In this document: one piece after another, positions 1-64,000 of the stretch
Numbering within the stretch: the stretch's first letter is position 1
Layout of the letters: every line of letters starts with the position of its first letter
From: Candidatus Poribacteria bacterium
Lineage (GTDB): Bacteria > Poribacteria > WGA-4E > WGA-3G
DNA length: 64,000 bases
Assembly (NCBI GenBank): GCA_965214095.1
Contig: OZ243938.1
Location: forward strand, 2,336,001-2,400,000
Reading direction: 5' to 3'
The notes under the pieces: model-generated
What the model saw: only the letters and a program-made list of their open reading frames with translations
What the model was told of the DNA's origin: nothing
The model's database searches: none
Program-made: the position numbers and the translations under genes

Positions 1-1
1 A

Positions 2-3000
2 CGTGATAAACAAGGAATATTTGAAATAGCATTACGGAATGCACGTTTAGAACAGGAACGTATCCAAAATCTATTGGAAACCCACGACACCCTTACACGC
101 GTATATCTGGATGAAGAGTTGTTGATTCTGCAAAGTCACCTGTCAAGTGAAGAATTAGAACAGGCAAAAGACGCACGTAAACGTCTCGCGGCATATCTTA
201 CTGAGGCACAAATACTTCAAGCGGTCAAATTGAAAACCGCTGCTGATGTCATCGCTCTTGACAATCTCGTAGAAAAACTCCCAACACTAACATCGGATTT
301 AGACGCACAAACGAAAGAACTTCTCCGAGATAACATGCTTACCTTACGGAATGCGCGGTTCAGAAATATTCAGAGTCGTGTTGAGAAAATGTCGCGTATT
401 AGTGAGGAAGAATACAATCGTAAACTGGCACAGATAGAGGCTGCCGTAGCATTACAAGACCTATTCAACCGCTATTATACATCGCTTTTCTGTAGTGTTG
501 ACCTGTCCTCTCAATCAAATCAATTTGGTGTATTTAACAAAGGTTGGTTTTATGACCAAGAACCTGAGTTCGTGCTACGTCGTGAGTTCGCAAGCATCGG
601 GAATAAACTGGCAGATTATGCATCGGATGCAGATTTCGGTGTTCGTGTCAGAAAACTATGGCGTGCAACAGATGACCAGATACGTCAAGCTGTCATGGCA
701 CGACAATGGTCGGTCGCAAGTCAAATTTCAGACAAGGCTGCACTTGAAGGAAAGACACTTGAAACCCTTCTGAGTGCACATTATGGAAAACTTTCCGGTT
801 TAGGCGGTGTGAGTCGTCTCATGAGGATGCAGTTTGAGCAGTGGAGAAACAGAGGGGAACCTTCTGAAGATATGCTCAAAGATATGGACTATATCCGTAA
901 AGAAGTTGAAAGGTTTATTCGAAATGATGTTCGGAGTGCGAAGAAAAATCGTAAGAACAGTATCCGTATGCGTGGTCAATTAGATGCGATGCTAAGACTG
1001 CGGCACGAAGACCCAGACACATTTACGGAAGATGAAATTGAGGACATCAAAACCTTAATTTCAATTGTAGGACTCGGTGGCGGCACTAATTTTGTCAATG
1101 CTATCTCTGCCAGTGGTGGAAAGACTTGGAAGACCTATATTCCGGGAAAAATTGCTTTTGACAGCGAAGTTGCTACGCTTGTCGGCAAGACGGGTATAGC
1201 GTTTGCTACTATTGAAGATGCCCGCGTCCTCACTGATACCCCACTTGATACAATTGATCGCGTTGATCTACGGCAAGATGGAAATTTACATCAACAAGCA
1301 CAGACCTTAGCATCCTTATTGATACAAGCACTACGCGATCCACAAATGCCAACTGCAGCAAGAGTCGGAAACTTCTACTGCAACCTATTCGGAGATGTCG
1401 TTGAATTTGATGCTCGTGAATCTGCACTACCCAATAAACCTGTGCCATACCCGATCATAACCCTCCGTCGTAAACACAAGACGATGATGGGTGTCCGTGG
1501 TGATCTATTCACTATGGGAGATAACAAAGGTAATTTTGAAGTTGCTGGATTGGCTATGGAAGGTAGAGCAACTCGCAGACTCGGAGGTGTTCAAGAAGTT
1601 GAAGCATACATCCTTGACCCGGATTCTGGAGATATTGTCTATGCACCTGATTTAGGAAATTATGGTGCAAAACTATTACCGAACAAAGTGCCAATTAACA
1701 CGCGCCGACGCGGTTGTCGTGTTGTTACTTTCCCTTGTGTCTCAACTACGATATACGATCTGGTTGACCAGCGTTACCTTCGAACTCTACGTGAATTGGA
1801 GGTCTATGATGCATTGTCCGATAGTCCACCCGAAAAATTTGGTGTGTCTAAACCGTGGCAACAGGAAGGTGTCTCTGCGGCTGAACCTATCGCACTTGTC
1901 TATAGCGAACCGGAGAGCCGGATTAAAATCGGTATGGCGTATGGACAAATCGGTAAACGTCTGCTCCTGATTAAAGCCACAAAAAGTGGTATGAAAAATC
2001 CAACGCTCTATACGGGGGAAGGGTTCGTTGTGCGTGAAAATGGTAGTATCCGTTTAACCCCTTATGTTGTTGTACGGGATATGTGGTGGTTGGATGAAAA
2101 CCGTTCCCGTCTATATAAACGTTTCGGTATTTCCAGTGATAGACTTGACAAACTACATCAATTTGCCGATGAATATCTCAATCGTGCGGAAACGGCACTT
2201 TTCCAAAATGACTATCAACAAGCCCTCAAGTTAGCCCGCGCCGCGTGGGGATATGAATCACGCGCCTACCCTGATGTCAAAAGAACAGGTAACGATGTTG
2301 TAAACGGTATCATGTTCTACCTCGCGCTCTTGATGCCGTTCGCCTACTTTTTGGAACGGCTTATATTCGGTTTCCCGAACATTAACAAACAGATTTTGGC
2401 AACCTTCGGTATCTTCCTGCTCGTGTTTTACTTCTTAAGTCAGGTACATCCCGCATTTCAGATTACTACAACACCCATCATCATCTTAATCGCATTCGTT
2501 GTACTTGCGTTAACAGTGATTGTGATCAGCATTATTGTGCGGAAATTCGAGGAGCAGCTTGAGAAAATACGGCAACAGGGGAATAAGGTGTATAAAGCCG
2601 ATGTAGGTAGGTTGAGTGCAAGTGCTGCTGCATTTAGTCTCGGTATTTCCAATATGCGAAAACGTAAAGGACGGACAATCTTAACGTGTGTAACGTTGGT
2701 GATCCTTACCTTTACCGTCATTTCATTCACATCAGTGCGGACATTTATGCGTCCTAACCGAACAAGTCTACCACAAGTGACACCACGATACACGGGGCTA
2801 CTTATCCGAGACCAGTATTGGAGACCTCTTGAAGAACCTGTGCTCAACTCCATTCTGAACGACATGCAGAAAACACAAGTCTCTGTCGGAGATTTGGAAA
2901 AACTGTTGCAACAGAAAAACAATCTATTGGCAAAGCAGGGACGATCAACATTGGATGTGCCGGCTGCAATAACAGGATTGCAAGATGATGGATATATCGT

Positions 3001-4660
3001 TAATGTTGATGAAAAACCGGTCCTTGCTGTGAAGAATGTTGTGGCACCGCGAGCTTGGTATCAGTCTTCTGGAACAGGTGACCAATCCTTTGTGCAATTG
3101 ACGCGAAGTGAAAACGAACAAGACCCCGCACCACCGACGAACACACTTACAGGTGAATCTTTACGTTTTGCTGCCAACATGCTTGTTGGAATGAGTGAGG
3201 CTGAGTCTTCAGTCACAGGTATTAATCGGTATTTGCAATACGGAAAATGGTTTGACCGGACAGATGCTGAAAATTGGCCAACCGAGTGGCCTTATGCAAT
3301 CGTTCTACCGAAAGGAATGGCTGACCTCCTGAAAATCACTGAGAGCGATATGGGGAAAGCTACAATTTCTGTATATGGTGCAGACTTCACCGTCGTTGGT
3401 GTATTGGGTATAGGGTTCAAGGATTTGACAGATAATGATGGGGAAGAACTCACACCTGTGGATTACCAATTGATGCAACAACAAACCAGTCGAGGTGGTA
3501 CGGGTGATGAAACCCTTGAGGGTGAACTACAGAAGTATCTGCATCTCACACCCGATAGTATTGCTATTTTGCCGTATGAAGTTGTCATGAACCAAGGTGG
3601 AACACTGAGAAGTGTCGCAGTGAATATGGATCCCCAAGAGGATGACCCTGAATTGTTAGGAGCGATAGATAAATTGGATCTCATCATGGCACCCCTGATG
3701 AACCGTATTGCACTTGACTTCTTTGTGGGACGCGATAAAGATACCTATCTATACAGTAGTATCGGTATGACAAGTTTTAGTGGTATGGGTAACCTATTTG
3801 TGCCTATTCTGATTGCTGCCTTGATTGTTCTGAATACGATGCTCGGTGCCGTTTATGAACGTGTCCGTGAAATCAGTATCTATAGTTCCGTCGGTCTTGC
3901 ACCTACGCATATTGCTTTCCTTTTCCTTGCGGAGGCGTGTGTATATGCAATTGTTGGGGCTGTATTAGGATATTTGATGGGGCAAGTGATTGCGACTACC
4001 TTAGTGCATTTCGGTTGGCTTGCTGGATTAACCCTAAACTATTCTTCAATGTCAACCGTCGTTGCAACCATAATCGTGATGATTGTGGTACTTCTCAGCA
4101 CTCTGTATCCTGCTATTAAAGCCTCGCGGATGGCTGTACCAGATATTGAACGGAAATGGAAACTACCTGAACCTGATGGAGATATATGGCATTTCAATCT
4201 ACCTTTCACCGTGTTAGCTGAAGAAGCACTCGGATTGAATGTATTTATGCGCGACTACTTTGACGCACACGCCGATGAGTCGGCAAGCGATTTCTACACC
4301 GACAATGTTGCTTTCAGTGCAAAAGAAGAAGAGGATTCATATCAGATCGGTATGATGGTGTGGTTAGCACCTTACGATTTGGGTGTCAGTCAATCAATCC
4401 AGTTTGTCACCTCACCTGTTGGTGGAGAAGAGGAAGACCTATACAAAATTACTTTAGAAGTCAACCGTGAAAGTGGTGAGATTGCTTCTTGGAAACGGGT
4501 TAATCGTCGTTTCCTCAATCTGTTGCGGAAACAGTTATTGATTTGGCGGACATTTAGTGTTGATATTCGTGCAGAATTCCACGAAAGAGGAAGAACTGAG
4601 AACACTGAAACAGCGGAAGATACTGCAGGATTGGAACCGGTCATGACAACGGCTGATTAG
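2..4660 (-). other. Coordinate note only: the CDS in the next entry is open to the left edge of the window; nothing is claimed on this strand
   Basis: The + frame of ORF 74 is open from position 2 (CGT GAT AAA ...), so TTG at 74 is not the true start. Confidence 0.05.
2..4660 (+). CDS. Very large FtsX/MacB-like ABC permease with a large extracytoplasmic N-terminal region (5'-truncated by the window)
   Basis: Open frame from position 2. FtsX-type motifs 'ISNMRKRKGRTILT' and 'VYERVREISIYSSVGL...FLAEA'; several TM clusters. Confidence 0.85.
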   Translation, partial: RDKQGIFEIALRNARLEQERIQNLLETHDTLTRVYLDEELLILQSHLSSEELEQAKDARKRLAAYLTEAQILQAVKLKTAADVIALDNLVEKLPTLTSDLDAQTKELLRDNMLTLRNARFRNIQSRVEKMSRISEEEYNRKLAQIEAAVALQDLFNRYYTSLFCSVDLSSQSNQFGVFNKGWFYDQEPEFVLRREFASIGNKLADYASDADFGVRVRKLWRATDDQIRQAVMARQWSVASQISDKAALEGKTLETLLSAHYGKLSGLGGVSRLMRMQFEQWRNRGEPSEDMLKDMDYIRKEVERFIRNDVRSAKKNRKNSIRMRGQLDAMLRLRHEDPDTFTEDEIEDIKTLISIVGLGGGTNFVNAISASGGKTWKTYIPGKIAFDSEVATLVGKTGIAFATIEDARVLTDTPLDTIDRVDLRQDGNLHQQAQTLASLLIQALRDPQMPTAARVGNFYCNLFGDVVEFDARESALPNKPVPYPIITLRRKHKTMMGVRGDLFTMGDNKGNFEVAGLAMEGRATRRLGGVQEVEAYILDPDSGDIVYAPDLGNYGAKLLPNKVPINTRRRGCRVVTFPCVSTTIYDLVDQRYLRTLRELEVYDALSDSPPEKFGVSKPWQQEGVSAAEPIALVYSEPESRIKIGMAYGQIGKRLLLIKATKSGMKNPTLYTGEGFVVRENGSIRLTPYVVVRDMWWLDENRSRLYKRFGISSDRLDKLHQFADEYLNRAETALFQNDYQQALKLARAAWGYESRAYPDVKRTGNDVVNGIMFYLALLMPFAYFLERLIFGFPNINKQILATFGIFLLVFYFLSQVHPAFQITTTPIIILIAFVVLALTVIVISIIVRKFEEQLEKIRQQGNKVYKADVGRLSASAAAFSLGISNMRKRKGRTILTCVTLVILTFTVISFTSVRTFMRPNRTSLPQVTPRYTGLLIRDQYWRPLEEPVLNSILNDMQKTQVSVGDLEKLLQQKNNLLAKQGRSTLDVPAAITGLQDDGYIVNVDEKPVLAVKNVVAPRAWYQSSGTGDQSFVQLTRSENEQDPAPPTNTLTGESLRFAANMLVGMSEAESSVTGINRYLQYGKWFDRTDAENWPTEWPYAIVLPKGMADLLKITESDMGKATISVYGADFTVVGVLGIGFKDLTDNDGEELTPVDYQLMQQQTSRGGTGDETLEGELQKYLHLTPDSIAILPYEVVMNQGGTLRSVAVNMDPQEDDPELLGAIDKLDLIMAPLMNRIALDFFVGRDKDTYLYSSIGMTSFSGMGNLFVPILIAALIVLNTMLGAVYERVREISIYSSVGLAPTHIAFLFLAEACVYAIVGAVLGYLMGQVIATTLVHFGWLAGLTLNYSSMSTVVATIIVMIVVLLSTLYPAIKASRMAVPDIERKWKLPEPDGDIWHFNLPFTVLAEEALGLNVFMRDYFDAHADESASDFYTDNVAFSAKEEEDSYQIGMMVWLAPYDLGVSQSIQFVTSPVGGEEEDLYKITLEVNRESGEIASWKRVNRRFLNLLRKQLLIWRTFSVDIRAEFHERGRTENTETAEDTAGLEPVMTTAD

Positions 4661-4693
4661 GTCTATCAATGTCTGACTACATGAGGAAATTAT

Positions 4694-4885
4694 ATGGAAA
4701 AATTAGCAAGTATTATCATTGTAATCGGGACTGTCCTATGGTTAGTCAGCGTTCTGTTTTTGGGTGGACGTTGGCAGTGGCAGATGTTTGCAGCACTCAT
4801 TTTGACTGTCGGTATCTTCATCGCTCATTTTTGGGAAGAGCTCAGCGAAGGAAAGAAAGAAAATACAACAAAAGATGATAATTGA
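4694..4885 (+). CDS. Small 63-aa two-TM membrane protein
   Basis: GAGG RBS before ATG; two hydrophobic helices and a charged tail; lies inside the operon. Confidence 0.6.
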   Translation: MEKLASIIIVIGTVLWLVSVLFLGGRWQWQMFAALILTVGIFIAHFWEELSEGKKENTTKDDN

Positions 4886-4983
4886 ATGGTATATCGGCAT
4901 TAGGAGTCTGTGGAATGTGCGTTTTGTTCTTCTGAGAACTAACTGCTGATAGCTGATTACCAGCACAAAGGAGAAAATACAAT

Positions 4984-6972
4984 TTGGCGCGAGAGAGAAT
5001 CTCACAAGCAGATGAATGGCAATCGTGGGCACAACGATACGACATAGAAGGTGGTGTTCGAACCTTTGAATCAGGGTTAACTGTCAAAGTGTTCTTCGGC
5101 GCACTCTTTGTCGGTTTGCTCATGATGCCCGGTTCCATCTATCTGAGTTATGTATCTGGTCAATCTGGTGCAGCGGCTGCCCCATGGGTAGCAGTTATCC
5201 TGTTCACCGAATTAGCCAGACGATCATTCACAACAGCACGTCGTCAAGAACTCTATATGCTGCTCAGTCTAACAGGGGCAGCAGTTGGCAGTGGTATGCA
5301 ATATCGGAGTTTTATCTGGTATGCATACTTTGTGAACACACCGCAGGCGATTTCCTACGAAATTGCCGATAAAATCCCCGCATGGGTTGTTCCTGCCGGT
5401 GATTCTGCTGGAGTTTTGACACGCAGTCTGCTGCATCCCGATTGGTTGCTGCCTATAGGTATCTATCTCGCAGGGAAGTTTCTTGGCACGCTGCGGGTTG
5501 TCAGTGGTCAATATATTCTATTCAGACTTACTGCAGACCTTGAACGACTCCCATATCCCATGGCACCGATTACCGCACAAGGTGCGACTGCATTAGCCGA
5601 AACGACTGGAAAACAGGAAACATGGCGATGGCAGGTCTTTTCTATCGGGTCTATGGCAGGTCTGATATGGGGATTCATTTACATCGGTGTTCCCGCGCTC
5701 TCCGGTGTCATGATGAGTCAACCGATACAGATACTGAAGATCCCGTGGATTGACTTTACACAAAGTATTGAAGGATTCGCGCCGACAGGTGTTTTTGCGC
5801 TTAGAACAGACTTCGGACAGATGCTCTTCGGGTTCGTCTTGCCGTTCCCTGTCGTGATGTCAGAGTTTGTCACCGCAATGCTTTCGCAATTTGTTTTAAA
5901 TCCGCACATTCTATATCCAAATGAAATATTGCACCAGTGGCATCATGGGCTTGATGTGCGTGCAACAGGACTTTTCAACGACCTTGATTTCTGGCGGAGT
6001 TACGGCATTGGTAAGACATTTAGTCTCGGTCTTGTCGGGATGGCAGCCTCTGTTCCAATGTTATTCAAACTTCGCAAAACGCAGAAAAAAGCAGGCGAAC
6101 GTGGTTCTCTTGCTACGCCACCGAACAGAGGTGATTTCCCACTATGGCTCATGGGTATACTATGGCTCATCGGTATGGGAGGATTTGTCTGGCTCATCCA
6201 TTGGATGGTGCCGAATTTTCCAGTCAGTTTCTTGCTCGGATTCGCATTTGTATATACACCAATAAACTCATATATCACCGCGCGGACATTCGGAGTGCTT
6301 GGACGTGACCTATTTGAAATCCCTTACTTGCACGAAATAACATTTATTCTCAGTCGTTACGAGGAAATTGATATTTGGTTTGCACCGCTACCTGATGAAG
6401 ATTACGGAGCAGGCACACAAGGATGGCGTGTGCTTGAACTGACAGGTACGACCTTTACTTCAAATCTCGCTGCGACACTGCTGATTATGCCTATCCTCAT
6501 TATTAGTGGAATCTTGGTGCAGCACTTTATATGGCAAATTGCACCAATTCCGAGTGCGCAATACCCGTTTGTTCAAATGATGTGGCCTATCAACGCAACG
6601 AATGAATGTCTAATGAAAACATCGCTACGTGATGGAAATAGCGAGATCATACAAGCCATTAGAGGGGATTATGTTGCTGCAGGATTCACTTCAAGTCTTG
6701 CTATCTACGGATTGCTTTGGGTACTAAAATATCCTTCTATGTGGTATTACGGAATCATAGGTGGAATCGGGGCTGATCCGGGCAGCATGGTCGCACGATT
6801 ACTCGGTGCCATCATCGGTAGGTTCTATATGATCAAGCGATTCGGATTGAAAAGATGGTTTATGTTCAATCCAGTATTGGCAGCAGGATTTGCTTGTGGT
6901 GTCGGATTGATAGGGATGGGCACCGTTGCAATTGCCCTTGTCTCCAAAGCGGTTATTGTTAAACCGTTTTAG
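4984..6972 (+). CDS. OPT-like (oligopeptide transporter-like) polytopic membrane protein
   Basis: AAGGAG RBS with TTG start; many TM segments; motifs 'LMMPGSIYL', 'ERLPYPMAP', 'PIPSAQYP'. Confidence 0.75.
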   Translation: MARERISQADEWQSWAQRYDIEGGVRTFESGLTVKVFFGALFVGLLMMPGSIYLSYVSGQSGAAAAPWVAVILFTELARRSFTTARRQELYMLLSLTGAAVGSGMQYRSFIWYAYFVNTPQAISYEIADKIPAWVVPAGDSAGVLTRSLLHPDWLLPIGIYLAGKFLGTLRVVSGQYILFRLTADLERLPYPMAPITAQGATALAETTGKQETWRWQVFSIGSMAGLIWGFIYIGVPALSGVMMSQPIQILKIPWIDFTQSIEGFAPTGVFALRTDFGQMLFGFVLPFPVVMSEFVTAMLSQFVLNPHILYPNEILHQWHHGLDVRATGLFNDLDFWRSYGIGKTFSLGLVGMAASVPMLFKLRKTQKKAGERGSLATPPNRGDFPLWLMGILWLIGMGGFVWLIHWMVPNFPVSFLLGFAFVYTPINSYITARTFGVLGRDLFEIPYLHEITFILSRYEEIDIWFAPLPDEDYGAGTQGWRVLELTGTTFTSNLAATLLIMPILIISGILVQHFIWQIAPIPSAQYPFVQMMWPINATNECLMKTSLRDGNSEIIQAIRGDYVAAGFTSSLAIYGLLWVLKYPSMWYYGIIGGIGADPGSMVARLLGAIIGRFYMIKRFGLKRWFMFNPVLAAGFACGVGLIGMGTVAIALVSKAVIVKPF

Positions 6973-6992
6973 ACAACGTTCTTTCATAGTGG

Positions 6993-7949
6993 GTGAGAGA
7001 TATGGACTGGACTCTCTTTGGTTGGGCAGGTATTGAGTTAGAGATCCCGACAACTTGGGAAATCAGCGGCATTAGTGGAGATGAGAAAAACGGATATCTA
7101 CGGTTAGACGACGCTGAGATGCCGCGATTAGAGCTCAAATGGGCAAAATCTCGTAAAAAGAAACCTGACCTACACGCCACTCTTGACGATTATTTCAAGT
7201 TAGTCCGAAAGAACTACAAACGCGGCGGTAATGTCTCATTTCGCAGAAATGTTGAACTTATCAAAGATGAGGATTTTCTAAAGGATCATACTGTTCTTGG
7301 TTTTAGTTGGAAAGGTGGCATACGGGCAAATGGATTGATCCTACATAATCCAGAGTCTAAACGGATTACCATCGTTCAGGTGATGGGAAGGTTAAAAGAG
7401 AACTGGCGACCCACTGTACTTCGTATTTTCAAATCCATTGCTGACCACGGTGACCCGCAACACACTATCTGGAGTGCTTACGGACTCAGGGTTGCTGTGC
7501 CGAAGAACTACAAGTTGGAAGGGCAGAAGTTTCTCAGTGGCTATCTAATGTTTGCTTTCGCCAGACGGAAAACCCGAAAAATCTGTGTGGAACGTTACGG
7601 TCCCGCTGAGGTGTTATTAAACGAATATACGGAAGAACAGAATCCGTTAGAGACTTGGTTTCGTGCGCGTTACGCAAAGGCGATACGCGGATACGGATTT
7701 GAAGTGACACCCCATAACGAACAAGGGGATGAACGCATCAATTTTGTTGGACAACAAACTCGAGTTTACGATAGTGTACCATTTTCACCTGTGCTTATCG
7801 TTGATAAAGTGCTAAAACGACCAAGACTGACCTTTATTGTTAAACATTGCCATCATACCAATCGGATCTATGTGGTGCAATCTATTGGACGTAGCGAGGT
7901 TGCAGAACAACTCGCACAAGAGGTAGCAGAGAGTATTCACTGTCATTAA
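6993..7949 (+). CDS. Conserved hypothetical protein in the transporter operon
   Basis: 318-aa ORF co-directional and 20 bp after the OPT-like gene; apparent internal duplication ('WAGIELEIPTTW' / 'AYGLRVAVPKNY'). Confidence 0.75.
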   Translation: MRDMDWTLFGWAGIELEIPTTWEISGISGDEKNGYLRLDDAEMPRLELKWAKSRKKKPDLHATLDDYFKLVRKNYKRGGNVSFRRNVELIKDEDFLKDHTVLGFSWKGGIRANGLILHNPESKRITIVQVMGRLKENWRPTVLRIFKSIADHGDPQHTIWSAYGLRVAVPKNYKLEGQKFLSGYLMFAFARRKTRKICVERYGPAEVLLNEYTEEQNPLETWFRARYAKAIRGYGFEVTPHNEQGDERINFVGQQTRVYDSVPFSPVLIVDKVLKRPRLTFIVKHCHHTNRIYVVQSIGRSEVAEQLAQEVAESIHCH

Positions 7950-7975
7950 GCGTGAGATAATATAACCTTCAAATT

Positions 7976-8135
7976 TATAGTAAAAACCATAGTTACTTAC
8001 ACACTACGGTAGGTTCGGTTTCCTAACCGAACCGGATCTGCCGAGAAAACCTTTATGAACGCCATTGGCACGAATACGGTTCGGTTAGGAAACCGAACCT
8101 ACCGGGAGTGTGCACGTATTTTACATTTCACTATA
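7976..8135. mobile_element. MITE-A (TA-flanked, ends TAGTAAAAA.../...TTTCACTA) carrying an inverted pair of GTAG-REPs
   Basis: GTAGGTTCGGTTTCCTAACCGAACC at 8009 with its inverse ending at 8102; same ends at 19660, 37331 and 63366. Confidence 0.8.
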
Positions 8136-8146
8136 AAAATAAGAAA

Positions 8147-8611
8147 ATGATCAACAAAGCTTTATACGCACTAAAACTAAAAAAACGACCCGATGTGGAT
8201 AGAGGTAAAGTCCTCAAAGCATTCCCATTGAGAAATCAGTTGATAACGTGGGAAGTTGACGATAAAGACGAGGCATCACTTGTCATTCCACAGAAAGAAA
8301 AATTCTGGATCAAATTGACAAGTAAAATCTTTATGCTGCCTGATAAACGTGTCGTCGTGCTGGACAGCATCGGTTCTTATGTTTGGCAGCTGTGTGATGG
8401 CAAACACACAATCTCACAGATAATCAACGCACTCCAGAAAAAACATCGGTTAACTCGAAAAGAAGCAGAGACCTCACTTTTTACCTTTATAAAGATGCTC
8501 GGAAAACGGAATTTTATACAATTTGCTATCCCAAAAGAAGATAATCAGAATGAAACCGCAACGCAAAAACCTGTGCAACAGAAACGTTTCGGGTTTTTAT
8601 CTAAAGGATAG
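8147..8611 (+). CDS. PqqD-family / RiPP-recognition-element-like protein
   Basis: 'LDSIGSYVWQLCDGKHTISQIINAL...FIKMLGKRNFI' PqqD-type pattern; the ORF-track GTG start lies inside the MITE. Confidence 0.8.
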   Translation: MINKALYALKLKKRPDVDRGKVLKAFPLRNQLITWEVDDKDEASLVIPQKEKFWIKLTSKIFMLPDKRVVVLDSIGSYVWQLCDGKHTISQIINALQKKHRLTRKEAETSLFTFIKMLGKRNFIQFAIPKEDNQNETATQKPVQQKRFGFLSKG

Positions 8612-8624
8612 ACGGTACTTCTTA

Positions 8625-8759
8625 TACCACTTCTAAATAAAAACTGCTCATTATCAAAACAGACGCTCGTAGTCGCGCAATTCATTGCGCCTCTTACATT
8701 CAGCAAATTGAGGATAAATCTACAAATTCCCAATGACACCTTATCTATTAGAAATGGTA
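8625..8759. mobile_element. MITE-C (135 bp, TIR TACCAYTTCTAA, 3-bp TTA duplication) carrying hairpin GTAGTCGCGCAATTCATTGCGC
   Basis: Near-identical copy at 38532-38666; partial copy at ~34975-35073. Confidence 0.8.
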
Positions 8760-8838
8760 TTATTTCGAACACGGACAATTAATCTTGACTGAATGCTGAT
8801 GACTGAATGCTGATAGCCAATACATAGGAGAAACAGAT

Positions 8839-9645
8839 ATGCAAGAAGAAATAAGTGGTGTCCAACCAGATCTTGCTGAAACACCGAAACGGTTAGGACG
8901 TATCCTGCCGAAAGAGAATACTGTCCGTGTTAGGAATCTCATTAAACGATACGAGATGGGGACACAGACCGTAGACGCGCTGCGTGGCGTTAATTTCCAA
9001 ATTCAGCGTGGAGAATATATCTCTATTATGGGACCTTCCGGTTCGGGAAAATCTACTCTCTTTAATATGATTGGTGGATTAGATAAACCGACTGAAGGCA
9101 GAGTCTATATTGACGAGGTAGACATTGCACAACTTGACGCTTATGAGTTAGCGTGGTTACGTTGTCGAAAAATCGGTTATATCTTCCAGTCGTTCAATCT
9201 TATTCCTGTGATGACAGCATTAGAGAACGTCTCACTTCCGATGATTTTTGCTGGCATGAGTGCGGATGAAAGCAGAGAAAAAGGGGTGGATCTCCTCTCT
9301 CTTGTCGGATTAGGTGACCGCGTTCAGCATAAACCGCTTGAACTCTCTGGTGGACAGCAGCAACGTGTTGCAATTGCACGTTCCCTTGCTAACGATCCCG
9401 CCATCGTCCTCGCAGATGAACCGACGGGTAACTTGGATACCAAAACAGGTCTTGAAATCATTGACTTGCTCCGCCGTCTCAATGCTGAAAACGGTGTAAC
9501 CATAATTACAGCAACACACGATCACAAGATGCTGGATGTTTCTGATCGCATTTTCTACATGGCAGATGGTAAAGTTGACAAGATAGAGTCACGCGATGAA
9601 ATAGACCTCCAAGTCGGAAGGTTAGACGGTCAGGAAGTCGGATAA
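8839..9645 (+). CDS. ABC transporter ATP-binding protein (LolD/MacB-like)
   Basis: Walker A GPSGSGKS, signature LSGGQQQR, Walker B VLADEPTGNLD, H-loop ATHD; AGGAG RBS. Confidence 0.95.
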   Translation: MQEEISGVQPDLAETPKRLGRILPKENTVRVRNLIKRYEMGTQTVDALRGVNFQIQRGEYISIMGPSGSGKSTLFNMIGGLDKPTEGRVYIDEVDIAQLDAYELAWLRCRKIGYIFQSFNLIPVMTALENVSLPMIFAGMSADESREKGVDLLSLVGLGDRVQHKPLELSGGQQQRVAIARSLANDPAIVLADEPTGNLDTKTGLEIIDLLRRLNAENGVTIITATHDHKMLDVSDRIFYMADGKVDKIESRDEIDLQVGRLDGQEVG

Positions 9646-9653
9646 TCTAACAA

Positions 9654-10775
9654 ATGTCCATCTACAAACGTTTAGGCATCCGAACAGTAATCAACGGTAA
9701 TGCGACTTTAACACGTCTCGGTGGGTCTATTATGCCACCTGAAGTCATTGAAGCAATGACCGAGGCATCAAAGCATTTTGTAGACATCATTGAACTCCAA
9801 AAAAGCATCGGTGAAGAGATAGCAAAACTCACCCACAACGAAGCTGCTTATGTCTCCAACGGTGCGGCGGCAGCCTTAACGCTTAGCACGGCAGCGTGTA
9901 TCACTGGACTTGACGCAACCAAACGTGCAAAACTACCACACCTTGACAACACAATGAAAAATGAAGTCATCGTGCATCGCCACGGTAGAGTAGGATACGA
10001 TTTTGCGGTGCGGCAGGTCGGTGTGGAATTCGTTGAAATAGGAGATGAAAACGGCACAACTCCTGACGAACTTGAAAACGCTATCACCGCCAAGACCGCT
10101 GCTATCTTCTACTTCGCAAATCCTGGCAGAGAACACCTGTGGGTGTCTTATCAAGAAGGGATTGACATTGCAAAAAGGCACGGTGTCCCATTGATTGTGG
10201 ATGCAGCTGCCCAGTTACCTCCTCCAGAAAACCTGTGGCGTTTTACAGAAATGGGAGCAGATTTGGCAATGTTTAGCGGTGGAAAAGGGTTGTGTGGTCC
10301 ACAAAGTAGCGGGTTGATCGTCGGTACAAAATCGTTGATAGACGCAATTGCATTCAACGGTCCACCCCATCCCTTCATCGGCAGAGGAATGAAGGTCGGC
10401 AAAGAAGAGATGGTTGGATTGTTGGCAGCGGTGGAATGGTATCTGAATCAGGATCATGACCAGTTAATGCAATCCTACGAAGACCAGGTTACTTACTACA
10501 CTGAAGAATTTAAAGACATCCACGGCATTACGGTGCATCGTAGTTTCCCATCTGAAGCGGGACAACCGATGCCACGAACAGAAATCCGATTTGACGCAGA
10601 ACTACTCGACATTACTCGCAATGACATTCTACATCAACTACAAATAGGTGAACCTGCGATAGATATTGCTGCCGCTGGAGCAAACGGTGTCCTCATCAAT
10701 GGACAGACGCTGATGCAAGGAGAAGTAGAAATCATTGCACATAGAATAAAGGAGATACTCAATAAAACAACATGA
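9654..10775 (+). CDS. SelA-like / DgaE-like PLP-dependent enzyme
   Basis: 'TVINGNATLTRLGGS', 'VDAAA', PLP-lysine motif 'FSGGKGLCGPQSSG', 'IGRGMKVGKEE'. Confidence 0.85.
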   Translation: MSIYKRLGIRTVINGNATLTRLGGSIMPPEVIEAMTEASKHFVDIIELQKSIGEEIAKLTHNEAAYVSNGAAAALTLSTAACITGLDATKRAKLPHLDNTMKNEVIVHRHGRVGYDFAVRQVGVEFVEIGDENGTTPDELENAITAKTAAIFYFANPGREHLWVSYQEGIDIAKRHGVPLIVDAAAQLPPPENLWRFTEMGADLAMFSGGKGLCGPQSSGLIVGTKSLIDAIAFNGPPHPFIGRGMKVGKEEMVGLLAAVEWYLNQDHDQLMQSYEDQVTYYTEEFKDIHGITVHRSFPSEAGQPMPRTEIRFDAELLDITRNDILHQLQIGEPAIDIAAAGANGVLINGQTLMQGEVEIIAHRIKEILNKTT

Positions 10776-11482
10776 AACTTAACAACGGTATACGAATGAC
10801 ATGGCTCGGACATGCCACGTTTAAATTTGAAACCGAAGGAAATACCTTCTTACTTGACCCGTGGGTTGATAGCAACCCCGCATGTCCCGATGAACTCAAG
10901 ACCTTTGATAACCTTGATGTGATGTATATCACACACGGACATTGGGATCACATGGAAGATGCTGTCCCAATTGCGAAAAAACATACTCCCACAGTAGTTG
11001 CTATGATTGAAGTTGCAAAATATCTTGAAAGCAAAGGTGTGGAAAACACAATCGGCATGAATAAGGGTGGTACCGTATCAGTAAATGGTGTGAAAGCAAC
11101 GATGGTCCCAGCAAGCCATAGCAGTAGTACTATAGAGGCAGATGGCACCATTGTCTATCTCGGTGAATCTACGGGGTTTGTCCTTGAGTTTGCAAACGGC
11201 TATAAAATATATCACGCGGGGGATACATGTGTGTTCGGTGATATGCGAATTATTGGTGAGATTTACCAACCTGATTTAGCACTGCTTCCTATTGGCGGAC
11301 ATTTCACTATGGATCCACGTGAAGCTGCTTATGCCGCACAATTGCTCAATGTCCCTGCTATTATGCCTATGCATTACAGCACATTTCCACTGTTGACGGG
11401 AACGGTTGAAGAATTCCGTGAATTGACAGCATCCTTAGATGTGGAGATTGTTGAATTAGATGTAGGAGATACTTTAGATTAA
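10772..11482 (+). CDS. Metallo-beta-lactamase-fold hydrolase (UPF0173-like)
   Basis: 'WLGHA', 'THGHWDH', 'YHAGDT', 'LPIGG', 'PMHY'; ATGA-type overlap with the upstream gene. Confidence 0.9.
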   Translation: MKLNNGIRMTWLGHATFKFETEGNTFLLDPWVDSNPACPDELKTFDNLDVMYITHGHWDHMEDAVPIAKKHTPTVVAMIEVAKYLESKGVENTIGMNKGGTVSVNGVKATMVPASHSSSTIEADGTIVYLGESTGFVLEFANGYKIYHAGDTCVFGDMRIIGEIYQPDLALLPIGGHFTMDPREAAYAAQLLNVPAIMPMHYSTFPLLTGTVEEFRELTASLDVEIVELDVGDTLD

Positions 11483-12388
11483 GGTTTCTCGGTAGGGACC
11501 GTGTAGTCCAAAAGTATAAGTAGTTCTTAGTAATTCCTGCGGATTGCCTGTGTCAAATCGACTACCTGCAACTCTGTAGCCATACATGCCTTCTTGTTTA
11601 ACCATTTCTGCCATTGCATCCCGAAGTTGTATCTCCCCGTGTGTCAAAATCTGATTACGGTAGTTGTAATCCAGTATGTCAAACAGAAGTGGCGTGAGTA
11701 GGTCAATCCCAAAGTGGCAGAGATATTGATTCGTTTCCTCTTCATCCCATACGCCAACAACCCGCATGTGTTCTCGGGCAAAATCAACGGTAGGTTTCTC
11801 TGTAATTCGGTTTAATATATAAAGATTGGGATTGTCAGGTGTGCTACTCCCCTGTACAATGCCGTTCAGAGAGAGTTCGCTTTCATCACACACATCCAGA
11901 CTGGTAACAGATTTGCCTACTGCAGCAAAGACATCAACCAGTTGTTTGGCACATGTCTCATCCGTATCTGATATATACAGATGGTCTCCGAGCAGAATCA
12001 TGACAGGTTCGTCTGCAGCAAAATCTTTCGCACAATAGATCGCATGTCCGAACCCTTGCGGTTCCGCTTGGATTGCAAACTGCAGACGTTCTCCGATCTC
12101 AATCAACTTATCAACTTGCACTGACAGATCTGTCTTTTCGCGAATAGCATCCGGCACATCGCCAGAAAAATAGTCGGTAATCGGTTCAACCTGATGCGGT
12201 TGCGCGACGAGACACACCTCTTCCGCGCCAGCAGTTAACGCTTCCTCAATTATCAACTGAATGATCGGTTTTGCAAGACCATCCTGTGCGATAATCGGAA
12301 ATAGTGCCTTCGGCACGGCTTTCGTTGCGGGGAAGAGGCGTGTTCCGTATCCAGCGATAGGAATAATCGCCTTTTGTATTGTTTGCAT
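11474..12388 (-). CDS. Sugar-1-phosphate nucleotidyltransferase (GalU-like)
   Basis: 'KAIIPIAGYGTRLFPATKAVPK', 'QAEPQGFGHAI', 'LLGD', 'EKP'. Confidence 0.9.
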   Translation of the reverse strand: MQTIQKAIIPIAGYGTRLFPATKAVPKALFPIIAQDGLAKPIIQLIIEEALTAGAEEVCLVAQPHQVEPITDYFSGDVPDAIREKTDLSVQVDKLIEIGERLQFAIQAEPQGFGHAIYCAKDFAADEPVMILLGDHLYISDTDETCAKQLVDVFAAVGKSVTSLDVCDESELSLNGIVQGSSTPDNPNLYILNRITEKPTVDFAREHMRVVGVWDEEETNQYLCHFGIDLLTPLLFDILDYNYRNQILTHGEIQLRDAMAEMVKQEGMYGYRVAGSRFDTGNPQELLRTTYTFGLHGPYRETLI

Positions 12389-12418
12389 CAGGTTTCACAT
12401 TGTATAATCGACAACTTC

Positions 12419-13276
12419 TTATTCGGAGGCTTTGATTTTTCCCCACTTTGTCGTGATTTTTCCAGCAGCTTCAACTTCAAAAGCACCATCAATTCCATTA
12501 CTGAGAGTCTTAACATCATCCTCAGAGAGTGGCACATTAAACATGACGATCTCATCAATGATTCCACCAAAATGACACCTACCCTTACCAGCATTACAAC
12601 CTGTATCCATTCCGATATAGACCGGTTCAGGAGAATCCCACGGTTGTCCTACAGCGTTTGCACTGTTTTGTAATTCACCATTAACATAGATATAGATTTT
12701 CGTTCCATCCCATACACCTACAAGGTGAATCCACTCATTTATGGGTAGTGGTTCTCCGAGTGCTTCATGTTTTTCGGGTGCGCTTCTCAAACGATAATGA
12801 AACGATGCTTGATTAATTCTCCCACCAGGGTTTTCATGCGCACCGGTGCCAAGTAGGTATTGTGACCAACTTGAACACCCAATTCCTTTCCAAACAACAC
12901 ATTTTCCTTCGGGTGGTATCGTTGCAAAAATCCAGGCATGTATTGAGAAACCTTCGGAGTCTTTGAAATTTAACGCTGCCAAACTATCAGCATCGCCTTT
13001 GGTACCGATCCGAATATGGTTTTGTGCATCAACACCGCTGAACTCTATACCACCACCGAATTTAGCGTCTACCCACTTGAGATCACCAGTGATGACACCA
13101 TCACTACCGTTTCCAGAAAGGTCTTTAACAGTATCTCCGTTTCCTTCTTCAAATGTCCACATTCCTTGTATTGTCCCTGGCGCAAATCTTGCATCACTTG
13201 TAGGTATCAAGATGATACTAAGCATTATCATAACAATTAGGATAGAAGCATATTTAACTAACTTTAACACAGACAT
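12419..13276 (-). CDS. Secreted LamG/concanavalin-like protein
   Basis: AGGAGG RBS before MSVLK; signal peptide; 'WIHLVGVWDG...IYVNG', 'GIIDEI'; C-terminal 'VEAAGKITTKWGKIK'. Confidence 0.9.
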   Translation of the reverse strand: MSVLKLVKYASILIVMIMLSIILIPTSDARFAPGTIQGMWTFEEGNGDTVKDLSGNGSDGVITGDLKWVDAKFGGGIEFSGVDAQNHIRIGTKGDADSLAALNFKDSEGFSIHAWIFATIPPEGKCVVWKGIGCSSWSQYLLGTGAHENPGGRINQASFHYRLRSAPEKHEALGEPLPINEWIHLVGVWDGTKIYIYVNGELQNSANAVGQPWDSPEPVYIGMDTGCNAGKGRCHFGGIIDEIVMFNVPLSEDDVKTLSNGIDGAFEVEAAGKITTKWGKIKASE

Positions 13277-13383
13277 ATTTCCTCCTATCAGACAAATTTT
13301 ATTTGATACTGTAATCCAACAAAGCGTATTCAATTTATAGCGATTGGATTAATCGTGTCTGAAATTGGTTGAATATCTAATAA

Positions 13384-13422
13384 GAATGCGATATCCAGCA
13401 TTCTATTGCAGACATCGCATTC
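13384..13422 (-). terminator. Stem-loop between the two LamG paralogues (possible terminator)
   Basis: GAATGCGAT...ATCGCATTC inverted repeat followed by TTATT on the - strand. Confidence 0.4.
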
Positions 13423-13464
13423 CCGAATACCTACATAAGTATAGGCAACATTTGTTGCTTTGTT

Positions 13465-14313
13465 CTATTTTGCAGCTTTAAGTCTACCCCACGTTGTCGT
13501 AGTTTTTCCAGCTGCATCAACCGCTAATGCACCTTCAATACCATTACCCAGTGATTTTACATCACCTTCAGAAAGTGGGACATTGAAGATTACGATTTCA
13601 TCCATAATACCGTTCCAATGGCAACGTCCGTTACCGTTACCACAGCCAGGATCAGCTCCTATAACAACTGTTTCAGGTGAAGCCCATGGTGGACCTGCTG
13701 CGTCCGCACTGCCTTGCAGTTCACCGTTAACATAGACGTAGAGTTTCGCGCCATCCCAAACACCTACGAGGTGAATCCACTCTTTGGCAGGAAGCGGTTC
13801 TCCGAGTGCCTCTTGTCTTGCACCACCATTTCCGGCACGGATATGAAATGATGCATTAGCAGAATTTGCCCCATTTTCATGTGCTCCGGTTCCAAGTAGA
13901 TACTGTGACCAACTTGAACATCCAAGTCCTTTCCATATTACACATTTGCCGTTTGGTACTTCTGCCGCCCAAACCCATGCATGGATAGAAAACCCTTCAG
14001 AGTCTTTAAAATCTAAAGCAGCTAACGAGTCAGCATCACCTTTTGTGCCAATCTGGACAAAATTTTGTGCGGCAGCACCGCTAAACTCCAATCCACCACC
14101 GAATTTACCATCTGCCCATTTGAGATCACCGACAAAAGTCCCATCACTTCCATTACCTGAAAGGTCTGTTACAGTATCACCGTTACCTTCTTCAAACGTC
14201 CACATACCTTGAATTGTATCTTCATCAATATTAGCATCCGTCACGTTTACATACAACATAGCGGTAAGTAACAGACTGAGGATACATATCACCTTTAGAA
14301 CTTTCGTAATCAC
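13465..14313 (-). CDS. Secreted LamG/concanavalin-like protein, tandem paralogue of 12419-13276
   Basis: AAGGAG RBS with GTG start; long near-identical peptide blocks shared with the neighbour; C-terminal 'VDAAGKTTTTWGRLK'. Confidence 0.9.
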   Translation of the reverse strand: MITKVLKVICILSLLLTAMLYVNVTDANIDEDTIQGMWTFEEGNGDTVTDLSGNGSDGTFVGDLKWADGKFGGGLEFSGAAAQNFVQIGTKGDADSLAALDFKDSEGFSIHAWVWAAEVPNGKCVIWKGLGCSSWSQYLLGTGAHENGANSANASFHIRAGNGGARQEALGEPLPAKEWIHLVGVWDGAKLYVYVNGELQGSADAAGPPWASPETVVIGADPGCGNGNGRCHWNGIMDEIVIFNVPLSEGDVKSLGNGIEGALAVDAAGKTTTTWGRLKAAK

Positions 14314-14418
14314 TATTATTCTCCTTTATTCTTTTACACCAGATAGGTTCAAACAACCTGTCTGATGACGGTTTATATTTAGTGCTTTAGACTATCAGAA
14401 GTCCAAATAATTTGCGTC

Positions 14419-14447
14419 AGTGTAACATGTTTTCGAAGATTTGTCAA
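14419..14447 (-). promoter_or_regulatory. Sigma70-type promoter for the LamG pair
   Basis: TTGACA-N17-TACACT on the - strand. Confidence 0.55.
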
Positions 14448-14557
14448 ATAGTTTCTTACTGACAGCAGGGATATTTAATTTTAGGATGTTCTGATGTATT
14501 TCATGACAAACGTTAATTGACTTGAGATACGATTTTGCTTGTGAGTGCGACATGGTA

Positions 14558-14664
14558 GTAGGCACGCTCCGCGTGCCGTCCAAACGTGAAAGGGTTACGG
14601 TACACCAAATCAACGGTATGAATCATGGCGCATGCTTCTTAGGCATTCCCCGGAGTGTGCCTAC
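14558..14664. repeat. Inverted GTAG-REP pair (GTAGGCACGCTCCGCGTGCC family)
   Basis: Same hairpin is found inside MITE-F; degenerate inverse 'CGGAGTGTGCCTAC' ends at 14664. Confidence 0.6.
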
Positions 14665-14761
14665 AGCCATTCATCACTACGACCCAGACATAACTCTTAG
14701 TAAAACTCATCAACTGGCAAATTATAAAACAAAATAACCCTGTATTGACCTCAGGGTTATT

Positions 14762-14864
14762 TATGGTGAAGCATAAAATTATATCTACTCTTTCTATCAA
14801 CGGTAGGCGAGGTTTCCTGACCTCACCTCAGTAATTTGTAGAATCAATTCAATAATTTACCATA
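14762..14864. mobile_element. Diverged MITE-E copy (103 bp, TA-flanked) with GTAGGCGAGGTTTCCTGACCTCACC hairpin
   Basis: Same length and architecture as 17435-17537 and 40743-40845. Confidence 0.6.
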
Positions 14865-15008
14865 GTTTTAGGGTTTTTGTTGAGTCTTTTTCACAAATGC
14901 TAAATTCCCCAAGCCGGTAGGTGCGGTTTCCTAACCGCACCGGATTTGTGCTAGACACCTTTCATAATAGGTCTTCTCACAGGTTTCGGTGCGGTTAGGA
15001 AACCGCAC

Positions 15009-16496
15009 CATAAGCGTCAATTTAGTGATTTTTTGCTGCATTTTCAAGGTGTTCTAATGTTGTGTCTCTATTAGCACGTCTCTCAATGTAGCACCCATTT
15101 TGGAAAGCGTGTTTTATTTCATCAAAAGTTTGCCGAAAAGACATTATAGACTTGCGGAAACCTATTGCAAGTGTGCGTGCGAAGGTGCTAATAAGTTCTG
15201 CTGTTTTTGTTAGACTATGTTTTAGACATCGCCAACCGACCCTTAACATGATCCAGTGCCGCATAATTGCGACGATGAGTTTTGCATATAACTCACATAA
15301 GATTCTATATGGCTTGTCGCTACGGGAGGTATCAACTTTTCCAATGCTTTTGAAGCACTTGAACATCAACTCAACCTGCCATCGGATGCGTGCGACAGCA
15401 CAAATCTGTTCAGCAGTCAGATGGTCTACTTTTATATTAGTAATGTAGATATTCCATCTTGCGAGCTGAAGTCGTTTGGGTGAAGGTTTCGTATACTTCC
15501 GCTTTGCACGATGTTTTATCTCCTTAATACGCTGTTGGGTTTCTGTTTCTGAAAGTCTTTGAACAACTAATCGTGCTTTGAGACGCTTGTTTTTACCTAT
15601 AAAGATTTGTTTGTCCTTGAAGTTATTAGAACCCTTCTTGAGCCATTTTAGCAAGCAAAAAGGGGCACCTGTTTCATCATAGAGAAAACACTGGACTTTG
15701 TAGCGTGATATCCAAAAGACGTTTGCATCGGAAAGTCTTTTGAAGGTATCAAGTGAATAATAGCCGAGGTCTGCGAGGCGCAAACTGCCGGCGGGTAGCA
15801 TGTCAATCTGCTTTTCAATAGCACTATCAGCGGTGATACCATTGGTCAGTTCAAAGTGTTCAAAAGTGCCTGTGGCACTATCAAAACGCAGGTGGAGTTT
15901 CACGGCAGCTGTGTTCGGTTTATTCTTTTTGCTTCCACCTTCCCAAGTTTCGTGGAGCACATCAGGGAGTGTAATCCAAGAACTATCTTGTAAATAGACA
16001 CCAGTGAACTTTTCAAGGAGCGGAAGCGTTTGCGGGTCGGCAGAAATAACCTTGGACGCAGTAGCATCAAGGATAACTTTCAGGGTCTCTGCTGCTTCAG
16101 ATGTAAATCGTTGTTCAATGGCTTGTCGTGAGATTGAAATCCCCAGCACACCAGCGGTTTGCGCAAGTTGTGTATAGGTGGCATCTGGGTTTTCTAACCA
16201 AGTCCAAATGAGTATTTGAGCAAAACGACTACCGTTGAGTTTACAACTTCTTTTGACAAAACCTGTATTGAGAGCTGCATCATTGGCTATAGTTGTAAGA
16301 ATATGTTGCATTTCTTTGGGAACTTGTGATAATGTATTCATTAGGAAACACCTCTTTGTAGACCATAATAAATCTATATCTACATTATATATGAGGTGTT
16401 TTCATTTTTACAGAAGTTTTATTTCATAATTTATACTTCCTCTGATTAAAAGTTGACACTTATCGGTCTTGGTGCATCCTTAAATTGACGCCTATG
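15009..16496 (-). mobile_element. IS4-family insertion sequence, copy 1 (1488 bp), inserted in a REP hairpin with a 20-bp target duplication
   Basis: TIRs CATAAGCGTCAATTTA / TAAATTGACGCCTATG; GTGCGGTTAGGAAACCGCAC at both 14989-15008 and 16497-16516. Confidence 0.93.
15022..16341 (-). CDS. IS4-family DDE transposase
   Basis: 'LQDSS', 'LADLGYY', 'RWQVELMFK'; the stop codon lies in the TIR. Confidence 0.93.
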   Translation of the reverse strand: MNTLSQVPKEMQHILTTIANDAALNTGFVKRSCKLNGSRFAQILIWTWLENPDATYTQLAQTAGVLGISISRQAIEQRFTSEAAETLKVILDATASKVISADPQTLPLLEKFTGVYLQDSSWITLPDVLHETWEGGSKKNKPNTAAVKLHLRFDSATGTFEHFELTNGITADSAIEKQIDMLPAGSLRLADLGYYSLDTFKRLSDANVFWISRYKVQCFLYDETGAPFCLLKWLKKGSNNFKDKQIFIGKNKRLKARLVVQRLSETETQQRIKEIKHRAKRKYTKPSPKRLQLARWNIYITNIKVDHLTAEQICAVARIRWQVELMFKCFKSIGKVDTSRSDKPYRILCELYAKLIVAIMRHWIMLRVGWRCLKHSLTKTAELISTFARTLAIGFRKSIMSFRQTFDEIKHAFQNGCYIERRANRDTTLEHLENAAKNH

Positions 16497-16656
16497 GTGC
16501 GGTTAGGAAACCGCACCTACCGGTGAGAGTTGAGCCATAATGTTTGATGAAACCATCGTAAAAGCCTATCTTAGACATAACCGATATCATTAAAAACTTT
16601 TATCCTGATAATTATATAATTCTATAAATCCTTGGGCAGACTACAGTAGCACAATA

Positions 16657-17289
16657 CTACTCAGATTTTCGTTCCAAACTCAATTTCTGACCATTAGTAG
16701 AGAGCCTTAACTCATCTCCTTCAAGGCTCCAGGTATACTCAGTACCCGCCTTAAACAGCGCACCGGTAGCAGTCGGAGCAAAACCTTTTTGCGTTTCTGC
16801 TGCCAAATCCATTTCAAGCTCTTCTACTGTTTTACCTACAATTTGTTGTTGCCACACCTCTTCCGGTTCAAGTGCCACAACCACATCCACTGACAAATCA
16901 TGTGTCGCAATTGATAGCATGGATTCATCCGCGGTATACGTCCCTTCCGATGATATCGTGATCTCCTGTGTCATTGAAGACTCAGATTCAGGATATTTCT
17001 CTGTCAGAACAAACTCCAACGCCCCTGTGAACGTGTCGTCGGCATTGAAAGTCCAGCTGTTCCCACCGACCATGAATTCCGTTTCGAATTCCGGTTCTGG
17101 GTCCGCAGGCGTAAACAGTTGATCAAACATCAGACCATTCACTGTTGCAACCTGCCAAGTTGAATCAACGAAATCTGGAGTAATTACCATTTGATCATCT
17201 TTATCATCATCATCTTCACCGCAACCAATCAAAGAAATAATAAGCAAAGCAGTGAAGCATATAATCGTAAACCTAAAAATAGGTTTCAT
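16657..17289 (-). CDS. Acidic lipoprotein, lipocalin-like beta-rich hypothetical
   Basis: Lipobox LIGC followed by an Asp run; 'STWQV', 'GTYTA', 'YTWSLEGDELRL'. Confidence 0.75.
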   Translation of the reverse strand: MKPIFRFTIICFTALLIISLIGCGEDDDDKDDQMVITPDFVDSTWQVATVNGLMFDQLFTPADPEPEFETEFMVGGNSWTFNADDTFTGALEFVLTEKYPESESSMTQEITISSEGTYTADESMLSIATHDLSVDVVVALEPEEVWQQQIVGKTVEELEMDLAAETQKGFAPTATGALFKAGTEYTWSLEGDELRLSTNGQKLSLERKSE

Positions 17290-17434
17290 AACAAAAACCT
17301 TCCTTTTTTACAATTGTGGTATTGTCTCATGTCAGCAAATCGTATGAAACAATATTCATTTACCTACGTGAATTATCTCTTTTCCTAAGAGTAATCGTTT
17401 TCAGGTAACGTGTATGCATCGATTTGTGTTTACA

Positions 17435-17537
17435 TATAGTGAATTATAAATATAAGTTGACACTTTCACCCTATGGTAGGCGAGGTTTCCTAACCTCGCC
17501 GATGCAGAGTGTTCAAGTAATTTCAAAATCTACTATA
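17435..17537. mobile_element. MITE-E (103 bp including flanking TA) with GTAGGCGAGGTTTCCTAACCTCGCC hairpin
   Basis: Near-identical copy at 40743-40845. Confidence 0.8.
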
Positions 17538-17701
17538 TATCAGTATTTCTGAATAGACCTATGTAATAGACCTTCGTGTTATAAAATCCTACCTACCATT
17601 GAAGGTAAATGAATAATCTAAATATATAATTATTGCATTCTTCACCTTAGTTTTTAGTATAATGTCCAGAGTTATTCAATCCTATACCCTTTCAAAAATT
17701 G

Positions 17702-17728
17702 TGCAACAATTTCTCTTAAACTCGCGTC
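17702..17728 (+). promoter_or_regulatory. Candidate ECF-type (autoregulatory) promoter
   Basis: TGCAAC-N17-CGTC about 45 bp upstream of the sigma gene; AAC/CGT is the common ECF consensus. Confidence 0.45.
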
Positions 17729-17771
17729 ATTATATACAAGTGAATTCAGAAACGTTTTACGGAGGCATCCG

Positions 17772-19505
17772 ATGAAAAATGATGATGTTAAGTTGATCCA
17801 ACGCATTCTCGCGGGTGATCAAACTGCTTTTGAGAGTTTGCTTACAAAATATCGGAAGCAGGTCCACGCGCACGCATGGCGGCGGACAGGTGATTTTCAT
17901 ATCGCTGAAGACATTACACAGGAGACTTTCCTGCAAGTTTATCAGAAACTGGAAACTCTTGAAGAACCAACTCAGTTTTCAAGATGGCTCCATGCGATTG
18001 TGAATCGTCTCTGTATTGCGTGGTATCGGAAAAACCATATACACACTGAATCATTTGAAGAAACCGACTACTCAGAGATTGAGATTGATGCATATTCTCG
18101 CTATGTTGCAGCAGAACAGGTGAAAACAACTGCTATAGTGCAAAGTGATGTTGTGCAGGAACTTCTCACTAAGTTAAAGGAAAACGACAGACAAGTTGTC
18201 ACGCTATACTACTTTAAAGAAATGACATATTCTGAGATAGGTTCCTATTTAGGTGTATCAGAAAGTACGATTAAGAGTCGGTTGCACCGTGCTCGCAAAC
18301 GTCTGCAAAAGTATGAGTTCATGATACAAGAAGCGTTAGACATAACAATGGAAGAGGGACATCACTCCCACAGAAAAATAAATGGAGGTATTGGAATGAA
18401 TTTGACATTTGAAAGAGACGACCTTTTATATTCGCTACAAGTGCTGCAGGATATTGGGAATGGAGAGGATACTTCTCCGATTCTCTCAAATATATTTATC
18501 CACGCAGCTGGTGATACTATTGAGTGTATGGCAACAGACACTGAAATCGGTATCAGAATGAAGGTAGAAGGGACAGTTAGAGAAGAAGGGAGAATTGTTG
18601 TTTCTGCCCAGAAGTTAGCAGACATTGTTAATGGGTGGCAATCGGAGAAACCGATAAACTTAATTACGACAGCAACAGATCGCATTGAAATCAGTGGTGG
18701 AAATGGCGTTCACAAAAACGTCAAGATATCCGATGAAGAGTTTCCCAACCTCCTTGCTGTTGATGATAAAGCGATTGCGATTGATGGGGATAGCCTACGT
18801 TCTGTGCTGGACAAAACTAAATATGCAGTTCCCACAGATGAGGAAAAGATCAAGCGTTTACCAAAAGGTCTATACTTTAACCTATTTAATGACAGAACAG
18901 AAGTTGTCGCGACCGACGGATTACAACTTGCCCTTGCCCACTGTGAACCGTTCAACTTATCTGATGATAGCGATGGATTTATCGTTCCACTCAAAGCTGC
19001 CAAAGAAATCGAACGCACATTTGCGAATTCACCTGAGATAAGGATTGCGCGCATTGAAAATCAGATTCTCTTTGCGGATGAACATGTTACGTTGACGACG
19101 AAATTGATAAATACTGAATACCCACAGTATCAACAAATCTTACAAAGTTCTTATGATGGGAGAGTCGTAATAAAGAAAGAGCCTTTTATGAACGTCGTCC
19201 GTGAAATTGCCATGCTTTCAAATCCGAAATACCCGTCGGTATTTTTAGAAATAGATGAACAGAAGATACGGATTTCGCCTAAACTCTCTGCACCGGATGA
19301 GGAATGTGAGACTGTCGCGGTGGATTCATGTGTTGGGAGTGTCAATATCCGTCTGAATTCTCGGATGCTGACAGAGGCATTAGAGCACATTGAAACGGAG
19401 GCTTTTGCTCTAGAGTTCACAAATGCAGTGCTTCCTGTTGTAGTTAAACCTATGGGAAAGGAAGGACATGTTTGTATTTTTGCTCCAATGCGTTTGGATG
19501 CTTGA
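17772..19505 (+). CDS. dnaN: Fusion of an ECF sigma-70 factor (aa 1-~190) and a DNA polymerase III beta sliding clamp paralogue (aa 209-577)
   Basis: Sigma2 'AEDITQETFL...FSRWL'; sigma4 'MTYSEIGSYLGVSESTIKSRLHRAR'. Clamp motifs 'PILSNI', 'ATDTEI', 'EEFP', 'VATDG', 'EYPQY', 'APMRL'. Not in a dnaA context, so a paralogue. Confidence 0.88.
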   Translation: MKNDDVKLIQRILAGDQTAFESLLTKYRKQVHAHAWRRTGDFHIAEDITQETFLQVYQKLETLEEPTQFSRWLHAIVNRLCIAWYRKNHIHTESFEETDYSEIEIDAYSRYVAAEQVKTTAIVQSDVVQELLTKLKENDRQVVTLYYFKEMTYSEIGSYLGVSESTIKSRLHRARKRLQKYEFMIQEALDITMEEGHHSHRKINGGIGMNLTFERDDLLYSLQVLQDIGNGEDTSPILSNIFIHAAGDTIECMATDTEIGIRMKVEGTVREEGRIVVSAQKLADIVNGWQSEKPINLITTATDRIEISGGNGVHKNVKISDEEFPNLLAVDDKAIAIDGDSLRSVLDKTKYAVPTDEEKIKRLPKGLYFNLFNDRTEVVATDGLQLALAHCEPFNLSDDSDGFIVPLKAAKEIERTFANSPEIRIARIENQILFADEHVTLTTKLINTEYPQYQQILQSSYDGRVVIKKEPFMNVVREIAMLSNPKYPSVFLEIDEQKIRISPKLSAPDEECETVAVDSCVGSVNIRLNSRMLTEALEHIETEAFALEFTNAVLPVVVKPMGKEGHVCIFAPMRLDA

Positions 19506-19850
19506 GTAATAATCTAATCGTATATGCCCTATTTGACAGTTATAGGTTAGTGCTTAGTCAACATTTTATTGTAGTTCGCGATTCGGAGATCGTTCCTACC
19601 GACTGACCATTTATTGTCCGAGGGAACTCCGATTCCCGATTACTCTTATGTCCATCAGTTATAGTAAAAACCATAATTATTTACACACTACGGTAGGTTC
19701 GGTTTCCTAACCGAACCATGGGCGTCAATTTAGTGTAAATTAGGCGTTTTCCCCAGGACGGTAGGTTCGGTTTCCTAACCGAACTGGATCCTATGCGAGA
19801 ACCTCTATGAAGGTATTTGGCACAAAGCCGGTTCGGTTAGGAAACCGAAC

Positions 19851-21338
19851 CATAGGCGTCAATTTAGTGATTTTTTGCTGCATTTTCAAGGTGTTCTAAT
19901 GTTGTGTCTCTATTAGCACGTCTCTCAATGTAGCACCCATTTTGGAAAGCGTGTTTTATTTCATCAAAAGTTTGCCGAAAAGACATTATAGACTTGCGGA
20001 AACCTATTGCAAGTGTGCGTGCGAAGGTGCTAATAAGTTCTGCTGTTTTTGTTAGACTATGTTTTAGACATCGCCAACCGACCCTTAACATGATCCAGTG
20101 CCGCATAATTGCGACGATGAGTTTTGCATATAACTCACATAAGATTCTATATGGCTTGTCGCTACGGGAGGTATCAACTTTTCCAATGCTTTTGAAGCAC
20201 TTGAACATCAACTCAACCTGCCATCGGATGCGTGCGACAGCACAAATCTGTTCAGCAGTCAGATGGTCTACTTTTATATTAGTAATGTAGATATTCCATC
20301 TTGCGAGCTGAAGTCGTTTGGGTGAAGGTTTCGTATACTTCCGCTTTGCACGATGTTTTATCTCCTTAATACGCTGTTGGGTTTCTGTTTCTGAAAGTCT
20401 TTGAACAACTAATCGTGCTTTGAGACGCTTGTTTTTACCTATAAAGATTTGTTTGTCCTTGAAGTTATTAGAACCCTTCTTGAGCCATTTTAGCAAACAA
20501 AAAGGGTCACCTGTTTCATCATAGAGAAAACACTGGACTTTGTAGCGTGATATCCAAAAGACGTTTGCATCGGAAAGTCTTTTGAAGGTATCAAGTGAAT
20601 AATAGCCGAGGTCTGCGAGGCGCAAACTGCCGGCGGGTAGCATGTCAATCTGCTTTTCAATAGCACTATCAGCGGTGATACCATTGGTCAGTTCAAAGTG
20701 TTCAAAAGTGCCTGTGGCACTATCAAAACGCAGGTGGAGTTTCACGGCAGCTGTGTTCGGTTTATTCTTTTTGCTTCCACCTTCCCAAGTTTCGTGGAGC
20801 ACATCAGGGAGTGTAATCCAAGAACTATCTTGTAAATAGACACCAGTGAACTTTTCAAGGAGCGGAAGCGTTTGCGGGTCGGCAGAAATAACCTTGGACG
20901 CAGTAGCATCAAGGATAACTTTCAGGGTCTCTGCTGCTTCAGATGTAAATCGTTGTTCAATGGCTTGTCGTGAGATTGAAATCCCCAGCACACCAGCGGT
21001 TTGCGCAAGTTGTGTATAGGTGGCATCTGGGTTTTCTAACCAAGTCCAAATGAGTATTTGAGCAAAACGACTACCGTTGAGTTTACAACTTCTTTTGACA
21101 AAACCTGTATTGAGAGCTGCATCATTGGCTATAGTTGTAAGAATATGTTGCATTTCTTTGGGAACTTGTGATAATGTATTCATTAGGAAACACCTCTTTG
21201 TAGACCATAATAAATCTATATCTACATTATATATGAGGTGTTTTCATTTTTACAGAAGTTTTATTTCATAATTTATACTTCCTCTGATTAAAAGTTGACA
21301 CTTATCGGTCTTGGTGCATCCTTAAATTGACGCCTATG
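19851..21338 (-). mobile_element. IS4-family insertion sequence, copy 2 (1488 bp), 20-bp TSD
   Basis: TIRs CATAGGCGTCAATTTA / TAAATTGACGCCTATG; GTTCGGTTAGGAAACCGAAC at 19831-19850 and 21339-21358. Confidence 0.93.
19864..21183 (-). CDS. IS4-family DDE transposase (one residue differs from copy 1)
   Basis: ETGDPF vs ETGAPF; otherwise the same translation. Confidence 0.93.
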   Translation of the reverse strand: MNTLSQVPKEMQHILTTIANDAALNTGFVKRSCKLNGSRFAQILIWTWLENPDATYTQLAQTAGVLGISISRQAIEQRFTSEAAETLKVILDATASKVISADPQTLPLLEKFTGVYLQDSSWITLPDVLHETWEGGSKKNKPNTAAVKLHLRFDSATGTFEHFELTNGITADSAIEKQIDMLPAGSLRLADLGYYSLDTFKRLSDANVFWISRYKVQCFLYDETGDPFCLLKWLKKGSNNFKDKQIFIGKNKRLKARLVVQRLSETETQQRIKEIKHRAKRKYTKPSPKRLQLARWNIYITNIKVDHLTAEQICAVARIRWQVELMFKCFKSIGKVDTSRSDKPYRILCELYAKLIVAIMRHWIMLRVGWRCLKHSLTKTAELISTFARTLAIGFRKSIMSFRQTFDEIKHAFQNGCYIERRANRDTTLEHLENAAKNH

Positions 21339-21530
21339 GTTCGGTTAGGAAACCGAACCTACCGGTACTTGGAAGGACGCTAAATTGACGCCTATGGTTC
21401 GATTTCCTAACCGAACCGGTGTTTGTTCAGTCTCATAGATGCGGTTAGGAAACCGCATCTACCGAGGAGTACACGTGTTTTTACATTTCACCATAACGCT
21501 TGACTAAGCACTATCGCGTAAGTCTTGTTC

Positions 21531-23519
21531 CTACCAAGTATATGCTATTTTTGTGAACAGTTGGTTCACAGTCTCATCTGCATCTTGGTCTCCGTAGACG
21601 AGATATAGCACGATGTCTTCCAAGAACATATACTTAAAGACAGCATTTAGGTTCGGTTTATGATCTCCTCCTGAACGCAATCGGAATGTAATCCACTTTT
21701 CTCTGCCAATCTCAAAGTTTGCACTTGATCGCAGTGAAAACTTATAGGTATTTTCTCCATCAGGAAAAGTCTGCCACAGATTCTCTCCTTCAATTCCTAT
21801 GGATAGAAATTTGAAAGGAATTAGATTCATCGCGGTTGTTACAAACGTTGCTGTAGCACCTTCAAATTCACCATATTGACAGACGACAAAGATGCGATCT
21901 GGATTTTGTCGGTTGTATACTGCCTGCGCTGCAACAACCCAGTTATTGTAAACATCATACGACCAATTTCTAACAAAAAACCCGGTCTGATATTTTTCAC
22001 CTAAATCGAATTCCATCAGTTGAAAATGGTCTCCACGTATCCTTTCACCTTCATGATTCCAAGTGAGATTTTGGACAGATTCAAATTTGATCGTCTGCAA
22101 TACACCTTTATTTAAGTGCCAACGATATACACCCCAAAAACTTGGTTGTCTTATGTCCGTGAGCCGGACTAATCCGTTGATAGGTTTGAATCCATCCGAT
22201 ATATCTCTATATGCAAGACTGAAAATCGGATTCCCTCTACGATTGATTTCAGCTAAGATTGCACGCCGATCCGTTGCGTCTGGTTCCCAGTTTCCTGCAT
22301 AATTTGCTATAAAATTGAAATCTTTTGGCAGACGAATTCTCGTATCAACCGATGCTGAACGGTTATATGACTCGCTTACTTCTTTTGATGCAAAAAACAA
22401 TCCAACTGATGAGGAATTCCCCGCATCCCATAACCCGCGTGCCAAGATGTTATGACTGTCATCTTCGGTCTCTTGAACATGCATAAGTCCGTAAGTTGCT
22501 CTCCCTGTCTTTCCGATGAGTTTAGCACCGTAGTCTATCTCACCAATACGACGACTGTAAAATAGAGATATGGGTGCTCTAAAAATTCGTCCATCCTCTT
22601 GGAAGAAAGGTCTACGGTCTGTCAATCGCTGCTCAAGATCGGATAAAACGATACCTTGAACTTCAGATTCAATATGACTGAAATCTGGATTTAATGTGCC
22701 AATGATAGACGTGCTTGTGGTTATTCGGTAAGTACCATCTACACCTATTGCTGGCGTTAATTTGTCTGCTAAGGCTTCAGAATTTGATGTGTTATCATAT
22801 CTTGCTGATAAATATCCACCAAGTTCAATCTGCTTTCCAATATTCTTTAGATCAAGTTCAATGTTCGTCAGGGTGCCGAATCGATTTGCATCAGAGACGT
22901 TGACACCCGTATCAGCCCAAGTGCTTGTGCGATCCAAACTTTGATGTCGACGCACGATATTTAGTCCCCATGTCTGCTTTGCTACGCGTGGTAGATCAAG
23001 GATTTGATATGGAATTTTCATCTCTACTATCCAAGCAGTATCTGTTATCGATGCTGCAGCTGTCCATTCTCCATCCCATCCGAGGTCACCTTGTTTTTCA
23101 TCCAGTTGCGTGCCAAGCGGGTTAACAGCAAATCCGTAAGTCCGTTGTTTATCATGGTATGTGTCAAGATAGATTGCGACATGATCTTCAAATTTGAAAC
23201 TTCCATCTCTTCGTGTCTGATTAGCAATCATTGTTGACTTGTCTTGAAAACAGCGAAAACCGACATAAAGTGCTACATCATCATGGACAATGTAGACTTG
23301 AGTTTGATCTGGCACTGTCGTTTTCAATTCTGCAACCAAGAATCTTTCAATTGGTGTTGCTTGTTGCCATGCACTTTCTTCCAATTTCCCATCTATTAGT
23401 AGTTTTGCTTCAACTTTTTGCCATGCTATCGTTTGAGAATATGCATTTTTATGCATAAGAAAAAAACAACAGATAGTACAGTAAAATAGTAATATCCATT
23501 TGTCAGCTAAATTTATCAT
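21531..23519 (-). CDS. CBM9-like / DUF5916 outer-membrane protein
   Basis: 'IDGKLEESAW', 'YLDTYHD...FAVNPLGTQLD', 'LNPDFSHIE', 'RRPFFQE', 'LFYSRRIG'; C-terminal aromatic 'KIAYTW'. Confidence 0.8.
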   Translation of the reverse strand: MINLADKWILLFYCTICCFFLMHKNAYSQTIAWQKVEAKLLIDGKLEESAWQQATPIERFLVAELKTTVPDQTQVYIVHDDVALYVGFRCFQDKSTMIANQTRRDGSFKFEDHVAIYLDTYHDKQRTYGFAVNPLGTQLDEKQGDLGWDGEWTAAASITDTAWIVEMKIPYQILDLPRVAKQTWGLNIVRRHQSLDRTSTWADTGVNVSDANRFGTLTNIELDLKNIGKQIELGGYLSARYDNTSNSEALADKLTPAIGVDGTYRITTSTSIIGTLNPDFSHIESEVQGIVLSDLEQRLTDRRPFFQEDGRIFRAPISLFYSRRIGEIDYGAKLIGKTGRATYGLMHVQETEDDSHNILARGLWDAGNSSSVGLFFASKEVSESYNRSASVDTRIRLPKDFNFIANYAGNWEPDATDRRAILAEINRRGNPIFSLAYRDISDGFKPINGLVRLTDIRQPSFWGVYRWHLNKGVLQTIKFESVQNLTWNHEGERIRGDHFQLMEFDLGEKYQTGFFVRNWSYDVYNNWVVAAQAVYNRQNPDRIFVVCQYGEFEGATATFVTTAMNLIPFKFLSIGIEGENLWQTFPDGENTYKFSLRSSANFEIGREKWITFRLRSGGDHKPNLNAVFKYMFLEDIVLYLVYGDQDADETVNQLFTKIAYTW

Positions 23520-23583
23520 TTTTTTCCTCTGATATATTTGTAAAAAAAAAATGGCACAAAACATAAAATATGGAGAAAGGGAA

Positions 23584-23713
23584 TACCTGTATGAAGATTA
23601 AATTTATTAAACGGGTAATTCTCATTTTCTCAAACCCGGTAGGTGCGGTTTCCTAACCGCATCGGATATCTCAAGGAAATTACCCAATTTATTTCTTAAT
23701 CTTCATTAAGGTA
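23584..23713. mobile_element. MITE-G (TIR TACC..ATGAAGATTAA) with a GTAGGTGCGGTTTCCTAACCGCA hairpin
   Basis: Terminal inverted repeats; left half recurs at ~57315-57372. Confidence 0.6.
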
Positions 23714-23888
23714 TTTTCAACCAATTATAGTTTAGCACCAATTCTTATAGGTTTGTTTAATTGTGTATTGTGTCACAGTGTGTTGTTAGGTTTAGTATGT
23801 TGTTATATTTATGGTAGATTATTGAATTAATTGGACGTTTTGGATATGTAGAAGTGAACTCCGATTCACGATTATCACTGAATTAAGT

Positions 23889-24078
23889 GAGGAGTGTGCA
23901 TAAAGAAAAGCAATCTCAAATATGGTCTTAAAAGTAGTAGGCACGCTCCGCGTGCCGTCCACAAAATCAAAGCATCTCAATAGATTATACTGCCACAAAT
24001 GTGACAATTACATATAAAGAAATACTTGATGAGAGACGCAGCCAATGTTGGCACATAATATATTTATGCACACCCCTC
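23889..24078. mobile_element. MITE-F (190 bp, TIR GAGGRGTGTGCATAAA, 8-bp TSD AATTAAGT) with GTAGGCACGCTCCGCGTGCC hairpin
   Basis: TSD at 23881-23888 and 24079-24086; second copy at 25684-25873. Confidence 0.85.
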
Positions 24079-24200
24079 AATTAAGTCGCGATTCGGAGAT
24101 CGCTCCTACAGTGACGTGTATAATTCATAATTCAGTAGATTATATACACAATCTAACAGAATATCTATTATTGGCGAAGGTATTACTTGTAGAAGCGATG

Positions 24201-25574
24201 TTAAAACGTACTATCGCGAGTGGTAATCGGACACCAACGAGATGAATGGAGATAACGCACCAACACATCTTTTGCAGCCGAAGTGCCGATACGGTAAAGC
24301 GCATGCGCCGCATTACCACGGATATAACGGTTGTCATCAAAAAGCAGATTTTCCAAACCTTCAACAGCATCCGCAGCATGCTCCCCGATTCGACATAACG
24401 CAAACACCGCATTACGTCTAACACCATCATTTTGGGATTCTAATGCCTCTATCAATTTCGGCACCGCTAATGAACCTGATTGACTCGTCGTACCTAACGC
24501 CTCAATCGCACGCACACGGACATTGGCAGATTCATCCTCTAACGACTCAACCAAATCAGGAACAGCTGGTTCCGCCTTCGTTCCAAGGTCTCCGAGTGCT
24601 TCTGCAGCATTCGCACGAACGCCTTCAGGGGCATCTTTCAATGCATTACGTAGCACATCAACAGCAGGTGAACCCATTGCGTTCAACGCATAACACGCAT
24701 TACGACGCGTCATATCCGATTCTTCATAAAGACACCTTACCAACGGACGAACCGCTTCTTCTCCAAACTTCGGTACTTGATAGGCAGCCCGCAATCCAAC
24801 GGATTCAGTCTCACCATTCATCGCACTTATCAAACCTGACAACGTTTCACCATTAGGAGAAGCCGATGTATCAGCACCCTTTGAACCGAGGTGCCAGTTC
24901 CAAAGATGCTCAAACATGTCCTGATGTTCCGCAGGTCCAAGTGCTGTTCCGTTTGACCATGATGTTTCCTTATTTGCCCACGTCGGTTCCTGCGGTTCAA
25001 CCATTCGCGCATAGAGAAACTTCATCATATAACGTCTCTCTTCAGTCTGGTTCGGCATTGCGCGATGCCATAGATCATAATTCGCGAATACCACGGAACC
25101 CGCTTTCCCAGTAATAGGATATTCGGGAGATATTTGCGAACCTTCATTCGTGCTGAAATAATGACTTATTGGAACAACGCCAGTCGGCCCTCGTTCCACA
25201 GGTGTATCTTGTGGGTAATAGAAAACAAGCATCCGACGTGTATGATGTGACCACCTTTTGCCACCATCTTGATGCATTCCCTGTCCATTACTACCGGGCG
25301 GATTGTAATGCGGATGCCGATGTGGTTGCATGTAGTAATCCGGTCCCAATAAACTTGTCAATGCACCTTTCACGTTAGCATCGTCAAAGACTCTCTGAAT
25401 TTCTGGTATTCTCGGTAAAAGATTGTTACCCGGATTGCCCTCTTTATCAAACACTGCTGCTGTTCTTTGAAAAACGTCTTCATGAAATGCAGCGGGCAAA
25501 TCTGTATTCACAGTAACAAATCCGTTTACGATAAATTCACGCATCTGTGCGTCTGTTAAAAGGTTTTCTGCCAT
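24201..25574 (-). CDS. PhyH-family Fe/2OG dioxygenase fused to HEAT repeats
   Basis: HQD...LWH facial triad; C-terminal repeats 'VRANAAEALGDLG', 'VRVRAIEALG'; GGAGG RBS before MAENL. Confidence 0.88.
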   Translation of the reverse strand: MAENLLTDAQMREFIVNGFVTVNTDLPAAFHEDVFQRTAAVFDKEGNPGNNLLPRIPEIQRVFDDANVKGALTSLLGPDYYMQPHRHPHYNPPGSNGQGMHQDGGKRWSHHTRRMLVFYYPQDTPVERGPTGVVPISHYFSTNEGSQISPEYPITGKAGSVVFANYDLWHRAMPNQTEERRYMMKFLYARMVEPQEPTWANKETSWSNGTALGPAEHQDMFEHLWNWHLGSKGADTSASPNGETLSGLISAMNGETESVGLRAAYQVPKFGEEAVRPLVRCLYEESDMTRRNACYALNAMGSPAVDVLRNALKDAPEGVRANAAEALGDLGTKAEPAVPDLVESLEDESANVRVRAIEALGTTSQSGSLAVPKLIEALESQNDGVRRNAVFALCRIGEHAADAVEGLENLLFDDNRYIRGNAAHALYRIGTSAAKDVLVRYLHSSRWCPITTRDSTF

Positions 25575-25683
25575 TTTCATTTCCTCCAAAGGATATTGTG
25601 TGTCACTGACTAAACCTAAATTTGAATTAGTATGTCATTAATTTGCACGTTTTACAACAAAAAATGTTCATGCTTAAATAAAT

Positions 25684-25873
25684 GAGGAGTGTGCATAAAG
25701 AAAAGCAATCTCAAATATGGTCTTAAAAGTAGTAGGCACGCTCCGCGTGCCGTCCACAAAATCAAAACGTCTCAATAGATTATACTGCTACGAAGGGAAC
25801 AATTACATATAAAGAAATACTTGATGAGAGACGCAGCCAATGATGGCACATAATATATTTATGCACACCTCTC
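25684..25873. mobile_element. MITE-F copy 2
   Basis: Same 190-bp element; flanks AAATAAAT / AGATAAAT. Confidence 0.85.
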
Positions 25874-25921
25874 AGATAAATTGTGATATACTATCTACTA
25901 AATTATATAAAGGTACAGAAT

Positions 25922-27121
25922 ATGGGAAGATCATTTGAAAAATCGTTGGCATGGCGAGAACGTGCAAAAACTGCATTAGTCGGCGGTGGACAACCCCACA
26001 AACAGAGCAACCCACCGCAACCTATTATGGTCGCAGGTGGCAAAGGTGCGCATTTTTGGGATGCTGATGGAAACGACTATATTGATTATCTAATGGGATA
26101 CGGACCGATGATTCTCGGACACGCCTATCCTACCGTGATTGAAGCTGTCGCAAAGGCATTGGAACGTGGCAACGTCTATAACTTCGGACACACATTGGAA
26201 ATTGAACTCGCAGAAAAACTTGTTGAGATTATTCCATCGGCAGATAAGGTCGCATACTTTGTCGGTGGTTCCGATGCAACCACTGGCGCACTTAAGTTTG
26301 CTCGTGCCTATACCGAAAGAGAAAAGGTGATCCGATGTGGTTACCACGGTTGGCACGATTGGTGTCACAACACGCGGGGACACTTACCGAGTAGTGCTGC
26401 AGCAACGCTCAGCGTTCCTTTCAACGACATTGACGCACTTGAAGACCTATTTAAGGAACATCCCGGAGAAATTGCCTGCTTGATTATGGAACCATCAGGA
26501 CACGACCTGCCAGCCGAAGGGTATTTGGAAAACGTCAAATCCGTTGTGAATACTAACGATGCGCTATTAATATTTGATGAAGTTAAAACTGGATTTCGAT
26601 ACGCTTTAGGTGGTGCACAGGAGTATTTCGGTGTCACACCTGATATGTCGGTTTTTGGGAAGGCATTGGCAAACGGATTTGCTACCGCTGTCGTTGTCGG
26701 AAGGAAAGATATTATGGATGAAGTTGCTGGCGTATGGGTCGCCGCTACCTTCCACGGAGAGGTGTCACTCGTTGCCGCTGCTATTGCTACAATTGCAGAA
26801 TTGGAAGCGAAAGACGGCGTAACTTTTATGTGGAAACAGGGACAAAAATTATTAGATGGCTATAGAGAAATGACAGACAGATTGGGTATTGACCAAGCGC
26901 GTATCGGTGGAATTGGACCCATGCCTTTCTTTGGGCTGAATGCTGATGGTGAAAAGCAAGGTCAATTCCGAAGAACATTCTATGAAGCAACATTAGACGG
27001 TGGATTGTATCTACCTGAAGGACATATTTGGTTTATGTCCATTTCACACACAGACGAAGACATTGATAAGACATTGAATGTTTCGGAAGATGCACTCAAA
27101 AAGGCGAAAGCAAAAACATAA
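25922..27121 (+). CDS. Class III aminotransferase (glutamate-1-semialdehyde aminomutase-like)
   Basis: 'WDADGNDYIDY', 'GYHGWHD', 'IFDEVKTGFR', 'FGKALANG'. Confidence 0.9.
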   Translation: MGRSFEKSLAWRERAKTALVGGGQPHKQSNPPQPIMVAGGKGAHFWDADGNDYIDYLMGYGPMILGHAYPTVIEAVAKALERGNVYNFGHTLEIELAEKLVEIIPSADKVAYFVGGSDATTGALKFARAYTEREKVIRCGYHGWHDWCHNTRGHLPSSAAATLSVPFNDIDALEDLFKEHPGEIACLIMEPSGHDLPAEGYLENVKSVVNTNDALLIFDEVKTGFRYALGGAQEYFGVTPDMSVFGKALANGFATAVVVGRKDIMDEVAGVWVAATFHGEVSLVAAAIATIAELEAKDGVTFMWKQGQKLLDGYREMTDRLGIDQARIGGIGPMPFFGLNADGEKQGQFRRTFYEATLDGGLYLPEGHIWFMSISHTDEDIDKTLNVSEDALKKAKAKT

Positions 27122-27143
27122 TTCATTAGAATAGGAAACTATT

Positions 27144-28016
27144 ATGGAACAACCAACAGATTATACAAAACCTTTTATTGTTGATAAGAATTTGGGAGCA
27201 GCACTTGACATAGACAATGCTGCGCTACCACAAACTACCTCCGATGGTTCACCTGTCGTCCCACCAACACAGGAGCAGAAATATCTGTTTGATATGCGTG
27301 GGTGGCTGTTAGTACCCGGTGTATTGATAGGTGATGAACTGGAAGAGATACAGGAGTTTTGCCACCGACTACGTCATGATCCTGAGTCTATTCCAGATTA
27401 CGAACGTACACCTCTCGGCGGTCCGATGCAAAAATTAGCCGATCATCCAAATGTCGTCGGTTTTCTAAACGAATTCCTTGCACATCCAGCCTTATCAAGT
27501 CCAGAATGTTACGGTTTCAGAATGGAATCCTGCCACATGTTCTATCGCACGGTTGGGGATGGCAACTTTGGACCACACAACGGCAACGGCATGCTCCGTT
27601 TCCCCGGAGATTCGCACCTCTATCGGTGTATTCCGGGCAGGGGATATAGCGGTTTAACTCGTATTGTTTGGGAACTTAATCCTGTCAAATATAGACAAGG
27701 CGGTACTCTGTTCGTTACAGGAAGCCATAAGGCTGTTTATACTGCACCTGAAAGTATCCGAACTCCGGATTCTCAAATTTGGGATACCTACGAGTGTCCT
27801 GCAGGTTCGTTGCTCTTTTTCACTGAGGCATTGACGCATAGCACACACAAATGGACAAATGAGGATAATAATCGGATGGCAATTTTTAGTTGCTATAATA
27901 CTGTGAATAGCAAATGGCACGATTGGAACCCACACCCAAAACTGCTGGAGGAGATGCCACCGAAACGGCAGACCCTCTTTAGACCTGTCCGCGCCGCGAA
28001 TAACCTAATACAGTAA
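27144..28016 (+). CDS. PhyH-like Fe/2OG oxygenase with atypical H-N-G motif
   Basis: 'KYLFDMRGWL', 'GSHK', 'PAGSLLFFTEALTH', 'R' at 244. Confidence 0.8.
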   Translation: MEQPTDYTKPFIVDKNLGAALDIDNAALPQTTSDGSPVVPPTQEQKYLFDMRGWLLVPGVLIGDELEEIQEFCHRLRHDPESIPDYERTPLGGPMQKLADHPNVVGFLNEFLAHPALSSPECYGFRMESCHMFYRTVGDGNFGPHNGNGMLRFPGDSHLYRCIPGRGYSGLTRIVWELNPVKYRQGGTLFVTGSHKAVYTAPESIRTPDSQIWDTYECPAGSLLFFTEALTHSTHKWTNEDNNRMAIFSCYNTVNSKWHDWNPHPKLLEEMPPKRQTLFRPVRAANNLIQ

Positions 28017-28024
28017 AGAATTGA

Positions 28025-29209
28025 ATGTTTATATATTTCAGACATAACATAATCAGCGTGTTAGTTGTTTTCACTAATTTATGCTTTTGTTTCGGTTGCG
28101 AATGGATTCCAACTGAGGTAATCACGACTGTTCCTGTTGAAAAAGCAGCAGTTGCAACCATCTCGGCAATGGATGGAAGTGATTTGATAGGCACAGCCAC
28201 ATTCACAGATATAGACGGTGGTGTTCACGTCAGGATAGAGATTCAGCATGTATCTCCCGGTTTACATGCCACACATCTCCATCTTGGCAGTTGCGACGAC
28301 ATAGGACCGCACTGGCATCCTATGGATATTCCAGCAGGAACAGTCGGTGTACCTGTCGCTGAATCGACACTTGATGCTCCACCTGTCGGTATAGGTGAAA
28401 TAGGCAACATTCCAGTAGTTGAAGATGGTACGGGTAGCTTGGAATTTACAACCCCGTTCTGGTCTGTCGGCGGCGATCCAAACACAGATATTCTCGGTAA
28501 ACTGATACTTATCCACGAGACCGGTGATACCTTCCGGACAAATCCGCACGCGCACAATGCTGCCGGAATACATACCCATAATATCGCACAAATGCCTACA
28601 GATATGGAAACGCCACAAGCAACCCATGCTTGCACACTCGCAGTGCTTGGACAGCAGATTGATTTGAATGTAGATCACCACCTCCCCGGTCAAGCTGTGA
28701 ATCCACATACCCATGATTTGTTGGAACTCTTACTAAAATGTTTCCTGAAACCTGAACAATTAACTAATCCCGCAATTCTGACTACGATCCCGTTTAAAGG
28801 TTCATCGGAGCATCAAGCATTTCTGAATATTGAACCGAAAACTTTAGCCGCCTATCACAACTTTTTTGCCTCTTTAGGTATGCCCGTAGACCCAGATTTC
28901 TTCACAAACCAATTCCAACAGACATTTCCCTCCACAACTCCTGATGCCTATAAACAGGAGATGCAACAGCGGTTAACACATCTATATATCACATCAGGTT
29001 TTGATTTTCATAATCCTGTTGATTTATTGGGGTATAACTTGCTGATAACCAGTTTTTTGGATGCGCGTACGACTGCGTGGGTGTTAGGATATTTCCAAGG
29101 GGATGATGTAGCGTTTGGTGAGTGGATCGTTGAAGTGCTAAGTGCTGTGCAGGTGAGACCGGGTGGCGGGGCACGCATCGGCTGTGGTGTGATTGAGTTG
29201 GTAGAGTGA
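28025..29209 (+). CDS. Cu/Zn-superoxide-dismutase-family lipoprotein with a ~200-aa insertion
   Basis: 'GLHATHLH', 'GPHWHP', 'GEIGNI', 'ILIHETGD', terminal 'GGGARIGCGVI'; lipobox-like FGC. Confidence 0.82.
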   Translation: MFIYFRHNIISVLVVFTNLCFCFGCEWIPTEVITTVPVEKAAVATISAMDGSDLIGTATFTDIDGGVHVRIEIQHVSPGLHATHLHLGSCDDIGPHWHPMDIPAGTVGVPVAESTLDAPPVGIGEIGNIPVVEDGTGSLEFTTPFWSVGGDPNTDILGKLILIHETGDTFRTNPHAHNAAGIHTHNIAQMPTDMETPQATHACTLAVLGQQIDLNVDHHLPGQAVNPHTHDLLELLLKCFLKPEQLTNPAILTTIPFKGSSEHQAFLNIEPKTLAAYHNFFASLGMPVDPDFFTNQFQQTFPSTTPDAYKQEMQQRLTHLYITSGFDFHNPVDLLGYNLLITSFLDARTTAWVLGYFQGDDVAFGEWIVEVLSAVQVRPGGGARIGCGVIELVE

Positions 29210-29235
29210 GATCTTGTTGTTGGAATTCAAGTATA

Positions 29236-29568
29236 TTAACGCAGAATGAACAATCCAGAATTGGCATCTCTCGTGAATTCTTCAATATCAACGAAATGTT
29301 TTCTCATCTTTTGTTCAACGGTACTCGTGGAGCAATTCCCTAACCTGAGCCAAATTACTTTTGGAGGATATCCGTGAATAATGCTCATGTTACTAAAGTC
29401 TGTGTCCTTTGAAACAATAAGATAGTCGTTATCACGAGCATAATTCCATAACTCAACATCCATGGCATCAGTTAAATCTATTGATTTGACATGTGTGGAA
29501 TTAGGAAACAGATCATCCAGCAGCGTCACTAGTTGGTCCGATAGGTTCTGATCGAATAGAAGTTTCAT
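29236..29568 (-). CDS. DUF5615 PIN-like toxin
   Basis: 'MKLLFDQNLS', 'IVSKDTDF', 'PPKVIWLRLGN'. Confidence 0.88.
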   Translation of the reverse strand: MKLLFDQNLSDQLVTLLDDLFPNSTHVKSIDLTDAMDVELWNYARDNDYLIVSKDTDFSNMSIIHGYPPKVIWLRLGNCSTSTVEQKMRKHFVDIEEFTRDANSGLFILR

Positions 29569-29794
29569 CCGTATAAACAACCACCTGCGATTTTTCCTTG
29601 TCCGCAGCATACGCAAAACAAGCCTGAATATCTGACTCGGTTAACTCTGGAAAATCATTCAGAACTTCCGCCACTGTCATACCCGATGCAAGATATTCAA
29701 AGATATCGTAAACGGTAATCCGCATTCCGCGTATACACGGCTTCCCGCTGCGCTTACCTGGTTCAATGGTAATAATATTTCTATAATCCTTCAT
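29513..29794 (-). CDS. DUF433 antitoxin
   Basis: 'PGKRSGKPCIRGMRITV...DFPELTESDIQACFAYA'; AGGAG RBS; overlaps the toxin start. Confidence 0.9.
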   Translation of the reverse strand: MKDYRNIITIEPGKRSGKPCIRGMRITVYDIFEYLASGMTVAEVLNDFPELTESDIQACFAYAADKEKSQVVVYTDETSIRSEPIGPTSDAAG

Positions 29795-30047
29795 TTGTTC
29801 TCCTAACCATCAGAATGAGAGTTTACCATAATGCCTGCCATTTAATCTCCATTCTTACGTTTTGTGTAATGTTTGTTAAATTCGTTCATTAGCACGGGAT
29901 TTCATACACTATATACCTTTACAACCATAATCCAGATTAGTTTAAGTATAACACATTCACCAAATAAATATCAACCAAACTTCAAACCCCACACCCACCA
30001 AAACCACTTGCCTTAAACTCACAAATTACGTTATCATATCAGTAATC

Positions 30048-31034
30048 ATGAACACATCAAAACACCACTCATACACCATAATCCTACTTCTTCTATTCAT
30101 AGGAACTGTACACGCGCAAGTCCTGATAGACGCTGTCATCGCAGTTGTCAATAAACAAGCAATTACTCAAAGCGAACTCATTGATGAATTTCGCATTGAG
30201 ACTATTATAGACAAACCCTTAAAGAAGAAACCGACTGAAACAGATAAACAGACATATTTAGATCGTATCATTAGCCGTAAACTTGTCCTACAAGGGGCTA
30301 AAAAGATAGGAATTACAACTACCGATCACAAGGAACAGGTAGCAGAACGTATCGCTGAGATACATGCCATATTCCCCTCTGAAAAAGCATTTCAAGACGC
30401 TATGCAGAAACAGAAATTAGAGATTGCAACTTTAGAAAAGTGGGTGCATGAACAGATTATTTATGATGCTTATTATAATCGCCAGTTTATTAGTAGGGTT
30501 GATAACAGAGAGATTGATGAATTAGCACCACAGTATTTTGAAGCAAATAAAGAAAAATATGTTGTTCCAGCTACGGTTACGTTTCGTTCTGTCTTGATAG
30601 CCTTCCCATCCGAAAGTTCTGAAGAACAGAAACAAGTTACCAAACGGATTGCAGAACAGATCAATTCACGGTTAATGCGCGGAGAAACTTATGAAAAGAT
30701 TCAGCAAAACTTCAAAACAGATCCTGCTATCAGTATTGATTCTATAACCCTAACAACAGATACTCCCTTGGGAGTAACCGTTGCGAAATTAGAACCCACA
30801 GAACGAGAAGGACCTATCCTTGTTCCAGATGGATATAGGATTGTTGAGCTTATCAAGAAAACTGCTGCCCGGCAAAAACAGTATTCGGAAGTTAAAGACG
30901 AGATCGCCACAATGATTCGACAGAATAAAGCAGAAACCGAATTTAACAGATGGTTGGCGAGACAAAAAACAAGTGTCTCTTGGTATATCATCAACGATGC
31001 ACTTAACCAAATACAGATTCAACCGACAGAATAA
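30048..31034 (+). CDS. SurA-like chaperone / peptidyl-prolyl isomerase
   Basis: Signal peptide; 'IDAVIAVVNKQAITQSEL'; 'GYRIVELI...YSEVKDEI'. Confidence 0.8.
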   Translation: MNTSKHHSYTIILLLLFIGTVHAQVLIDAVIAVVNKQAITQSELIDEFRIETIIDKPLKKKPTETDKQTYLDRIISRKLVLQGAKKIGITTTDHKEQVAERIAEIHAIFPSEKAFQDAMQKQKLEIATLEKWVHEQIIYDAYYNRQFISRVDNREIDELAPQYFEANKEKYVVPATVTFRSVLIAFPSESSEEQKQVTKRIAEQINSRLMRGETYEKIQQNFKTDPAISIDSITLTTDTPLGVTVAKLEPTEREGPILVPDGYRIVELIKKTAARQKQYSEVKDEIATMIRQNKAETEFNRWLARQKTSVSWYIINDALNQIQIQPTE

Positions 31035-31038
31035 CCCG

Positions 31039-32646
31039 ATGAAACACCTGCGGTTACGAACATTCATCTGCACACTATTTCTGATATGCACTGCATCAGT
31101 TTTTGGTGAAGTCTTGCAGTGGGATATAGCCACCTATCCTGCAGATGTTCGGGAGCAACTTGATAAGGCACAACAAGCATTCAAAAAAGAGAAATTTGCG
31201 GAAGCATTCCATTTATATCAAACAATTACTCATGACAAACCAACATTTCTAATGGCACATATCGGGGAAGGTGATGCAGCCGCGAAATTAGGACGTTATC
31301 CCAATGCGATTGAGGCATTTCAACAGGCATTGCAACTGATTTCAGAGATTCCCTATGCTGAACGTGTCTCCTTTGAACCGACAGTACAAGCTAAACTTGC
31401 CACCGTCTATCATCGTAACAAACAACTTGATGAAGCAGATACATTGTTTCAGACAGCGATCAAAGGAGCAGGAGAAAACGCACCAGTCACATGGCGTATC
31501 GCTTTGGGACAGATTGAAACCGAACGCGGCAATTTTGAAAAGGCGCGGCGTTACTACATCACGGCAGTACAACTTTTTCCAGACACAACCGCTGTCTATA
31601 ACAACCTTGGACATGTCCTACTAAAACTTAACCGTATTGATGAAGCAGATGCAGTGTTTCGTCATGCCTTGACATTGAATCAAACGTTAGCAAGTGCTGC
31701 TTTTGGTAGAGGTGAAGTCGCAGCAAAACGCAGTCAATTCCTTGCAGCAAAACGTTTTTACGAACAGGCTATCCAACAATCACCACATGAACCGATATTC
31801 TATAAATCCCTTGCAGATGTGCTTGATCAACTTAAGGATACCGAAGCGGCGAAACGTGCACGCCAACGTTACAAGCAGACATTAGCAGAAGCCTATCGTC
31901 TACAGGCACATCGGTATATTGAAAAACAGCAAGGGAAACCCGCTCTGGAACTACTAACGAAGGCACTTGAAGTAGACGCAACCTATATCCCCGCACTAAA
32001 AGATTATGCTTATGTTCAGATGCAGATGAAAAACCTTACATCAGCGAAGCAAACATATCTGCAAGTGCTTGAATTAGAACCTGTTTCAAGGCAAGCATTG
32101 CTACATCTCGGTATGATAACAGCACAACTTGGGAAGCGAGGTGAAGCAGAATCTCACTTTCTTACACTTATTCAACACGATCCAGACTTCATGGATACGT
32201 ACTCACAGCTTGCCAATCTCCGTGAAACGTCAAATAATCTCAGAGGTGCTGAAAATGCACTTACGATGGGAATTCAGCATCAACCTACATGGGCACCAGG
32301 ATATTGGTGGCGTGGACAGATTTACCAAAAACTTGGTGACGCATCCAAGGCTGAGTCAGATTTTCGCCGTGCCATCCGACTCGCCCCTGACATCCCATTT
32401 CCAAAAGATGCTTTAGCTGCACAACTCGCGAAAGAAAATAGATCGCTTGATGAAGCGCGAACACTTGCTGAAGCTGCTGTGACAAGTGATAACAGACCCA
32501 CACATATCGCAACGTTGGCACTTGTCTATTACCGTCTCAAACGGATATCTGACGCGCAACGCGAAATAAAGAAGGCTCATTCACAAGATCCAAAGAACCC
32601 TTATATTCTACAAATTCGTTCAGAAATTCTACAGATTGATAATTAG
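31039..32646 (+). CDS. Secreted tetratricopeptide-repeat protein
   Basis: Many TPR units ('VYNNLGHVLLKLNRIDEA', 'YWWRGQIYQKLGD'); signal peptide. Confidence 0.88.
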   Translation: MKHLRLRTFICTLFLICTASVFGEVLQWDIATYPADVREQLDKAQQAFKKEKFAEAFHLYQTITHDKPTFLMAHIGEGDAAAKLGRYPNAIEAFQQALQLISEIPYAERVSFEPTVQAKLATVYHRNKQLDEADTLFQTAIKGAGENAPVTWRIALGQIETERGNFEKARRYYITAVQLFPDTTAVYNNLGHVLLKLNRIDEADAVFRHALTLNQTLASAAFGRGEVAAKRSQFLAAKRFYEQAIQQSPHEPIFYKSLADVLDQLKDTEAAKRARQRYKQTLAEAYRLQAHRYIEKQQGKPALELLTKALEVDATYIPALKDYAYVQMQMKNLTSAKQTYLQVLELEPVSRQALLHLGMITAQLGKRGEAESHFLTLIQHDPDFMDTYSQLANLRETSNNLRGAENALTMGIQHQPTWAPGYWWRGQIYQKLGDASKAESDFRRAIRLAPDIPFPKDALAAQLAKENRSLDEARTLAEAAVTSDNRPTHIATLALVYYRLKRISDAQREIKKAHSQDPKNPYILQIRSEILQIDN

Positions 32647-32681
32647 TGCAAAAATACTAGTGGAGTGTCCATTCGGACATT

Positions 32682-32763
32682 GTAGGTCGGGTAGAGGCAC
32701 GAAACCCGACTTTATTGATGATAGATGGCTGCATGTCGGGTTTCGTGCCTCTACCCGACATAC
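32682..32763. repeat. Inverted GTAG-REP pair (GTAGGTCGGGTAGAGGCACGAAACCCGAC family)
   Basis: 29-nt unit and its near-perfect reverse complement separated by a ~24-nt spacer. Confidence 0.75.
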
Positions 32764-32893
32764 AAGATTAGTGTAGACAGAACAATAGATAGTGTTTACA
32801 TCTGAAAAGTTTAACATTTACATAATATTTTAGTAGTCTGTATTCATGAAGGACATTAGTTAATAATCATATACCACACCGAAAGGAAAATCA

Positions 32894-33616
32894 ATGAATT
32901 GCCTTGATTATGGACTTTCTTTCATCAACTCTGTTGGCAACGGAAACGCGCCTCGCTTTTGGGTCGAATCTCGATGTCGCATCATAGATAACACAGATGG
33001 AAGTTTTAGCGATTATTACCAATGTGGTTCGTGTAAGAGTGAACACACCTTTGCAGAGAAAAACCTCTTCACAAATCCAAACTATGACTTCCTCCCTGTT
33101 TTTGGTGAAGAACATATAGCGGTATTCAGAAGGCATGCATACTGTAACGATAACTATGTCGAGTATAGACCAGCACAAAATTATTGGGGAGGTCCCCTGT
33201 TTGATGTTCAAGAGGCATCGCAGGTCAGGGTCCTTGATAGCAACGCAGACATTTTAGAGGCGACACAAAAATGTCTACCCATCGTAACACACACAGAAAT
33301 ATGGGATACCAATACACGGCAGCGGGCAATTATTGAGTGTCCAGTTAAAACGATGAACATAGACGAAAACGCATGCCTGTACCAAGTTGATACAGGAATT
33401 GTTCTGTTTCCAGATCTGTCAAAGCGATACGATCGGCAGATAGAGACGTTCAGCCTCGCTTACGTTGCTTTCAACGCATCGCACTTCGCTGACTTCGTTA
33501 TTGAACGTCCCACTGCCATCATCAAAAATGGAGTGGAAGTTGCCCAAGTTTACCACTATTCCGAAGTTCGGAGTTTAGAAGCAAAGAATACCGTGTTCTG
33601 CATCGGTCAACTTTGA
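32894..33616 (+). CDS. Hypothetical protein with CxxCKSEH motif
   Basis: AAGGA RBS; 240-aa ORF. Confidence 0.7.
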   Translation: MNCLDYGLSFINSVGNGNAPRFWVESRCRIIDNTDGSFSDYYQCGSCKSEHTFAEKNLFTNPNYDFLPVFGEEHIAVFRRHAYCNDNYVEYRPAQNYWGGPLFDVQEASQVRVLDSNADILEATQKCLPIVTHTEIWDTNTRQRAIIECPVKTMNIDENACLYQVDTGIVLFPDLSKRYDRQIETFSLAYVAFNASHFADFVIERPTAIIKNGVEVAQVYHYSEVRSLEAKNTVFCIGQL

Positions 33617-33625
33617 CAGACACTC

Positions 33626-33774
33626 CATAAACGTCAATTTAGCATCCTTCCAAGTACCGGTAGGTTCGGTTTCCTAACCGAACCAGCTTTGTGCCAAATA
33701 CCTTCATAGAGGTTCTCGCACAGGTTCCGTGCGGTTAGGAAACCGCACCTACCGGCCTGGGGAAAACGCCTATG
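33626..33774. mobile_element. MITE-B, IS-free copy in reverse orientation (one TIR partly deleted) with a degenerate 20-bp TSD
   Basis: CATAAACGTCAATTTAG...ACGCCTATG; flanks 33606-33625 and 33775-33794 match at 17/20. Confidence 0.8.
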
Positions 33775-34049
33775 GTGAGCTTTGACATACACTCCCGCAG
33801 GATTCATTTCCCGACAATTTTGGTGATGAAATGTTAACTTAACGTAACAATTTAAACCAAATGTGCGTTGTATAAAATTAAATACTTGAAAAAAAAAGTG
33901 AATTATGTTAACATTATAATAGGTTGTGTAGTACATAAACTTGAAGAGTGACTAACATAAAACGACTTTTTACTATAAAGTCTCAATAATAGATACGTAA
34001 CTCTTCTTCAATTATTACTTTAGAATTCTATAGATAAGGAGCATTAATA

Positions 34050-34715
34050 ATGCTAAAATTTCAGATATCCCTTATTCTTATTTTAATAGGTTGTATGGCT
34101 ATTATGTCTTGCAGCCGGACACATGATGCATTAGAGGATGTCATGATGGATCCTGAACCAGAAATGATGGATGATTACAAGTCATGGGAACATGCTATGC
34201 TTGCTGGAGCAGTAATGGACTTTGGAGGCGAGGCTCACGATTTAGGGGCACGTATAATCTATTTTAACGAAGCCGCTGCTACAGCTAACAAGGATGGCAC
34301 AGATTACCCTGTTGGTTCTGTAATTGTCAAAGAATCCATGGATACAGCAAACACATTTATCTCACAGATTTCAACGATGACGAAAATCGATTCTGCAGAT
34401 AATGATGGTTGGGAATACGGTGTAAGTGGTCCTCCTGCTGCAACAGCAGAAGAGTTGATGATGACAAATCAACTTACTGCAGAAATGGGTATGCAAGCCT
34501 GCCATTTTTGCCATGCAAAAGCCCCCGATGGTAAATCTGTCTTCGTTTCGCTTAAAATGGATGAAGAAATGATGGAAGGCATGGGTGAAGGCACCGAAGG
34601 TATGGGTGAAGGCACCGAAGACAACGGCGATGGCAACGGTGGTACTAACGGCGATGGCAACGGTGGTACTAACGGCAATGGCAACGGTGGTAACGAAGAC
34701 CACGGCAGTGCCTAA
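34050..34715 (+). CDS. Cytochrome P460-family lipoprotein with a Gly/Asn low-complexity tail
   Basis: Lipobox IMSC; 'YPVGSVIVKE', 'GWEY', heme motif CHFCH. Confidence 0.75.
   Translation: MLKFQISLILILIGCMAIMSCSRTHDALEDVMMDPEPEMMDDYKSWEHAMLAGAVMDFGGEAHDLGARIIYFNEAAATANKDGTDYPVGSVIVKESMDTANTFISQISTMTKIDSADNDGWEYGVSGPPAATAEELMMTNQLTAEMGMQACHFCHAKAPDGKSVFVSLKMDEEMMEGMGEGTEGMGEGTEDNGDGNGGTNGDGNGGTNGNGNGGNEDHGSA
34575..34695 (+). repeat. Coding tandem repeats: 21-bp x2 (EGMGEGT) then 24-bp x3 (NGDGNGGT)
   Basis: GAAGGYATGGGTGAAGGCACC and AACGGCRATGGCAACGGTGGTAMY units. Confidence 0.85.
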
Positions 34716-34739
34716 AACATCTCACATTACATACAACAG

Positions 34740-34789
34740 AATCGGATTGGTAGAACATTGAGTTGTTCCCAATCCGATTTTTATTTTTT
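34740..34789 (+). terminator. Rho-independent terminator after the P460-like gene
   Basis: AATCGGATTGG...CCAATCCGATT stem followed by a T-rich tract. Confidence 0.7.
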
Positions 34790-34907
34790 CAAATCTCAGT
34801 AGGTGTGGTTTCCTAACCAATTCAGAATACCAGAGGTGTATTCTGACATAAACATCAATTAAGTGAATTTCTTTTATCTGAATCTCGGATTTGCACGGAT
34901 GACTCTT

Positions 34908-34950
34908 ATCCTGCAAATCTACTAATCCTGAAAATCCTGGTTCAGACAAT
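34908..34950. repeat. Dispersed ATCCTG...AATCCTGGTTCAGACAA repeat family
   Basis: Related copies at ~59564-59578 (inverted), ~59738-59771 and ~63703-63763. Confidence 0.6.
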
Positions 34951-35221
34951 AAGGAATACAAACCAATAACAAGAAACGCGTTAGTAGTCGCGCAATTCAT
35001 TGCGCCTCTTACATTCGACAATTGAAGATAAAACTACAAATGCACAATGATACCTTATCTATTAGAAATGGTATAACTGCAAACATTCGGCGTTGCTTTG
35101 GAAGGTGTTATATGGTAAAATATTCCGTATATTGATTATCTCACTAATCCAATAAGCGGTGAATCTTCAGATTCGCTACAAATGATACACGTTACACATA
35201 AGAATTGAAACACAAACCACC

Positions 35222-36418
35222 ATGCATATACTCTGCGCCAACGTAGGAAGCACCTCGTTCAAATACCAAATCCTTGACATGAAAACGACGACCTCCCTCG
35301 TCAAAGGTGGGATAGACCGTATCGGCAATTCACCGTCTGCCTATACACACGCCGTACCGGGCAAACCAGCACGTGAGGGTGAAATTGATGCACCGTCTCA
35401 CATTGACGCAATTGCACATGCCATGCAACTCATCACTGATCCTGAAGTCGGTTGTCTAACTGACCTAAACGAATTGGATGGAGTTGGTTTCAAAACTATT
35501 CTCGCCAAAGGATATTGGCGTTCTGCACGGATTACTGAGGATGTTATCGACGCATTAGAAGCATCCACTCCGCTTGCCCCGATGCACAATCCATTCTATA
35601 TAGCCTCCATCCGTGCATTTCAAGAACTCCTCCCGACTACACCACTTGTTGCTGTTTTTGAGACGTGGTTTCATCAAACCATACCAGATTATGCCTACGA
35701 ATTCGGTGTGCCTCGTTTCTGGGTAGAAAAGCACGGTATTCGCAAATACGGGTTCCACGGCGCATCTCATCGTTACATCTCCGAACGCGTGCCGCAAATT
35801 CTCGGTCGTGAAAATGATGATGGACTTCGGATTATCTCCTGTCACCTCGGTGGGAGTTCCTCTATCTGCGCTATCAAAGACGGCAAATCTATTGACACGT
35901 CAATGGGAGCATCAACACAATACGGTATGATACAATCCACCCGTTGCGGTGATTTAGATGCTTTCGCTGTCCTATATCTGATGGACAAAGAAGGATTTTC
36001 TACCGATGAAATACGTCGACAACTGATAGATGAATCGGGGGTGAAAGGCATCTCTGGTACAAGTGGTGATATGCGCGATGTGGAATCGGAAATTCAAGAA
36101 GGTAACGACAGCGCACGTTTAGCATTAGATACTTATGTATATGGCGTAAAAAAGTATATCGGTGCGTATATCGCTGCACTCGGTGGGGTTGATGTAATTG
36201 CATTTGCTGGAGGTATCGGAGAAAAAAGTGCAATAACACGGTCAAAAATCTGTGATGGACTTGACTGGTGCGGTATCCATTTAGACTCTGAAAAGAATGA
36301 CAAATGCTCTGGAGAAGGTGACCTTTCAGCAGAAAACAGTCGGACTAAAATACTTGTTGTATCTACAAATGAGGAACTTATCGTATCGCGTGAAACAGCA
36401 CGTGTGTTGTCTGAGTAA
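35222..36418 (+). CDS. ackA: Acetate/propionate kinase
   Basis: 'NVGSTSFKY', 'LAPMHNP', 'RKYGFHGASH', 'CHLGG', 'TRCGD', 'GGIGE', 'TNEEL'. Confidence 0.9.
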   Translation: MHILCANVGSTSFKYQILDMKTTTSLVKGGIDRIGNSPSAYTHAVPGKPAREGEIDAPSHIDAIAHAMQLITDPEVGCLTDLNELDGVGFKTILAKGYWRSARITEDVIDALEASTPLAPMHNPFYIASIRAFQELLPTTPLVAVFETWFHQTIPDYAYEFGVPRFWVEKHGIRKYGFHGASHRYISERVPQILGRENDDGLRIISCHLGGSSSICAIKDGKSIDTSMGASTQYGMIQSTRCGDLDAFAVLYLMDKEGFSTDEIRRQLIDESGVKGISGTSGDMRDVESEIQEGNDSARLALDTYVYGVKKYIGAYIAALGGVDVIAFAGGIGEKSAITRSKICDGLDWCGIHLDSEKNDKCSGEGDLSAENSRTKILVVSTNEELIVSRETARVLSE

Positions 36419-36451
36419 TCCTATCTGTGAACTATCAATAACACTGCTTTC

Positions 36452-37228
36452 CTACATCAAATATTCCCGTTCTTGAAAAATACGGATAGCAAGCCACATC
36501 ACACCAATCGTGAGCAAACCAACCACTAACGCAGCAACCCACACTGCAGGCGGCGTATCTCCTAATAGATTTTCAAGGATGTCCCCACCTAATCTATATT
36601 CTGGAAATAAAGTCATCAGGTAATGTTTATATGCCAACCTTTTGATACCAATTGGCATTCCAGGGATTGCTGTAACTATCTCCCACCCGAACACAAAGAG
36701 CAGCATCCAGATCACCGGTTGCTGAAACCGCGTGGATATTAGCACTGCTAACGTCCCATAAGCTAACAATCCTAACGATAACGAACCGGTGTACACGAAG
36801 CTCATGCCTATTACTAACAAACGCTTTCTGAGTTTGGGATGTGTCTCAATAATCCCCGTCAATAGTAGATGGGAAACCGTAATAAGGACAACAGTTCCGA
36901 TCAAGTATGCTGCAAATTTGGTTAGCAGTAGCAACGGTTTTTTGATGGGCCGCATCTGAAGATATGTCAACCCTCTGCCTTCCACCTCATCAGAAACGAT
37001 TGCTGTCCCGTAAAAGATCGCACATATATTGGTCAAAAACCCATATAAGTAAAAGGTAATGTTAGGAATAAAGGAGTTCACGGCTGATGCGCGGTCTACA
37101 TAAAACCGAAATATAATTGCGATGACAAGCGGCAGAATACATCCCGATAGGATCAGGAGTCCTCGCTTAGAGAAGAACAACTGACGGAGTGTTAGTTTGA
37201 AGATGGCAAAATATACAGGAAATGACAT
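36452..37228 (-). CDS. ABC-2 type transporter permease
   Basis: Six TM segments; 'SDEVEGRGLTYLQMRPI...LLTKF'. Confidence 0.8.
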   Translation of the reverse strand: MSFPVYFAIFKLTLRQLFFSKRGLLILSGCILPLVIAIIFRFYVDRASAVNSFIPNITFYLYGFLTNICAIFYGTAIVSDEVEGRGLTYLQMRPIKKPLLLLTKFAAYLIGTVVLITVSHLLLTGIIETHPKLRKRLLVIGMSFVYTGSLSLGLLAYGTLAVLISTRFQQPVIWMLLFVFGWEIVTAIPGMPIGIKRLAYKHYLMTLFPEYRLGGDILENLLGDTPPAVWVAALVVGLLTIGVMWLAIRIFQEREYLM

Positions 37229-37330
37229 AAGTGAGTCTTTATGATGGTTTAGTGTCTTTACATGTTATAGTAACATATAAATACAGATTTTTGCAAACCT
37301 TTGTTGATAGATTATGTAGAGTTTTCGTAT

Positions 37331-37465
37331 TGTAGTAAAAATCATAATTATTTACACACGACGGTAGGTTCGGTTTCCTAACCGAACCGGTGTATGTTCA
37401 GTTACATAGATACGGTTAGGAAACCGCATCTACCGGGAATGTGCACATATTTTGATTTCACTATA
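37331..37465. mobile_element. MITE-A, uninterrupted copy; followed by a degenerate MITE-C-like REP pair (37511-37577)
   Basis: Matches 63366-63503 (reverse) and the outer shell at 19660-21495. Confidence 0.78.
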
Positions 37466-37630
37466 ATATTATTTCTAAATGATAATTTGCCATTACCAAG
37501 ACACGCGTTTGTAGTCGTGCAATTCATTGCACCTCTTTTACTACTGAATGTCCGAAGCGCATGAATCGTGCGACTACGAACCTTCTATTTCTTGTCTGTA
37601 GTGATAGAGGTGGTAAATTTGAGAATATCT

Positions 37631-37658
37631 TTGACAAGAGACTTGCGTTTGGTATAAT
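37631..37658 (+). promoter_or_regulatory. Sigma70-type promoter
   Basis: TTGACA-N16-TATAAT with extended TG, 34 bp before the ATG. Confidence 0.6.
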
Positions 37659-37691
37659 AACTACATAGTCTATGAATATGAAAGGATTCCC

Positions 37692-38531
37692 ATGCTTAAA
37701 ATAATTGACACACACCAGCACCTATGGGATACATCTCACTTACCATATCCGTGGTTAGATGGATTTGACTTACTCAAGCAGCAATATACACCACAAGATT
37801 ATCGTGACGCAATTGGAGATATTAACGTCGTCAAATCGGTGCACGTTGAAGGTGATCCTGCCGAAACACATGTCGTGCAAGAAGTGGAATGGCTAACGCA
37901 CATCGCAGAAACAGATGGTATGATAGGTGCAATTGCCGCTGCTGCGCCACTTGAAGAGCCAGACGTTGAATCTACACTTGAACAACTTGCAGGGTTTGAA
38001 CTTGTTGTCGGTGTTAGACGGATGGCATGGCACCGTCCAGACAATCAATTTTATGCTACTCCAGAACTGATTAATGGCGTGAAATTATTAGCAAAATACG
38101 ATCTCTCTTTTGAACTCTGTGCGAAACACGACCAACTTCCCGCTGCCCTTGACTTAGTAAAAGCCACGCCAGAGGTTAGACATGCTGTGAACCACTGCGG
38201 TGGCCCCAATATAAAAGACGGCGAGTTTGAACCGTGGGCAACCCACATGCGCAAACTCGCCGCCTTTGATAATGTCCTGTGCAAAGTGTCTGGAATTGTA
38301 ACAACTGCCAGTGAAAACTGGACATCCGATGAACTCAAACCTTACATCAGACATCTCGTTGATGCCTTTGGTTATGACCGTCTGATGTTTGGTAGCGATT
38401 GGCCTGTATGCACTTTAGCTGCCGAATATCAGATGTGGTTCAACACACTTCTCTCGGCTATTGACGATGCATCCGATTCGGAGAAAGACCTATTCTTCTA
38501 CCAAAACGCTTTAGAGTTCTATAAGATGTAA
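37692..38531 (+). CDS. Amidohydrolase family 2 (L-fuconolactonase-like)
   Basis: 'IDTHQHLW', 'NHCGGP', 'CKVSG', 'RLMFGSDWPVC'. Confidence 0.9.
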   Translation: MLKIIDTHQHLWDTSHLPYPWLDGFDLLKQQYTPQDYRDAIGDINVVKSVHVEGDPAETHVVQEVEWLTHIAETDGMIGAIAAAAPLEEPDVESTLEQLAGFELVVGVRRMAWHRPDNQFYATPELINGVKLLAKYDLSFELCAKHDQLPAALDLVKATPEVRHAVNHCGGPNIKDGEFEPWATHMRKLAAFDNVLCKVSGIVTTASENWTSDELKPYIRHLVDAFGYDRLMFGSDWPVCTLAAEYQMWFNTLLSAIDDASDSEKDLFFYQNALEFYKM

Positions 38532-38666
38532 TACCACTTCTAAATAAAAACTACTCATTATCAAAACAGACGCTCGTAGTCGCGCAATTCATTGCGCCTC
38601 GGACATTCAGCAAATTGAGGATAAATCTACAAATGCCCAATGATACCTTATCTATTAGAAATGGTA
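38532..38666. mobile_element. MITE-C copy duplicating the TAA stop codon of the amidohydrolase
   Basis: TAA at 38529-38531 and 38667-38669. Confidence 0.82.
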
Positions 38667-38678
38667 TAAGTATTCACA

Positions 38679-40628
38679 CTACGGTGTAATCAATATAGGT
38701 TCAACACCTTGTGATTCCTGAATTTGTTGCTTCAGTGCTGATGCTTCAGACCTATCTGTAAATGTTCCGATTGTCACACGATGCATCGCTTGTCCGTTGA
38801 CCGTAACTGTGTAAATCTTTACTGTCTCATTCGGATATAGTCGTTGTAGATTTTCAGACAACATATTCGCATTACGCCTTTCACCGAAAGAACCAACCAT
38901 CAATGTTAATTTAGGTGTATCATTCACCGTCTGTGTTTCGCCACTTGTGCTTCCACTACCGAATTGCAGTTGTGTTTGCTGAGTACTCTGATTACCAGCA
39001 GCATCTTGAACATTTAATGTAAATTTATAGGTTGTCGTTGTCAATTGTGGGACCTTCGTTAGAACAATCGTTTCAGGTGGTGCACCTACACCTTCACTGT
39101 TTTCAACGAGGTTGTTATTTGTATCAAATATCTCAAGTTTCCAATTGGCAATTTGATTGATTTCCCACACTTTCACACCAACGCTTTTGACACCAGTTTT
39201 TGAAAGTTCAATTGTTGTTGGAATTAGGTCTACCGTGAGTTTTTTGCTGTTCCTGAGATGCACATTTCCTTGTGCATCAACAATATGCAATTGAAGGACG
39301 TAATCCCCATCCGGAACTAATTTTCCATCATTTCCCATACCGTTCCAATCAATATCCGCTTGCGGTGAACCGGTTCCAGTTTTTTCCCAAACCGCTTCTG
39401 TATAGGCATCGCGTAACGTCAATTTCCATGTTTCATTCGCTCTCGCTTTGAAACGGAATGTAGTGCTATCCTTAATTCCATCACTATTTGGAGAAATTGC
39501 AACTTCAGTGAGTTCCAATTCATCTGGAGACCCTACAGGTTTCGCATCAGGATTTAACGTTTTCGGCATGAGAATCGTAGATGCTGTTTGTGTATCGGCT
39601 GTATTTTGGGTTTTTATATCCACGGTCGCTTCAGTCGTATCGGGTTTAGTTGGAGCAGATTTGCGTCTATTTTCGCCCCATCGTAACGTTGCTGTAATCC
39701 AGTGTAGGCTTTGGTCTAACTCACCACCACTGACATGTGCATAATCCAACTGTCCGGATGCATTCCGAAAACTTATGCCCTGTGTCCACTGTCCAGCACT
39801 GAATCTATCGGATGCGGTTAGTGCTGTATATCCTACCCGTACCCCGAAGTGATTGTTGAATAGCCACCGTTCTGCACCAAAGTGTAACCGCAGACGTTCA
39901 CCCCATTCGGCATTGTTCTGTCCACGAATAGCAAAATCTGCAGATAACAAGGTTGCTCTGTCCGGACGATATGTAGTTCCGAAACGTGCTGCTAACGGAA
40001 GGCTTTCATTTACCGGTTCAATCAACTCACCATTACCATTCCGTATCCCGTTGCTTAATTCAGATAGATTCATACCGAAGGTAATAGAATCACCCAATTT
40101 TTCCAACGGATACGTGAATTGCATGCCAATATCCATGCTCCAGAGAAACTTGTTTATATCCGGTTCATTGTTCTGAAAGTAGCGTAGGTTTGCGCCTGCG
40201 GATGCCTGTGGTCCCAATGCTAATCCGTAACCTAAAAGCACAATCTGTGTCGACTCATTGTTGGTATTGCTCCAACCGTTGAACCAGGATGCAAGAGATA
40301 GACTTCCGACATTTTTATTTGTTAAACCCAATGTGTATGGACTCGCTGATAGCGAGAACGCCTGATCTGGTCCTGACGGTTCCCCAGAAAACGGAATCGC
40401 CCCCATATTTACTTCCAATCCATTCATAAATCCAAGTGAAGAGGGGTTCCATAGAAAGCCGTTATTTGTGGAGGGTCCCGCTGTGAATGCACTCCCCATG
40501 CCAACCGCACGAGCACTCGCACCGACAAAAATATCACGATGGTCTATTCCAGAAGAACCTTCTGTGACCATCACATTTCCTAACATAAATACTACAAAAC
40601 TGATCATAACAAGAGTTTTCAGTCTCAT
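38679..40628 (-). CDS. PorV/UPF0164-like beta-barrel + FlgD-type Ig domain + C-terminal SPOR domain
   Basis: 'GASARAVGMGSAF...WNPSSL'; 'ISPNSDGIKD', 'WNGMGNDGKLVPDGDY'; 'VGSFGERRNA...HRVTIGTF'. Confidence 0.75.
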   Translation of the reverse strand: MRLKTLVMISFVVFMLGNVMVTEGSSGIDHRDIFVGASARAVGMGSAFTAGPSTNNGFLWNPSSLGFMNGLEVNMGAIPFSGEPSGPDQAFSLSASPYTLGLTNKNVGSLSLASWFNGWSNTNNESTQIVLLGYGLALGPQASAGANLRYFQNNEPDINKFLWSMDIGMQFTYPLEKLGDSITFGMNLSELSNGIRNGNGELIEPVNESLPLAARFGTTYRPDRATLLSADFAIRGQNNAEWGERLRLHFGAERWLFNNHFGVRVGYTALTASDRFSAGQWTQGISFRNASGQLDYAHVSGGELDQSLHWITATLRWGENRRKSAPTKPDTTEATVDIKTQNTADTQTASTILMPKTLNPDAKPVGSPDELELTEVAISPNSDGIKDSTTFRFKARANETWKLTLRDAYTEAVWEKTGTGSPQADIDWNGMGNDGKLVPDGDYVLQLHIVDAQGNVHLRNSKKLTVDLIPTTIELSKTGVKSVGVKVWEINQIANWKLEIFDTNNNLVENSEGVGAPPETIVLTKVPQLTTTTYKFTLNVQDAAGNQSTQQTQLQFGSGSTSGETQTVNDTPKLTLMVGSFGERRNANMLSENLQRLYPNETVKIYTVTVNGQAMHRVTIGTFTDRSEASALKQQIQESQGVEPILITP

Positions 40629-40742
40629 TTTATTAACTCCATCTATTTTTTCTTTTGTGCAATTTGAAGGTAAATTCCCTCTGTAATTTTAACGCCTAAG
40701 TAGTATAGTTGGGTACAAGTGATATTTTGGTGAGTGTGATTA

Positions 40743-40845
40743 TATAGTGAATTATAAATATAAGTTGACACTTTCGACCCACGGTAGGCGAGGTTTCCTA
40801 ACCTCGCCGATGCAGAGGGTTCAAGTAATTTCAAAATCTACTATA
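40743..40845. mobile_element. MITE-E copy
   Basis: Near-identical to 17435-17537. Confidence 0.8.
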
Positions 40846-40933
40846 AAAAGGTTTTTACACACTTAATAATTCCCTTGCCTCAAGCCATTAAATATGAGAA
40901 AATAGACTAAACAATACATACAGGAGTGAAACA

Positions 40934-41230
40934 GTGGAAGAGATACGAGAACTTGCGACGTTATTAGAATCAGGGATTGCTGAATACGATGATCAGTTGA
41001 AAATCTTGCAATCAGAACGACTAAAATATATCCGACTGTCAATGACAAACGGGTTCGGTAAGGAAGATGGTGATTCCAAAGAGTCTTGGTTATTACATCT
41101 TAAGCAACTTGAAGATTCATTGTCCCTTCGCCTCAGAGCATTGAAGCAAGCGATCGTGGACTCCGCTTTATCTTTCCAACAATCCGAAGCAGCGAAACCA
41201 GAAGCAGAGAAACCAGAAGAAAAAAAATAA
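40934..41230 (+). CDS. Small coiled-coil hypothetical protein
   Basis: AGGAG RBS with GTG start; 6 bp before the next gene. Confidence 0.65.
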   Translation: MEEIRELATLLESGIAEYDDQLKILQSERLKYIRLSMTNGFGKEDGDSKESWLLHLKQLEDSLSLRLRALKQAIVDSALSFQQSEAAKPEAEKPEEKK

Positions 41231-41236
41231 TCAACA

Positions 41237-44200
41237 ATGCTATCCCGTTCACCACATTCAATCACACATATAACATGTCTTATAATAGTGCTCTTTCATG
41301 GTGCTGTCCTTAGTGCAACTTCCCAAGAAACAGATATTGACAGGACTATCAAGGATGCGATTCATCACCAGAATTTGGGTTTAGCGTATCTTGAAGAATC
41401 GCAACCTACAAAAGCTACCACAGAATTTTCAACACTCGTTGAATTACTCCCTGATGAAGCGATAGGCTATGGTAATCTTGCTGTTGCGCATTTACGGTTG
41501 CAGCAGAACGACCTTGCTGAGGAATGGATTAAACGTGGTATTGCTGCCGTCCCAATGGATAGCCAATTGCATTTTATCTTGTCTGAAGTCTATCAGGTAA
41601 AAGGGGAGAGTGAGAAGGCGATAGATGCATTAAAAGAAGCAGTGCGTTTATCCCCAGATGAATTGGAATTTCGTTACAAACTTACACGATATTACCTTGG
41701 ACAGCGAAAGGTTCCAGATGCTCAACGTGAGGCAGTTCGCCACTTACAGGAATTATACGCGCGTTCTCCTGTTAACGTGGTTGTCTTAATGAAGTTAGCA
41801 CAAGCACTCATCGGACAGGAACGACTTGAAGATGCTGAAAAACACTGTCAGGAGTTGCTGATTTTGTTGGGAGACACAGATGCTGAAAAATTAGCTTTGC
41901 TTACAAAGGGAATAGAAGCCATAAAAGCAGGAAATCAAAATGATGCATCACGGAATATCCGTTTTTTTGAGAACGTGCATCGGGCAAGTCCGCGCTATCA
42001 ACAGGGTATCGGTGAATTAGTGACTGACATCCTCGGACACCCGATAGAGACATTTTGTCCAGGTTTCAAAGCGCGACTCACTGCAAGAAAGAGTCCGCCT
42101 ATCAAAGTGGAATTTGTTGATGTCACAGAAAAACTTGGTCTCGTCAGCCTTCAAAGAGATAGGATAGATCGCGCATCCATTTCACTACTTGATTACGACA
42201 ACGATGGCAACTTAGATATCTATTCAACATCAACTGGGTTACTCCGTAATGATGATGGAAAGTTCCTTCTCGCCCCATACTTTCAAGACTTCGTGGTTCA
42301 ACCCCCATTAAACCTGCCAATCCACACTTACACTGATCTGGATAAAGATGGCACACAAGAAATCCTATTGCAAACCCAAAGTGGTATAACATTGCTGCGC
42401 AGGGATTCAGAGGAAAAATGGGGTGCAGCTCCCATCATTTGGCATCAGCAGGAAACTGGCAATACCGGTGTTCTTCTCCCCATTGACTATGATCATGATG
42501 GAGACCTTGACCTCTTTTCTGGACGATCTGGTGTCCAAATGTATCGGTATAATGGGAATGAGACTTTTATTGATGTGAGTGATAAGACCTTTGTAACTGA
42601 AGATAAAGAGAATGAATCGAAGACGCAGCAATCCTTATCAGAGGCTTTCGCTGCAGATTTTGATGACGATGGTGATATTGATATATTTACAATACATTCC
42701 GAAATAGGGTGCACACTATATGATAACCTTCGTCAAGGCAAACTCCGTGCTATTACTGACAAAACGGGAATCTCACAAGAGGCACATTATACATCAGTTG
42801 CTATAGGGGACTATGACAACGATGGTGATATTGACCTGTTTTTGGCATCTACGAAAGGGACACATCTCTATCGCAATCGAGGTGATGCGACTTTTGTTGC
42901 TGATATGCGTTCAAAACAGACTTTTGAAAAACATAACGACCAATCAACTAAACTAAAAAGTCTTGATTACGATAATGATGGATTTCTTGATTTATGGATA
43001 ATTAGCAAGCAAGGGTTATTTCTCTATAGGAATGATGGAACAAGCATGTTCACCGAAGCAAGTTCTATCAAAAATACGACCATACCCATGGAAAAAGGCA
43101 TCGCCGGTGCTGTCGGGGATTATGACAATGATGGAGATTTAGACCTATTCTATATCAACGATAAAGGACAACTTCGCGCACTTCAAAACAACGGTGGAAA
43201 CCAACATAACTGGATTCAGGTGAAATTGGAAGGCATCACTACTGGGAATAACAAAGTAAATAGAGATGGCTTCGGTTCAAAACTTGAGGTGAAGGTAAGC
43301 GATTTATATCAACTGCAATATGCTTCACAGCAGACAGCACATTTCGGTTTGGGTACTTATGACGCAGCAGATGTTGTGCGTGTTGTGTGGACAAACGGAG
43401 TGCCGCAGAACGTCATCGAACCGAAGGCAAAGCAACGGATTTCGGAGAAACAGATATTAAAAGGGTCATGTCCTTTCCTGTATGTGTATGATGGGGAGAA
43501 ATACGAATTCGTTACAGATCTACTCTGGCGTGCTCCGTTGGGACTCATCACCTCTATGGGGTTTGTCGCACCTGACGAAACAAGGGATTTTATTAAAATA
43601 TCGTCTTCTCAAATCCAACCGAAATCTGGTAAGTATTCTATTCAGATTACAGAGGAATTGTGGGAAACTGCCTATTTTGATATGGTCAAGTTGATTGCAG
43701 TTGACCATCCTGCTGATACGGACATTTATGTAAACGAACAATACACTCCACCTCCATTTGCTGAATTCAAGATATACGGAGTTTCAGACAGATTATTTCC
43801 GATATCTGCCATAGACCATCTTGGTAATGATGTTTCTGATGCTCTAAAGAAATCCGATTATCGTTATGCAGTTGAACACGCGCCAGGTCCTTACCAAGGC
43901 GTTGTTGAACCACATGCAATCATCCTTGATCTCGGTGATGTAGCCGATGATGTTCCAGTTACACTCTATCTCAATGGTTGGATCTTCCCAACGGATACCA
44001 GCATCAATGTTGCCTTGTCTCAAAATCAAAGAATAAATCCCGGTTTTCCTTCGGTTGCTGTGAAGGACGAAAATGGTCAGTGGAAAACCGTGATTGATAT
44101 GATCGGTATTCCTGCAGGAAAAAATAAGACTATCACAGTTGATCTGACAGGTAAATTCTTGTCAAATGATCGGCATGTTCGGATTGAAACAGATATGCAG

Positions 44201-44743
44201 ATATACTGGGATGCAGCATTTTTCACAGTAGGTGCACAAAACGTTCCGATGATAACCACAGAATTGAATCCTGACAGTGCGGACCTACACTACAGAGGTT
44301 TTTCAGAAATGTATCGTCCAAACCCGCACGCACCGCATCTATTCGACTACCAAAAGGTCACAAAAGCCGCACAGTGGCGCGATCTTGAGGGGTTTTACAC
44401 TCGCTACGGTGACGTGAATCCACTATTGCAGGAAGTTGATGATATGTATGTTATCCTCAATGCAGGAGATGAAATTACAGTTGAATTTGACGCATCGCGT
44501 CTACCTGCTCTAAAAGACGGTTGGACACGGGATTTCATTTTATACAGTGATGGATGGGATAAAGACGGAGATATAAACACCCTAACATCGCAGACGGTTG
44601 AACCGTTACCGTTTCACGGCATGTCAAAATACCCATACCCAAATACTGAACATTATCCGAATGACGAAGCACATCAACGTTATCGTCTTGAATACAATAC
44701 ACGCCGCGTGACACACCGTTTGCCACTATTACCTCAAAAGTGA
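41237..44743 (+). CDS. TPR + FG-GAP/VCBS repeats + ASPIC/UnbV (CRTAC1-like) protein
   Basis: Repeated 'DYDNDGDLDL'; 'HFGLG...VRVVWTNG'; 'KGSCPFLY' C-terminal domain. Confidence 0.88.
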   Translation: MLSRSPHSITHITCLIIVLFHGAVLSATSQETDIDRTIKDAIHHQNLGLAYLEESQPTKATTEFSTLVELLPDEAIGYGNLAVAHLRLQQNDLAEEWIKRGIAAVPMDSQLHFILSEVYQVKGESEKAIDALKEAVRLSPDELEFRYKLTRYYLGQRKVPDAQREAVRHLQELYARSPVNVVVLMKLAQALIGQERLEDAEKHCQELLILLGDTDAEKLALLTKGIEAIKAGNQNDASRNIRFFENVHRASPRYQQGIGELVTDILGHPIETFCPGFKARLTARKSPPIKVEFVDVTEKLGLVSLQRDRIDRASISLLDYDNDGNLDIYSTSTGLLRNDDGKFLLAPYFQDFVVQPPLNLPIHTYTDLDKDGTQEILLQTQSGITLLRRDSEEKWGAAPIIWHQQETGNTGVLLPIDYDHDGDLDLFSGRSGVQMYRYNGNETFIDVSDKTFVTEDKENESKTQQSLSEAFAADFDDDGDIDIFTIHSEIGCTLYDNLRQGKLRAITDKTGISQEAHYTSVAIGDYDNDGDIDLFLASTKGTHLYRNRGDATFVADMRSKQTFEKHNDQSTKLKSLDYDNDGFLDLWIISKQGLFLYRNDGTSMFTEASSIKNTTIPMEKGIAGAVGDYDNDGDLDLFYINDKGQLRALQNNGGNQHNWIQVKLEGITTGNNKVNRDGFGSKLEVKVSDLYQLQYASQQTAHFGLGTYDAADVVRVVWTNGVPQNVIEPKAKQRISEKQILKGSCPFLYVYDGEKYEFVTDLLWRAPLGLITSMGFVAPDETRDFIKISSSQIQPKSGKYSIQITEELWETAYFDMVKLIAVDHPADTDIYVNEQYTPPPFAEFKIYGVSDRLFPISAIDHLGNDVSDALKKSDYRYAVEHAPGPYQGVVEPHAIILDLGDVADDVPVTLYLNGWIFPTDTSINVALSQNQRINPGFPSVAVKDENGQWKTVIDMIGIPAGKNKTITVDLTGKFLSNDRHVRIETDMQIYWDAAFFTVGAQNVPMITTELNPDSADLHYRGFSEMYRPNPHAPHLFDYQKVTKAAQWRDLEGFYTRYGDVNPLLQEVDDMYVILNAGDEITVEFDASRLPALKDGWTRDFILYSDGWDKDGDINTLTSQTVEPLPFHGMSKYPYPNTEHYPNDEAHQRYRLEYNTRRVTHRLPLLPQK

Positions 44744-44754
44744 AATATTTTCAC

Positions 44755-45981
44755 CTACGAATTCGTTTCAACTCGCAGTAAAGGAACATATAAACAAACA
44801 GTGGCGATTATCAGAATCACAGCCAAAACGGCATAAGAATATGCATTATTACTATATAACCAACCGTTGAAGAACCCGTTAAAGAACGATTTGACGACTG
44901 TCGGATGTGTTGATTTTTCATACAACCAACCCCCAAGAAGTGGACCTAAGATTCGTCCTAAACTTAAAAACGCATCCATAATTCCAATCGCCGCACCTTG
45001 TCCAATCCGTGTCTGCTTAGAAATCCAAGATGTGTTCGTTGGACGTATGAGTTGGTTGCCGATGCCAGTAATTGTGAGATAAACTGTTAACGTAGCGAAG
45101 TTTATAGCGTATAGCAAAAGCACCATACCGAGAGCGTTAAGCAGTAAGCCTGCCATAATTATCCATCTTTCACCTATCCAGTTGATCAACCTTCCGAGCA
45201 ATCCACCTTGTATCGGAACGACAATCGCACCCATGATCATAAACATCCATCCCATCTCTCTCTGGTCATAACCCCATTTATCTTCAATGAATAGTGGAAA
45301 TGTCGTTTCCAAACCAGCGAAACTTAAGTTGGTAAAGAACGCTACAAGGAATAAAGGGATAAGCGGTGATTTCAATGTTGGCTTACGGAAAATCTCGTGT
45401 GGTGATATCCATTCGTGTCCTTCAGCAATGGCATCTTCCTGAAGCGACTCCGGGAGTATTGAAAGAACAAATAGAAAAGTCAAAAATGATAACCCACCAG
45501 CAACAAAGAAGGGCATATCATGGCTTCCCATCACGCCGCCAATGCCTGGACCAAGGATAAATCCAAGTCCCATTGCTGCACCCATCAGTCCCATGCCTTT
45601 ACCGCGTTCCTCTGATGTGGTTACATCAGCAACATAAGCCATTACACTCGGTAACACCGCAGCAGAAGCGATACCTGCTGCACTGCGTGCCATGAATAAC
45701 CAGATATACTCATTTGCTAATCCAAAAGCAGCTAACGCAACAGCGTTCCCAAGTAAACCGAACATAATTGCCGGTTTCCTGCCGTATTTGTCTGACAACC
45801 TACCCCAAATCGGCGCGAACAGCAGTTGCATTCCAGAATAGATAGATAATAATAATGCGATTTCGGTTGGGGTTGCTCCTATTTCCTTTGCGTAATAAGC
45901 AAGGTTTGGAATTATGATGCCAAACCCAAGCATTACAAAAAATAGGGTTAGAAACAGGAGAAGAAGTTTGGATTTTTGCAT
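44755..45981 (-). CDS. MFS transporter (TetA/DHA1-like)
   Basis: Motif A 'GRLSDKYGRKP'; motif C 'GLGFILGPGIGG'. Confidence 0.92.
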   Translation of the reverse strand: MQKSKLLLLFLTLFFVMLGFGIIIPNLAYYAKEIGATPTEIALLLSIYSGMQLLFAPIWGRLSDKYGRKPAIMFGLLGNAVALAAFGLANEYIWLFMARSAAGIASAAVLPSVMAYVADVTTSEERGKGMGLMGAAMGLGFILGPGIGGVMGSHDMPFFVAGGLSFLTFLFVLSILPESLQEDAIAEGHEWISPHEIFRKPTLKSPLIPLFLVAFFTNLSFAGLETTFPLFIEDKWGYDQREMGWMFMIMGAIVVPIQGGLLGRLINWIGERWIIMAGLLLNALGMVLLLYAINFATLTVYLTITGIGNQLIRPTNTSWISKQTRIGQGAAIGIMDAFLSLGRILGPLLGGWLYEKSTHPTVVKSFFNGFFNGWLYSNNAYSYAVLAVILIIATVCLYVPLLRVETNS

Positions 45982-46043
45982 TCGTAGGTTCTATAGGTAG
46001 ATTCTGCACATTTAGGATTACCGCAAATTGTGCAGTATCAACT

Positions 46044-46072
46044 ATTATACATGTGCTTAAGGGGTATGTCAA
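46044..46072 (-). promoter_or_regulatory. Consensus sigma70 promoter for the MFS gene
   Basis: TTGACA-N17-TATAAT on the - strand. Confidence 0.7.
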
Positions 46073-46176
46073 TATTAAACGAAAATCCGAAGAAGGAATT
46101 CAACCATGATTTGCAATTTCAACCAATATATGATAGAATAGGTCTATAATCTAAACATCTTATTTTTTAGAAATAA

Positions 46177-46288
46177 TACCATTTCTAATAGAAAACGCCG
46201 CATTTGTGTAGCACAAACTGCCAGCTTGTGCAGTCGTTCAAGACATTCTTAACAAATGTTAATGGGATAAACATTTATAGAAATGGTA
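46177..46288. mobile_element. MITE-D (112 bp, same TIR type as MITE-C, TAA duplication) with GTAGCACAAACTGCCAGYTTGTGC hairpin
   Basis: Second copy at 62478-62589. Confidence 0.82.
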
Positions 46289-46306
46289 TAACAACAAGGT
46301 TAGCTC

Positions 46307-47014
46307 ATGACATTTTTCAAGAGATATATTGCCCTAATATTGATTTTTATCGTGATTTCGTTCTTGTGGGGAACTTTGGTGTTGTACCCGCTCAAGATAT
46401 TCGTTGTATTTATGCATGAGGTGAGTCACGGACTTGCTGCATACCTAACGGGAGGCAGTATCGTTGAGATTGAGATAAATCCGCAACAGGGTGGACACGC
46501 GCTAACGAAGGGTGGTAACAGATTTATGATACTGACTGCGGGTTATCTTGGTAGCCTGATATGGGGCGGTATTATCTTGCTAATGGCAGCAAGAACCCAT
46601 TTTGATAAAGCCATTAGTGTGTTAATTGGTATCGGTATGGTAGGGATTACTATCGGCTTTGGCTCGGATATGTTTACCTATCTTTTTGGTGTCGGTTTTG
46701 GCGTAGTGCTTATTGCTTTTGGTTTATTTCTGCCAGAGGTTGCAAATGATTGGATATTACGCGTGATCGGTATTACAAGTTGCCTCTATGCTATCCTTGA
46801 CATTAAGAGTGATATTCTGGATCGGTCACATTTACTTTCTGATGCGCGGATGCTTGCAGAACTGACAAAACTTCCAACACTGTTTTGGGGTATAGTGTGG
46901 ATTGTCATTGCTATCGGACTGACTATATGGTTCCTCTACATAGCAGGAAAATCGACCGATTCGCCTGAAGTAGAATCTGAAGAAGTAAGTTCAGTTACCG
47001 AGCGGCCTTTATAG
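46307..47014 (+). CDS. M50B-like membrane metallopeptidase
   Basis: 'HEVSHG', 'AGYLG', 'SDA'; multiple TM helices. Confidence 0.88.
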   Translation: MTFFKRYIALILIFIVISFLWGTLVLYPLKIFVVFMHEVSHGLAAYLTGGSIVEIEINPQQGGHALTKGGNRFMILTAGYLGSLIWGGIILLMAARTHFDKAISVLIGIGMVGITIGFGSDMFTYLFGVGFGVVLIAFGLFLPEVANDWILRVIGITSCLYAILDIKSDILDRSHLLSDARMLAELTKLPTLFWGIVWIVIAIGLTIWFLYIAGKSTDSPEVESEEVSSVTERPL

Positions 47015-47125
47015 CGATCACAACTTGTATCAGTTCACGGGGTTATTGATATCCTGTTTACAAGAATGGGTCCAGAAACCCATCCTACAATGAATATAAG
47101 ACCAAGAATCAATGGCAAATAAATA

Positions 47126-47926
47126 CTAATATGACTTAATCACACCCCATCTGGTTGCTAATTTGTCCTGTGGATCAATGCCAAGGGCACTTTTTAATCC
47201 GACATTCCGAATGGAATTAATCTGCTGTAAACTCAAATCCACATTAAAGATAGCAACTTCATCCATTGAACCGTGCATAAAAGTGTGGTTAGCCAACCTT
47301 GCCCCTATATTGACTGCTTGGGTGTCAATATTGGTGTCCATCGCAAATTCGGTTCCCTCTTTTGCCTGAAGTTTACCATCTACATAGAGATCGTGGTCTT
47401 TCACTTGATCTGACCCTTTTGGAAATACCACAGCACAATGATGCCATTCACCATCACATACATTGTCTGTTCCGAAATTGTTACCACCGTTGACTTCAAC
47501 ACGCAAATTGCATGCATTACCTCGGACATGCGACCGGATGTAGTATTTTTGAGTAGAAACGTTCACTCCTCACTTAACCCAAGAATGGTCGCGAACTACA
47601 TCAGATTTAAACCAGAAGACCGTCGTTCTTGGGTCTGTACCACCAATGCCGTTATATCCTGTAACAATGAGATTATCATCGTTACCATCATATTCTAACG
47701 CTTTTCCGAACATACCATCAACCCTTTTCGCACCAGTGATTTCACCATGTCGTCCATTCCCAGAAATATCTTTAGCAACGTTACCATCATTTTCGTCTAA
47801 TAGGTAAGCCACCTCAACGGTACCCGCATCAATCGTTGCTGCAAAACTGATATAGGGAATTAACAGTGTAAAAACGATAGAACTCAGTAGGGTGATTTTC
47901 ATCGTATTCTGACTTCTGAATTTCAT
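47126..47926 (-). pseudogene. LamG-domain gene with one in-frame TGA (47570-47572)
   Basis: The two ORF-track fragments are in frame: HSWVK*GVNVST; ends 'IDPQDKLATRWGVIK'. Confidence 0.8.
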
Positions 47927-48334
47927 TTTCCCTCCAACGTTAATATTCAAGGATATAGTTTTTGTGATCAATAATTGTTGAAACTACTAACAAGGCAGTT
48001 TAGCAGAATAACTTTGAATAAACAATAGAAATATTGACAACAGTAGATTGACAAAACACTAAGGTAGCAATAAGACGCTGTTTCAAATTCTCAATTATCT
48101 GCTTCGCTTAATTCGATGCTTCAGCAAGAACTTTTTCATACTCATACGTCCAATCAACTACCTTATACCCACAGTTGCTATAGAAGAGCAGTGCGCGGTA
48201 ATTTTCCCAGTTAGTACTAATCGCTGCATGTTGATATCCAACATTATGCATCTCTTGAAGTGTGTAATTCAGTAGATAACGTCCTAATCCCTGTCCTTGA
48301 AACTCCTCTTCAATGCCTAACCATACAGTTTCAA

Positions 48335-49597
48335 CTACCCAAGCCTAAAGGCCTTTGGATTGTTAAGAGGTTCAAACAGCGATAACTGAATGATTTTCTT
48401 CTCCATAGCCTTTGTTGCTTCGTTCTTGTTTCTCGTTTCATAGAGGGTGGTAACCCACCGCTCTCCACGACGGGCAGCAGCTGCCCGAAAAAGTATGTTT
48501 ACTGCAGCGTTGTGGTCTCGGTCAAGCGAGTGTCCACAATATCCGCAGTTGAATGTCCGCACCGATAGCGATAACTTTTTCGGTGCTTTCTGTCCGCAGC
48601 AAGAGCAAGTTTGCGAGGTGTTCTTCGGATCAACTTGGTGGAAATGGAAACCGTCTCTTTCGGCTATGTTCCCACACCACTCAAAGAAGTGTGCCCAAGA
48701 CGCATCGCTGATACTCTTGCTGAGGTGTTTGTTCTGAACCATATTGGCAGTATTTAGATTTTCGGTTACCAAGACATTATTTTTCTTATGATGGTAGAGT
48801 TTGTAAACAAGTTTACCGATAAAGTCTCTGCGTCTGTTTACAGTGCGCTCCTGATGTAAAGCGAGTTTGTGTTGTTGTTTCTTTCTACGGTGAGACCCTA
48901 ACTTTTTACGAGAAAGGTCTTTAGCGTGCTTGCGGAGTAATCCCTCCGCTTTGCGATACCAACGCGGGTTGTCAACTTTTTCACCCGCAGATGTCGTCAA
49001 ATAGTGGTTCGTGCCGACATCAACGGCAACAGCACGGGTCGGTTCCACTTTCGGCGTATCACCGATGTCGCAGGAGATATGTGCATACCACCCGGATGCT
49101 TTTTTCACGATAGTAACCTCTTTCGGATCACCTTGGATGGGACGGGACATTCGCATCTTGATTTCACCGAGTTTGGGCACAATCAGTCTATCTAAACGAT
49201 GCTTCGTTGGACGAATAGGATTTTGACGAATGCCTGCTTTGTTCTTACGTAGACTCCAGGTGAGAGAACGGATACGTTTGCGATAGCGTGGGAATCCCGG
49301 TTTTTCACCGCCTTGTTTGACACGACGGAAAAAGTTCGCAAAAGCTTTGTTCACACGTTGAAGTGCGTGTTTCTGAAACTCTTGCGGCACAATGTCGAAG
49401 TCTTCATACTTTGCACGTGCTTGTGTCAGAAGTCGACACTGTTCAGCATAACTTACAGAACGTTTCTCTTCTTCATACGCACGCATACGATTCAGTCGCG
49501 CTGAGTTGTGTAACTCACATAAATGCGAAAGATATTGATATAGCTCCGTTTCTTGCGTAGGTGTCGGATACAAGCGGTATTTGAACGTTAAAACCAT
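48335..49597 (-). CDS. tnpB: RNA-guided endonuclease TnpB
   Basis: 'FKYRLYPT' HTH; RuvC 'VAVDVG', 'VTENL', 'DRDHNAA'; Zn finger CSCC...CGYC. Confidence 0.95.
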   Translation of the reverse strand: MVLTFKYRLYPTPTQETELYQYLSHLCELHNSARLNRMRAYEEEKRSVSYAEQCRLLTQARAKYEDFDIVPQEFQKHALQRVNKAFANFFRRVKQGGEKPGFPRYRKRIRSLTWSLRKNKAGIRQNPIRPTKHRLDRLIVPKLGEIKMRMSRPIQGDPKEVTIVKKASGWYAHISCDIGDTPKVEPTRAVAVDVGTNHYLTTSAGEKVDNPRWYRKAEGLLRKHAKDLSRKKLGSHRRKKQQHKLALHQERTVNRRRDFIGKLVYKLYHHKKNNVLVTENLNTANMVQNKHLSKSISDASWAHFFEWCGNIAERDGFHFHQVDPKNTSQTCSCCGQKAPKKLSLSVRTFNCGYCGHSLDRDHNAAVNILFRAAAARRGERWVTTLYETRNKNEATKAMEKKIIQLSLFEPLNNPKAFRLG

Positions 49598-50013
49598 TAT
49601 TTACCTCGCTGGTTCTCTACATACTTGCGAAGCACTTCTAAAGTGATACCCCCTGTGGAGGCGATAAATTTAGAACGCGTCCAAAGCGAGGGAATACGAG
49701 ATTTCAGAGAGGGATACTCATCACGCAACACACGAGAAGTCCAACCTTTGATCCTGCCAACGACAGATGCAGGAGCGAGTTGGGGACTGCTACTCATCAG
49801 AATATGAACATAGTCATCCATCACTTCACAGGCGTGCACTTCATACCCATAAACCTCTTGTTGTTCATAGATCAGTGTTTTGAGCCGTTCAGCAATAGGA
49901 GAGACAAGCACAGGACGACGATATTTTGTGCACCAAATCACATGGTAATCACAACTATAGACTAAAGAATGAGTTGATTTATAGGTAGAGGGTTTTTCTT
50001 TAATTTCTAACAT
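49597..50013 (-). CDS. tnpA: Y1 HUH transposase TnpA (HUH altered to YVH)
   Basis: 'YHVIWCTKYRR', 'MDDYVHIL', 'SLWTRS', 'KYVENQ'. Confidence 0.92.
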   Translation of the reverse strand: MLEIKEKPSTYKSTHSLVYSCDYHVIWCTKYRRPVLVSPIAERLKTLIYEQQEVYGYEVHACEVMDDYVHILMSSSPQLAPASVVGRIKGWTSRVLRDEYPSLKSRIPSLWTRSKFIASTGGITLEVLRKYVENQRGK

Positions 50014-50864
50014 GTTATCTATTTATTTATTAGATATATGTTATATATAATAACATATATTTAGTTAATAGTCAAACATATTTGGGCTAAAGCAAAGAAA
50101 AGTCCTCATATCCCAAGTCTAAAGACTTGGGCTTCAAGGACTATGAGAGGTGAAGCCAATCTTGCGCATCGGGATGACTTGAAAACTCACCACACGAAAG
50201 CGTATCACACTCCCCAACCTTATTATTATCAAGGTAAACGTCAATATGTATGTTTGGACGTTGACCTTGTCCATCTTTCCATTCTACATTTAGTGTTATG
50301 GGAATTGGTGCTTTCATCGGCGTAACTTCATAGTTTTCCCAATCCAAAAACACCTCGCCATCAGACCTTCTGTAACCGTTATATCCTAACAATCCCTGAA
50401 CATGATCAAGCGCATCCGAAAGATATGCATGTTCAAAATGAAAGAATCGATATCGATCATTTTGTGAAAAAGCAAAGATACGAGATACATTACATGTCTT
50501 GAAGTATTCCTCAACCTTTTCAAGTACAGCTTGGCCAGCGTTTCTCTCACCACGTTCATAACCCAAGAACCGAATAAAACCGACATCCTCTTCCTCATTT
50601 TCTGCCTTTAGACTCAGAACGGTGTGAACATAGGCTTTAATTGTGTCGTTAGACCTCGCTATGAATACTCTTTCAACGTTATGTTCTTCTCCACCTCTAC
50701 GATATTCACCAGTGACAACACTGTTCATAGCAAGTGCAAATTCATCCTCCTTGACAGGATAACAGTGCGGTACATCAGATGTCAGTTCATTATAGAATTC
50801 CGTCAAGGAGGATAGCAAATCAGGTGTATATTCCAAAATTTCCATCTATTATTTCAATCCTCTC

Positions 50865-53090
50865 TTATTCAACATCCCACAACAGAATAGTACCATCATG
50901 ACTACCACTCGCAAGTGTCTTGCCATCAGGACTAAATGCAATTGAACTAATCCCATCTGAATGTCCAGTAAGTGTTTTGAGACGTTCTCCTGTGTTGGAA
51001 TTCCATATTATTGCAGTCGCATCCACACTACTTGCCGTAGCCATTTTCTGCCCATTATGGGAAAAACTCACATCACTGATAGTACCACCCCCACAAGATT
51101 CAAGACTTACATGTCCAGCTAAACTCTTTAAATGCTGTCTATTGAAAATATCAAATAAACTCACATAACTACTGTTTCCATCTACAATTGCAATTATCTT
51201 TCCATCGGGTGAAGAACTCACAGAACTTATAGCACCTGAGAAACTCAGGTCTTTAATATGCTGTCCAGACAATCCATCCCATAAAAATGCTCCATCCTCA
51301 TCACTTTCTTCATATATACTTGTGACAATTGTATTCGCATTCTTTGAAAAGTATGCCCCGTCAATCCGACCTGAAATTCCAGTGATGGTTCTGATAAGTT
51401 GTCCTGTGATAGGATCCCATAGTTGGGTAGTCATATCCGGGCTGCTACTTATGATAATTGAACCATCAATGGAATATTCTACTTGATGGAGTTCACCTCT
51501 TATATCAGCAATAGTATTGAGAAGTTGACCGGTGTTTGCATCCCATATCAAGATAATACTGTCATTACCTCTACCAGCAATTGTTTTTCCATCAGGTGAA
51601 ATGTGTACTTGCTTAATATAGTTCCAACGTTCCATCAATCTATTGATGAGTTCTCCTGTATCAATATCCCACAAATACACATTCATCTTAATGCTTTGGG
51701 TTATGAAAGTATTTCCATTAGGAGAAAAGTAAAGGGTGCGAACACGTCCATCAATTTCATTGAGTTTATGTTTTTCATTGAGTTTATGCTGTTTGTATAA
51801 CTTTCCAGTGTTGTAATCATGCAAACGTAATGTGTTGTCATAACTCCAACTTGCTATTGTATTTCCATCTGGGGTAATGGTTATATCGGATATGCCCTCG
51901 TTATACCCATCATATATCTTCAGGGGTTGTCCTGTAATAGCATTCCATAGATGAACTGTGTTATCTTCGTCTTTACTGAGTAAAGTCATTCCATCTGGAG
52001 AAAAATCAATTTTGTTTATTTGACTTGAATGTCCAGTAAGCGGCATCAGATGCATTCTCTGTTTAGCTGCCCATAGATGTATCGTTCCGTCAGATCCACC
52101 TGTAGCAATAATCCTGCCGTTATCAGAAAAACATAAAGTGCATATCTTACTACCGTGATTTCCGACAAGACTACTGATGTATTTTCCCGTGTTTGCATCC
52201 CATAAATCAACCCTAACATCAGTTTTATGTATGGTCGCAAGAGTATTCCCATCGGGTGAAAAGAACATACTGGAATGGCCCTTATCATTTGTTTTCTGTC
52301 TGGACCTTTTTAGTTGATTCCACTCCTCAGAGTTGATATTCCTAAAATACACATTCCCCACGCTCGGATGTCTACTACATAAGATGAAAAGGGTTCTACC
52401 GTTTGGAGAAAATTGAACATCTTCGATTTTGCCATCATGTTGAGATTCAGCGGGTGTGTTGATAGTTTTGAGATGCTGTGCTGTTGCAACATCCCACAAC
52501 TTTATTCTCCGATACTGCCAAGTTAGTAATGTCTTGTTATCTGGTGAAAAACATCGATTATAGAAACGGTTGGTAGATTCAGATATTGTGTTTATATGTT
52601 TTCCTGATTTGACATCATATAATCTAAGCGTTGTCTGAAAATATGTAAATTTTTCTGCACACTGTACTGCAATCATCCTTCCATTTGGAGAGAAGACTGG
52701 ATCATGAAGACCAAAAGCATCAGCAGAGAGTGTATGTATGTGATTACCTGTATTTGTATCCCATAATAAAATACTACCATTTGGATTCTCTGTGGCGAAA
52801 GTATTTCCATCAGCTGAAAAGTGGATTATGTCCACTCCATTTGTGTGATCAGTAAGTCTATATAACCTTTCACCAGTAATAGAGTCATAAATCCAAGTCC
52901 CGATTGAAGTTGCGATTGCAAACCGAGTGCCATCAGGAAAATATGCGATTTCACCCAATGTGCCTTGACCGATGCGGAGTTTCGCTCCTTCTGGTAAATT
53001 TGTATTTGCGGTTTCTTGTGCGTGGACATGATGTGTGACGAATAAAAATAGACATATTAAAGTAAGGATGAACAGATGTCTTGTTTTCAT
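50865..53090 (-). CDS. Secreted WD40-repeat protein
   Basis: Signal peptide; 'LPEGAKLRIG'; many 'FSPDG...LWD' repeats. Confidence 0.92.
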   Translation of the reverse strand: MKTRHLFILTLICLFLFVTHHVHAQETANTNLPEGAKLRIGQGTLGEIAYFPDGTRFAIATSIGTWIYDSITGERLYRLTDHTNGVDIIHFSADGNTFATENPNGSILLWDTNTGNHIHTLSADAFGLHDPVFSPNGRMIAVQCAEKFTYFQTTLRLYDVKSGKHINTISESTNRFYNRCFSPDNKTLLTWQYRRIKLWDVATAQHLKTINTPAESQHDGKIEDVQFSPNGRTLFILCSRHPSVGNVYFRNINSEEWNQLKRSRQKTNDKGHSSMFFSPDGNTLATIHKTDVRVDLWDANTGKYISSLVGNHGSKICTLCFSDNGRIIATGGSDGTIHLWAAKQRMHLMPLTGHSSQINKIDFSPDGMTLLSKDEDNTVHLWNAITGQPLKIYDGYNEGISDITITPDGNTIASWSYDNTLRLHDYNTGKLYKQHKLNEKHKLNEIDGRVRTLYFSPNGNTFITQSIKMNVYLWDIDTGELINRLMERWNYIKQVHISPDGKTIAGRGNDSIILIWDANTGQLLNTIADIRGELHQVEYSIDGSIIISSSPDMTTQLWDPITGQLIRTITGISGRIDGAYFSKNANTIVTSIYEESDEDGAFLWDGLSGQHIKDLSFSGAISSVSSSPDGKIIAIVDGNSSYVSLFDIFNRQHLKSLAGHVSLESCGGGTISDVSFSHNGQKMATASSVDATAIIWNSNTGERLKTLTGHSDGISSIAFSPDGKTLASGSHDGTILLWDVE

Positions 53091-53148
53091 ATTATCCCTT
53101 TCCTTCTATTATAGTCCTCAAATCTGGAAAATTTTAGATGAATTTGAC

Positions 53149-55227
53149 CTAATTACCCATTTCAGAATCTGTTACATCCCACAACAGAATTGTGCCATCG
53201 AGACTACCACTTGCAAGTGTCTTGCCATCAGGACTAAATGCAATTGAACTAATCCCATCTGAATGTCCAGTAAATGTTTTTAAGTGCTTTCCCTCTTCGG
53301 TTGACCAGAGACGAACAGTTTTGTCATCACTTCCGGATGCAATGGTATTTCCATCATTGGAAAAGCGTACTCCTTGAATAATACCTCCATCACGGTGTGA
53401 AAAACCCAAATGCCCAGAATAGGTATTGATAATGTCTCCGTTGTTGACATCCCGTAATTCTAAAGTTGAATTATAAGTATCAGATGTAACAAACATGTTG
53501 CCATTGGGCGAAAAACATTGAACTGAATGAACTGAAATCCCTCGTCCATAATATATCTCTCTAAGGAGTTGGCCAGAGTCAACGTTAGATAGAGACAAGA
53601 AACTATCGCCAATTCCGCCATCATCAACTTCTTCATGATACATATCAATTATAAGATCCCCATCAGGTGAAAGCAGATAGCCATTGATAGTTTTGAGGTG
53701 ATTACCAGTTTTAGCATCCCATAGATGCACTGTATTGTTATCACAATGACCAACAACTTTTTGTCCATTTGTCGTAAAGCAAACACTTCTAACAGAAGTT
53801 TTATGTCCTATAAGAGTTTTTTTGAGGTTGCCATTACTTGTATCCCATAGTCGTATAGTTTCATCTGAACTGCCGCTAGCAATAGTTTGTCCATTAGGTG
53901 AGAAACATACACTAAAGATTTCATCGGTATGTCCAGTAAGAGACTTCATAAGTTGACCTGTACTTGCATTCCACAGACGGACTTTGTTGTCCGAACTTCC
54001 ACTTGCAATTGTATTGCCATCTGGTGAAAATGAAACGGTTCTAACACCTTCCGTATAACCATCAAGTGTTTTGAGTAGTTCTCCTGAAAGCGCATCCCAG
54101 AGTCGCACCGTCCTATCCTCCCCCTTGCTCAGAAGTGTAATTCCATCTGGTGAAAAGAGGACAGAATCTACACTTCCCTCATGTCCAGAGAGTTTTACAA
54201 GTTCTGATCCTGTATTAGTAGACCATAGACATATCGTGCCATCAGCACCACCGGCTGCGATAATTATCCCATTTGGAGAAAAGCAGATGCTATACACACT
54301 GCCACCTGCATCCCTAATAAGAGTGTTAAGTTTATTTCCTGTGGTCACTTCCCATAGGTACACCTCTCTACTTGATATGTCTCCTGTAGCAATTATTTCT
54401 CCATCTGGTGAAAATCGGACGGTGGTTAATGAATTAATATCCTGATGGTCAAGAGTATTTAGGAGTTGTCCGGTCTTAGAATTCCATAAACGCACCGTAA
54501 AATCCTGACCACCTGTAGCAATTATTTTTCCATCTGGTGAAAACTGGACGGTGTTAACACTATCTTCATGTGCTGTGAAAGTTTTTACGAGTTGTCCAGT
54601 AACGACATTCCAAAGACTCACGTCCAATGAGCCTAATTTCCAGGTAGCTATACTTTTTCCATCTGGTGAAAAGCATTTGTTATAGAAAGAGAAAGCATTA
54701 TTTGATTCTGCAAGTGTGTTTAGTAGTTTACCTGTACTGACATCCCACAAATTTATTGTCTTGTTTGATCTGCCAGAAGGTGTTCCACTTGATGTAGCAA
54801 CTATTTCTCCATCTGGCGAAAATAACGCTCTATAGTGTCCTTTTCCATCGCGTTCAAGTTTTCTTGAGAGTTTTCCTGTGGAAGCATTCCATAACAACAC
54901 AGTTTCATCTGAAACTTCAGTAGCGATAGTTTTACCATTGGGTGAAATAGATACGTTTTTTATTCCATTTACCCGACTTTTATGGTCATAGAGTTGGTAT
55001 AACCTTTCACCAGTAATAGAGTCGTATATCCAAGTCCCGATTGAAGTTGCGATTGCAAACCGAGTGCCATCAGGAAAATATGCGATTTCACCTAATGTGC
55101 CTTGACCGATGCGGAGTTTCGCACCTTCAGGTAAATTCGCAATTGAAGATTTCTGCGCATATACATTCATTGAGAATAACGTTAAAAGTAAGCAGAAGCA
55201 TAAGATAGATCGGTTTATTATTTGCAT
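53149..55227 (-). CDS. Secreted WD40-repeat protein
   Basis: Same architecture as the neighbour; AGGAGG RBS. Confidence 0.92.
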   Translation of the reverse strand: MQIINRSILCFCLLLTLFSMNVYAQKSSIANLPEGAKLRIGQGTLGEIAYFPDGTRFAIATSIGTWIYDSITGERLYQLYDHKSRVNGIKNVSISPNGKTIATEVSDETVLLWNASTGKLSRKLERDGKGHYRALFSPDGEIVATSSGTPSGRSNKTINLWDVSTGKLLNTLAESNNAFSFYNKCFSPDGKSIATWKLGSLDVSLWNVVTGQLVKTFTAHEDSVNTVQFSPDGKIIATGGQDFTVRLWNSKTGQLLNTLDHQDINSLTTVRFSPDGEIIATGDISSREVYLWEVTTGNKLNTLIRDAGGSVYSICFSPNGIIIAAGGADGTICLWSTNTGSELVKLSGHEGSVDSVLFSPDGITLLSKGEDRTVRLWDALSGELLKTLDGYTEGVRTVSFSPDGNTIASGSSDNKVRLWNASTGQLMKSLTGHTDEIFSVCFSPNGQTIASGSSDETIRLWDTSNGNLKKTLIGHKTSVRSVCFTTNGQKVVGHCDNNTVHLWDAKTGNHLKTINGYLLSPDGDLIIDMYHEEVDDGGIGDSFLSLSNVDSGQLLREIYYGRGISVHSVQCFSPNGNMFVTSDTYNSTLELRDVNNGDIINTYSGHLGFSHRDGGIIQGVRFSNDGNTIASGSDDKTVRLWSTEEGKHLKTFTGHSDGISSIAFSPDGKTLASGSLDGTILLWDVTDSEMGN

Positions 55228-55241
55228 AGCCGCGTGTCCTC

Positions 55242-57172
55242 CTATTTCTTTTTAGGAACATCCCACAACAGAATAGTACCATCAAGACTACCACTTGCAA
55301 GTGTCTTCCCATCAGGACTAAATGCTAAAGTTTCAACAGACCATTTATGTCCTGAAAAGGTATGCTGTTTCTTCCCAGTTTCTATATCCCATATATGTAT
55401 CATACTGCTTCTCCCTACTCCAGCAATAGTCTTTCCATCTGGAGAATATGCAAGATTCTCGATCATACTACCCATCATATCAAGGTGAAATTCCTGTAGA
55501 TCCCCGCATTTAATCTATCTTCAATATTAAATGGTAGTTCAAGTGTCTGAATACATTCTCCGCTGACTGTATGCCACAACTTAATTTGTGAACCTGATGT
55601 AGCAAGCAATACACCATTTGGTGAATAGGCAATAGACCACCCATTTCCTGTTTTGGGAAGTGTGAGTTTTTCCACTCCGGTTTTAACATCCCACAAACGC
55701 ACCATGCCGTTAAATCCACCACTTGCTAACGTCAGATTATCAGGAGAAAATGCAACCGAAAATGCCCGTCCCTTTTCTTCAACCAATGTATGTATTACTT
55801 CACCGTTTTCAGCATTCCATATACGCATTGTATGGTCATTTCCCGCACTTGCTAACATACTACCGTCTGAGGAAAACGCTATTGAACGGATTTCATCTGT
55901 ATGCCCTTTAAGGGTTATTATGTGCTCAGCAGTAGTATAATTCCATAAATTGATAATCCCTTTCCAATCCGCGCCAGCGACTGTGCGATTATCAGGAGAA
56001 AATGCTAAAGAAGCTATAGTTGCTGACACACTTTGTTGATGTCCTTTAATGGTTTCTTTATGTTTTCTGGTTTCTACATCCCACAATGAAATCCTTGATC
56101 CAAATGTGCTTGCTAAAGTTGTTCCATCTGTAGAGAACGCAAGTGCATACACATTTGTTGTATGACCTTTGATTGTCAAAATGTTTTTACCACTATCAAG
56201 GTTCCAAAAATATATTCTACCACCCCAGTCCATACCAACAAGAGTTTTCTTATCTGGAGAATATAGGAGTTCAGAAACGCCACCCTCTGGAATGTGAATT
56301 GTTTCTTCAACTATTCCTGTGGAAACATTCAATAACTCAATCTCGCTTTTGTGATAGACACTATACGCTAAAATGTTACCATCTGGACTATACGCAACAG
56401 TTCCATAACTATCTTCACGTTTAGTAAGAATCTTTTTCTGTTTTCCAGTGTTAGTATCCCACAAGCGAATTGTACCGTCACCACTTACACTTACAAGCGT
56501 TTTCCCATCTGGTGAAAATGCAAGCGTAAGAATCCAATCGGTATGTCCAACGAATTCATGCTTAATTTGTCCATCGTCAACATTCCATGACAGAACTGTG
56601 TTGTTTAACGCGGAACCCGCCACTGTTTTTCCATTTGGTGAAAACTCTACTGATGTAATTTGTTGTGAAAATCCTGAGAGAGTATGTTTACGTTCTCCAG
56701 TACTTACATCCCACAGTTTGATATTACCATCTTGATCTCCACTGACGAGTGTAAGACCATCTGGAGAAAACGCTAATGCACGAACATCCCTTTTATTTCC
56801 TGAAAGTACTATGTGCTCACCTGTCAGTGTATCCCATAGTCGAATTGATTTGTCATTTCCTAATCCACCGCTACTTGCAATTGTTATCCCATCTGGTGAG
56901 TATGCAACAGAACGCACGGCAGTTTTGTGTCCAGTAAAAAGCGTAATTGCATCACCGGTGTGTGTATCATATAACCAAATCCCAATCATACTTGCCACTG
57001 CTAGCTGTTTTCCACTTGGAGAAATCGCAATATCCTCTATAGAACCTTTTCCAAGTCGCGCTTTTGCTCCCTCAGGTAAACCCAACGGAGTAACATCTTG
57101 GGCAGAGGTGTTCAGCAGAAATAACGCACAAAGCAACAATATGGTTATTATGTATTGATGTATTGTTTTCAT
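55242..57172 (-). pseudogene. Secreted WD40-repeat protein with a frameshift near 55502-55505
   Basis: One extra G in GCGGGGATC joins ORFs 55475-57172 and 55242-55478 (...NAGDLQEFHLDMMGS...), collinear with paralogue 57531-59501. Confidence 0.8.
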
Positions 57173-57314
57173 TTTACGCACTCCCTTGACGAATAGGTTA
57201 TACCATTTTAATAAAATAACGAGTTGTGCTAAATAACTAATTGTTAAATAGCGTGTCACATTAGCGGGTGGATTTGACCGGACTTCTTTTTCTTTGTACG
57301 ATCTTTAGTCCCGT

Positions 57315-57488
57315 ATGAAGATTAATTGGGTAATTCTCATTTTCTCAAACCCGGTAGGCGCGGTTTCCTAAACCAATGCAGAATACCACACGCGTATTCT
57401 GGCATAGGCAACAATTTGGTGGTTCGGTTAGGAAACCGTACCTACCGGCCTGGGAAAACGCCTAATGGACACTAAATTGATGCCTATG
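57315..57488. mobile_element. Chimeric remnant: MITE-G left half plus short MITE-B (57403-57488)
   Basis: TATGAAGATTAA...CCCGGTAGG; CATAGGCAACAATTTGG...CTAAATTGATGCCTATG. Confidence 0.6.
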
Positions 57489-57530
57489 CCTTGTATTTCT
57501 CAAATCTGGACCGTAACAGTTCACATTGAC

Positions 57531-59501
57531 CTAATTTTCCGTTTCAGTATTTGTGACATCCCATAACAGAATTGTTCCGTTACTACTTCCACTTGCAAGT
57601 GTCTTGCCATCTGGTGAAAACGCTATTTGTCCAATTCGGTAAAAAACTGATTTATGTCCTGTATAGGTATGTATTGCTTTTTGAGTTTCAATGTCCCACA
57701 ATCGAATTAACCCATTTTCACGTAATACTGCGAGTGTATTTCCATCTGGAGAAAAGACTAACTTCTGTGCTTGATCCATCATATTTTCGTGAATTTCTAT
57801 CATTTTTTCTGGATCTCCCGCTGCTAATTGCATTTTCTCTCCCATGTTTTTCATCGGGTTGTGATCCAGGGTTAGGATATTTTCACCAGTCTTGGCATGC
57901 CACAATTGAATACTCCTCCCTGTTGTTGCAAGCAATATTCCATTCGGAGAATACGCAATTGAGAAACCGTTTCCAGTCTTTGGTATAGTCAATTTCTGTT
58001 CTCCGGTGGTAACATCCCATAAACGCACAACTCCTTTAGAATAACTACTTGCTAACGTCAGGTTATCAGGAGAAAATGCGACTGCATATACCTTTTCCGC
58101 TTCCTCTACAAGTGTATGTATCTGTTCACCGTTCGCTGTATTCCAAATATGGATTGTGTGGTCATTTCCGGCAACTGCTAACATACCGTCTGAGGAAAAT
58201 GCAATTGATTGGATCCACTCAGTAGGTACTTCCAGTTGATGTTTCTGTTCTCCAGTAATATAATCCAATATACTGATAACACCTTTCCCATGTGTACTTG
58301 CTATCGTCCTAAAATCAGGAGAAAATGCCAAAGAACCTATGGAAGCGAATGCATTCTGATTAACTTTAACTTTAAGAGTTTCCTTATGTGATAGGGTATC
58401 TACATCCCACAGATCAATCCCATATCCAGATGTACTCGCTAATGTTTTTCCATCTGAAGAATATGCAATGGTACGGACAGATGACTGATGTCCATCTATA
58501 CTCAATTTGTTTTTCTTTGTTTTAATGTCCCAAAAATATATCCTACCACCCCAACCCATACTAACAAGAGTATTCTTTTCTGGTGAATATAGAACTCTTG
58601 AAACACCACCTTTTGGTATTTGAATTGTTTGTTCAACTTTTCCTGTGGATACATTCAAGAACTCAATTTTCCTACCCAGTTGAATACCACATGCAAGGAG
58701 GCTGTCATCTGGACTAAAAGTCACCGTTTGAATTTCATTTCTTTGATTTGTAAGAATTATTTTCTGTTGTCCAGTGACAGTATCCCACAAGCGAATTGAA
58801 CCGTCTTGACTTCCACTTGCAAGAGTTGTACCATCTGGTGAAAACGCAAGAGTCAGCACCCAATCGGTATGTCCGTTATATTGGTGCTTAATCTCTCCAT
58901 CGTCAACATTCCATGACAGAATAGTACTGTCTAACGCGCCAGCTGCCACAGTTTTTCCATCTGGTGAAAACACTACTGACATAACTTGTGATGTATACCC
59001 AACAAGATTCTGTTTACGTTCTCCAGTGTTCATATCCCACAATATAACATTACCATCGTTATCTCCACTTACAAGTGTGTTGCCATCTGGAGAAAAGTCT
59101 AATGTCCGAAAATCTCCACTACCCCCTGAATATAGAACTCTGTTTTTACCTGTCTCTGTATCCCAAAGTCGTAATGATTTGACACGACCTAATCCACTAC
59201 CACTTGCAACAGTTTTTCCATCTGGTGAGAAGGCAACGGCACGTACGGTGGTCTTGTGCTCAGTAAAGAGTGCAATTTCATCACCAGTTTGCGTATCATA
59301 TAGCCAGACCCCAATTGCACTTGCGACTACCAACTGTTTTCCATCTGGAGAAATCGATATATCATGAATAGAGCTTTTCCCAATTCGCGCTTTGGCTCCT
59401 TCTGGCAAACCAAACTGTGTCGCATCTTTAGCAGATACGTTCAGCAAAAACAACGCACAAAGTAAGAATGTGGTTATTATGTATTGATGTATTGTTTTCA
59501 T
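57531..59501 (-). CDS. Secreted WD40-repeat protein
   Basis: Paralogue of 55242-57172 (MKTIHQYIIT start). Confidence 0.92.
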   Translation of the reverse strand: MKTIHQYIITTFLLCALFLLNVSAKDATQFGLPEGAKARIGKSSIHDISISPDGKQLVVASAIGVWLYDTQTGDEIALFTEHKTTVRAVAFSPDGKTVASGSGLGRVKSLRLWDTETGKNRVLYSGGSGDFRTLDFSPDGNTLVSGDNDGNVILWDMNTGERKQNLVGYTSQVMSVVFSPDGKTVAAGALDSTILSWNVDDGEIKHQYNGHTDWVLTLAFSPDGTTLASGSQDGSIRLWDTVTGQQKIILTNQRNEIQTVTFSPDDSLLACGIQLGRKIEFLNVSTGKVEQTIQIPKGGVSRVLYSPEKNTLVSMGWGGRIYFWDIKTKKNKLSIDGHQSSVRTIAYSSDGKTLASTSGYGIDLWDVDTLSHKETLKVKVNQNAFASIGSLAFSPDFRTIASTHGKGVISILDYITGEQKHQLEVPTEWIQSIAFSSDGMLAVAGNDHTIHIWNTANGEQIHTLVEEAEKVYAVAFSPDNLTLASSYSKGVVRLWDVTTGEQKLTIPKTGNGFSIAYSPNGILLATTGRSIQLWHAKTGENILTLDHNPMKNMGEKMQLAAGDPEKMIEIHENMMDQAQKLVFSPDGNTLAVLRENGLIRLWDIETQKAIHTYTGHKSVFYRIGQIAFSPDGKTLASGSSNGTILLWDVTNTETEN

Positions 59502-59798
59502 TTTACACGTTCCTTGACGAATAGGTTGGATTAGGTGATCATAGGTAAACAGTATGGTTTATCGTCTGAACCAGGATCTTCCATATCAATGGTATGAATG
59601 CCTTCTTGGTATTCATTGGGATTTGCAGATAGCCAGGATTGTATCTATCAATGCCATTTTCTCAGTCTAACCGCATTAGACTTTTAGTAGTTTCGGATCA
59701 GTATATTCTTCAATGGAACTTTGATATTTCATTCTATAATCCTGGCCATCTGTCCATCCTAGTTCAGACAAAAGAGGAAGCCTTGATCCAACAAACAC

Positions 59799-62417
59799 CT
59801 AACGTTTCTCAACATTGAAGTTTGCTGTCAACGCCTTATCAACACGATCCTGCGATTCTTCAAGATGCGCAACACTGTACTCATCCAGTTTTGCCTTAGA
59901 ATTTTGCAGGACAGTCTTTAGACGATCATTGATTTGTGTTAGATGTAGACGTGCAAGAGATCTTGCATCTTCAGGTGTCCCACTATCTGCAGCCAATACT
60001 AACTTAATAAGCTGCTTCAAGTGTTCTCGTTGTAGTCCACGTCTGAAACTTGAGATAAATGCATCTGAATTGGTCCACTGATTAGCATCAGCATTCTTAT
60101 CAAGTTCAACCCAAACAGCATCTGTAATGCCGGTAAACAATTCTGGCATTGTGAAGGCATCTTCACCAGAGAACTTTAGTTCTGTGTCCTGAACGCGCGA
60201 AAGCACATTCGCATCAAGCAATCTTCTCAGGATTTGACCTTGGTTTCGCAGAATAACATCATGAATTGGGTAATCCAAACGAGAAGAGTTATTACTACTT
60301 GTTCCCCAATCACTCCAACGCGTGATGGCAATGCTGTTCAACAGTTCTGGTGGAAAATCAAAAACCTTATCAGAGAGAGCATGTTCCTTGATAAATGCAA
60401 GTGCCTCACGTTGCTTCTTCGCTGACACTGGCACATAAGGCAAACGACCATCTTTATCACCCTTGTGATCACGATGGTGGTATTGTCCACCGATAAAACG
60501 TGCAGCAAGATACATAGATGAAGTGTATTCACCAAGAAGTGATCTGAACGCGCGTCTCACACGTTGATACCCCATGCCATCTGTAGTAACTTTATCTGCA
60601 ATTTCGTCCCAGAGTCCGGCGACAATCTCACGACGTTGTTTCGCAAACTCAAGCGGATCCGCACCCATGTCCCAACGATTCACCAAGGGATCAAGGTCAC
60701 GGTTTTGGTATGCAGATGCATCACCATCTGTGCCGTACCTGAGTTCTGAAGCCGCTGCACGAGATGCAATTTTCTGTAATTCTGGTAATTCTGCTTCTGG
60801 TTTATTACCACTCACCGGCTTGTAGGCATATTCTACAACCCAATAGTCCCAGGGACCGATTGTTGGTGTATAATAATGCCCCTGTTTCTTACCTTCAGGC
60901 GCAATATTTACAGCATCATATTCCATAACAGATCCGACAAGTGGCTCGTCTTTTTGCTTGTTCACTTCATCAAGAGTATGGATAGTACTTGCTTTAAAAT
61001 TATGACGCAATCCTAATGTGTGTCCAACTTCATGCATAATCAATGCTTTGAGTGCTTGACCAATAAACTCTTCTGGGAGTTCTCCACCATCTTCCATCGC
61101 ACCGCGCGCCTGCATAACACTCGCCATGAAGCCAATCTGGCGGGCAAGGCCGGTCGCCATTTGGCAGTGAAACCTTGAATCGTGATCAATCGGATGTTCA
61201 CGTTCATGTTCTAATTCATCAAAGAATGTCGTCCACTCCCGCTGCCAATATCTAATCCAACTCTCACCCACAAGAATATCGGCATCCAGAATTTGTCCTG
61301 TCAACGGATTTACACGAGATGGTCCAATCGCAAAGGATGCACCCACTATCCAACGGATTGTGTTGTAACGTGCATCTTCAGGATCCCAATCTTCATGGTC
61401 TTGCTGAATCCGTGCTTCAATCGCATCAATAAAACCTGCTTTTTCAAATGCTTTATTCCATTCCAGAATTCCCTGACGTACATAAGGACGGAAGCGATGG
61501 GGGACGGTTTTTTCAATATAGAAGATAATCGGTTCTTTAGGAGGTGAAAGTTTCTTGTCTTTGTCTGCTTTCTCCAAATGCCAACGATTGACATAACGGA
61601 TGAAGGGTTCATCGCTTGTCTGTAGTGAATAATCTTTCACCGTCGTCATAAAATGTCCCATACGATCATCAGCAAAACGCGGTTGATAATCATTGTTTGG
61701 CAGTTGTGAAAGACTATAATGAACTGCTACCTGCATTCCACGACTGTCGGGAACAGCGGTTCTACTACCACCACCAGAATAAACAGCATTCACCCGCAGT
61801 TCTACGTTTTTTGGAAACGCTTTGATGGCACCCCAAGTACTACGAGCTTTATCGAATCGTGCCCCTCCTAAATTGCCTGCTAAAGGAAGCAAATCAGATA
61901 TAAACACTGGTGATATATTTACAAGCAGACTCTTGCTCTGTGGATGGACACTTTCAAGTTTGAGAGCAAAAAGCACAGAGTCACTATATCCTAAGTTGAC
62001 CGCCTCTGCAATGGGAGAACCTTTATCAGCACGAAAACGGACGTTCTTCCGGACAAGATGCACCTTATCGCCAACCCGTTTCCATTCAAGTAACCATTCG
62101 TCCATGGTCATACCAGACAGAATATATCCTGACCCTATCCCACGCGCAATGCTTGCCATGAGTAGAAACGGCTTCTCTAATTGGGATGGTTTGATTTCAC
62201 AATACAGATTCTCTTTTTTCTGGTAAAGTGTGAAGTAACCTTGATACTTTTTGCTATCTTCTGTGACTTTATTAAAATCTTCGTACTCTTTCTTCTTTTT
62301 TGCTGCAGTCTGTTGTGCTGCAGGTTTTGCCTCTGTTTTCGCTTCTTGAGCAATTGTTGGTAAACTTAAACTACCTATGAATACAAAACAGATAAGCAAA
62401 GTGATTATTCGTTTCAT
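59799..62417 (-). CDS. Secreted zinc metalloprotease (met-zincin, DUF5117/DUF4953-like)
   Basis: 'HEVGHTLGLRHNF', Met-turn 'SVMEY', 'PRFADDRMGHF'; AAGGAG RBS. Confidence 0.9.
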   Translation of the reverse strand: MKRIITLLICFVFIGSLSLPTIAQEAKTEAKPAAQQTAAKKKKEYEDFNKVTEDSKKYQGYFTLYQKKENLYCEIKPSQLEKPFLLMASIARGIGSGYILSGMTMDEWLLEWKRVGDKVHLVRKNVRFRADKGSPIAEAVNLGYSDSVLFALKLESVHPQSKSLLVNISPVFISDLLPLAGNLGGARFDKARSTWGAIKAFPKNVELRVNAVYSGGGSRTAVPDSRGMQVAVHYSLSQLPNNDYQPRFADDRMGHFMTTVKDYSLQTSDEPFIRYVNRWHLEKADKDKKLSPPKEPIIFYIEKTVPHRFRPYVRQGILEWNKAFEKAGFIDAIEARIQQDHEDWDPEDARYNTIRWIVGASFAIGPSRVNPLTGQILDADILVGESWIRYWQREWTTFFDELEHEREHPIDHDSRFHCQMATGLARQIGFMASVMQARGAMEDGGELPEEFIGQALKALIMHEVGHTLGLRHNFKASTIHTLDEVNKQKDEPLVGSVMEYDAVNIAPEGKKQGHYYTPTIGPWDYWVVEYAYKPVSGNKPEAELPELQKIASRAAASELRYGTDGDASAYQNRDLDPLVNRWDMGADPLEFAKQRREIVAGLWDEIADKVTTDGMGYQRVRRAFRSLLGEYTSSMYLAARFIGGQYHHRDHKGDKDGRLPYVPVSAKKQREALAFIKEHALSDKVFDFPPELLNSIAITRWSDWGTSSNNSSRLDYPIHDVILRNQGQILRRLLDANVLSRVQDTELKFSGEDAFTMPELFTGITDAVWVELDKNADANQWTNSDAFISSFRRGLQREHLKQLIKLVLAADSGTPEDARSLARLHLTQINDRLKTVLQNSKAKLDEYSVAHLEESQDRVDKALTANFNVEKR

Positions 62418-62477
62418 AATACTTTCTCCTTTTTATGTTTTAGAAGGTGATGGATTCACCTTATCAAACTCTTGTTA

Positions 62478-62589
62478 TACCATTTCTAATAGAAAACGCC
62501 GCATTTTTGTAGCATAAACTGCCAGTTTGTGCAGTCCTTCAAGACATTCTTAACAAATGTTAATGGGATAAACATTTATAGAAATGGTA
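62478..62589. mobile_element. MITE-D copy duplicating the stop codon of the PhyH gene
   Basis: TTA at 62475-62477 and 62590-62592. Confidence 0.82.
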
Positions 62590-63357
62590 TTATATCTTAT
62601 TATAATGGATTCGCCGACTGCCATCAAAAGAGATGCGTGGCCAATCGCGTTCCCAATTCTCTGATTGATACGGGATGTAGTGACATGCCAATGCATGTCT
62701 ACGCGTACCGGGTTTTAGTACAGGAGCACCACCGTGTATCAGTTTTCCGTTAAACAGAACAACATCTCCTTGGTTCACAAGCACTTGAACTTTATCCGCA
62801 ACGTTCTCCTCAAATACTTGTTCTACCCTTGGAAAATATCGGTTGGACTGTTGCTGTTCGTAGGTTTCATCCGGTTGTAATATCATAGGCACATCTTGTT
62901 TTGTGATTAACCTACCTTTGTGCGAACCGGGTTGAACAACTAAAGGTCCATTGTCTTTATCAACATCTACCATAGCTATCCATGCTGACATACAATCAGG
63001 CAGATAGTATTGGTCTTGATGTAGTGGATGTTCCGAACCTTCATAAAAATGCATCGTTTGAATTGCCTCTGGTTCATCCCCGAAACAGTCTTTCAGTGGT
63101 TGGTGCAATCGTGCATCAATGAGAAATTCCAAAACATACGGATCATATAGATGTTGATTGAATGTGCGATAACCATACTTGTCTTGTTGGAAAAATCCTG
63201 TGAGTTCCTTACGACCGTTGTGAAGATCTTCCAGATGTTCAACAAAACCTTGGCATTCCTCCTTTGTGAAGACACTTTGAAGCACAAGATATCCGTATGT
63301 ATCATAATATGATTTCTGTTGATTGGTTAAACCTACCTGTTCTGATGCCATATTCAT
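62590..63357 (-). CDS. PhyH-family dioxygenase
   Basis: 'LHQDQYY', 'NGPLVVQPGSH', 'GDVVLFNGKLIHG', 'RHALACHY'. Confidence 0.9.
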   Translation of the reverse strand: MNMASEQVGLTNQQKSYYDTYGYLVLQSVFTKEECQGFVEHLEDLHNGRKELTGFFQQDKYGYRTFNQHLYDPYVLEFLIDARLHQPLKDCFGDEPEAIQTMHFYEGSEHPLHQDQYYLPDCMSAWIAMVDVDKDNGPLVVQPGSHKGRLITKQDVPMILQPDETYEQQQSNRYFPRVEQVFEENVADKVQVLVNQGDVVLFNGKLIHGGAPVLKPGTRRHALACHYIPYQSENWERDWPRISFDGSRRIHYNKI

Positions 63358-63365
63358 CTATCTAT

Positions 63366-63503
63366 TATAGTGAAATGTAAAAATACGTGCACACTCCCCG
63401 GTAGATGCGGTTTCCTAACCGCATCTATGAGACTGAACAAACACCGGTTCGGTTAGGAAACCGAACCTACCGTAGTGTGTAAATAATTATGGTTTTTACT
63501 ATA
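63366..63503. mobile_element. MITE-A, uninterrupted copy in reverse orientation
   Basis: Empty allele of the nest at 19660-21495. Confidence 0.82.
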
Positions 63504-64000
63504 GTAAGAAAAGTAGTTTTTTATTGCTGTTTCTCCATAAGAATCGCTTATGTTCTATTACATTGTATTTATGTTATTTTGAGAGGAAAAATCTGAATAT
63601 TGTATGACAGAAAACAGATTACACAAACGGCATTCTTGACACAAATAATAACACAATGTATTGCTCATGTCAAAGGAAAACAGGGATGTGTCAGGATTAC
63701 ATTATCCTGTCCATCTACTAATCCTGCAAATCTACTAATCCTGCAAATCCTGGTTCAGACAATATAACAAAACATCATACACCCTTAAAACACTTGGATA
63801 TTTTCATAAGGTTGATGTAAAATTGTAACTAATCGGGTATAATATCAAATATCTTCATTAAGGTTGACAGCCTTTACTTTCCATAGGAGTTTCCCCTTGA
63901 AAATAGTTGATGTCAAAACATATATGATTGATGTACCGCCACCACATTGGGGTGGTAGACATTGGATCTTTGTCAAATTCGTTACGGATGAAGGAATTGA

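Follow-up and report, generated by a model that had tools for sequence, protein, structure and literature searches.

REPs, REPINs and RAYTs have been described from several bacterial groups, in which the repeat unit is a palindrome of 20–40 bp with an unpaired terminal GTAG, inverted dimers and covarying stems, and several families occur per genome (PMC3733652, PMC3116915, PMC3479197). The mechanisms by which REPs disseminate are poorly understood (PMC8266576). In Coxiella burnetii, a GTAG REP lies inside QMITE2, a 150–190-bp MITE with TIRs and variable direct repeats, and this internal REP is the target of IS1111; in shorter copies of QMITE2, little besides the REP is present (Wachter et al. 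2018, PMC5896051). In Pseudomonas, degenerate GTAG-1 REPs are joined to unrelated stem-loops in composite TIRs, and TIRYT/TIRtrons are likewise described; such structures reach hundreds of copies (PMC3733652). REPs are also known as insertion sites for IS elements with transposases that are highly selective for REP hairpins (Tobes and Pareja 2006, PMC1525189), and one such element, ISPpu9, belongs to the IS110 family (PMC12288879).

Here we describe a 64-kb stretch of a Candidatus Poribacteria genome (hereafter the window) that resembles QMITE2 in architecture, and in architecture only, in that TIR/direct-repeat shells enclose a GTAG REP that serves as an IS target (the MITE-A2 nest in the window and the locus L038 outside it). 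An earlier, sequence-only reading of the window did not know the system as one already described, which was an overstatement given the Coxiella precedent as set out in the cited passages. QMITE2 is one family with one REP type and is targeted by IS1111 of the IS110 family, whereas in the window the shells have five types of ends, the REPs are of at least four types, and the targeting element is an IS4-family DDE element that duplicates a 22-bp hairpin; unlike what those passages describe for QMITE2, the target is carried by a MITE that derives from the very IS inserting into it (PMC5896051). The window is a multi-family version of what was described for that one element. What is new is that the same REP/REPIN core occurs in unrelated shells, that the number of REPs within a single shell type ranges from one to three, and that a near-identical pair of IS4 elements and their MITE-B derivative insert in one register into the type-1 hairpin. 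Elhai et al. are said to have reported in 2008 that very small structured repeats in Nostoc are often embedded in MITEs and in copies of themselves; these repeats are reportedly 21–27 nt long and were proposed to move via RNA.

The window contains ≈35 GTAG-plus-hairpin units of four sequence types. The type-1 hairpin has the form (C)GGTAGG-NNCGG-TTTCCTAA-CCGNN-CC, and types 2 (GTAGTCGCGCAATTCATTGCGCC, in MITE-C), 3 (GTAGCACAAACTGCCAGCTTGTGC, in MITE-D), and 4 (GTAGGCACGCTCCGCGTGCC, in MITE-F) were read directly from the sequence. Searching with the type-1 loop motif alone, with the flanks unconstrained, gave 22 sites in the window. In an ungapped alignment of these sites, GTAG lies directly 5' in 20 of the 22, and the two that do not have it are duplication copies adjoining IS4 ends, where the tag is missing because the hairpin is the insertion target. 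The same alignment gives a 9-bp stem and a 4-nt loop with 97.5% of 198 cells paired, and both sides are altered in four of the nine stem pairs; none of 500 shuffles reached the observed pairing score or the observed covariation score. Across the window, a perfect stem of at least 6 bp follows GTAG at 37 sites, compared with 3.96 ± 2.1 in first-order Markov simulations, among which the highest count in 100 was 11. GTAG also ranks first of all 256 tetramers that precede hairpins (37, against 29 for the next and a median of 8), a count in which repeat copies are not independent of one another; independence holds at the level of hairpin types, of which the window has four and L038 adds two. A further 46 GTAG-plus-hairpins are present in 34 Poribacteria loci, against 7.2 ± 2.5 simulated, and these have many stem variants with loops in common.

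Inverted dimers occur in A1–A4, B1, B2, U, C4, and X (Table 1), and the window units show three of the features by which Di Nocera 2013 recognizes REPs, namely a palindromic stem-loop of 20–40 bp, a terminal GTAG, and frequent inverted dimers; for a fourth, extragenic occurrence at high copy number, the window offers its ≈35 units in 64 kb. These hairpins fit the published description of REP-class palindromes, with a GTAG tag, a stem-loop, and often an inverted pair, as the sequence-only reading had held; the window has no match in Rfam at gathering thresholds. They share with classical REPs the palindrome, GTAG, dimers, and covarying stems, and at one locus outside the window (L074) also the flanking of a RAYT gene. 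The classical REPs and REPINs of the cited passages are free-standing and have no TIR/TSD shell, whereas 26 of the 35 window units lie in complete shells, four lie in partial ones, and the window contains no RAYT; the phylum of the window is absent from those that the same passages list as surveyed for GTAG REPs (PMC3733652, PMC3116915, PMC3479197). A search of the Poribacteria literature for such repeats returned none among the matches listed, which hints that they may be unpublished.

Manual classification of the window placed those 26 units within complete TIR/TSD-bounded shells and left five with no shell, and among 17 complete shell copies in the window none is without a REP. All of these counts are drawn from a single stretch of 64 kb and from loci chosen for containing the hairpin. 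The shells are short, non-coding, TIR-bounded MITEs with two to four copies per family, and their enclosure of GTAG-hairpin cargo in several families bears out the central claim of the sequence-only reading. That reading counted six or more unrelated end types; we find five, because TAGTRAA termini are common to A and E and a single TIR type to C and D. The five are TAGTRAA flanked by TA (A and E), IS4 TIRs (B), TACCAYTTCTAA with a TWA duplication (C and D), GAGGAGTGTGCAT with an 8-bp duplication (F), and the palindromic G. The sharing of TIRs by C and D despite their different hairpins was read correctly from the start, and G was rightly recognized as a hairpin-bearing shell, but its TIR had been drawn too short and extends outwards to AATACCTKTAWTGAAGATTAA. 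In the window, these elements are strictly intergenic and dense, occupying 18 of the 28 intergenic regions of at least 40 bp.

Table 1 Coordinates and structure of the repeat elements in the window
Feature	Position	Strand	Structure
MITE-A1	7976..8135 (element 7978-8133)		TA both sides; two inverted type-1 REPs, 8008-8033 (+) and 8078-8103 (-), with a long B-type REPIN spacer between; left arm 96.6% identical to A2 left arm
MITE-C1	8625..8759	+	TIR TACCACTTCTAA / TTAGAAATGGTA; TSD TTA both sides; one type-2 REP from 8669
X	14555..14666		Inverted type-4 REP pair, GTAGGCACGCTCCGCGTGCC ... degenerate GGCATTCCCCGGAGTGTGCCTAC; no TIR shell recognized around it
MITE-E3	14753..14879	+	Degenerate E copy, TA / TGGTGAAGC...TTTACCA / TA; one type-1 REP, loop TTTCCTGA
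REPIN U	14905..15009		GGTAGG-hairpin, 44-nt spacer, hairpin; right hairpin (14988-15009) is the IS4-1 target; remainder (second hairpin copy and TACC) at 16496-16523
IS4-1	15010..16495	-	1,486 bp; transposase ORF 15022-16341 (439 aa); TIR ATAAGCGTCAATTTA / TAAATTGACGCCTAT; flanked by identical 22-bp direct hairpin copies, 14988-15009 and 16496-16517 (TSD 22/22)
MITE-E1	17437..17535	+	TA both sides; one central type-1 REP, CGAGG stem variant
MITE-A2, three-level nest	19662..21493		First A2 hairpin split by MITE-B1
MITE-B1	19718-21395		Within A2; TSD 19696-19717 and 21396-21417
IS4-2	19852-21337		Splits right hairpin of the B1 REPIN; TSD 19830-19851 and 21338-21359
MITE-G1	23582..23716	+	Palindromic; TIR AATACCTGTATGAAGATTAA; one central type-1 REP
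MITE-F1	23889..24078	+	TIR GAGGAGTGTGCATAAA; TSD AATTAAGT both sides; one type-4 REP from 23937
MITE-F2	25684..25873	+	F1 shell, 92% identical; TSD AAATAAAT and AGATAAAT; one type-4 REP from 25732
MITE-B2	33627..33773		REPIN (two type-1 REPs, inverted) between IS4-type ends; 22-bp TSD, 33605-33626 and 33774-33795 (19/22 identical), at a non-REP site that includes the stop codon of ORF 32894-33616
Variant type-1 unit, ATCCTG-rich repeat and C3	34797..35073	+	GTAGGTGTGGTTTCCTAACCAATTCAGAATACC...; C3 is the right half of a C shell, type-2 REP from 34984, right flank TAA
MITE-A3	37333..37463		Left flank TG, right flank TA; inverted pair of type-1 REPs, stems TTCGG and ATGCGG, spacer short
C4	37466..37616	+	Candidate C-family shell; inverted type-2 REP pair 37508-37581; left half alignable to C1 and C2 up to and including the REP, right end weakly defined
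MITE-C2	38532..38666	+	TSD TAA both sides, the left TAA being the stop codon of gene 37692-38531; 96% identical to C1
MITE-E2	40745..40843	+	TA both sides; one type-1 REP; 89.5% identical to E1
MITE-D1	46177..46288	+	TIR TACCATTTCTAA; TSD TAA both sides; one type-3 REP from 46208
Composite	57316..57487		G left end (G2) with half a type-1 REP, an unrelated hairpin, and B3, a short IS4-ended element with one type-1 REP; boundaries read by eye
MITE-D2	62478..62589	+	TSD TTA both sides; one type-3 REP; 96.5% identical to D1
MITE-A4	63368..63501		Opposite orientation to A3; TA both sides; inverted pair of type-1 REPs

The target duplications differ from copy to copy within the C, D, and F pairs (Table 1), as do the 22-mers that flank B elements, and therefore the shells are true DDE-type elements, as had been proposed from the sequence alone. 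For A and E the flank is an invariant TA, replaced by TG on the left of A3, and is not decisive as a duplication. The members of each pair have the same REP type at the same position despite their different duplications, and each transposition of a MITE copies its embedded REP. The REP content of a shell varies independently of the shell itself. A REPIN core of ≈99 bp is common to shell A1, to shells B1 and B2, and to context U. Conversely, shell A holds one hairpin in the outside loci L038 and L013 and two in A1–A4, shell C holds one REP in C1 and C2 and an inverted pair in C4, and between IS4 ends there may be one REP (B3), a pair (B1 and B2), or three different GTAG hairpins (L038). The Pseudomonas composite TIRs are similar in that REP units are fused with other sequence into larger inverted-repeat structures, but they flank tyrosine-transposase genes, and the cited passages describe no DDE-type TSDs for them (PMC3733652).

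The B shells lead to the element that inserts into the hairpins. Autonomous IS elements with matching TIRs, named in the sequence-only reading as a check on its proposal, exist for B in the form of IS4-1 and IS4-2; for A/E, C/D, F, and G, none was found in the window and the sampled loci. The IS4-1 transposase matches Pfam DDE_Tnp_1 (PF01609, 1.9e-22) and the NCBIfam IS4-family model NF033592 (195.4 bits against a cutoff of 115), and IS4-2 agrees with IS4-1 at 1,483 of 1,486 positions (99.8% identity). The Pfam match and the gene content ruled out a reading of the 439-aa ORFs as IS200/IS605 tnpB genes with end hairpins. The ends of the B elements clearly derive from those of the IS4 element, and these MITE derivatives carry REPs whereas the full element has no internal REP. 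IS4-1, IS4-2, and B1 in the window, together with the IS4-ended MITE of L038, are inserted in one register in the type-1 hairpin, and the duplicated segment is the hairpin itself (22 bp in the window insertions; 22 bp, or 23 on the left, in L038). The hairpin might be mistaken for part of the IS4 TIR, but its loop points the same way at either end of the element, which shows that the flanking hairpins arose by duplication and do not belong to a longer TIR. Insertion by this active IS4-family element and by its derivative MITE-B is directed exactly at the type-1 hairpin, which is duplicated over its full 22 bp. This use of the hairpin as an insertion target had been overlooked in the sequence-only reading.

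The length of the duplication sets the element apart from its family. It is a hallmark of IS4-family elements that they duplicate roughly 10 bp of target, about one turn of the helix (PMC2266710), and this value is not matched here: the duplication is 22 bp, about twice that length, in all four window events and 22/23 bp in L038. The copies of the four IS4-type duplications in the window agree at 22/22, 22/22, 21/22, and 19/22 positions, and the value of 20 bp first given for MITE-B has been corrected to 22 bp. Other REP-targeting IS elements are largely members of the IS110 or IS3 families. The window element is a member of the IS4 family by NF033592, whereas the REP-targeting ISPpu9 is an IS110-family element (PMC12288879). 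Insertion into the hairpin accounts for the nests, in which A contains B and B contains an IS, and for the extra hairpin copies.

We found no RAYT gene in the 64-kb window. When the 2,144 ORFs of the window and the outside loci were searched by phmmer with E. coli RayT as the query, there was one match, in L074, and a two-sequence profile search of the same ORFs again gave L074 as the single match. The E. coli RayT search missed an IS200-type tnpA in the window that Pfam detected. This is the only HUH gene of the window, and it is a canonical IS200/IS605 tnpA with end hairpins of its own that are unrelated to the REPs; of these end hairpins, only the element's own copy was found. We considered the gene as a RAYT candidate and rejected it, as it scores 22 bits on the RAYT model NF047646 against a cutoff of 80. 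The L074 protein scores 102.7 bits on this model (REP-associated tyrosine transposase). L074 belongs to another phylum, and its RAYT gene is flanked on both sides by REP pairs, including GTAGGGCGGGGTTTCCTAACCCCGCC, that carry the GGTTTCCTAACC loop of the window. At L106, from another MAG, the right flank is shared with L074 (92% over 412 nt) and a 23-nt spacer stands at the place of the gene. REP-flanked RAYT genes, the other check named in the sequence-only reading, are therefore represented in this loop class by L074 in another phylum and by none in the window. Of the two tiers of mobility proposed in that reading, the riding of REPs on MITEs holds, in that transposition of the shell copies the REP, but the RAYT tier has no counterpart in the 64 kb.

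The outside loci extend the pattern. They come from a genome pattern scan with five N in the pattern, where the window REP has four, and the window's own register and genome lie outside this sample; the scan gave at least 118 distinct matches, 33 of which have no more than three of five complementary stem positions and are probably chance matches. Four loci in other Poribacteria MAGs contain a 183-bp MITE (386 bp in L011) with the TIR AGGGCAATCGCATGT, a TSD of 10–12 bp, and a same-loop REP at position 77. In L038 and L013, a single GGTAGG-hairpin-CCTACC forms the center of an A/E-type shell that is perfectly palindromic, and L038 additionally has a type-2 REP inside its IS4-ended MITE and two hairpin types beyond the four of the window. 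A 12-nt loop core is conserved across phyla.

The explanation that we favor, and to which we give about an even chance, is that REP-class hairpins residing almost entirely in DDE-type MITEs are copied by MITE transposition, targeted by IS4, and exchanged between shells as cores through nesting. An IS4-family element or MITE-B would insert into a type-1 hairpin and duplicate its 22 bp, and type-1 REP cores would then pass between shells through such hairpin-targeted nesting, followed by deletion or recombination between the direct hairpin copies. The structure of A1 is exactly that expected if two such deletions had occurred in an A2-like nest; this origin is a reconstruction, and the A1 REPIN is only about 82% identical to the B1 REPIN. 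Much of the type-1 exchange between shells can be explained in this way with no RAYT involved, and the route covers type 1 only because no REP of type 2, 3, or 4 was seen as an IS target. The GTAG tag and the conserved loops may be a legacy of recognition by a RAYT-type HUH enzyme, or may reflect ongoing recognition by a RAYT elsewhere in the genome. As MITE-B brings with it the target that it prefers, REP-bearing MITEs may also multiply safe landing sites for further insertions. The presence of a REP in all shell families is not accounted for by this favored explanation. More tentatively, REPs may in this lineage be obligate passengers and preferred landing pads of DDE transposons, spreading and diversifying free of RAYTs in a self-reinforcing transposon network that carries its own target. 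The IS4-family transposase would then recognize the REP hairpin, its REPIN-bearing MITE derivative would seed targets wherever it lands, and recombination from hairpin to hairpin would move REP cores between unrelated shells.

It is unlikely, in our estimate, that an active two-tier system operates, with at least one RAYT encoded outside the window placing REPs or REPINs into MITEs at present and DDE transposases amplifying them afterwards. The persistence of GTAG across the four window hairpin types and the two in L038 would suit such a system, given that GTAG binding by RAYT is base-specific and required for cleavage (PMC3479197), as would the same-loop REPs around the L074 RAYT, the occurrence of type 2 both in C shells and in the IS4-ended MITE of L038, and that of type 4 in both F and X. 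Yet the 64 kb contain no RAYT, neither a target motif that recurs nor a clean boundary of insertion was identified where REPs lie in different shells, each REP type would presumably require a RAYT of its own, and the type-1 exchange is explicable in other terms. We regard as improbable a reverse order of events, in which long palindromic REPINs were recruited as MITEs because a motif resembling a transposase-binding site on one arm of a palindrome automatically recurs inverted on the other. The REP is indeed the center of a palindrome spanning the whole element in A, in G, and in B where it bears a REPIN (z of the DNA fold, -6.5 for A4, -6.4 for G1, and -6.3 for B2; E1 gives -3.8), the perfect palindromes of L038 and L013 surround a single hairpin, and the nearly bare small QMITE2 copies (PMC5896051) fit the same order. 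However, C and F are palindromic only in their short TIRs (z of -1.3 and -1.6), D folds somewhat better (-3.6), the REP lies off-center in all three, and the B ends come from an IS. An appeal to the host, already raised in the sequence-only reading, that hairpin MITEs are tolerated or favored near genes (for example, through stabilization of mRNA 3' ends or through insulation) with selection and no mechanistic link behind the pattern, seems rather improbable as well. Consistent with it are the dense, strictly intergenic placement, the positions of C2 and B2 exactly at stop codons, and the effect of GTAG REPs on transcript stability in Stenotrophomonas (PMC3184786), but the strand orientation of GTAG relative to genes is inconsistent (antisense for D2 and F1, whereas the genes around D1 and F2 diverge), and a generic need for hairpins would preserve neither the GTAG tag nor the loop core across phyla. 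Strongly disfavored, and very improbable, is the inheritance of each hairpin from the parent IS of its MITE with a coincidental GTAG. All copies within a family do have the same hairpin in the same position, but the same REP types recur in unrelated shells, the full IS4 element has no REP where its derivatives do, and the first rank of GTAG among 256 tetramers speaks against coincidence.

The duplications prove that REPs can be multiplied by ordinary DDE transposition of the MITEs enclosing them, and the insertion of an IS into a REP multiplies it as well, through target-site duplication. Should the same be true across the genome, the abundance of REPs in some phyla would reflect the dynamics of MITEs and not RAYT activity. 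The IS4 element would, on the same condition, provide a DDE transposase that is naturally specific for hairpins and whose duplication spans two helical turns, and such an enzyme would be of interest for target choice and for the geometry of strand transfer.

The GTAG-tagged hairpins (REPs) described in the sequence-only reading hold up. Searching the window (G+C ≈42%) with the loop motif alone, we recover 22 sites of the type 1 hairpin, (C)GGTAGG-NNCGG-TTTCCTAA-CCGNN-CC, and ungapped alignment places GTAG directly 5′ of the hairpin in 20 of them. The 9-bp stem covaries, with pairing in 97.5% of 198 cells and both-sided changes at four of nine pairs, and none of 500 shuffles reaches its pairing or covariation score. 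At 37 sites GTAG precedes a perfect stem of at least 6 bp, as opposed to 3.96 ± 2.1 in simulated sequences (maximum of 11 in 100), and among the 256 tetramers preceding hairpins in the window GTAG ranks first. Further GTAG hairpins are distinguished as type 2 (GTAGTCGCGCAATTCATTGCGCC), type 3 (GTAGCACAAACTGCCAGCTTGTGC), and type 4 (GTAGGCACGCTCCGCGTGCC).

Window self-comparison, sequence reading, and motif searches also bear out MITE families A to G as shells, that is, TIR/TSD-bounded elements around REPs. Because the TSDs of B, C, D, and F vary from copy to copy, these shells are true DDE-type insertions. The earlier claim of at least six families with unrelated ends stands for the families but not for their ends, since termini common to A and E and to C and D leave five distinct end types; MITE-C and MITE-D have little in common beyond those ends. 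Folded as single-stranded DNA, A, G, and B form palindromes over their whole length (z of −6.5, −6.4, and −6.3), E and D fall in between (−3.8 and −3.6), and C and F are not palindromic (−1.3 and −1.6). The F terminus is similar to A-arm sequence beside a REP and also to the 3′ half of an inverted type 4 REP; sequence next to REPs may have given rise to the F ends, or the resemblance may be coincidental.

MITE shells in the window
Family	Copies	Ends	Flanks or TSD
A	4	TAGTRAA...TYYACTA	TA, but TG left of A3
E	3	TAGTRAA...TYYACTA	TA
C	C1, C2, candidate C4, partial C3	TACCAYTTCTAA	TTA or TAA
D	2	TACCAYTTCTAA	TAA or TTA
F	2	GAGGAGTGTGCATAAA	AATTAAGT both sides; other copy AAATAAAT and AGATAAAT
G	1, partial G2	AATACCTKTAWTGAAGATTAA, palindromic	
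B	B1, B2, partial B3	those of IS4-family element	22-mers, different per copy

Coordinates of the features discussed (window positions unless a locus is named)
Feature	Position	Strand
F terminus, GAGGAGTGTGCAT	23889-23901	
A-arm sequence, GGGAGTGTGCAC	8104-8116	
Inverted type 4 REP, 3′ half, GGAGTGTGCCTAC	14652-14664	
REP pair X	14555-14666	
REPIN U, target of IS4-1	14905-15009	
IS4-1	15010-16495	-
Hairpin copies around IS4-1	14988-15009/16496-16517	
IS4-2	19852-21337	
Hairpin copies around IS4-2	19830-19851/21338-21359	
MITE-B1 TSD (21/22)	19696-19717/21396-21417	
Three-level nest	19662-21493	
MITE-B2 TSD (19/22)	33605-33626/33774-33795	
ORF ending at MITE-B2	32894-33616	
Its stop codon	33614-33616	
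MITE-C2, left TAA	38529-38531	
ATCCTG-rich repeat	34905-34951; 63718-63764; L038:2270-2330	
WD40-repeat genes	50865-59501	-
REP-bearing composite	57316-57487	
Sigma factor-DnaN ORF	17772-19505	+
IS200/IS605 element	48335-50140	-
tnpA	49597-50013	-
tnpB	48335-49597	-
IS200/IS605 end hairpin, CCCAAGTCTTTAGACTTGGG	≈50110-50133	
Filled/empty pair at the RAYT gene	L074:146-800; L106 (whole locus)	

Assigned by hand, the REP units of the window number 35, with 24 of type 1 (a mutated duplication copy and a half unit among them), five of type 2, two of type 3, and four of type 4. Shells with both ends recognized hold 26 of the 35 (the right end of C4 being weak) and partial shells another four; the five units without a recognizable shell make up REPIN U, an inverted REP pair, and X, an inverted type 4 pair. 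All 17 complete shell copies in the window contain at least one REP, and REP-bearing elements occur in 18 of the 28 intergenic regions of at least 40 bp. Two insertions lie exactly at gene ends: the left TAA duplication of MITE-C2 is the stop codon of an amidohydrolase gene, and the 22-mer duplicated by MITE-B2 includes the stop codon of an ORF.

Genes in the window encode, among others, WD40, TPR, FG-GAP, and Met-zincin proteins. Most direct-repeat families in the window come from four large tandem WD40-repeat genes, which are separated by a REP-bearing composite. An ATCCTG-rich repeat (…ATCCTGAAAATCCTGGTTCAGACAA…) without a GTAG hairpin of its own adjoins REP-bearing elements in the window and in L038, a locus from another Poribacteria MAG. 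A single ORF encodes regions 2 and 4 of an ECF-type sigma factor together with a full three-domain DnaN sliding clamp; it may be a genuine fusion or may run through two separate genes.

The REPs enclosed change independently of the shell around them. A REPIN core of ≈99 bp, composed of a GGTAGG-hairpin, a 44-nt spacer, and a hairpin-CCTACC, can be aligned among A1, B1, B2, and U, and the sequence outside this core differs. Shell A encloses one hairpin in the loci L038 and L013 and two in A1 to A4, with a short or long spacer; shell C encloses one type 2 REP (C1 and C2) or two in inverted orientation (C4); and the IS4-ended shell encloses one REP (B3), a pair (B1 and B2), or three different tandem GTAG hairpins (L038). 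Type 4 is present both in MITE-F and in the shell-less pair X. The left arm and first hairpin of A1 are 96.6% identical to those of A2, and the A1 interior is B-like; in our reconstruction, an A2-like nest that underwent two deletions, each between direct hairpin copies, would have exactly the structure of A1.

The hairpin is also an insertion target, a role that the sequence-only reading overlooked. Both 439-residue ORFs are IS4-family transposases (PF01609; NF033592 at 195.4 bits), and their elements, IS4-1 and IS4-2, share 1,483 identical positions over 1,486 bp each. Each element lies between identical 22-bp direct copies of a hairpin. Such copies could be taken for an extended IS4 TIR, but the loop has the same direction on both flanks, which rules this out and marks the 22 bp as a duplication. 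The two duplicated targets belong to diverged REPINs with unlike stems, GGTGCGG and GGTTCGG, so the insertions were independent and at the same position. MITE-B1 interrupts MITE-A2 at its first hairpin, again in this register, and IS4-2 splits a hairpin within B1 to form a three-level nest; in L038, an IS4-ended MITE likewise splits the one central hairpin of an A-type shell. Each hairpin-targeted insertion adds one hairpin copy without GTAG on one side, which accounts for the two untagged type 1 sites. At the non-REP site of MITE-B2 the TSD is still 22 bp, and the duplication length is therefore a property of the transposase. This length, about two helical turns, is atypical for the IS4 family, for which the cited portion of the source gives a hallmark TSD of ≈10 bp (PMC2266710).

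A gene for a REP-associated tyrosine transposase (RAYT) is absent from the window: among 2,144 ORFs from the window and the retrieved loci, phmmer with E. coli RayT matched one, in L074 from another MAG, and a two-sequence RAYT profile gave the same single match. The window carries a complete IS200/IS605 element, whose tnpA product (138 residues) reaches 124.5 bits with the IS200 model NF033573 and only 22 bits with the RAYT model (cutoff of 80), and whose tnpB product (420 residues) belongs to the RNA-guided endonuclease family. The end hairpin of this element bears no relation to the GTAG REPs, and a second copy of it was not found in the window. The L074 gene (102.7 bits on the RAYT model) has REP pairs on both sides, including the GGTTTCCTAACC-loop hairpin; in the organism of L074 at least, the loop class is therefore associated with a RAYT. 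Locus L106, from another MAG, has its right flank in common with L074 (92% over 412 nt) and, at the orthologous site, a 23-nt spacer where L074 has the gene; the two form a filled/empty pair that links REPtron and REPIN for this REP class.

We scanned genomes other than the window's own with GTAG-N5-GGTTTCCTAACC, a sister register of the N4 spacing in the window REP. At least 120 stretches were listed, 118 of them distinct, and four or five of five stem positions are complementary in 85 of these 118 listed matches (calculated chance expectation ≈1.6%). Among the matches listed, stems differ from lineage to lineage (GTAGCCACAGG... in Poribacteria, GTAGGGCGGGG... in Coatesbacteria-like MAGs, and GTAGGGGCGGG... 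in a Eubacterium MAG), and Latescibacterota, Anaerolineae, and Ignavibacteriaceae contribute single cases. Four loci of other Poribacteria MAGs each contain a MITE of 183 bp (386 bp in L011) that has TIR AGGGCAATCGCATGT and a TSD of 10 to 12 bp and carries the same-loop REP at position 77, and many more scan matches have a conserved upstream context starting with this TIR. With the searched hairpin excluded, 34 Poribacteria loci (133 kb) contain 46 other GTAG hairpins, compared with 7.2 ± 2.5 simulated, in several classes with conserved loops and variable stems that include relatives of types 2 and 4; because the loci were picked for containing the searched hairpin, the share of shells without one is not readable from them. 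The best matches of the window's short repeats are loci from Poribacteria MAGs (L038, L048, L026, and L051), and the window therefore presumably belongs to a Poribacteria-like genome.

Elhai et al. (2008) reportedly described small repeats nested in Nostoc minitransposons. In the portions of the literature cited here, GTAG-tagged REPs occur in many phyla, with dimers and RAYTs (PMC3733652, PMC3116915), RAYT recognizes GTAG base-specifically (PMC3479197), and REPs serve as IS targets (PMC1525189). The closest precedent for the REP-bearing MITEs of the window is Coxiella QMITE2, described in part of its source as a TIR/DR MITE with an internal GTAG REP targeted by IS1111 (PMC5896051). New here are one architecture across five end types and at least four REP types, the duplication of a whole 22-bp hairpin by an IS4-family element, and a MITE bearing the target of its own transposase. 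The interpretation proposed earlier finds partial support: a RAYT tier in the organism of this RAYT-free window and a selective advantage of the hairpin are inferred, and the evidence shows that the shells copy REPs as passengers and that REP content changes independently of them.

Follow-up and report, generated by a model that had tools for sequence, protein, structure and literature searches.

Insertion sequences of the IS231 subgroup (IS4 family) of the Bacillus cereus group carry a single-ORF DDE transposase, prefer palindromic targets, and duplicate 10–12 bp upon insertion. The target consensus of IS231A is reportedly GGG(N)5CCC. Tn5 (IS50), of the same family, duplicates 9 bp (IS50 subgroup, 8–9 bp; PMC2266710, Table 1). 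The element studied here, from a sponge-associated bacterium (Candidatus Poribacteria), is an active IS of the Tn5/IS231 kind with non-autonomous MITEs that have ends in common with it. It shares the palindromic target preference of IS231, and its duplications of 19–21 bp are twice as long as those of its described relatives. No paper describing this lineage was found in the literature searched.

According to the available excerpt of PMC1525189, IS1397/ISKpn1 and ISPsy8 (IS3 family) and IS621, ISPpu9/10 and ISPa11 (IS110 family) insert precisely and repeatedly into REP palindromes as safe landing sites. They differ from the present element in their enzymes, in their repeats of 0–3 bp, and in using one fixed point within the REP, which is split and not doubled. 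A preliminary description of the locus assigned the REP-targeting IS to families other than IS4. Such families exist, but the statement was incomplete, as ISRm22 of Sinorhizobium meliloti (IS4 family, IS4Sa subgroup) is reported in REPs with 6-bp repeats; in the accessible portions of PMC1525189 and PMC2266710, all its copies lie in REPs and have a palindromic consensus. By the same portions, ISRm22 enters at the axis of the palindrome, whereas here the cuts fall at both ends of the hairpin and the whole 20 bp are duplicated.

The best precedent for the element's way of working is the IS1202 family. In the part of bioRxiv 10.1101/2022.12.17.520857 that is available, its subgroups have repeats of 5–6 bp (ISAba32), 15–17 bp (ISTde1) and 27–28 bp (IS1202), the lengths stepping between clades by ~11 bp (one helical turn) with clade-specific indels. 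In that same part, the transposase family is unrelated (its enzymes have an HTH at the N terminus, and Q replaces K/R in their DDE), circular IS copies, cited as typical of copy-out-paste-in, are reported for ISKpn21, and REP targeting is not reported for the family.

Transposase and ends of the element

The element belongs to the IS4 (Tn5-like DDE) family and has IS231-like ends; its hosts, unlike those of IS231, are Poribacteria and Chloroflexota. The transposase matched NF033592 (IS4 family) with 195 bits (cut-off, 115) and PF01609, the same NCBIfam and Pfam families as IS231, in agreement with the family named in the preliminary description. It was 28% identical to that of IS231C over 381 columns (E 2e-42), being ~40 aa shorter with a ~20-aa gap after the second D; IS231B and IS231C were the sole named IS among the plasmid matches listed, most of which were Bacillus 'IS4 family transposase'. 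The ends, which were also compared in the relatives, conform to the CAT-------AA--TAA signature of the subgroup (PMC2266710, Table 1). In a fold search, the top 5 PDB matches were all Tn5 transposase (E 1e-8 to 1e-7, probability 1.0, TM 0.42–0.46), sharing the overall fold at 13–15% identity with no match by sequence search. Residues D119, D191, E324 and R320-E324-K331 were conserved, corresponding to DDE plus R-x3-E-x6-K in Tn5. The tyrosine of the YREK motif was A317 here, Y being present in just 3 of 15 aligned relatives.

Insertions in the window and in the genome

The window, the whole stretch of 64,000 nucleotides analysed, contained 8 occurrences of the 16-nt element-end motif at ≤2 mismatches (0.05 expected; 0/100 shuffles reached 8). 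Four insertions had been described with 20-bp direct repeats, and these were found to match at 20/20 for both IS and at 19/20 and 17/20 for the MITEs (Table 1). Three of the four duplicated 20-mers were exactly an 8-bp-stem, 4-nt-loop hairpin beside GTAG/CTAC, in 2 stem variants and both orientations, as had been noted and as could be read directly in the window.

Table 1. Element copies, target duplications and REP hairpins located in the window
Feature	Position	Strand	Remarks
Unoccupied REP unit, intact	14918..14945	+	CCGGTAG + 20-nt hairpin GTGCGGTTTCCTAACCGCAC + CGG; target without insertion; read directly
IS copy 1, left 20-bp target duplication	14989..15008		GTGCGGTTAGGAAACCGCAC; REP hairpin, AGGA loop, −8.7 kcal/mol as DNA; 20/20 to 16497-16516
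IS copy 1	15009..16496	-	1488 bp; ends CATAAGCGTCAATTTA and TAAATTGACGCCTATG; PF01609, NF033592 (IS4 family)
IS copy 1 transposase gene	15022-16341	-	439 aa, ORF intact
IS copy 1, right target duplication	16497..16516		GTGCGGTTAGGAAACCGCAC, then CTACCGG (GTAG tag, opposite strand); read directly
MITE, left target duplication	19697..19716		GTTCGGTTTCCTAACCGAAC; GGTAG directly before; 19/20 to 21397-21416
MITE, ~171 bp	19717..21396		IS-type ends; 2 internal REP hairpins in inverted orientation, the second split by IS copy 2
IS copy 2, left target duplication	19831..19850		GTTCGGTTAGGAAACCGAAC; internal hairpin 2 of the MITE; 20/20 to 21339-21358
IS copy 2	19851..21338	-	1488 bp; 3 differences from copy 1
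IS copy 2 transposase gene	19864-21183	-	439 aa
IS copy 2, right target duplication	21339..21358		GTTCGGTTAGGAAACCGAAC; read directly
MITE, right target duplication	21397..21416		GTTCGATTTCCTAACCGAAC; read directly
ATG...CAT variant REP hairpin	21439..21458		Unhit, 22 bp from hit hairpin; −8.2 kcal/mol; serves as internal control for targeting by sequence or by structure
Second MITE site, left 20-bp duplication	33606..33625		Non-hairpin site; contains stop codon of ORF 32894-33616
Second MITE copy	33626..33774		Internal deletion in one end region, by-eye comparison with MITE at 19717
Second MITE site, right 20-bp duplication	33775..33794		17/20 to 33606-33625
Remnant, 86 bp	57403..57488		Ends degenerate; single internal hairpin, without visible flanking repeat

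In the whole genome, 84 left-type and 79 right-type ends were detected at ≤2 mismatches. Pairing, which kept solely end pairs with a scorable flanking repeat, gave 38 elements and left 46 left and 41 right ends as remnants, nested copies or copies without repeat. Of the paired elements, 34 had a flanking repeat of 20 bp, 3 of 19 bp and 1 of 21 bp. The 13 full-length IS (1487–1488 bp, intact 439–447-aa transposase) all had perfect 20/20 repeats; 10 of them were located exactly on GTAG-tagged REP hairpins and 3 within genes. The 11 copies of 1488 bp showed 0–4 differences and an intact transposase ORF, and 37 stretches of the genome matched the intact 171-bp MITE sequence over ≥150 bp. A census revealed 514 REP hairpins, with GTAG 5′ of the stem in 455; at 20 bp each, the 514 hairpins occupy ~0.2% of the 5.2-Mb genome. 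Insertion of 10/13 IS copies in register on one of about 514–561 hairpins is far above this share, which bears out the earlier view of REP hairpins as precise landing sites.

Evidence for target duplication

Insertion of the element duplicates 20 bp of target DNA in this genome and 18–21 bp across the lineage. Flank pairs at REP targets were identical over 20/20 in 18 of 24 cases, as compared with a mean of 2.4 and a maximum of 9 for shuffled partners (0/20000 shuffles reached 18). The flanking 20-mers differed between sites across the 13 IS copies, and the repeats were direct, not inverted, with the loop in the same orientation on both sides. At the 3 genic IS sites, flank alignments overlapped by exactly 20 bp and the 20-mer was single in 15/15 orthologous loci of congeneric genomes, indicating true target duplications. 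The same was indicated by the reading frames, since stop-free frames of 269, 315 and 406 aa were restored at these sites only with the IS and one 20-mer removed. The reading of the repeats as true TSDs in the preliminary description is thus upheld by the empty orthologous sites and the restored frames.

For the MITE at C1:5180447, 3/3 uninterrupted paralogues of its target repeat overlapped by exactly 20 bp; for the MITEs at C1:4972884 and C1:1492263, the overlap with paralogues was 14–18 bp in 4 comparisons, as mismatches near the repeat end clipped the local alignments. The MITE at C1:5144650 had a perfect 20-mer, with A as first and T as last base, directly against its CAT...ATG ends. The same boundary behaviour was seen in two copies from other Poribacteria genomes (L049 and L054), and the boundaries between element and duplication are therefore firm.

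A duplication of ~20 bp is a trait of the whole clade. Among scored copies in other Poribacteria genomes, 54/73 had 18–20-bp repeats at ≤2 mismatches (19 bp in 29, 20 bp in 23 and 18 bp in 2). The other 19 had no clean repeat; in several of these, the hairpin loops flanking the element were opposite, a pattern that recombination between copies is expected to leave. Chloroflexota relatives with 34–35% transposase identity showed 20 bp (Chlorohelix) and 19–21 bp (Herpetosiphon); the same script, applied to IS231C as a control, gave 11 bp.

Target choice and proposed mechanism

The best overall explanation is probably that an IS4-family, IS231-like transposase reads two half-sites ~two helical turns apart, and REP hairpins are likely to be preferred for the sequence they carry, not for their folding. 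The 22 half-sites of 11 non-repeat sites in this genome had G(+1) in 20/22 (p = 2e-12), G(-1) in 13/22 (8e-5), T(-3) in 14/22 (9e-4), G(-4) in 11/22 and G(+3) in 12/22. For 16 half-sites of 8 unique sites in other genomes, the values were G(+1) 13/16, K(+2) 16/16, K(+3) 15/16, T(-3) 11/16 and G(-1) 10/16. The common symmetric half-site built on these 11 + 8 sites, (G)T-N-G/G-K-K (the slash denoting the cut), is similar to the GTAG/GT of the REP.

Judging from repeat length alone, the two strand transfers would be staggered by ~two helical turns instead of one; family membership suggests that the element moves by cut-and-paste, like Tn5 and IS231A. Each half of the transposase complex would prefer the above junction, with G near-obligatory as the first duplicated base, and the two half-sites would have to be inverted and 19–21 bp apart. 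GTAG-tagged REP hairpins (GGTAG/GTKCGG...CCGMAC/C) are palindromes of exactly the right length with the preferred sequence at both ends, and for this reason would be the best sites in the genome, with the entire stem-loop being copied. Every insertion leaves two hairpins, either re-usable, leading to nested and tandem arrays, which recombination between hairpin copies then trims to short end-plus-hairpin units. That each jump doubles the hairpin and creates a new landing site had been proposed before, and is supported by 5 right end/19–20 bp/left end arrays in the genome and by the many flanks in relatives' genomes that abut another element end. A purely symmetric half-site model does not predict the shared orientation, with respect to the GTAG tag, of 9/10 REP-inserted IS (p = 0.02).

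The preliminary description had the transposase attack an extruded hairpin or cruciform at its base; on this reading, the element ends would be joined there and a stem-loop of any length would be duplicated. Consistent with this, the REP1 duplication is exactly the 8-bp-stem hairpin, 10/13 IS copies are on hairpins, and single-stranded hairpins are stable at −7.0 to −8.7 kcal/mol. In addition, among the relatives, a single IS within one genome duplicated 20 bp where the hairpin loop was 4 nt and 19 bp where it was 3 nt (L061–L063 vs L064), and two REP2 length variants similarly gave 20 vs 19 bp (L028, L035–L037 vs L029, L032), both as would be predicted for a structure-reading enzyme. A half-site-reading enzyme would have to tolerate ±1 bp in spacing; such tolerance was also found at non-palindromic sites (19, 20 and 21 bp) and is usual in the family (10–13 bp; PMC2266710, Table 1).

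Several observations, however, make attack at the hairpin base unlikely. Repeats of 19–21 bp were also found at non-palindromic sites, including the 3 genic IS, the 11 non-repeat sites here (19, 20 and 21 bp being seen in this genome), the 8 elsewhere and, in the Chloroflexota, the Chlorohelix copy, and the unique sites have a sequence consensus. In a subclade of relatives targeting a second REP family, REP2, the cut was inside the 7-bp stem, 4 bp above its base, and the repeat comprised the inner 3 bp of each stem arm plus the loop (GTCG/GGT...ACC/CGAC); at a REP2-like repeat, the present element used a different register, cutting directly after GTAG. The ATG...CAT REP variant was spared despite equal stability (−8.2 vs −7.0 and −8.7 kcal/mol for the hit variants), with 89 free copies vs 1 abutting an element end, against 321 vs 58 for the GT type (Fisher p = 3e-5). 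The counts of abutting hairpins refer to element ends and not to separate insertion events, and kin copies may go back to duplication after insertion. Furthermore, 20-bp inverted repeats are poor at cruciform extrusion in vivo, which also counts against targeting guided by structure.

Near-random insertion with survivors only in harmless places such as REPs, the association being a selection filter, is very improbable. REPs are intergenic and insertions there should be tolerated, and 3/13 IS copies in genes indicate that genic insertion is possible, but selection could not set the register, and 10/10 REP insertions duplicate the identical 20 hairpin positions. Moreover, hairpins are a minute part of the genome, the few differences between copies leave little time for purging, and the consensus is common to the unique sites. 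The chance that the 20-mers are part of the element, an assembly error or gene conversion between REPs is negligible: several hundred hairpin repeats could yield identical flanks (P = 0.13 for two random genomic REP 20-mers), but the matching of REP pairs exceeds that of shuffled partners, the repeats are direct with loop orientation kept, the 20-mers at genic sites are unique and single in orthologues, and other genomes, assembled independently, as well as two finished plasmids show the same pattern.

The ATG...CAT hairpin was often 22 bp away from a hit hairpin. This variant was also unlike the GT type in neighbouring sequence, and an effect of context is possible.

Target duplications of the element

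The 16-nt end motif of the element occurred 8 times in the window, against 0.05 expected. Direct repeats of 20 bp had been described at four insertions in the window, namely two full-length insertion sequences (IS copy 1 and IS copy 2) and two MITEs, the non-autonomous partners with the same ends, and all four were borne out (see table). Three of the four duplicated 20-mers coincided exactly, as described, with the hairpin beside the GTAG tag; two stem variants were represented, and both orientations. The fourth, at the MITE starting at 33626, was ordinary sequence including the stop codon of ORF 32894-33616; since the right boundary of this MITE lies at 33774, its repeat ends at 33794, in agreement with the earlier boundary.

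Features in the window and at other positions of the source genome (C1, contig; window positions unless C1 is stated)
Feature	Position	Flanking direct repeats	Remarks
IS copy 1	15009-16496	20/20	sequence read directly
MITE	19717-21396	19/20	IS copy 2 nested in its second internal hairpin
IS copy 2	19851-21338	20/20	sequence read directly
REP doublet	21397-21458		ATG...CAT hairpin at 21439-21458
MITE	33626-33774	17/20	non-hairpin target
Y1 frame	49609-49962, minus strand (G000:C1:2385609-2385962)		141 aa, IS200/RAYT-type, PF01797
Remnant	57403-57488		86 bp, degenerate ends, single internal hairpin, no flanking repeat; old or rearranged MITE
Tandem array	C1:2057183-2057414		58-bp units, each one REP hairpin plus 38 bp of MITE end
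Single units	e.g. C1:373137 and C1:2485102		hairpin plus 38-bp MITE end
Hairpin array	C1:3679206-3679500		seven same-orientation REP hairpins, fixed 29-bp spacing (49-bp period), no element ends

In the whole genome (5.2 Mb, 41% GC), 84 left-type and 79 right-type ends were detected at up to 2 mismatches. Pairing by flanking repeat yielded 38 elements and left 46 left and 41 right ends unpaired, these being remnants, nested pieces or copies without a repeat. The repeat was 20 bp long in 34 of the paired elements, 19 bp in 3 and 21 bp in 1, but pairing selects elements having repeats and the 38 are therefore not a random sample. The full-length IS, 13 copies of 1487-1488 bp, served as the unbiased subset. 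Eleven copies of 1488 bp differed by 0-4 bases and had intact 439-aa frames, and two of 1487 bp had 447-aa frames. The preliminary description had called for a tabulation of genomic copies; perfect 20-bp repeats flanked 13/13 full-length IS, 10 of them exactly on a REP hairpin and 3 at unique 20-mers. On REPs, identical flanks are possible by chance, the probability that two randomly drawn REP 20-mers agree being P = 0.13. Identity was nevertheless seen in 18 of 24 REP-target pairs, whereas shuffling of partners gave 2.4 on average and reached 18 in 0 of 20000 shuffles.

The three unique-site IS copies sit inside genes, and in-silico removal of the IS plus one 20-mer gave stop-free frames of 269, 315 and 406 aa. 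When congeneric loci were compared (five per genic site, 67-91% identical), 15 of 15 were uninterrupted and contained the 20-mer once, with left and right flank alignments overlapping by exactly 20 bp. The same overlap was seen in 3/3 uninterrupted paralogous copies of a repeat hit by a MITE at C1:5180447; in four further paralogue comparisons, mismatches cut the local alignments short and the overlap came to 14-18 bp. The frequent G...C at repeat ends does not account for the boundaries: in one MITE, and likewise in two relatives, CAT...ATG was immediately adjoined by a perfect 20-mer whose first base was A and whose last base was T. For IS copy 1, the left and right flanks were matched only in different congeneric genomes (75-83% identity), giving no orthologous empty site, and excision footprints, searched as two same-orientation hairpins nearly touching, were not found, the smallest gap being 13 bp. 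The earlier reading of the 20-mers as true target duplications is upheld by the single 20-mer at the orthologous loci and by the restored frames.

Family membership and relatives of the transposase

Membership in the IS4 family was judged by the definition of De Palmenaer, Siguier and Mahillon 2008 (PMC2266710). The earlier assignment to this family was supported by the IS4-family model NF033592 (195.4 bits, cut-off 115), by the transposase domain PF01609 (80 bits, cut-off 23) and by a Tn5-like predicted fold, the five best Foldseek matches of the predicted structure (pLDDT 74) being Tn5 transposase. Sequence search of PDB chains with the transposase gave 0 hits at E up to 1, so the link to Tn5 comes from the predicted fold only. 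Residues D119, D191 and E324 were invariant in 15 aligned relatives and align with the same motifs of IS231C; their spacers of 71 and 132 residues lie within the D(60~110)D(100~150)E given for the family (PMC2266710), and the transposase is encoded, as in that definition, by a single ORF without frameshift. The remainder of the YREK signature, R320-x3-E324-x6-K331, was also invariant, with A317 of this element at the Y position; Y was found there in 3 of the 15 relatives and in Chlorohelix, and L in Herpetosiphon.

In duplication length the element departs from the family. According to the family review, duplications are 7-13 bp in all seven subgroups, "about one helical turn" being a hallmark (PMC2266710); neither this length nor the about 8-13 bp that the preliminary description had quoted for IS4 was seen here, 20 bp being found in 13/13 IS copies. 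The same review describes groups with incomplete YREK as separated into their own families. With an incomplete YREK and a distinct duplication length, the present elements would arguably be a separate group by these published criteria.

The best 80 genomic loci encoding relatives (48-90% identity) were all from Poribacteria MAGs. Four were too short and three had no recognisable end core, leaving 73 scored. Flanking repeats with up to 2 mismatches were present in 54 of these, 29 of 19 bp, 23 of 20 bp and 2 of 18 bp, and their targets were 28 REP1-type hairpins (REP1 being the host's GTAG-tagged 20-nt hairpin), 17 members of REP2, a second palindromic family, and 9 other sequences. The other 19 had no clean repeat; in several of them the hairpin loops to the left and right of the copy faced opposite ways, a pattern that recombination between copies would produce. 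At four loci (L012, L019, L065 and L077), both IS flanks were the same hairpin, but with the loop in inverted form, TCCT at one flank and AGGA at the other; an inversion of the intervening segment by recombination between two copies would give this arrangement. Among the matches listed, the nearest plasmid-borne relatives outside the phylum were from Chloroflexota (34-35% identity); the Chlorohelix copy had a perfect 20-bp repeat at a non-hairpin site, and the Herpetosiphon copy one of 19-21 bp, depending on placement of the end. A Clostridium relative (26% identity) was left out, as its ends and repeat could not be placed with confidence. The duplication is real, intrinsic and clade-wide.

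None of the 120 proteins listed as homologues carried a useful name, and the only named IS among the plasmid matches listed were IS231B and IS231C of Bacillus, the latter 28% identical to this transposase (E 2e-42). After the second D, the corresponding segment of IS231C is longer by about 20 aa. The terminal sequence in relatives, CATAGGCGTCAATTTAAG, fits the signature CAT-------AA--TAA of the IS231 subgroup (PMC2266710, Table 1); that of this element, CATAGGCGTCAATTTAGT, does so with the last A of TAA replaced by G. In contrast, IS231C run as a control with the same script gave 11 bp, as compared to 20 bp here, and the IS231 subgroup is listed with 10-12-bp duplications and many transposase pairs above 50% similarity (PMC2266710), so that this element differs from it in both duplication length and transposase similarity. 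Among the plasmid hits, to which the comparison of subgroups was confined, IS231 appears the nearest subgroup. The element can be described as Tn5/IS231-like with a two-turn target stagger.

Among published systems, IS1634 and IS1549 are described with variable long duplications of 8-514 bp (PMC2266710). The closest precedent in kind is the IS1202 family, reported to have three clades with 5-6, 15-17 and 27-28 bp duplications, that is, one-turn steps inside one family (bioRxiv 10.1101/2022.12.17.520857). Duplications of about 20 bp in the IS4 family were not found in the literature searched; ISfinder and the supplements of PMC2266710 and of the IS1202 preprint, which lay outside the search, may list some. 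Nothing relevant on Poribacteria, IS and REP appeared among the literature matches listed. Hairpins and GC content had at first suggested a cyanobacterial element akin to ISNpu3 and to the Nezha MITE, for which a 10-bp repeat is reported (PMC6042816, PMC3184786); this lead was dropped because the best 80 genomic relatives were all from Poribacteria.

Choice of target sites

At 11 non-repeat sites in this genome, the duplication was still 19-20 bp. Their 22 half-sites had G(+1) in 20/22, G(-1) in 13/22, T(-3) in 14/22 and G(-4) in 11/22, and 16 half-sites of eight unique sites in other genomes had G(+1) in 13/16, K(+2) in 16/16, K(+3) in 15/16 and T(-3) in 11/16. This consensus of unique sites resembles the REP's own GTAG^GT (^ marks the cut). 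Target choice is probably guided by sequence.

The preliminary description had placed the attack at the base of an extruded hairpin or cruciform. Guidance by folded structure agrees with the repeat on REP1 being exactly the hairpin and with a single IS whose repeat length, 19 or 20 bp, follows the size of the loop. The latter is also accounted for by a ±1-bp tolerance, which unique sites show as well; non-palindromic sites had the same 19-20-bp duplication and a shared consensus. The stem variants of REP1 were used unequally, with 243 free and 46 abutting an element end for GTT...AAC, 78 and 12 for GTG...CAC, but 89 and only 1 for ATG...CAT (first two pooled vs the third, Fisher p = 3e-5), even though the predicted folding of the spared variant (-8.2 kcal/mol) is as stable as that of the others (-7.0 and -8.7 kcal/mol). 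On REP2 in relatives, the repeat comprised the inner 3 bp of each arm of the 7-bp stem plus the loop, so that the cuts are inside the stem and away from its base; in this genome, an element on a REP2-like repeat used another register, with the cut right after GTAG. Considering these sites, attack on a folded hairpin is the less likely reading and is given a low probability.

Choice by sequence, the favoured reading, meets a difficulty. Of the ten REP-inserted IS, nine were in one orientation, their transposase gene facing away from the hairpin's GTAG side (p = 0.02, although the events may not be independent), and a symmetric target model has no explanation for this bias.

REP hairpins, MITEs and their multiplication

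A census of REP1 gave 514 hairpins, 455 of which had GTAG 5′ of the stem, with compensatory variation among the three stem variants. REP1 is thus a short, high-copy stem-loop with an unpaired GTAG at one end, as in the GTAG-tagged REPs defined by Di Nocera et al. 2013 (PMC3733652). The ATG...CAT variant was commonly paired with a GTT-type hairpin of opposite orientation, a 22-bp spacer lying between them. Such REPIN-like doublets were found in the window and at 87 places genome-wide; insertions in them recurred in the GTT half only, and a doublet flanked at least 8 of 24 REP-target elements.

The genome had 5 matches to PF01797 (Y1), four frames of 141 aa and one of 115 aa, and 1/5 of these had a REP1-like hairpin within 600 bp. 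The frame in the window had none within that distance and therefore looks more IS200-type than the RAYT (the REP-associated Y1 transposase) of these REPs.

The MITE is non-coding and about 171 bp long, with 37 genomic matches of at least 150 bp. It has only the terminal ~17-20 nt in common with the IS (~19 nt at one end, at least 17 nt at the other), and its interior contains two REP hairpins in inverted orientation. Small size, shared terminal inverted repeats and flanking repeats of 19-21 bp are as expected of a MITE.

The element prefers REP hairpins as targets, and with every jump the hairpin becomes two. The earlier suggestion that the copies are used again held as well: five arrays of right end, 19-20 bp and left end were present in the genome, indicating that a second element landed in a duplicated copy, and in the window an IS lies inside a MITE hairpin. 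In relatives, many flanks abut another element end. As a hairpin is gained with each jump and a MITE brings two others along, REP multiplication and array formation would be driven by the IS/MITE system independently of RAYT. The view that REP-targeting ISs belong to other families was incomplete; ISRm22 of the IS4 family is also reported in REPs, with 6-bp repeats at the axis of the palindrome (PMC1525189).

Taken together, these results may tentatively be read as an undescribed Tn5-like subgroup, in at least Poribacteria and Chloroflexota, with two-turn target capture, half-sites tuned to host REPs and a role as a second REP engine. In this reading, the stretch of target DNA held by the transposase complex would span two helical turns, and sublineages would be tuned to host REPs, one reading the GTAG^GT of REP1 and another CG^GGT inside REP2. 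The length of the duplication is taken to reflect how a transposase complex holds its target and, as a constant, to define a family; the figure given for the Tn5/IS4 family is one helical turn. A well-supported natural lineage in which that length is doubled, and which has clean ends, a readable target consensus and many recent copies, offers a direct way to ask how the spacing of the two active sites is set, in comparison with IS231 and Tn5. It would be a second family, after IS1202, with a length moving by whole turns, and a concrete route for transposons to multiply and rearrange REP hairpins. A symmetric target preference of 20 bp could also make such a transposase interesting in practice for insertion tools with greater site selectivity.

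Several arrangements of REPs were also recorded (see table). The units of one hairpin plus 38 bp of MITE end, in tandem or single, probably arose by deletion and amplification when the MITE's internal hairpin recombined with a flanking copy. Contig C2 of the source genome (32066 bp) has 64% GC, compared with 41% for the chromosome, and may be foreign or mis-binned.

Follow-up and report, generated by a model that had tools for sequence, protein, structure and literature searches.

A sigma factor fused to a whole beta-clamp paralogue in one family of Candidatus Poribacteria

Why should a sigma factor carry a complete beta sliding clamp within the same polypeptide? The question is raised by a gene in a 64,000-nucleotide stretch of DNA from Candidatus Poribacteria bacterium (contig OZ243938.1, positions 2,336,001 to 2,400,000; hereafter 'the window', with positions counted from its first letter). 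These bacteria are uncultured sponge symbionts. In the world of sigma factors, ECF members with a fused extension are the counterpart of 'one-component systems'. A first-pass annotation, made from the sequence alone, described an ECF sigma factor fused to a beta clamp and an internal ribosome-binding site that could also give free clamp. It interpreted the product as a transcription factor that is loaded on or tracks along DNA, or that senses replication stress or clamp-binding ligands, possibly as mixed rings of long and short isoforms. Our analyses confirm the observation as a whole, and they support the interpretation in part.

A single open reading frame of 577 amino acids, free of internal stop codons, occupies 17772..19505 on the + strand and matches both Pfam and NCBIfam models. 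Its ATG start codon (17772-17774) follows a Shine-Dalgarno (SD) sequence, GGAGG, at 17761-17765, and all 20 orthologous loci have ATG or GTG in the start column; position 17702, from which the gene had been annotated, belongs to a promoter-like site. The domain order had been read correctly. Sigma region 2 (residues 23-88; 17838..18035, +) matches Sigma70_r2 PF04542 (E 4e-14), and sigma region 4 (residues 127-180; 18150..18311, +) matches Sigma70_r4_2 PF08281 over residues 127-178 (E 3e-18) as well as PF04545. A conserved 28-aa linker (residues 181-208; 18312..18395, +), in which a hydrophobic segment is absent, leads into a three-domain DnaN that begins at Met209. Clamp domain I (residues 209-327; 18396..18752, +; PF00712) has Glu232 at the Arg24-equivalent position, domain II (residues 337-452; 18780..19127, +; PF02767) carries the sequence ATDGLQL at residues 380-386, and domain III (residues 460-574; 19149..19493, +; PF02768) is the least conserved part, with a mean column identity of 0.70.

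All Pfam matches, to the sigma regions and to the N, central and C domains of DNA_pol3_beta, exceed their cut-offs. The sigma70-ECF model TIGR02937 gives 105.6 bits (cut-off 42.9), and the dnaN model TIGR00663 gives 181.4 bits over residues 209-575 (cut-off 137.65), compared with 282.7 and 274.1 bits for the two free dnaN genes of the same genome. With sigma2 and sigma4 as its only sigma regions (PF04542, PF08281, PF07638), the N-terminal half belongs to the ECF sigma factors (group 4), and the 397 aa beyond sigma4 exceed the 50 aa above which a C-terminal extension is recognized. The linker is about as conserved as the domains (mean column identity 0.80): L189 is invariant, and conservation is 90% or more at E187, A188, D190, I191 and T192. 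The beginning of the linker, YEFMIQEALD, is common to paralogous sigma factors fused to other modules (sigma-X proteins). The linker sequence QEALDIT was considered as a clamp-binding motif for the protein's own pocket and rejected, because a (Q/R)EAL(D/S) helix also follows sigma4 in the paralogues fused to TM-WD40/BNR modules. An AlphaFold2 model of the full protein, built on a 108-row family alignment, reached a mean pLDDT of 64.2 and a pTM of 0.38, with pLDDT below 50 in the linker and in residues 91-150 and with inter-domain geometry that carries no confidence; it was used solely for approximate helix boundaries. Predicting a complex between the clamp half (209-577) and the sigma half plus linker (1-208) from family alignments gave a score of 0.01 against a mark of 0.32, which is evidence neither way.

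Together with an ORF for a 210-aa lipoprotein-like protein (16657-17289, -), the fusion gene is bracketed by two insertion sequence (IS) copies in the same orientation, one to the left (14987..16522, -; DDE_Tnp_1 transposase ORF 15022-16341) and one to the right (19829..21364, -; transposase ORF 19864-21183). In the nearest relatives (L004 and L042) the left flank is the same but without IS copies, and the right flank is different. A related-locus search of genome contigs returned one locus, from a close relative. Among the neighbours scanned, both within the window and at 19 related loci, no anti-sigma Pfam domains were detected. The annotation was right that this is not the housekeeping dnaN locus, as two more, free dnaN genes lie in tandem at C1:5142298-5144608. 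The separate dnaA-linked dnaN that it anticipated is absent from this genome, because dnaA (C1:2619084-2620361) adjoins neither of the tandem genes.

Given the flanking IS copies, and given broken copies of the gene in relatives (one TAG in G044, a frameshift in G099), the fusion might be taken for an assembly or sequencing artefact, or for a recent and decaying fusion unique to the window's genome. Its distribution speaks otherwise. Intact, full-length copies occur in 43 of the 151 Poribacteria genomes searched, all of them in two genera of one family (6 of 38 genomes in genus g1 and 37 of 57 in genus g2), and the search found no copy in five genomes of genera g3-g5 or in 51 genomes of eight other families. 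The pattern within the two genera is patchy, with broken or truncated copies in some other genomes. Sigma and clamp Pfam domains are both present in all of the best 120 database relatives (identity 59-100%), independent assemblies contribute more than 100 protein clusters, and just one full-length 50%-identity representative stands among the best 150 matches in 1.84 billion proteins. The architecture that the annotation proposed to look for in relatives thus recurs in 43 genomes, and the gene is also covered by contigs from four more public runs, including two RNA libraries. One RNA-library contig of 2054 nt, which belongs to a close relative, aligns with 17633-19527 at about 94% identity without an indel between 17766 and 19449, and its passage across the junction is a hint of expression. 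Together with the selection described below, these data leave the artefact or decay reading with a negligible probability, and we regard it as already refuted.

Phylogeny shows the fusion to have arisen once, from a dnaN duplicate, within one Poribacteria family: in the tree, the free dnaN genes of that family enclose a single clade (SH-aLRT 100) made up of 20 fused clamps and a frameshifted fusion. Each half is intact and conserved, and purifying selection acts on both, with dN/dS of 0.06-0.16 in the sigma half, 0-0.43 in the linker and 0.18-0.37 in the clamp half, the last being about threefold higher than in free clamps (0.05-0.16). Synonymous divergence between the two genera is saturated (dS up to 1.1-1.2). 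The strong selection on the sigma half leads us to infer that it binds core RNA polymerase and directs initiation. This sigma comes from a large lineage-specific ECF expansion with fused C-terminal modules.

What, then, does the clamp half do? It retains the three full-length domains of a beta clamp (PF00712, PF02767 and PF02768) and lacks the Arg24-equivalent and the basic inner lining. The roles of Arg24, of the partner-binding pocket and of the interface residues are assigned after E. coli beta, in which ATDGHRL and the C-terminal PMRL form parts of the pocket. Glu232 aligns with Arg24 of the solved clamp 7rzm, a position at which 95% of 22 free clamps have Arg and which is unconserved in the fused clade. 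Moreover, 28 of the 138 positions that are at least 90% conserved in those free clamps have changed in the fused clade, including the Arg24-equivalent, Arg444, Arg478, Arg574, Gly318 and Gly509 (to Asp). The changes extend to interface-strand positions of the free clamps (Tyr314, Gly318, Pro506 and Gly509) and to the C-terminal Arg574, which is 100% conserved in free clamps and variable in the fused clade. The six helices that line the ring, with boundaries taken from the model of pLDDT 64, carry on average 11.1 Lys and Arg in fused and 13.9 in free clamps, and their net charge is +2.7 in fused clamps, +6.0 in free clamps and -2 in the window's protein. In the partner pocket, ATDG is kept with H/R replaced by L/Q, PMRL is kept in the window's protein, the RYYLNG-equivalent region is variable and poorly modelled, and the Arg176-equivalent is Gln. 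The annotation had singled out ATDGLQL; the reading is correct, but the substitutions are not specific to the fusion, since free dnaN genes of the same family vary at both positions. Shorter variants are also stably maintained, one without domain III (458 aa, 11 members) and one without domain I (469 aa, 5 members).

Judged by its residues and its rate of evolution, the clamp half seems not to be a functional replication clamp. Because PMRL and the ATDG core are kept and dN/dS is well below 1, it may nevertheless keep some clamp-type activity, DNA loading included. These observations bear directly on the suggestion that the protein is loaded on or tracks along DNA, which would be a covalent version of the activation known from phages T4 and Mu: the clamp half would be loaded at forks or nicks and slide, tethering sigma or the holoenzyme for a one-dimensional promoter search and replication-coupled transcription. 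Precedents exist, as gp45 of T4 is described as tethering RNA polymerase through gp55 and gp33 (PMC7892883), and MuC of phage Mu as requiring the host beta clamp for late transcription, for which its authors suggest a wider principle (PMC12867686). With all three clamp domains, a score above the cut-off of the dnaN family and dN/dS below 1, the clamp half fits such a role. By contrast, the Glu at the Arg24-equivalent, the depleted basic lining, the altered interface strands, the variable C-terminal Arg and the roughly threefold higher dN/dS disfavour it, and the stable variants that lack domain III or domain I could not close a canonical ring. The protein also departs from clamp-activated transcription of the gp45/gp55 or MuC type in that the link is covalent, a QL[SD]LF-type motif is absent and the clamp is a non-replication paralogue. 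DNA tracking is, in our judgement, decidedly improbable.

The junction between the two halves holds a further clue. As the annotation described, an SD-like GGAGGT (18384-18389) precedes the ATG of Met209 (18396-18398), forming a putative second start (18384..18398, +) for a free clamp of 369 aa. Met209 is present in all 108 proteins aligned, and every one of 20 orthologous loci keeps the SD-like GGAG and the ATG at the level of nucleotides. Gly205 is encoded by GGA in all 20, followed by a GGN or GAT codon, and is the sole single-codon column among ten invariant Gly columns, against a background of 181 GGA among 530 Gly codons. Other sigma extensions in the same genomes, namely a whole FtsZ, an HTH regulator and an S9 peptidase, are each joined at their own start codon. 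A conserved internal Met with an SD-like stretch is found in 13 of 13 sigma-FtsZ genes, and a junction Met is likewise present in the sigma-HTH and sigma-peptidase fusions. A free short clamp isoform from the internal start is thus plausible on the nucleotide pattern, and this conservation keeps the idea of two isoforms alive. The same signal, and its match in sigma-FtsZ genes, would also be expected if the fused protein were a tolerated by-product and the real products were a separate sigma and a free clamp paralogue, as in an operon that has lost its stop codon. Such an arrangement hardly explains why the frame has stayed open through the linker in two genera despite saturated synonymous divergence, with linker dN/dS of 0-0.43 and with linker conservation equal to that of the domains. 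In addition, members of the fused clamp clade are without exception fused or a frameshifted fusion, and a split ancestor was not found, as in the eight fusion-less genomes examined (L062-L069) the 3 kb or so upstream of the closest free clamp contain no sigma gene. We therefore give the by-product explanation very little credence.

The predicted targets of the sigma half can be approached through its promoter. Upstream of the gene lies the ECF-type promoter-like site that the annotation had noted (17703..17728, +), which consists of a -35 element GCAAC (17703-17707), a 15-nt spacer and a -10 element CGCGTC (17723-17728), followed by ATTATA. The pattern GCAAC-N15-CGCGTC is kept before orthologues in both genera, and with AAC in the -35 and CGT in the -10 element the predicted site has the hallmarks of an autoregulatory ECF promoter. 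In 338 kb from 19 related loci, GCA[AC][AC]-N15-16-CGCGTC has 30 matches, 23 of them intergenic. It occurs within 300 nt upstream of 12 of 19 sigma-DnaN genes, as against 1 of 115 unclassified genes, and it also precedes 5 of 7 ABC exporters, 3 of 12 MacB/FtsX genes and 2 of 3 sigma-HTH genes; none of 12 sigma-FtsZ genes in these loci has it. The adjacent ABC-exporter, MacB/FtsX and sigma-HTH genes that share the promoter were seen in the sister genus alone. A strict search of the window's genome gave ten matches, where a rough calculation expects about 2.6; six precede other sigma-X genes, and a seventh is the fusion's own. The matches at 771502, 941344 and 2501786 were rejected as regulon sites because they look intragenic or due to chance. 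An extended -10 search of this genome matched sigma-X genes alone, so that the only clear site outside other sigma-X genes is the fusion's own. The pairing of sigma with site is ambiguous, because the paralogous sigmas have near-identical promoters. A scan of 17300-19900 for sigma70-type promoters and terminators yielded nothing above shuffled expectation, and no promoter was predicted inside the gene ahead of the clamp half.

Taken together, we judge it somewhat probable that the protein is an autoregulated 'one-component' ECF sigma factor in which a repurposed whole beta-clamp paralogue serves as the C-terminal regulatory extension. The clamp module would have lost its former DNA-encircling processivity role and would instead gate or localize the sigma through clamp-type protein contacts. 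Candidate contacts are self-dimerization, pairing with a short isoform from the internal SD-ATG, or the binding of a partner or ligand. The active sigma would then switch on its own expression and also that of envelope ABC transporters, the latter at least in the sister genus.

The clamp half may, as the annotation suggested, sense clamp-binding ligands or the state of replication; a more specific version is that it is an integrated target mimic. DnaN and FtsZ are central cell-cycle machines and classical toxin targets, and target-like sensors are known, BlaR1 among them. A clamp decoy would bait anti-clamp antibiotics, phage proteins or competitor proteins, whose binding frees the sigma to turn on efflux or defence, and sigma-FtsZ would act likewise for FtsZ-directed agents. 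In the sister genus, a cluster joins sigma-DnaN and sigma-FtsZ with ABC exporters, MacB/FtsX permeases and ABC-2 permeases, and the sigma-DnaN promoter motif lies upstream of exporter and MacB genes. DnaN and FtsZ paralogues have also been recruited repeatedly to transcription regulators: the same Poribacteria family holds sigma-DnaN, sigma-FtsZ and DnaN-FtsZ fusions, and in genus g5 the DnaN-FtsZ fusion adjoins a sensor-less sigma54 activator. PbpP and sigmaP, as presented in PMC8092216, offer a precedent for target-like sensors. The partner pocket, however, looks degraded at its RYYLNG-equivalent region, Arg176-equivalent and C-terminal Arg, which counts against a decoy because a good bait should resemble its target, and a Pfam scan of the cluster identified no defence-system genes. 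We hold the decoy to be unlikely. Somewhat less likely still is its generalization to a family-wide strategy, by which copies of DnaN and FtsZ would be wired into regulators as decoys or sensors that, once engaged by an agent or a cellular state, switch on the attached regulator and through it envelope ABC transporters, with an in-frame SD-ATG 'docking joint' capturing whole genes as sensor modules and yielding a free short isoform.

If the clamp module of our preferred one-component reading does regulate the sigma, it would provide a new input logic for transcription, tied to the replication or division machinery or to its attackers. To our knowledge, clamp-dependent transcription is known only from phages T4 and Mu, and the fusion would then be a cellular counterpart. 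It also suggests a simple route by which regulators could acquire sensor domains, namely in-frame capture at a ribosome-binding site. Although their hosts are uncultured, sigma-DnaN proteins are small enough for work in E. coli or in vitro.

How does this architecture compare with known systems? The ECF extensions that we know of are small sensor folds. Another relevant type, 'ECF01-Gob', comprises ECF sigmas of Planctomycetes-type genomes that are anchored in the membrane and joined to WD40 or other propellers. The sigma core encoded in the window shares 47-61% identity with many sigma-TM-WD40/BNR proteins, of which its genome holds about 38; unlike these, sigma-DnaN lacks a transmembrane segment and carries a cytoplasmic module. 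Additional copies of dnaN are also familiar as self-resistance genes or duplicated targets, for example in griselimycin resistance. The likeness lies in a divergent second or third dnaN paralogue beside the housekeeping one(s), whereas the paralogue here is fused to a sigma and a biosynthetic cluster was not identified.

The closest relatives in organization are the ECF groups with C-terminal extensions, which according to the main text of Casas-Pastor et al. 2021 (PMC7826278) include ECF41, ECF56, ECF294 and ECF295 (SnoaL-like), ECF42 (TPR) and ECF238 (Cys-rich). Sigma-DnaN resembles these groups, as characterized there, in having sigma2 and sigma4 only, an extension of more than 50 aa right after sigma4, an ECF-type promoter of the autoregulatory kind, and related extensions on related sigma cores, and in that no gene for an anti-sigma was seen in its vicinity. 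It differs in that the extension is an entire three-domain beta clamp that begins at its own Met1 and retains an SD-like sequence. The terms DnaN, sliding clamp, polymerase III, FtsZ, tubulin and Poribacteria do not occur in that main text, and its supplements could bear on this point. Our literature search found no description of sigma-DnaN, sigma-FtsZ or DnaN-FtsZ fusions, and within the literature searched sigma-DnaN is an undescribed kind of built-in regulatory domain.

With MuC of phage Mu, a Mor/C-family protein, sigma-DnaN shares the tie between a bacterial beta-type clamp and transcription initiation, but MuC is reported to bind the housekeeping clamp by QL[SD]LF-like motifs and to act with sigma70 (PMC12867686), whereas the fusion protein has no clear clamp-binding motif and its linker QEALD is a helix shared with clamp-less paralogues. 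With gp45, gp55 and gp33 of T4 it shares the physical coupling of a sigma-family protein to a sliding-clamp fold. In T4, as the phage system is described in PMC7892883, the coupling is non-covalent, runs through clamp-binding motifs and employs a working replication clamp that is trimeric and encircles DNA. In sigma-DnaN, a covalent link joins the sigma to a divergent bacterial DnaN paralogue without the Arg24-equivalent, and the host is a cell.

The ORF at 17772-19505 (+) is one 577-aa reading frame with no internal stops. Pfam models match Sigma70_r2 at residues 23-88, Sigma70_r4_2 at residues 127-178 and three DnaN domains at residues 209-327, 337-452 and 460-574; every match exceeds its cut-off. 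Likewise, NCBIfam models assign the N-terminal part to sigma70-ECF (TIGR02937, 105.6 bits versus a cut-off of 42.9) and the C-terminal 367 residues to dnaN (TIGR00663, 181.4 bits versus 137.65). These matches bear out the first-pass annotation of a single ORF joining an ECF sigma factor to a complete clamp, and GGAGGT at 18384-18389, the ATG at 18396 (Met209) and the clamp motif ATDGLQL are also as it described; its interpretation is supported in part. This protein, sigma-DnaN, has no hydrophobic segment after sigma4, and no anti-sigma gene was seen among the neighbours scanned.

The fusion is real and conserved. That it is an artefact is hardly credible, because all of the best 120 of 2434 database relatives (59-100% identity, 529-595 aa) carry both sets of Pfam domains and intact copies occur in two genera. 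Among named genomes, a Candidatus Poribacteria MAG comes closest (91% identity). The proposed search of related genomes for the sigma2, sigma4 and clamp architecture, which we ran on 151 Poribacteria genomes, recovered intact full-length genes in two genera: the window's own, g1 (6 of 38 genomes, its own genome counted), and a sister genus, g2 (37 of 57). Five genomes from three other genera of the same family (g3-g5) gave no full-length match, nor did the 51 searched from eight further families. Two copies are present in each of four genomes, broken copies occur in G044 (one TAG) and G099 (a frameshift), and shorter forms match only residues 1-269 up to 1-504. When 1.84 billion representatives clustered at 50% identity were searched, P0122 was the sole full-length fused protein among the best 150 matches, accompanied by a 458-aa form (11 members) with sigma, clamp domain I and the larger part of domain II, and a 469-aa form (5 members) with a different sigma and clamp domains II and III. 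All named members of these fused representatives are Candidatus Poribacteria, and the remaining matches contain the sigma part only or the clamp part only. Public-run contigs also cover the gene. One, a 2054-nt contig of a metatranscriptomic library, aligns to 17633-19527 at ~94% identity and shows no indel within 17766-19449, although a contig from an RNA library is not proof of transcription.

The window's genome has two further dnaN genes, arranged in tandem at C1:5142298-5144608 (L061:8275-10627) and followed by two sigma-WD40 genes. A separate dnaA-linked dnaN, which the first-pass annotation proposed to confirm, is absent, as dnaA (C1:2619084-2620361) adjoins no dnaN copy. Five genomes checked from other Poribacteria families each gave one full-length dnaN match, 32-44% identical to the fused clamp. 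In a quick IQ-TREE phylogeny of 43 clamps (LG+G4, no bootstrap), the 20 fused clamps group with the frameshifted G099 copy in a single clade (SH-aLRT 100) that branches from within the family's free dnaN paralogues; the fusion therefore had a single origin, from a family-specific dnaN duplicate. Free dnaN genes stand as tandem pairs away from dnaA in many genomes of this family (L071, L072 and L073 in relatives). Within-genome pairs are mutual closest relatives in 3 of 4 genomes in the tree, which suggests repeated duplication or gene conversion; the pair of the window's genome is left without resolution.

Could the protein be a by-product of an operon that lost a stop codon? We consider this quite improbable. 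Eight fusion-free genomes were examined, and none has a sigma gene in the ~3 kb preceding its closest free clamp. Pairwise Nei-Gojobori dN/dS values for 12 orthologue pairs are 0.06-0.16 for the sigma half, 0-0.43 for the linker and 0.18-0.37 for the clamp half, versus 0.05-0.16 for 12 pairs of free clamps. These values indicate that both halves are maintained, with a roughly three-fold weaker constraint on the clamp. The linker, at a mean column identity of 0.80, is as conserved as the domains, and L189 and Met209 are invariant in 108/108 aligned proteins.

The clamp half has nonetheless diverged. A set of 22 free clamps shares 138 positions conserved at 90% or more; the fused clade keeps 74 of these at that level, whereas 28 are changed. 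Residue 232, equivalent to Arg24 by alignment to the solved clamp 7rzm, is Glu in the window's protein versus Arg in 95% of the 22 free clamps. Arg444, Arg478 and Gly318 are changed as well, and the C-terminal Arg574 is invariant in free clamps (100%) and variable in fused ones. Tyr314, Pro506 and Gly509 (to Asp) have likewise changed, on strands that we take to be the head-to-tail interface; what Arg24, the pocket and the interface residues do is assumed here from work on E. coli. Among the residues new and specific to the clade are Trp289, Gln385 and Asp509. On the six predicted ring-lining helices, delimited from a pLDDT-64 model, Lys and Arg average 11.1 in fused versus 13.9 in free clamps, with net charges of +2.7 versus +6.0 and of -2 for the window's protein. 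However, the Leu and Gln of ATDGLQL, singled out in the first-pass annotation, are not diagnostic because the genome's own free clamps read ATDRNYL and ATDGTRQL.

What emerges is a conserved, selected ECF sigma factor carrying a whole but divergent clamp. The earlier idea of a DNA-tracking tether is disfavoured by the changed Arg24 equivalent and the apparently less basic ring lining. A covalent version of clamp-activated transcription, as described for phages T4 (PMC7892883) and Mu (PMC12867686), is improbable. We lean somewhat towards the clamp being a regulatory extension, not a DNA-sliding tether, that would control the attached sigma through clamp-type protein contacts.

The predicted upstream promoter has held up: the ECF-type promoter-like site (GCAAC 17703-17707, 15 nt, CGCGTC 17723-17728) recurs before orthologues in both genera at differing distances to the start, and sigma-DnaN is probably autoregulated. 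The motif GCA[AC][AC]-N15-16-CGCGTC has 30 matches in 19 related loci (338 kb), 23 of them intergenic. Within these loci, a match lies at most 300 nt upstream of 12/19 sigma-DnaN, 5/7 ABC exporter, 3/12 MacB/FtsX and 2/3 sigma-HTH genes and of just 1/115 unclassified genes; none precedes sigma-FtsZ (0/12) or ABC-2, ABC_tran, CBM9/DUF5916, DUF5694 or PhyH genes. In g2, sigma-DnaN resides inside a conserved co-directional cluster of transporter genes. In the window's genome, however, it lies outside such a cluster, and clear sites of this type occur only before sigma-DnaN itself and other sigma-X genes (ECF sigmas fused to any C-terminal module). A transporter regulon is therefore proposed for the sister genus only, and paralogous sigmas may cross-read the sites. 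A further reading, in which the clamp is an integrated target-mimic sensor driving efflux, we regard as rather unlikely.

IS copies flank the gene in the window on both sides (14987-16522 and 19829-21364; ~1.54 kb each, same orientation, 99% identical over 300 nt compared), each encoding a 439-aa DDE_Tnp_1 transposase. The pair encloses sigma-DnaN and a 210-aa lipoprotein-like ORF in the manner of a composite transposon. In the nearest relatives the IS copies are missing and the right flank differs. The IS ends and the stretches between genes (14791-14945, 17464-17504, 19681-19789 and 21323-21469) carry a short palindromic repeat, GGT(G/T)CGGTTTCCTAACCG(C/A)ACC and its complement, that resembles a REP or MITE element. 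The second IS copy is followed directly on its right by a CBM9/DUF5916 protein (21531-23564, -) of the family found in g2 and g5 clusters, and then by a PhyH-like and HEAT-repeat protein (24201-25589, -).

Codon 205 is GGA in 20/20 orthologous loci, followed by GGN or GAT and, six bases later, by ATG (GGAGG-N7-ATG in the window). In g2, the N-terminal start likewise has GGAGAT as its Shine-Dalgarno sequence. Gly205 is the sole single-codon column among 10 invariant Gly columns (GGA overall, 181/530 Gly codons), a bias that is no more than suggestive, since 21/144 invariant columns likewise have just one codon and the loci share common descent. A free short isoform could possibly arise from this candidate start. 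In a cytoplasmic subgroup of paralogous sigmas, a common linker, '...QEALDITIE.EH.SQ..L.G.I.M', ends in a Met, beyond which the whole protein attached varies and may be DnaN, an HTH_20 regulator or a PD40/S9 peptidase. Sigma-FtsZ has an invariant Met (13/13) at its FtsZ start, 5-8 nt after an SD-like purine run. Such junctions would fit whole genes having been captured at their ribosome-binding site. The linker and junction Met of sigma-DnaN are shared by sigma-HTH_20/MarR-like (407-513 aa) and sigma-PD40/DPPIV_N/Peptidase_S9 (636-936 aa) proteins; these cytoplasmic fusions are represented by the loci L037:10870-12093 and L037:14316-15857 (both +) and by the proteins P0127, P0142 and P0153.

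The window's genome has ~55 ECF-type sigma matches, ~38 of them in 780-1100-aa ORFs fused to WD40 or BNR/Sortilin-type propellers, with 15 in one tandem array (C1:3228977-3285826). In most of these a hydrophobic segment follows sigma4, and they are therefore taken to be membrane-anchored. Many sigma-X genes of this genome have GCA(A/C)C-N15-16-CGCGTC promoters upstream. Three tandem 564-566-aa proteins (C1:1876722-1882917, -; L043-L045) share 51% identity with sigma-DnaN over the sigma core, and their ~380-aa C-terminal part has no Pfam match; next to their genes lie homologues of the CBM9/DUF5916 and DUF5694 genes found in the g2 cluster.

Sigma-FtsZ of the window's genome (585 aa; C1:4552364-4554121, +; L046) carries a Tubulin GTPase domain and FtsZ_C. 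The ~405-aa g2 form (L029:13093-14322, +, and 11 other g2 loci) is encoded ~3.3 kb downstream of sigma-DnaN, within that genus's transporter cluster. Of the family's genomes, 87/101 have a full-length match (g1 33/39, g2 51/54, g5 0/3, g3 0/2), in ORFs of ~400, ~600 or 1360-1744 aa. All three g5 genomes, which lack sigma-DnaN and sigma-FtsZ, encode a 701-710-aa fusion of full DnaN and full FtsZ (L087:8866-10986, -, in G079; L082 in G108; L083 in G152; 18 members in its 90% cluster). Its DnaN part also lacks the Arg24 equivalent, and insertions interrupt it at the interface strand of domain I; directly downstream are a sensor-less sigma54 activator (L087:7113-8189) and a CBM9/DUF5916 gene (L087:5104-7116).

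Sigma-DnaN is one case of a broader pattern, so far undescribed, in which transcription regulators of one Poribacteria family are joined to modules derived from DnaN or FtsZ. The literature searched yielded no description of a sigma-clamp or sigma-FtsZ fusion. In its main text, the ECF classification (PMC7826278) lists 19 ECF groups whose C-terminal extensions are of different types, and there DnaN, sliding clamp, polymerase III, FtsZ, tubulin and Poribacteria have 0 occurrences. Although its extension is itself unprecedented, sigma-DnaN shares its layout with known ECF sigma factors that carry a fused extension.
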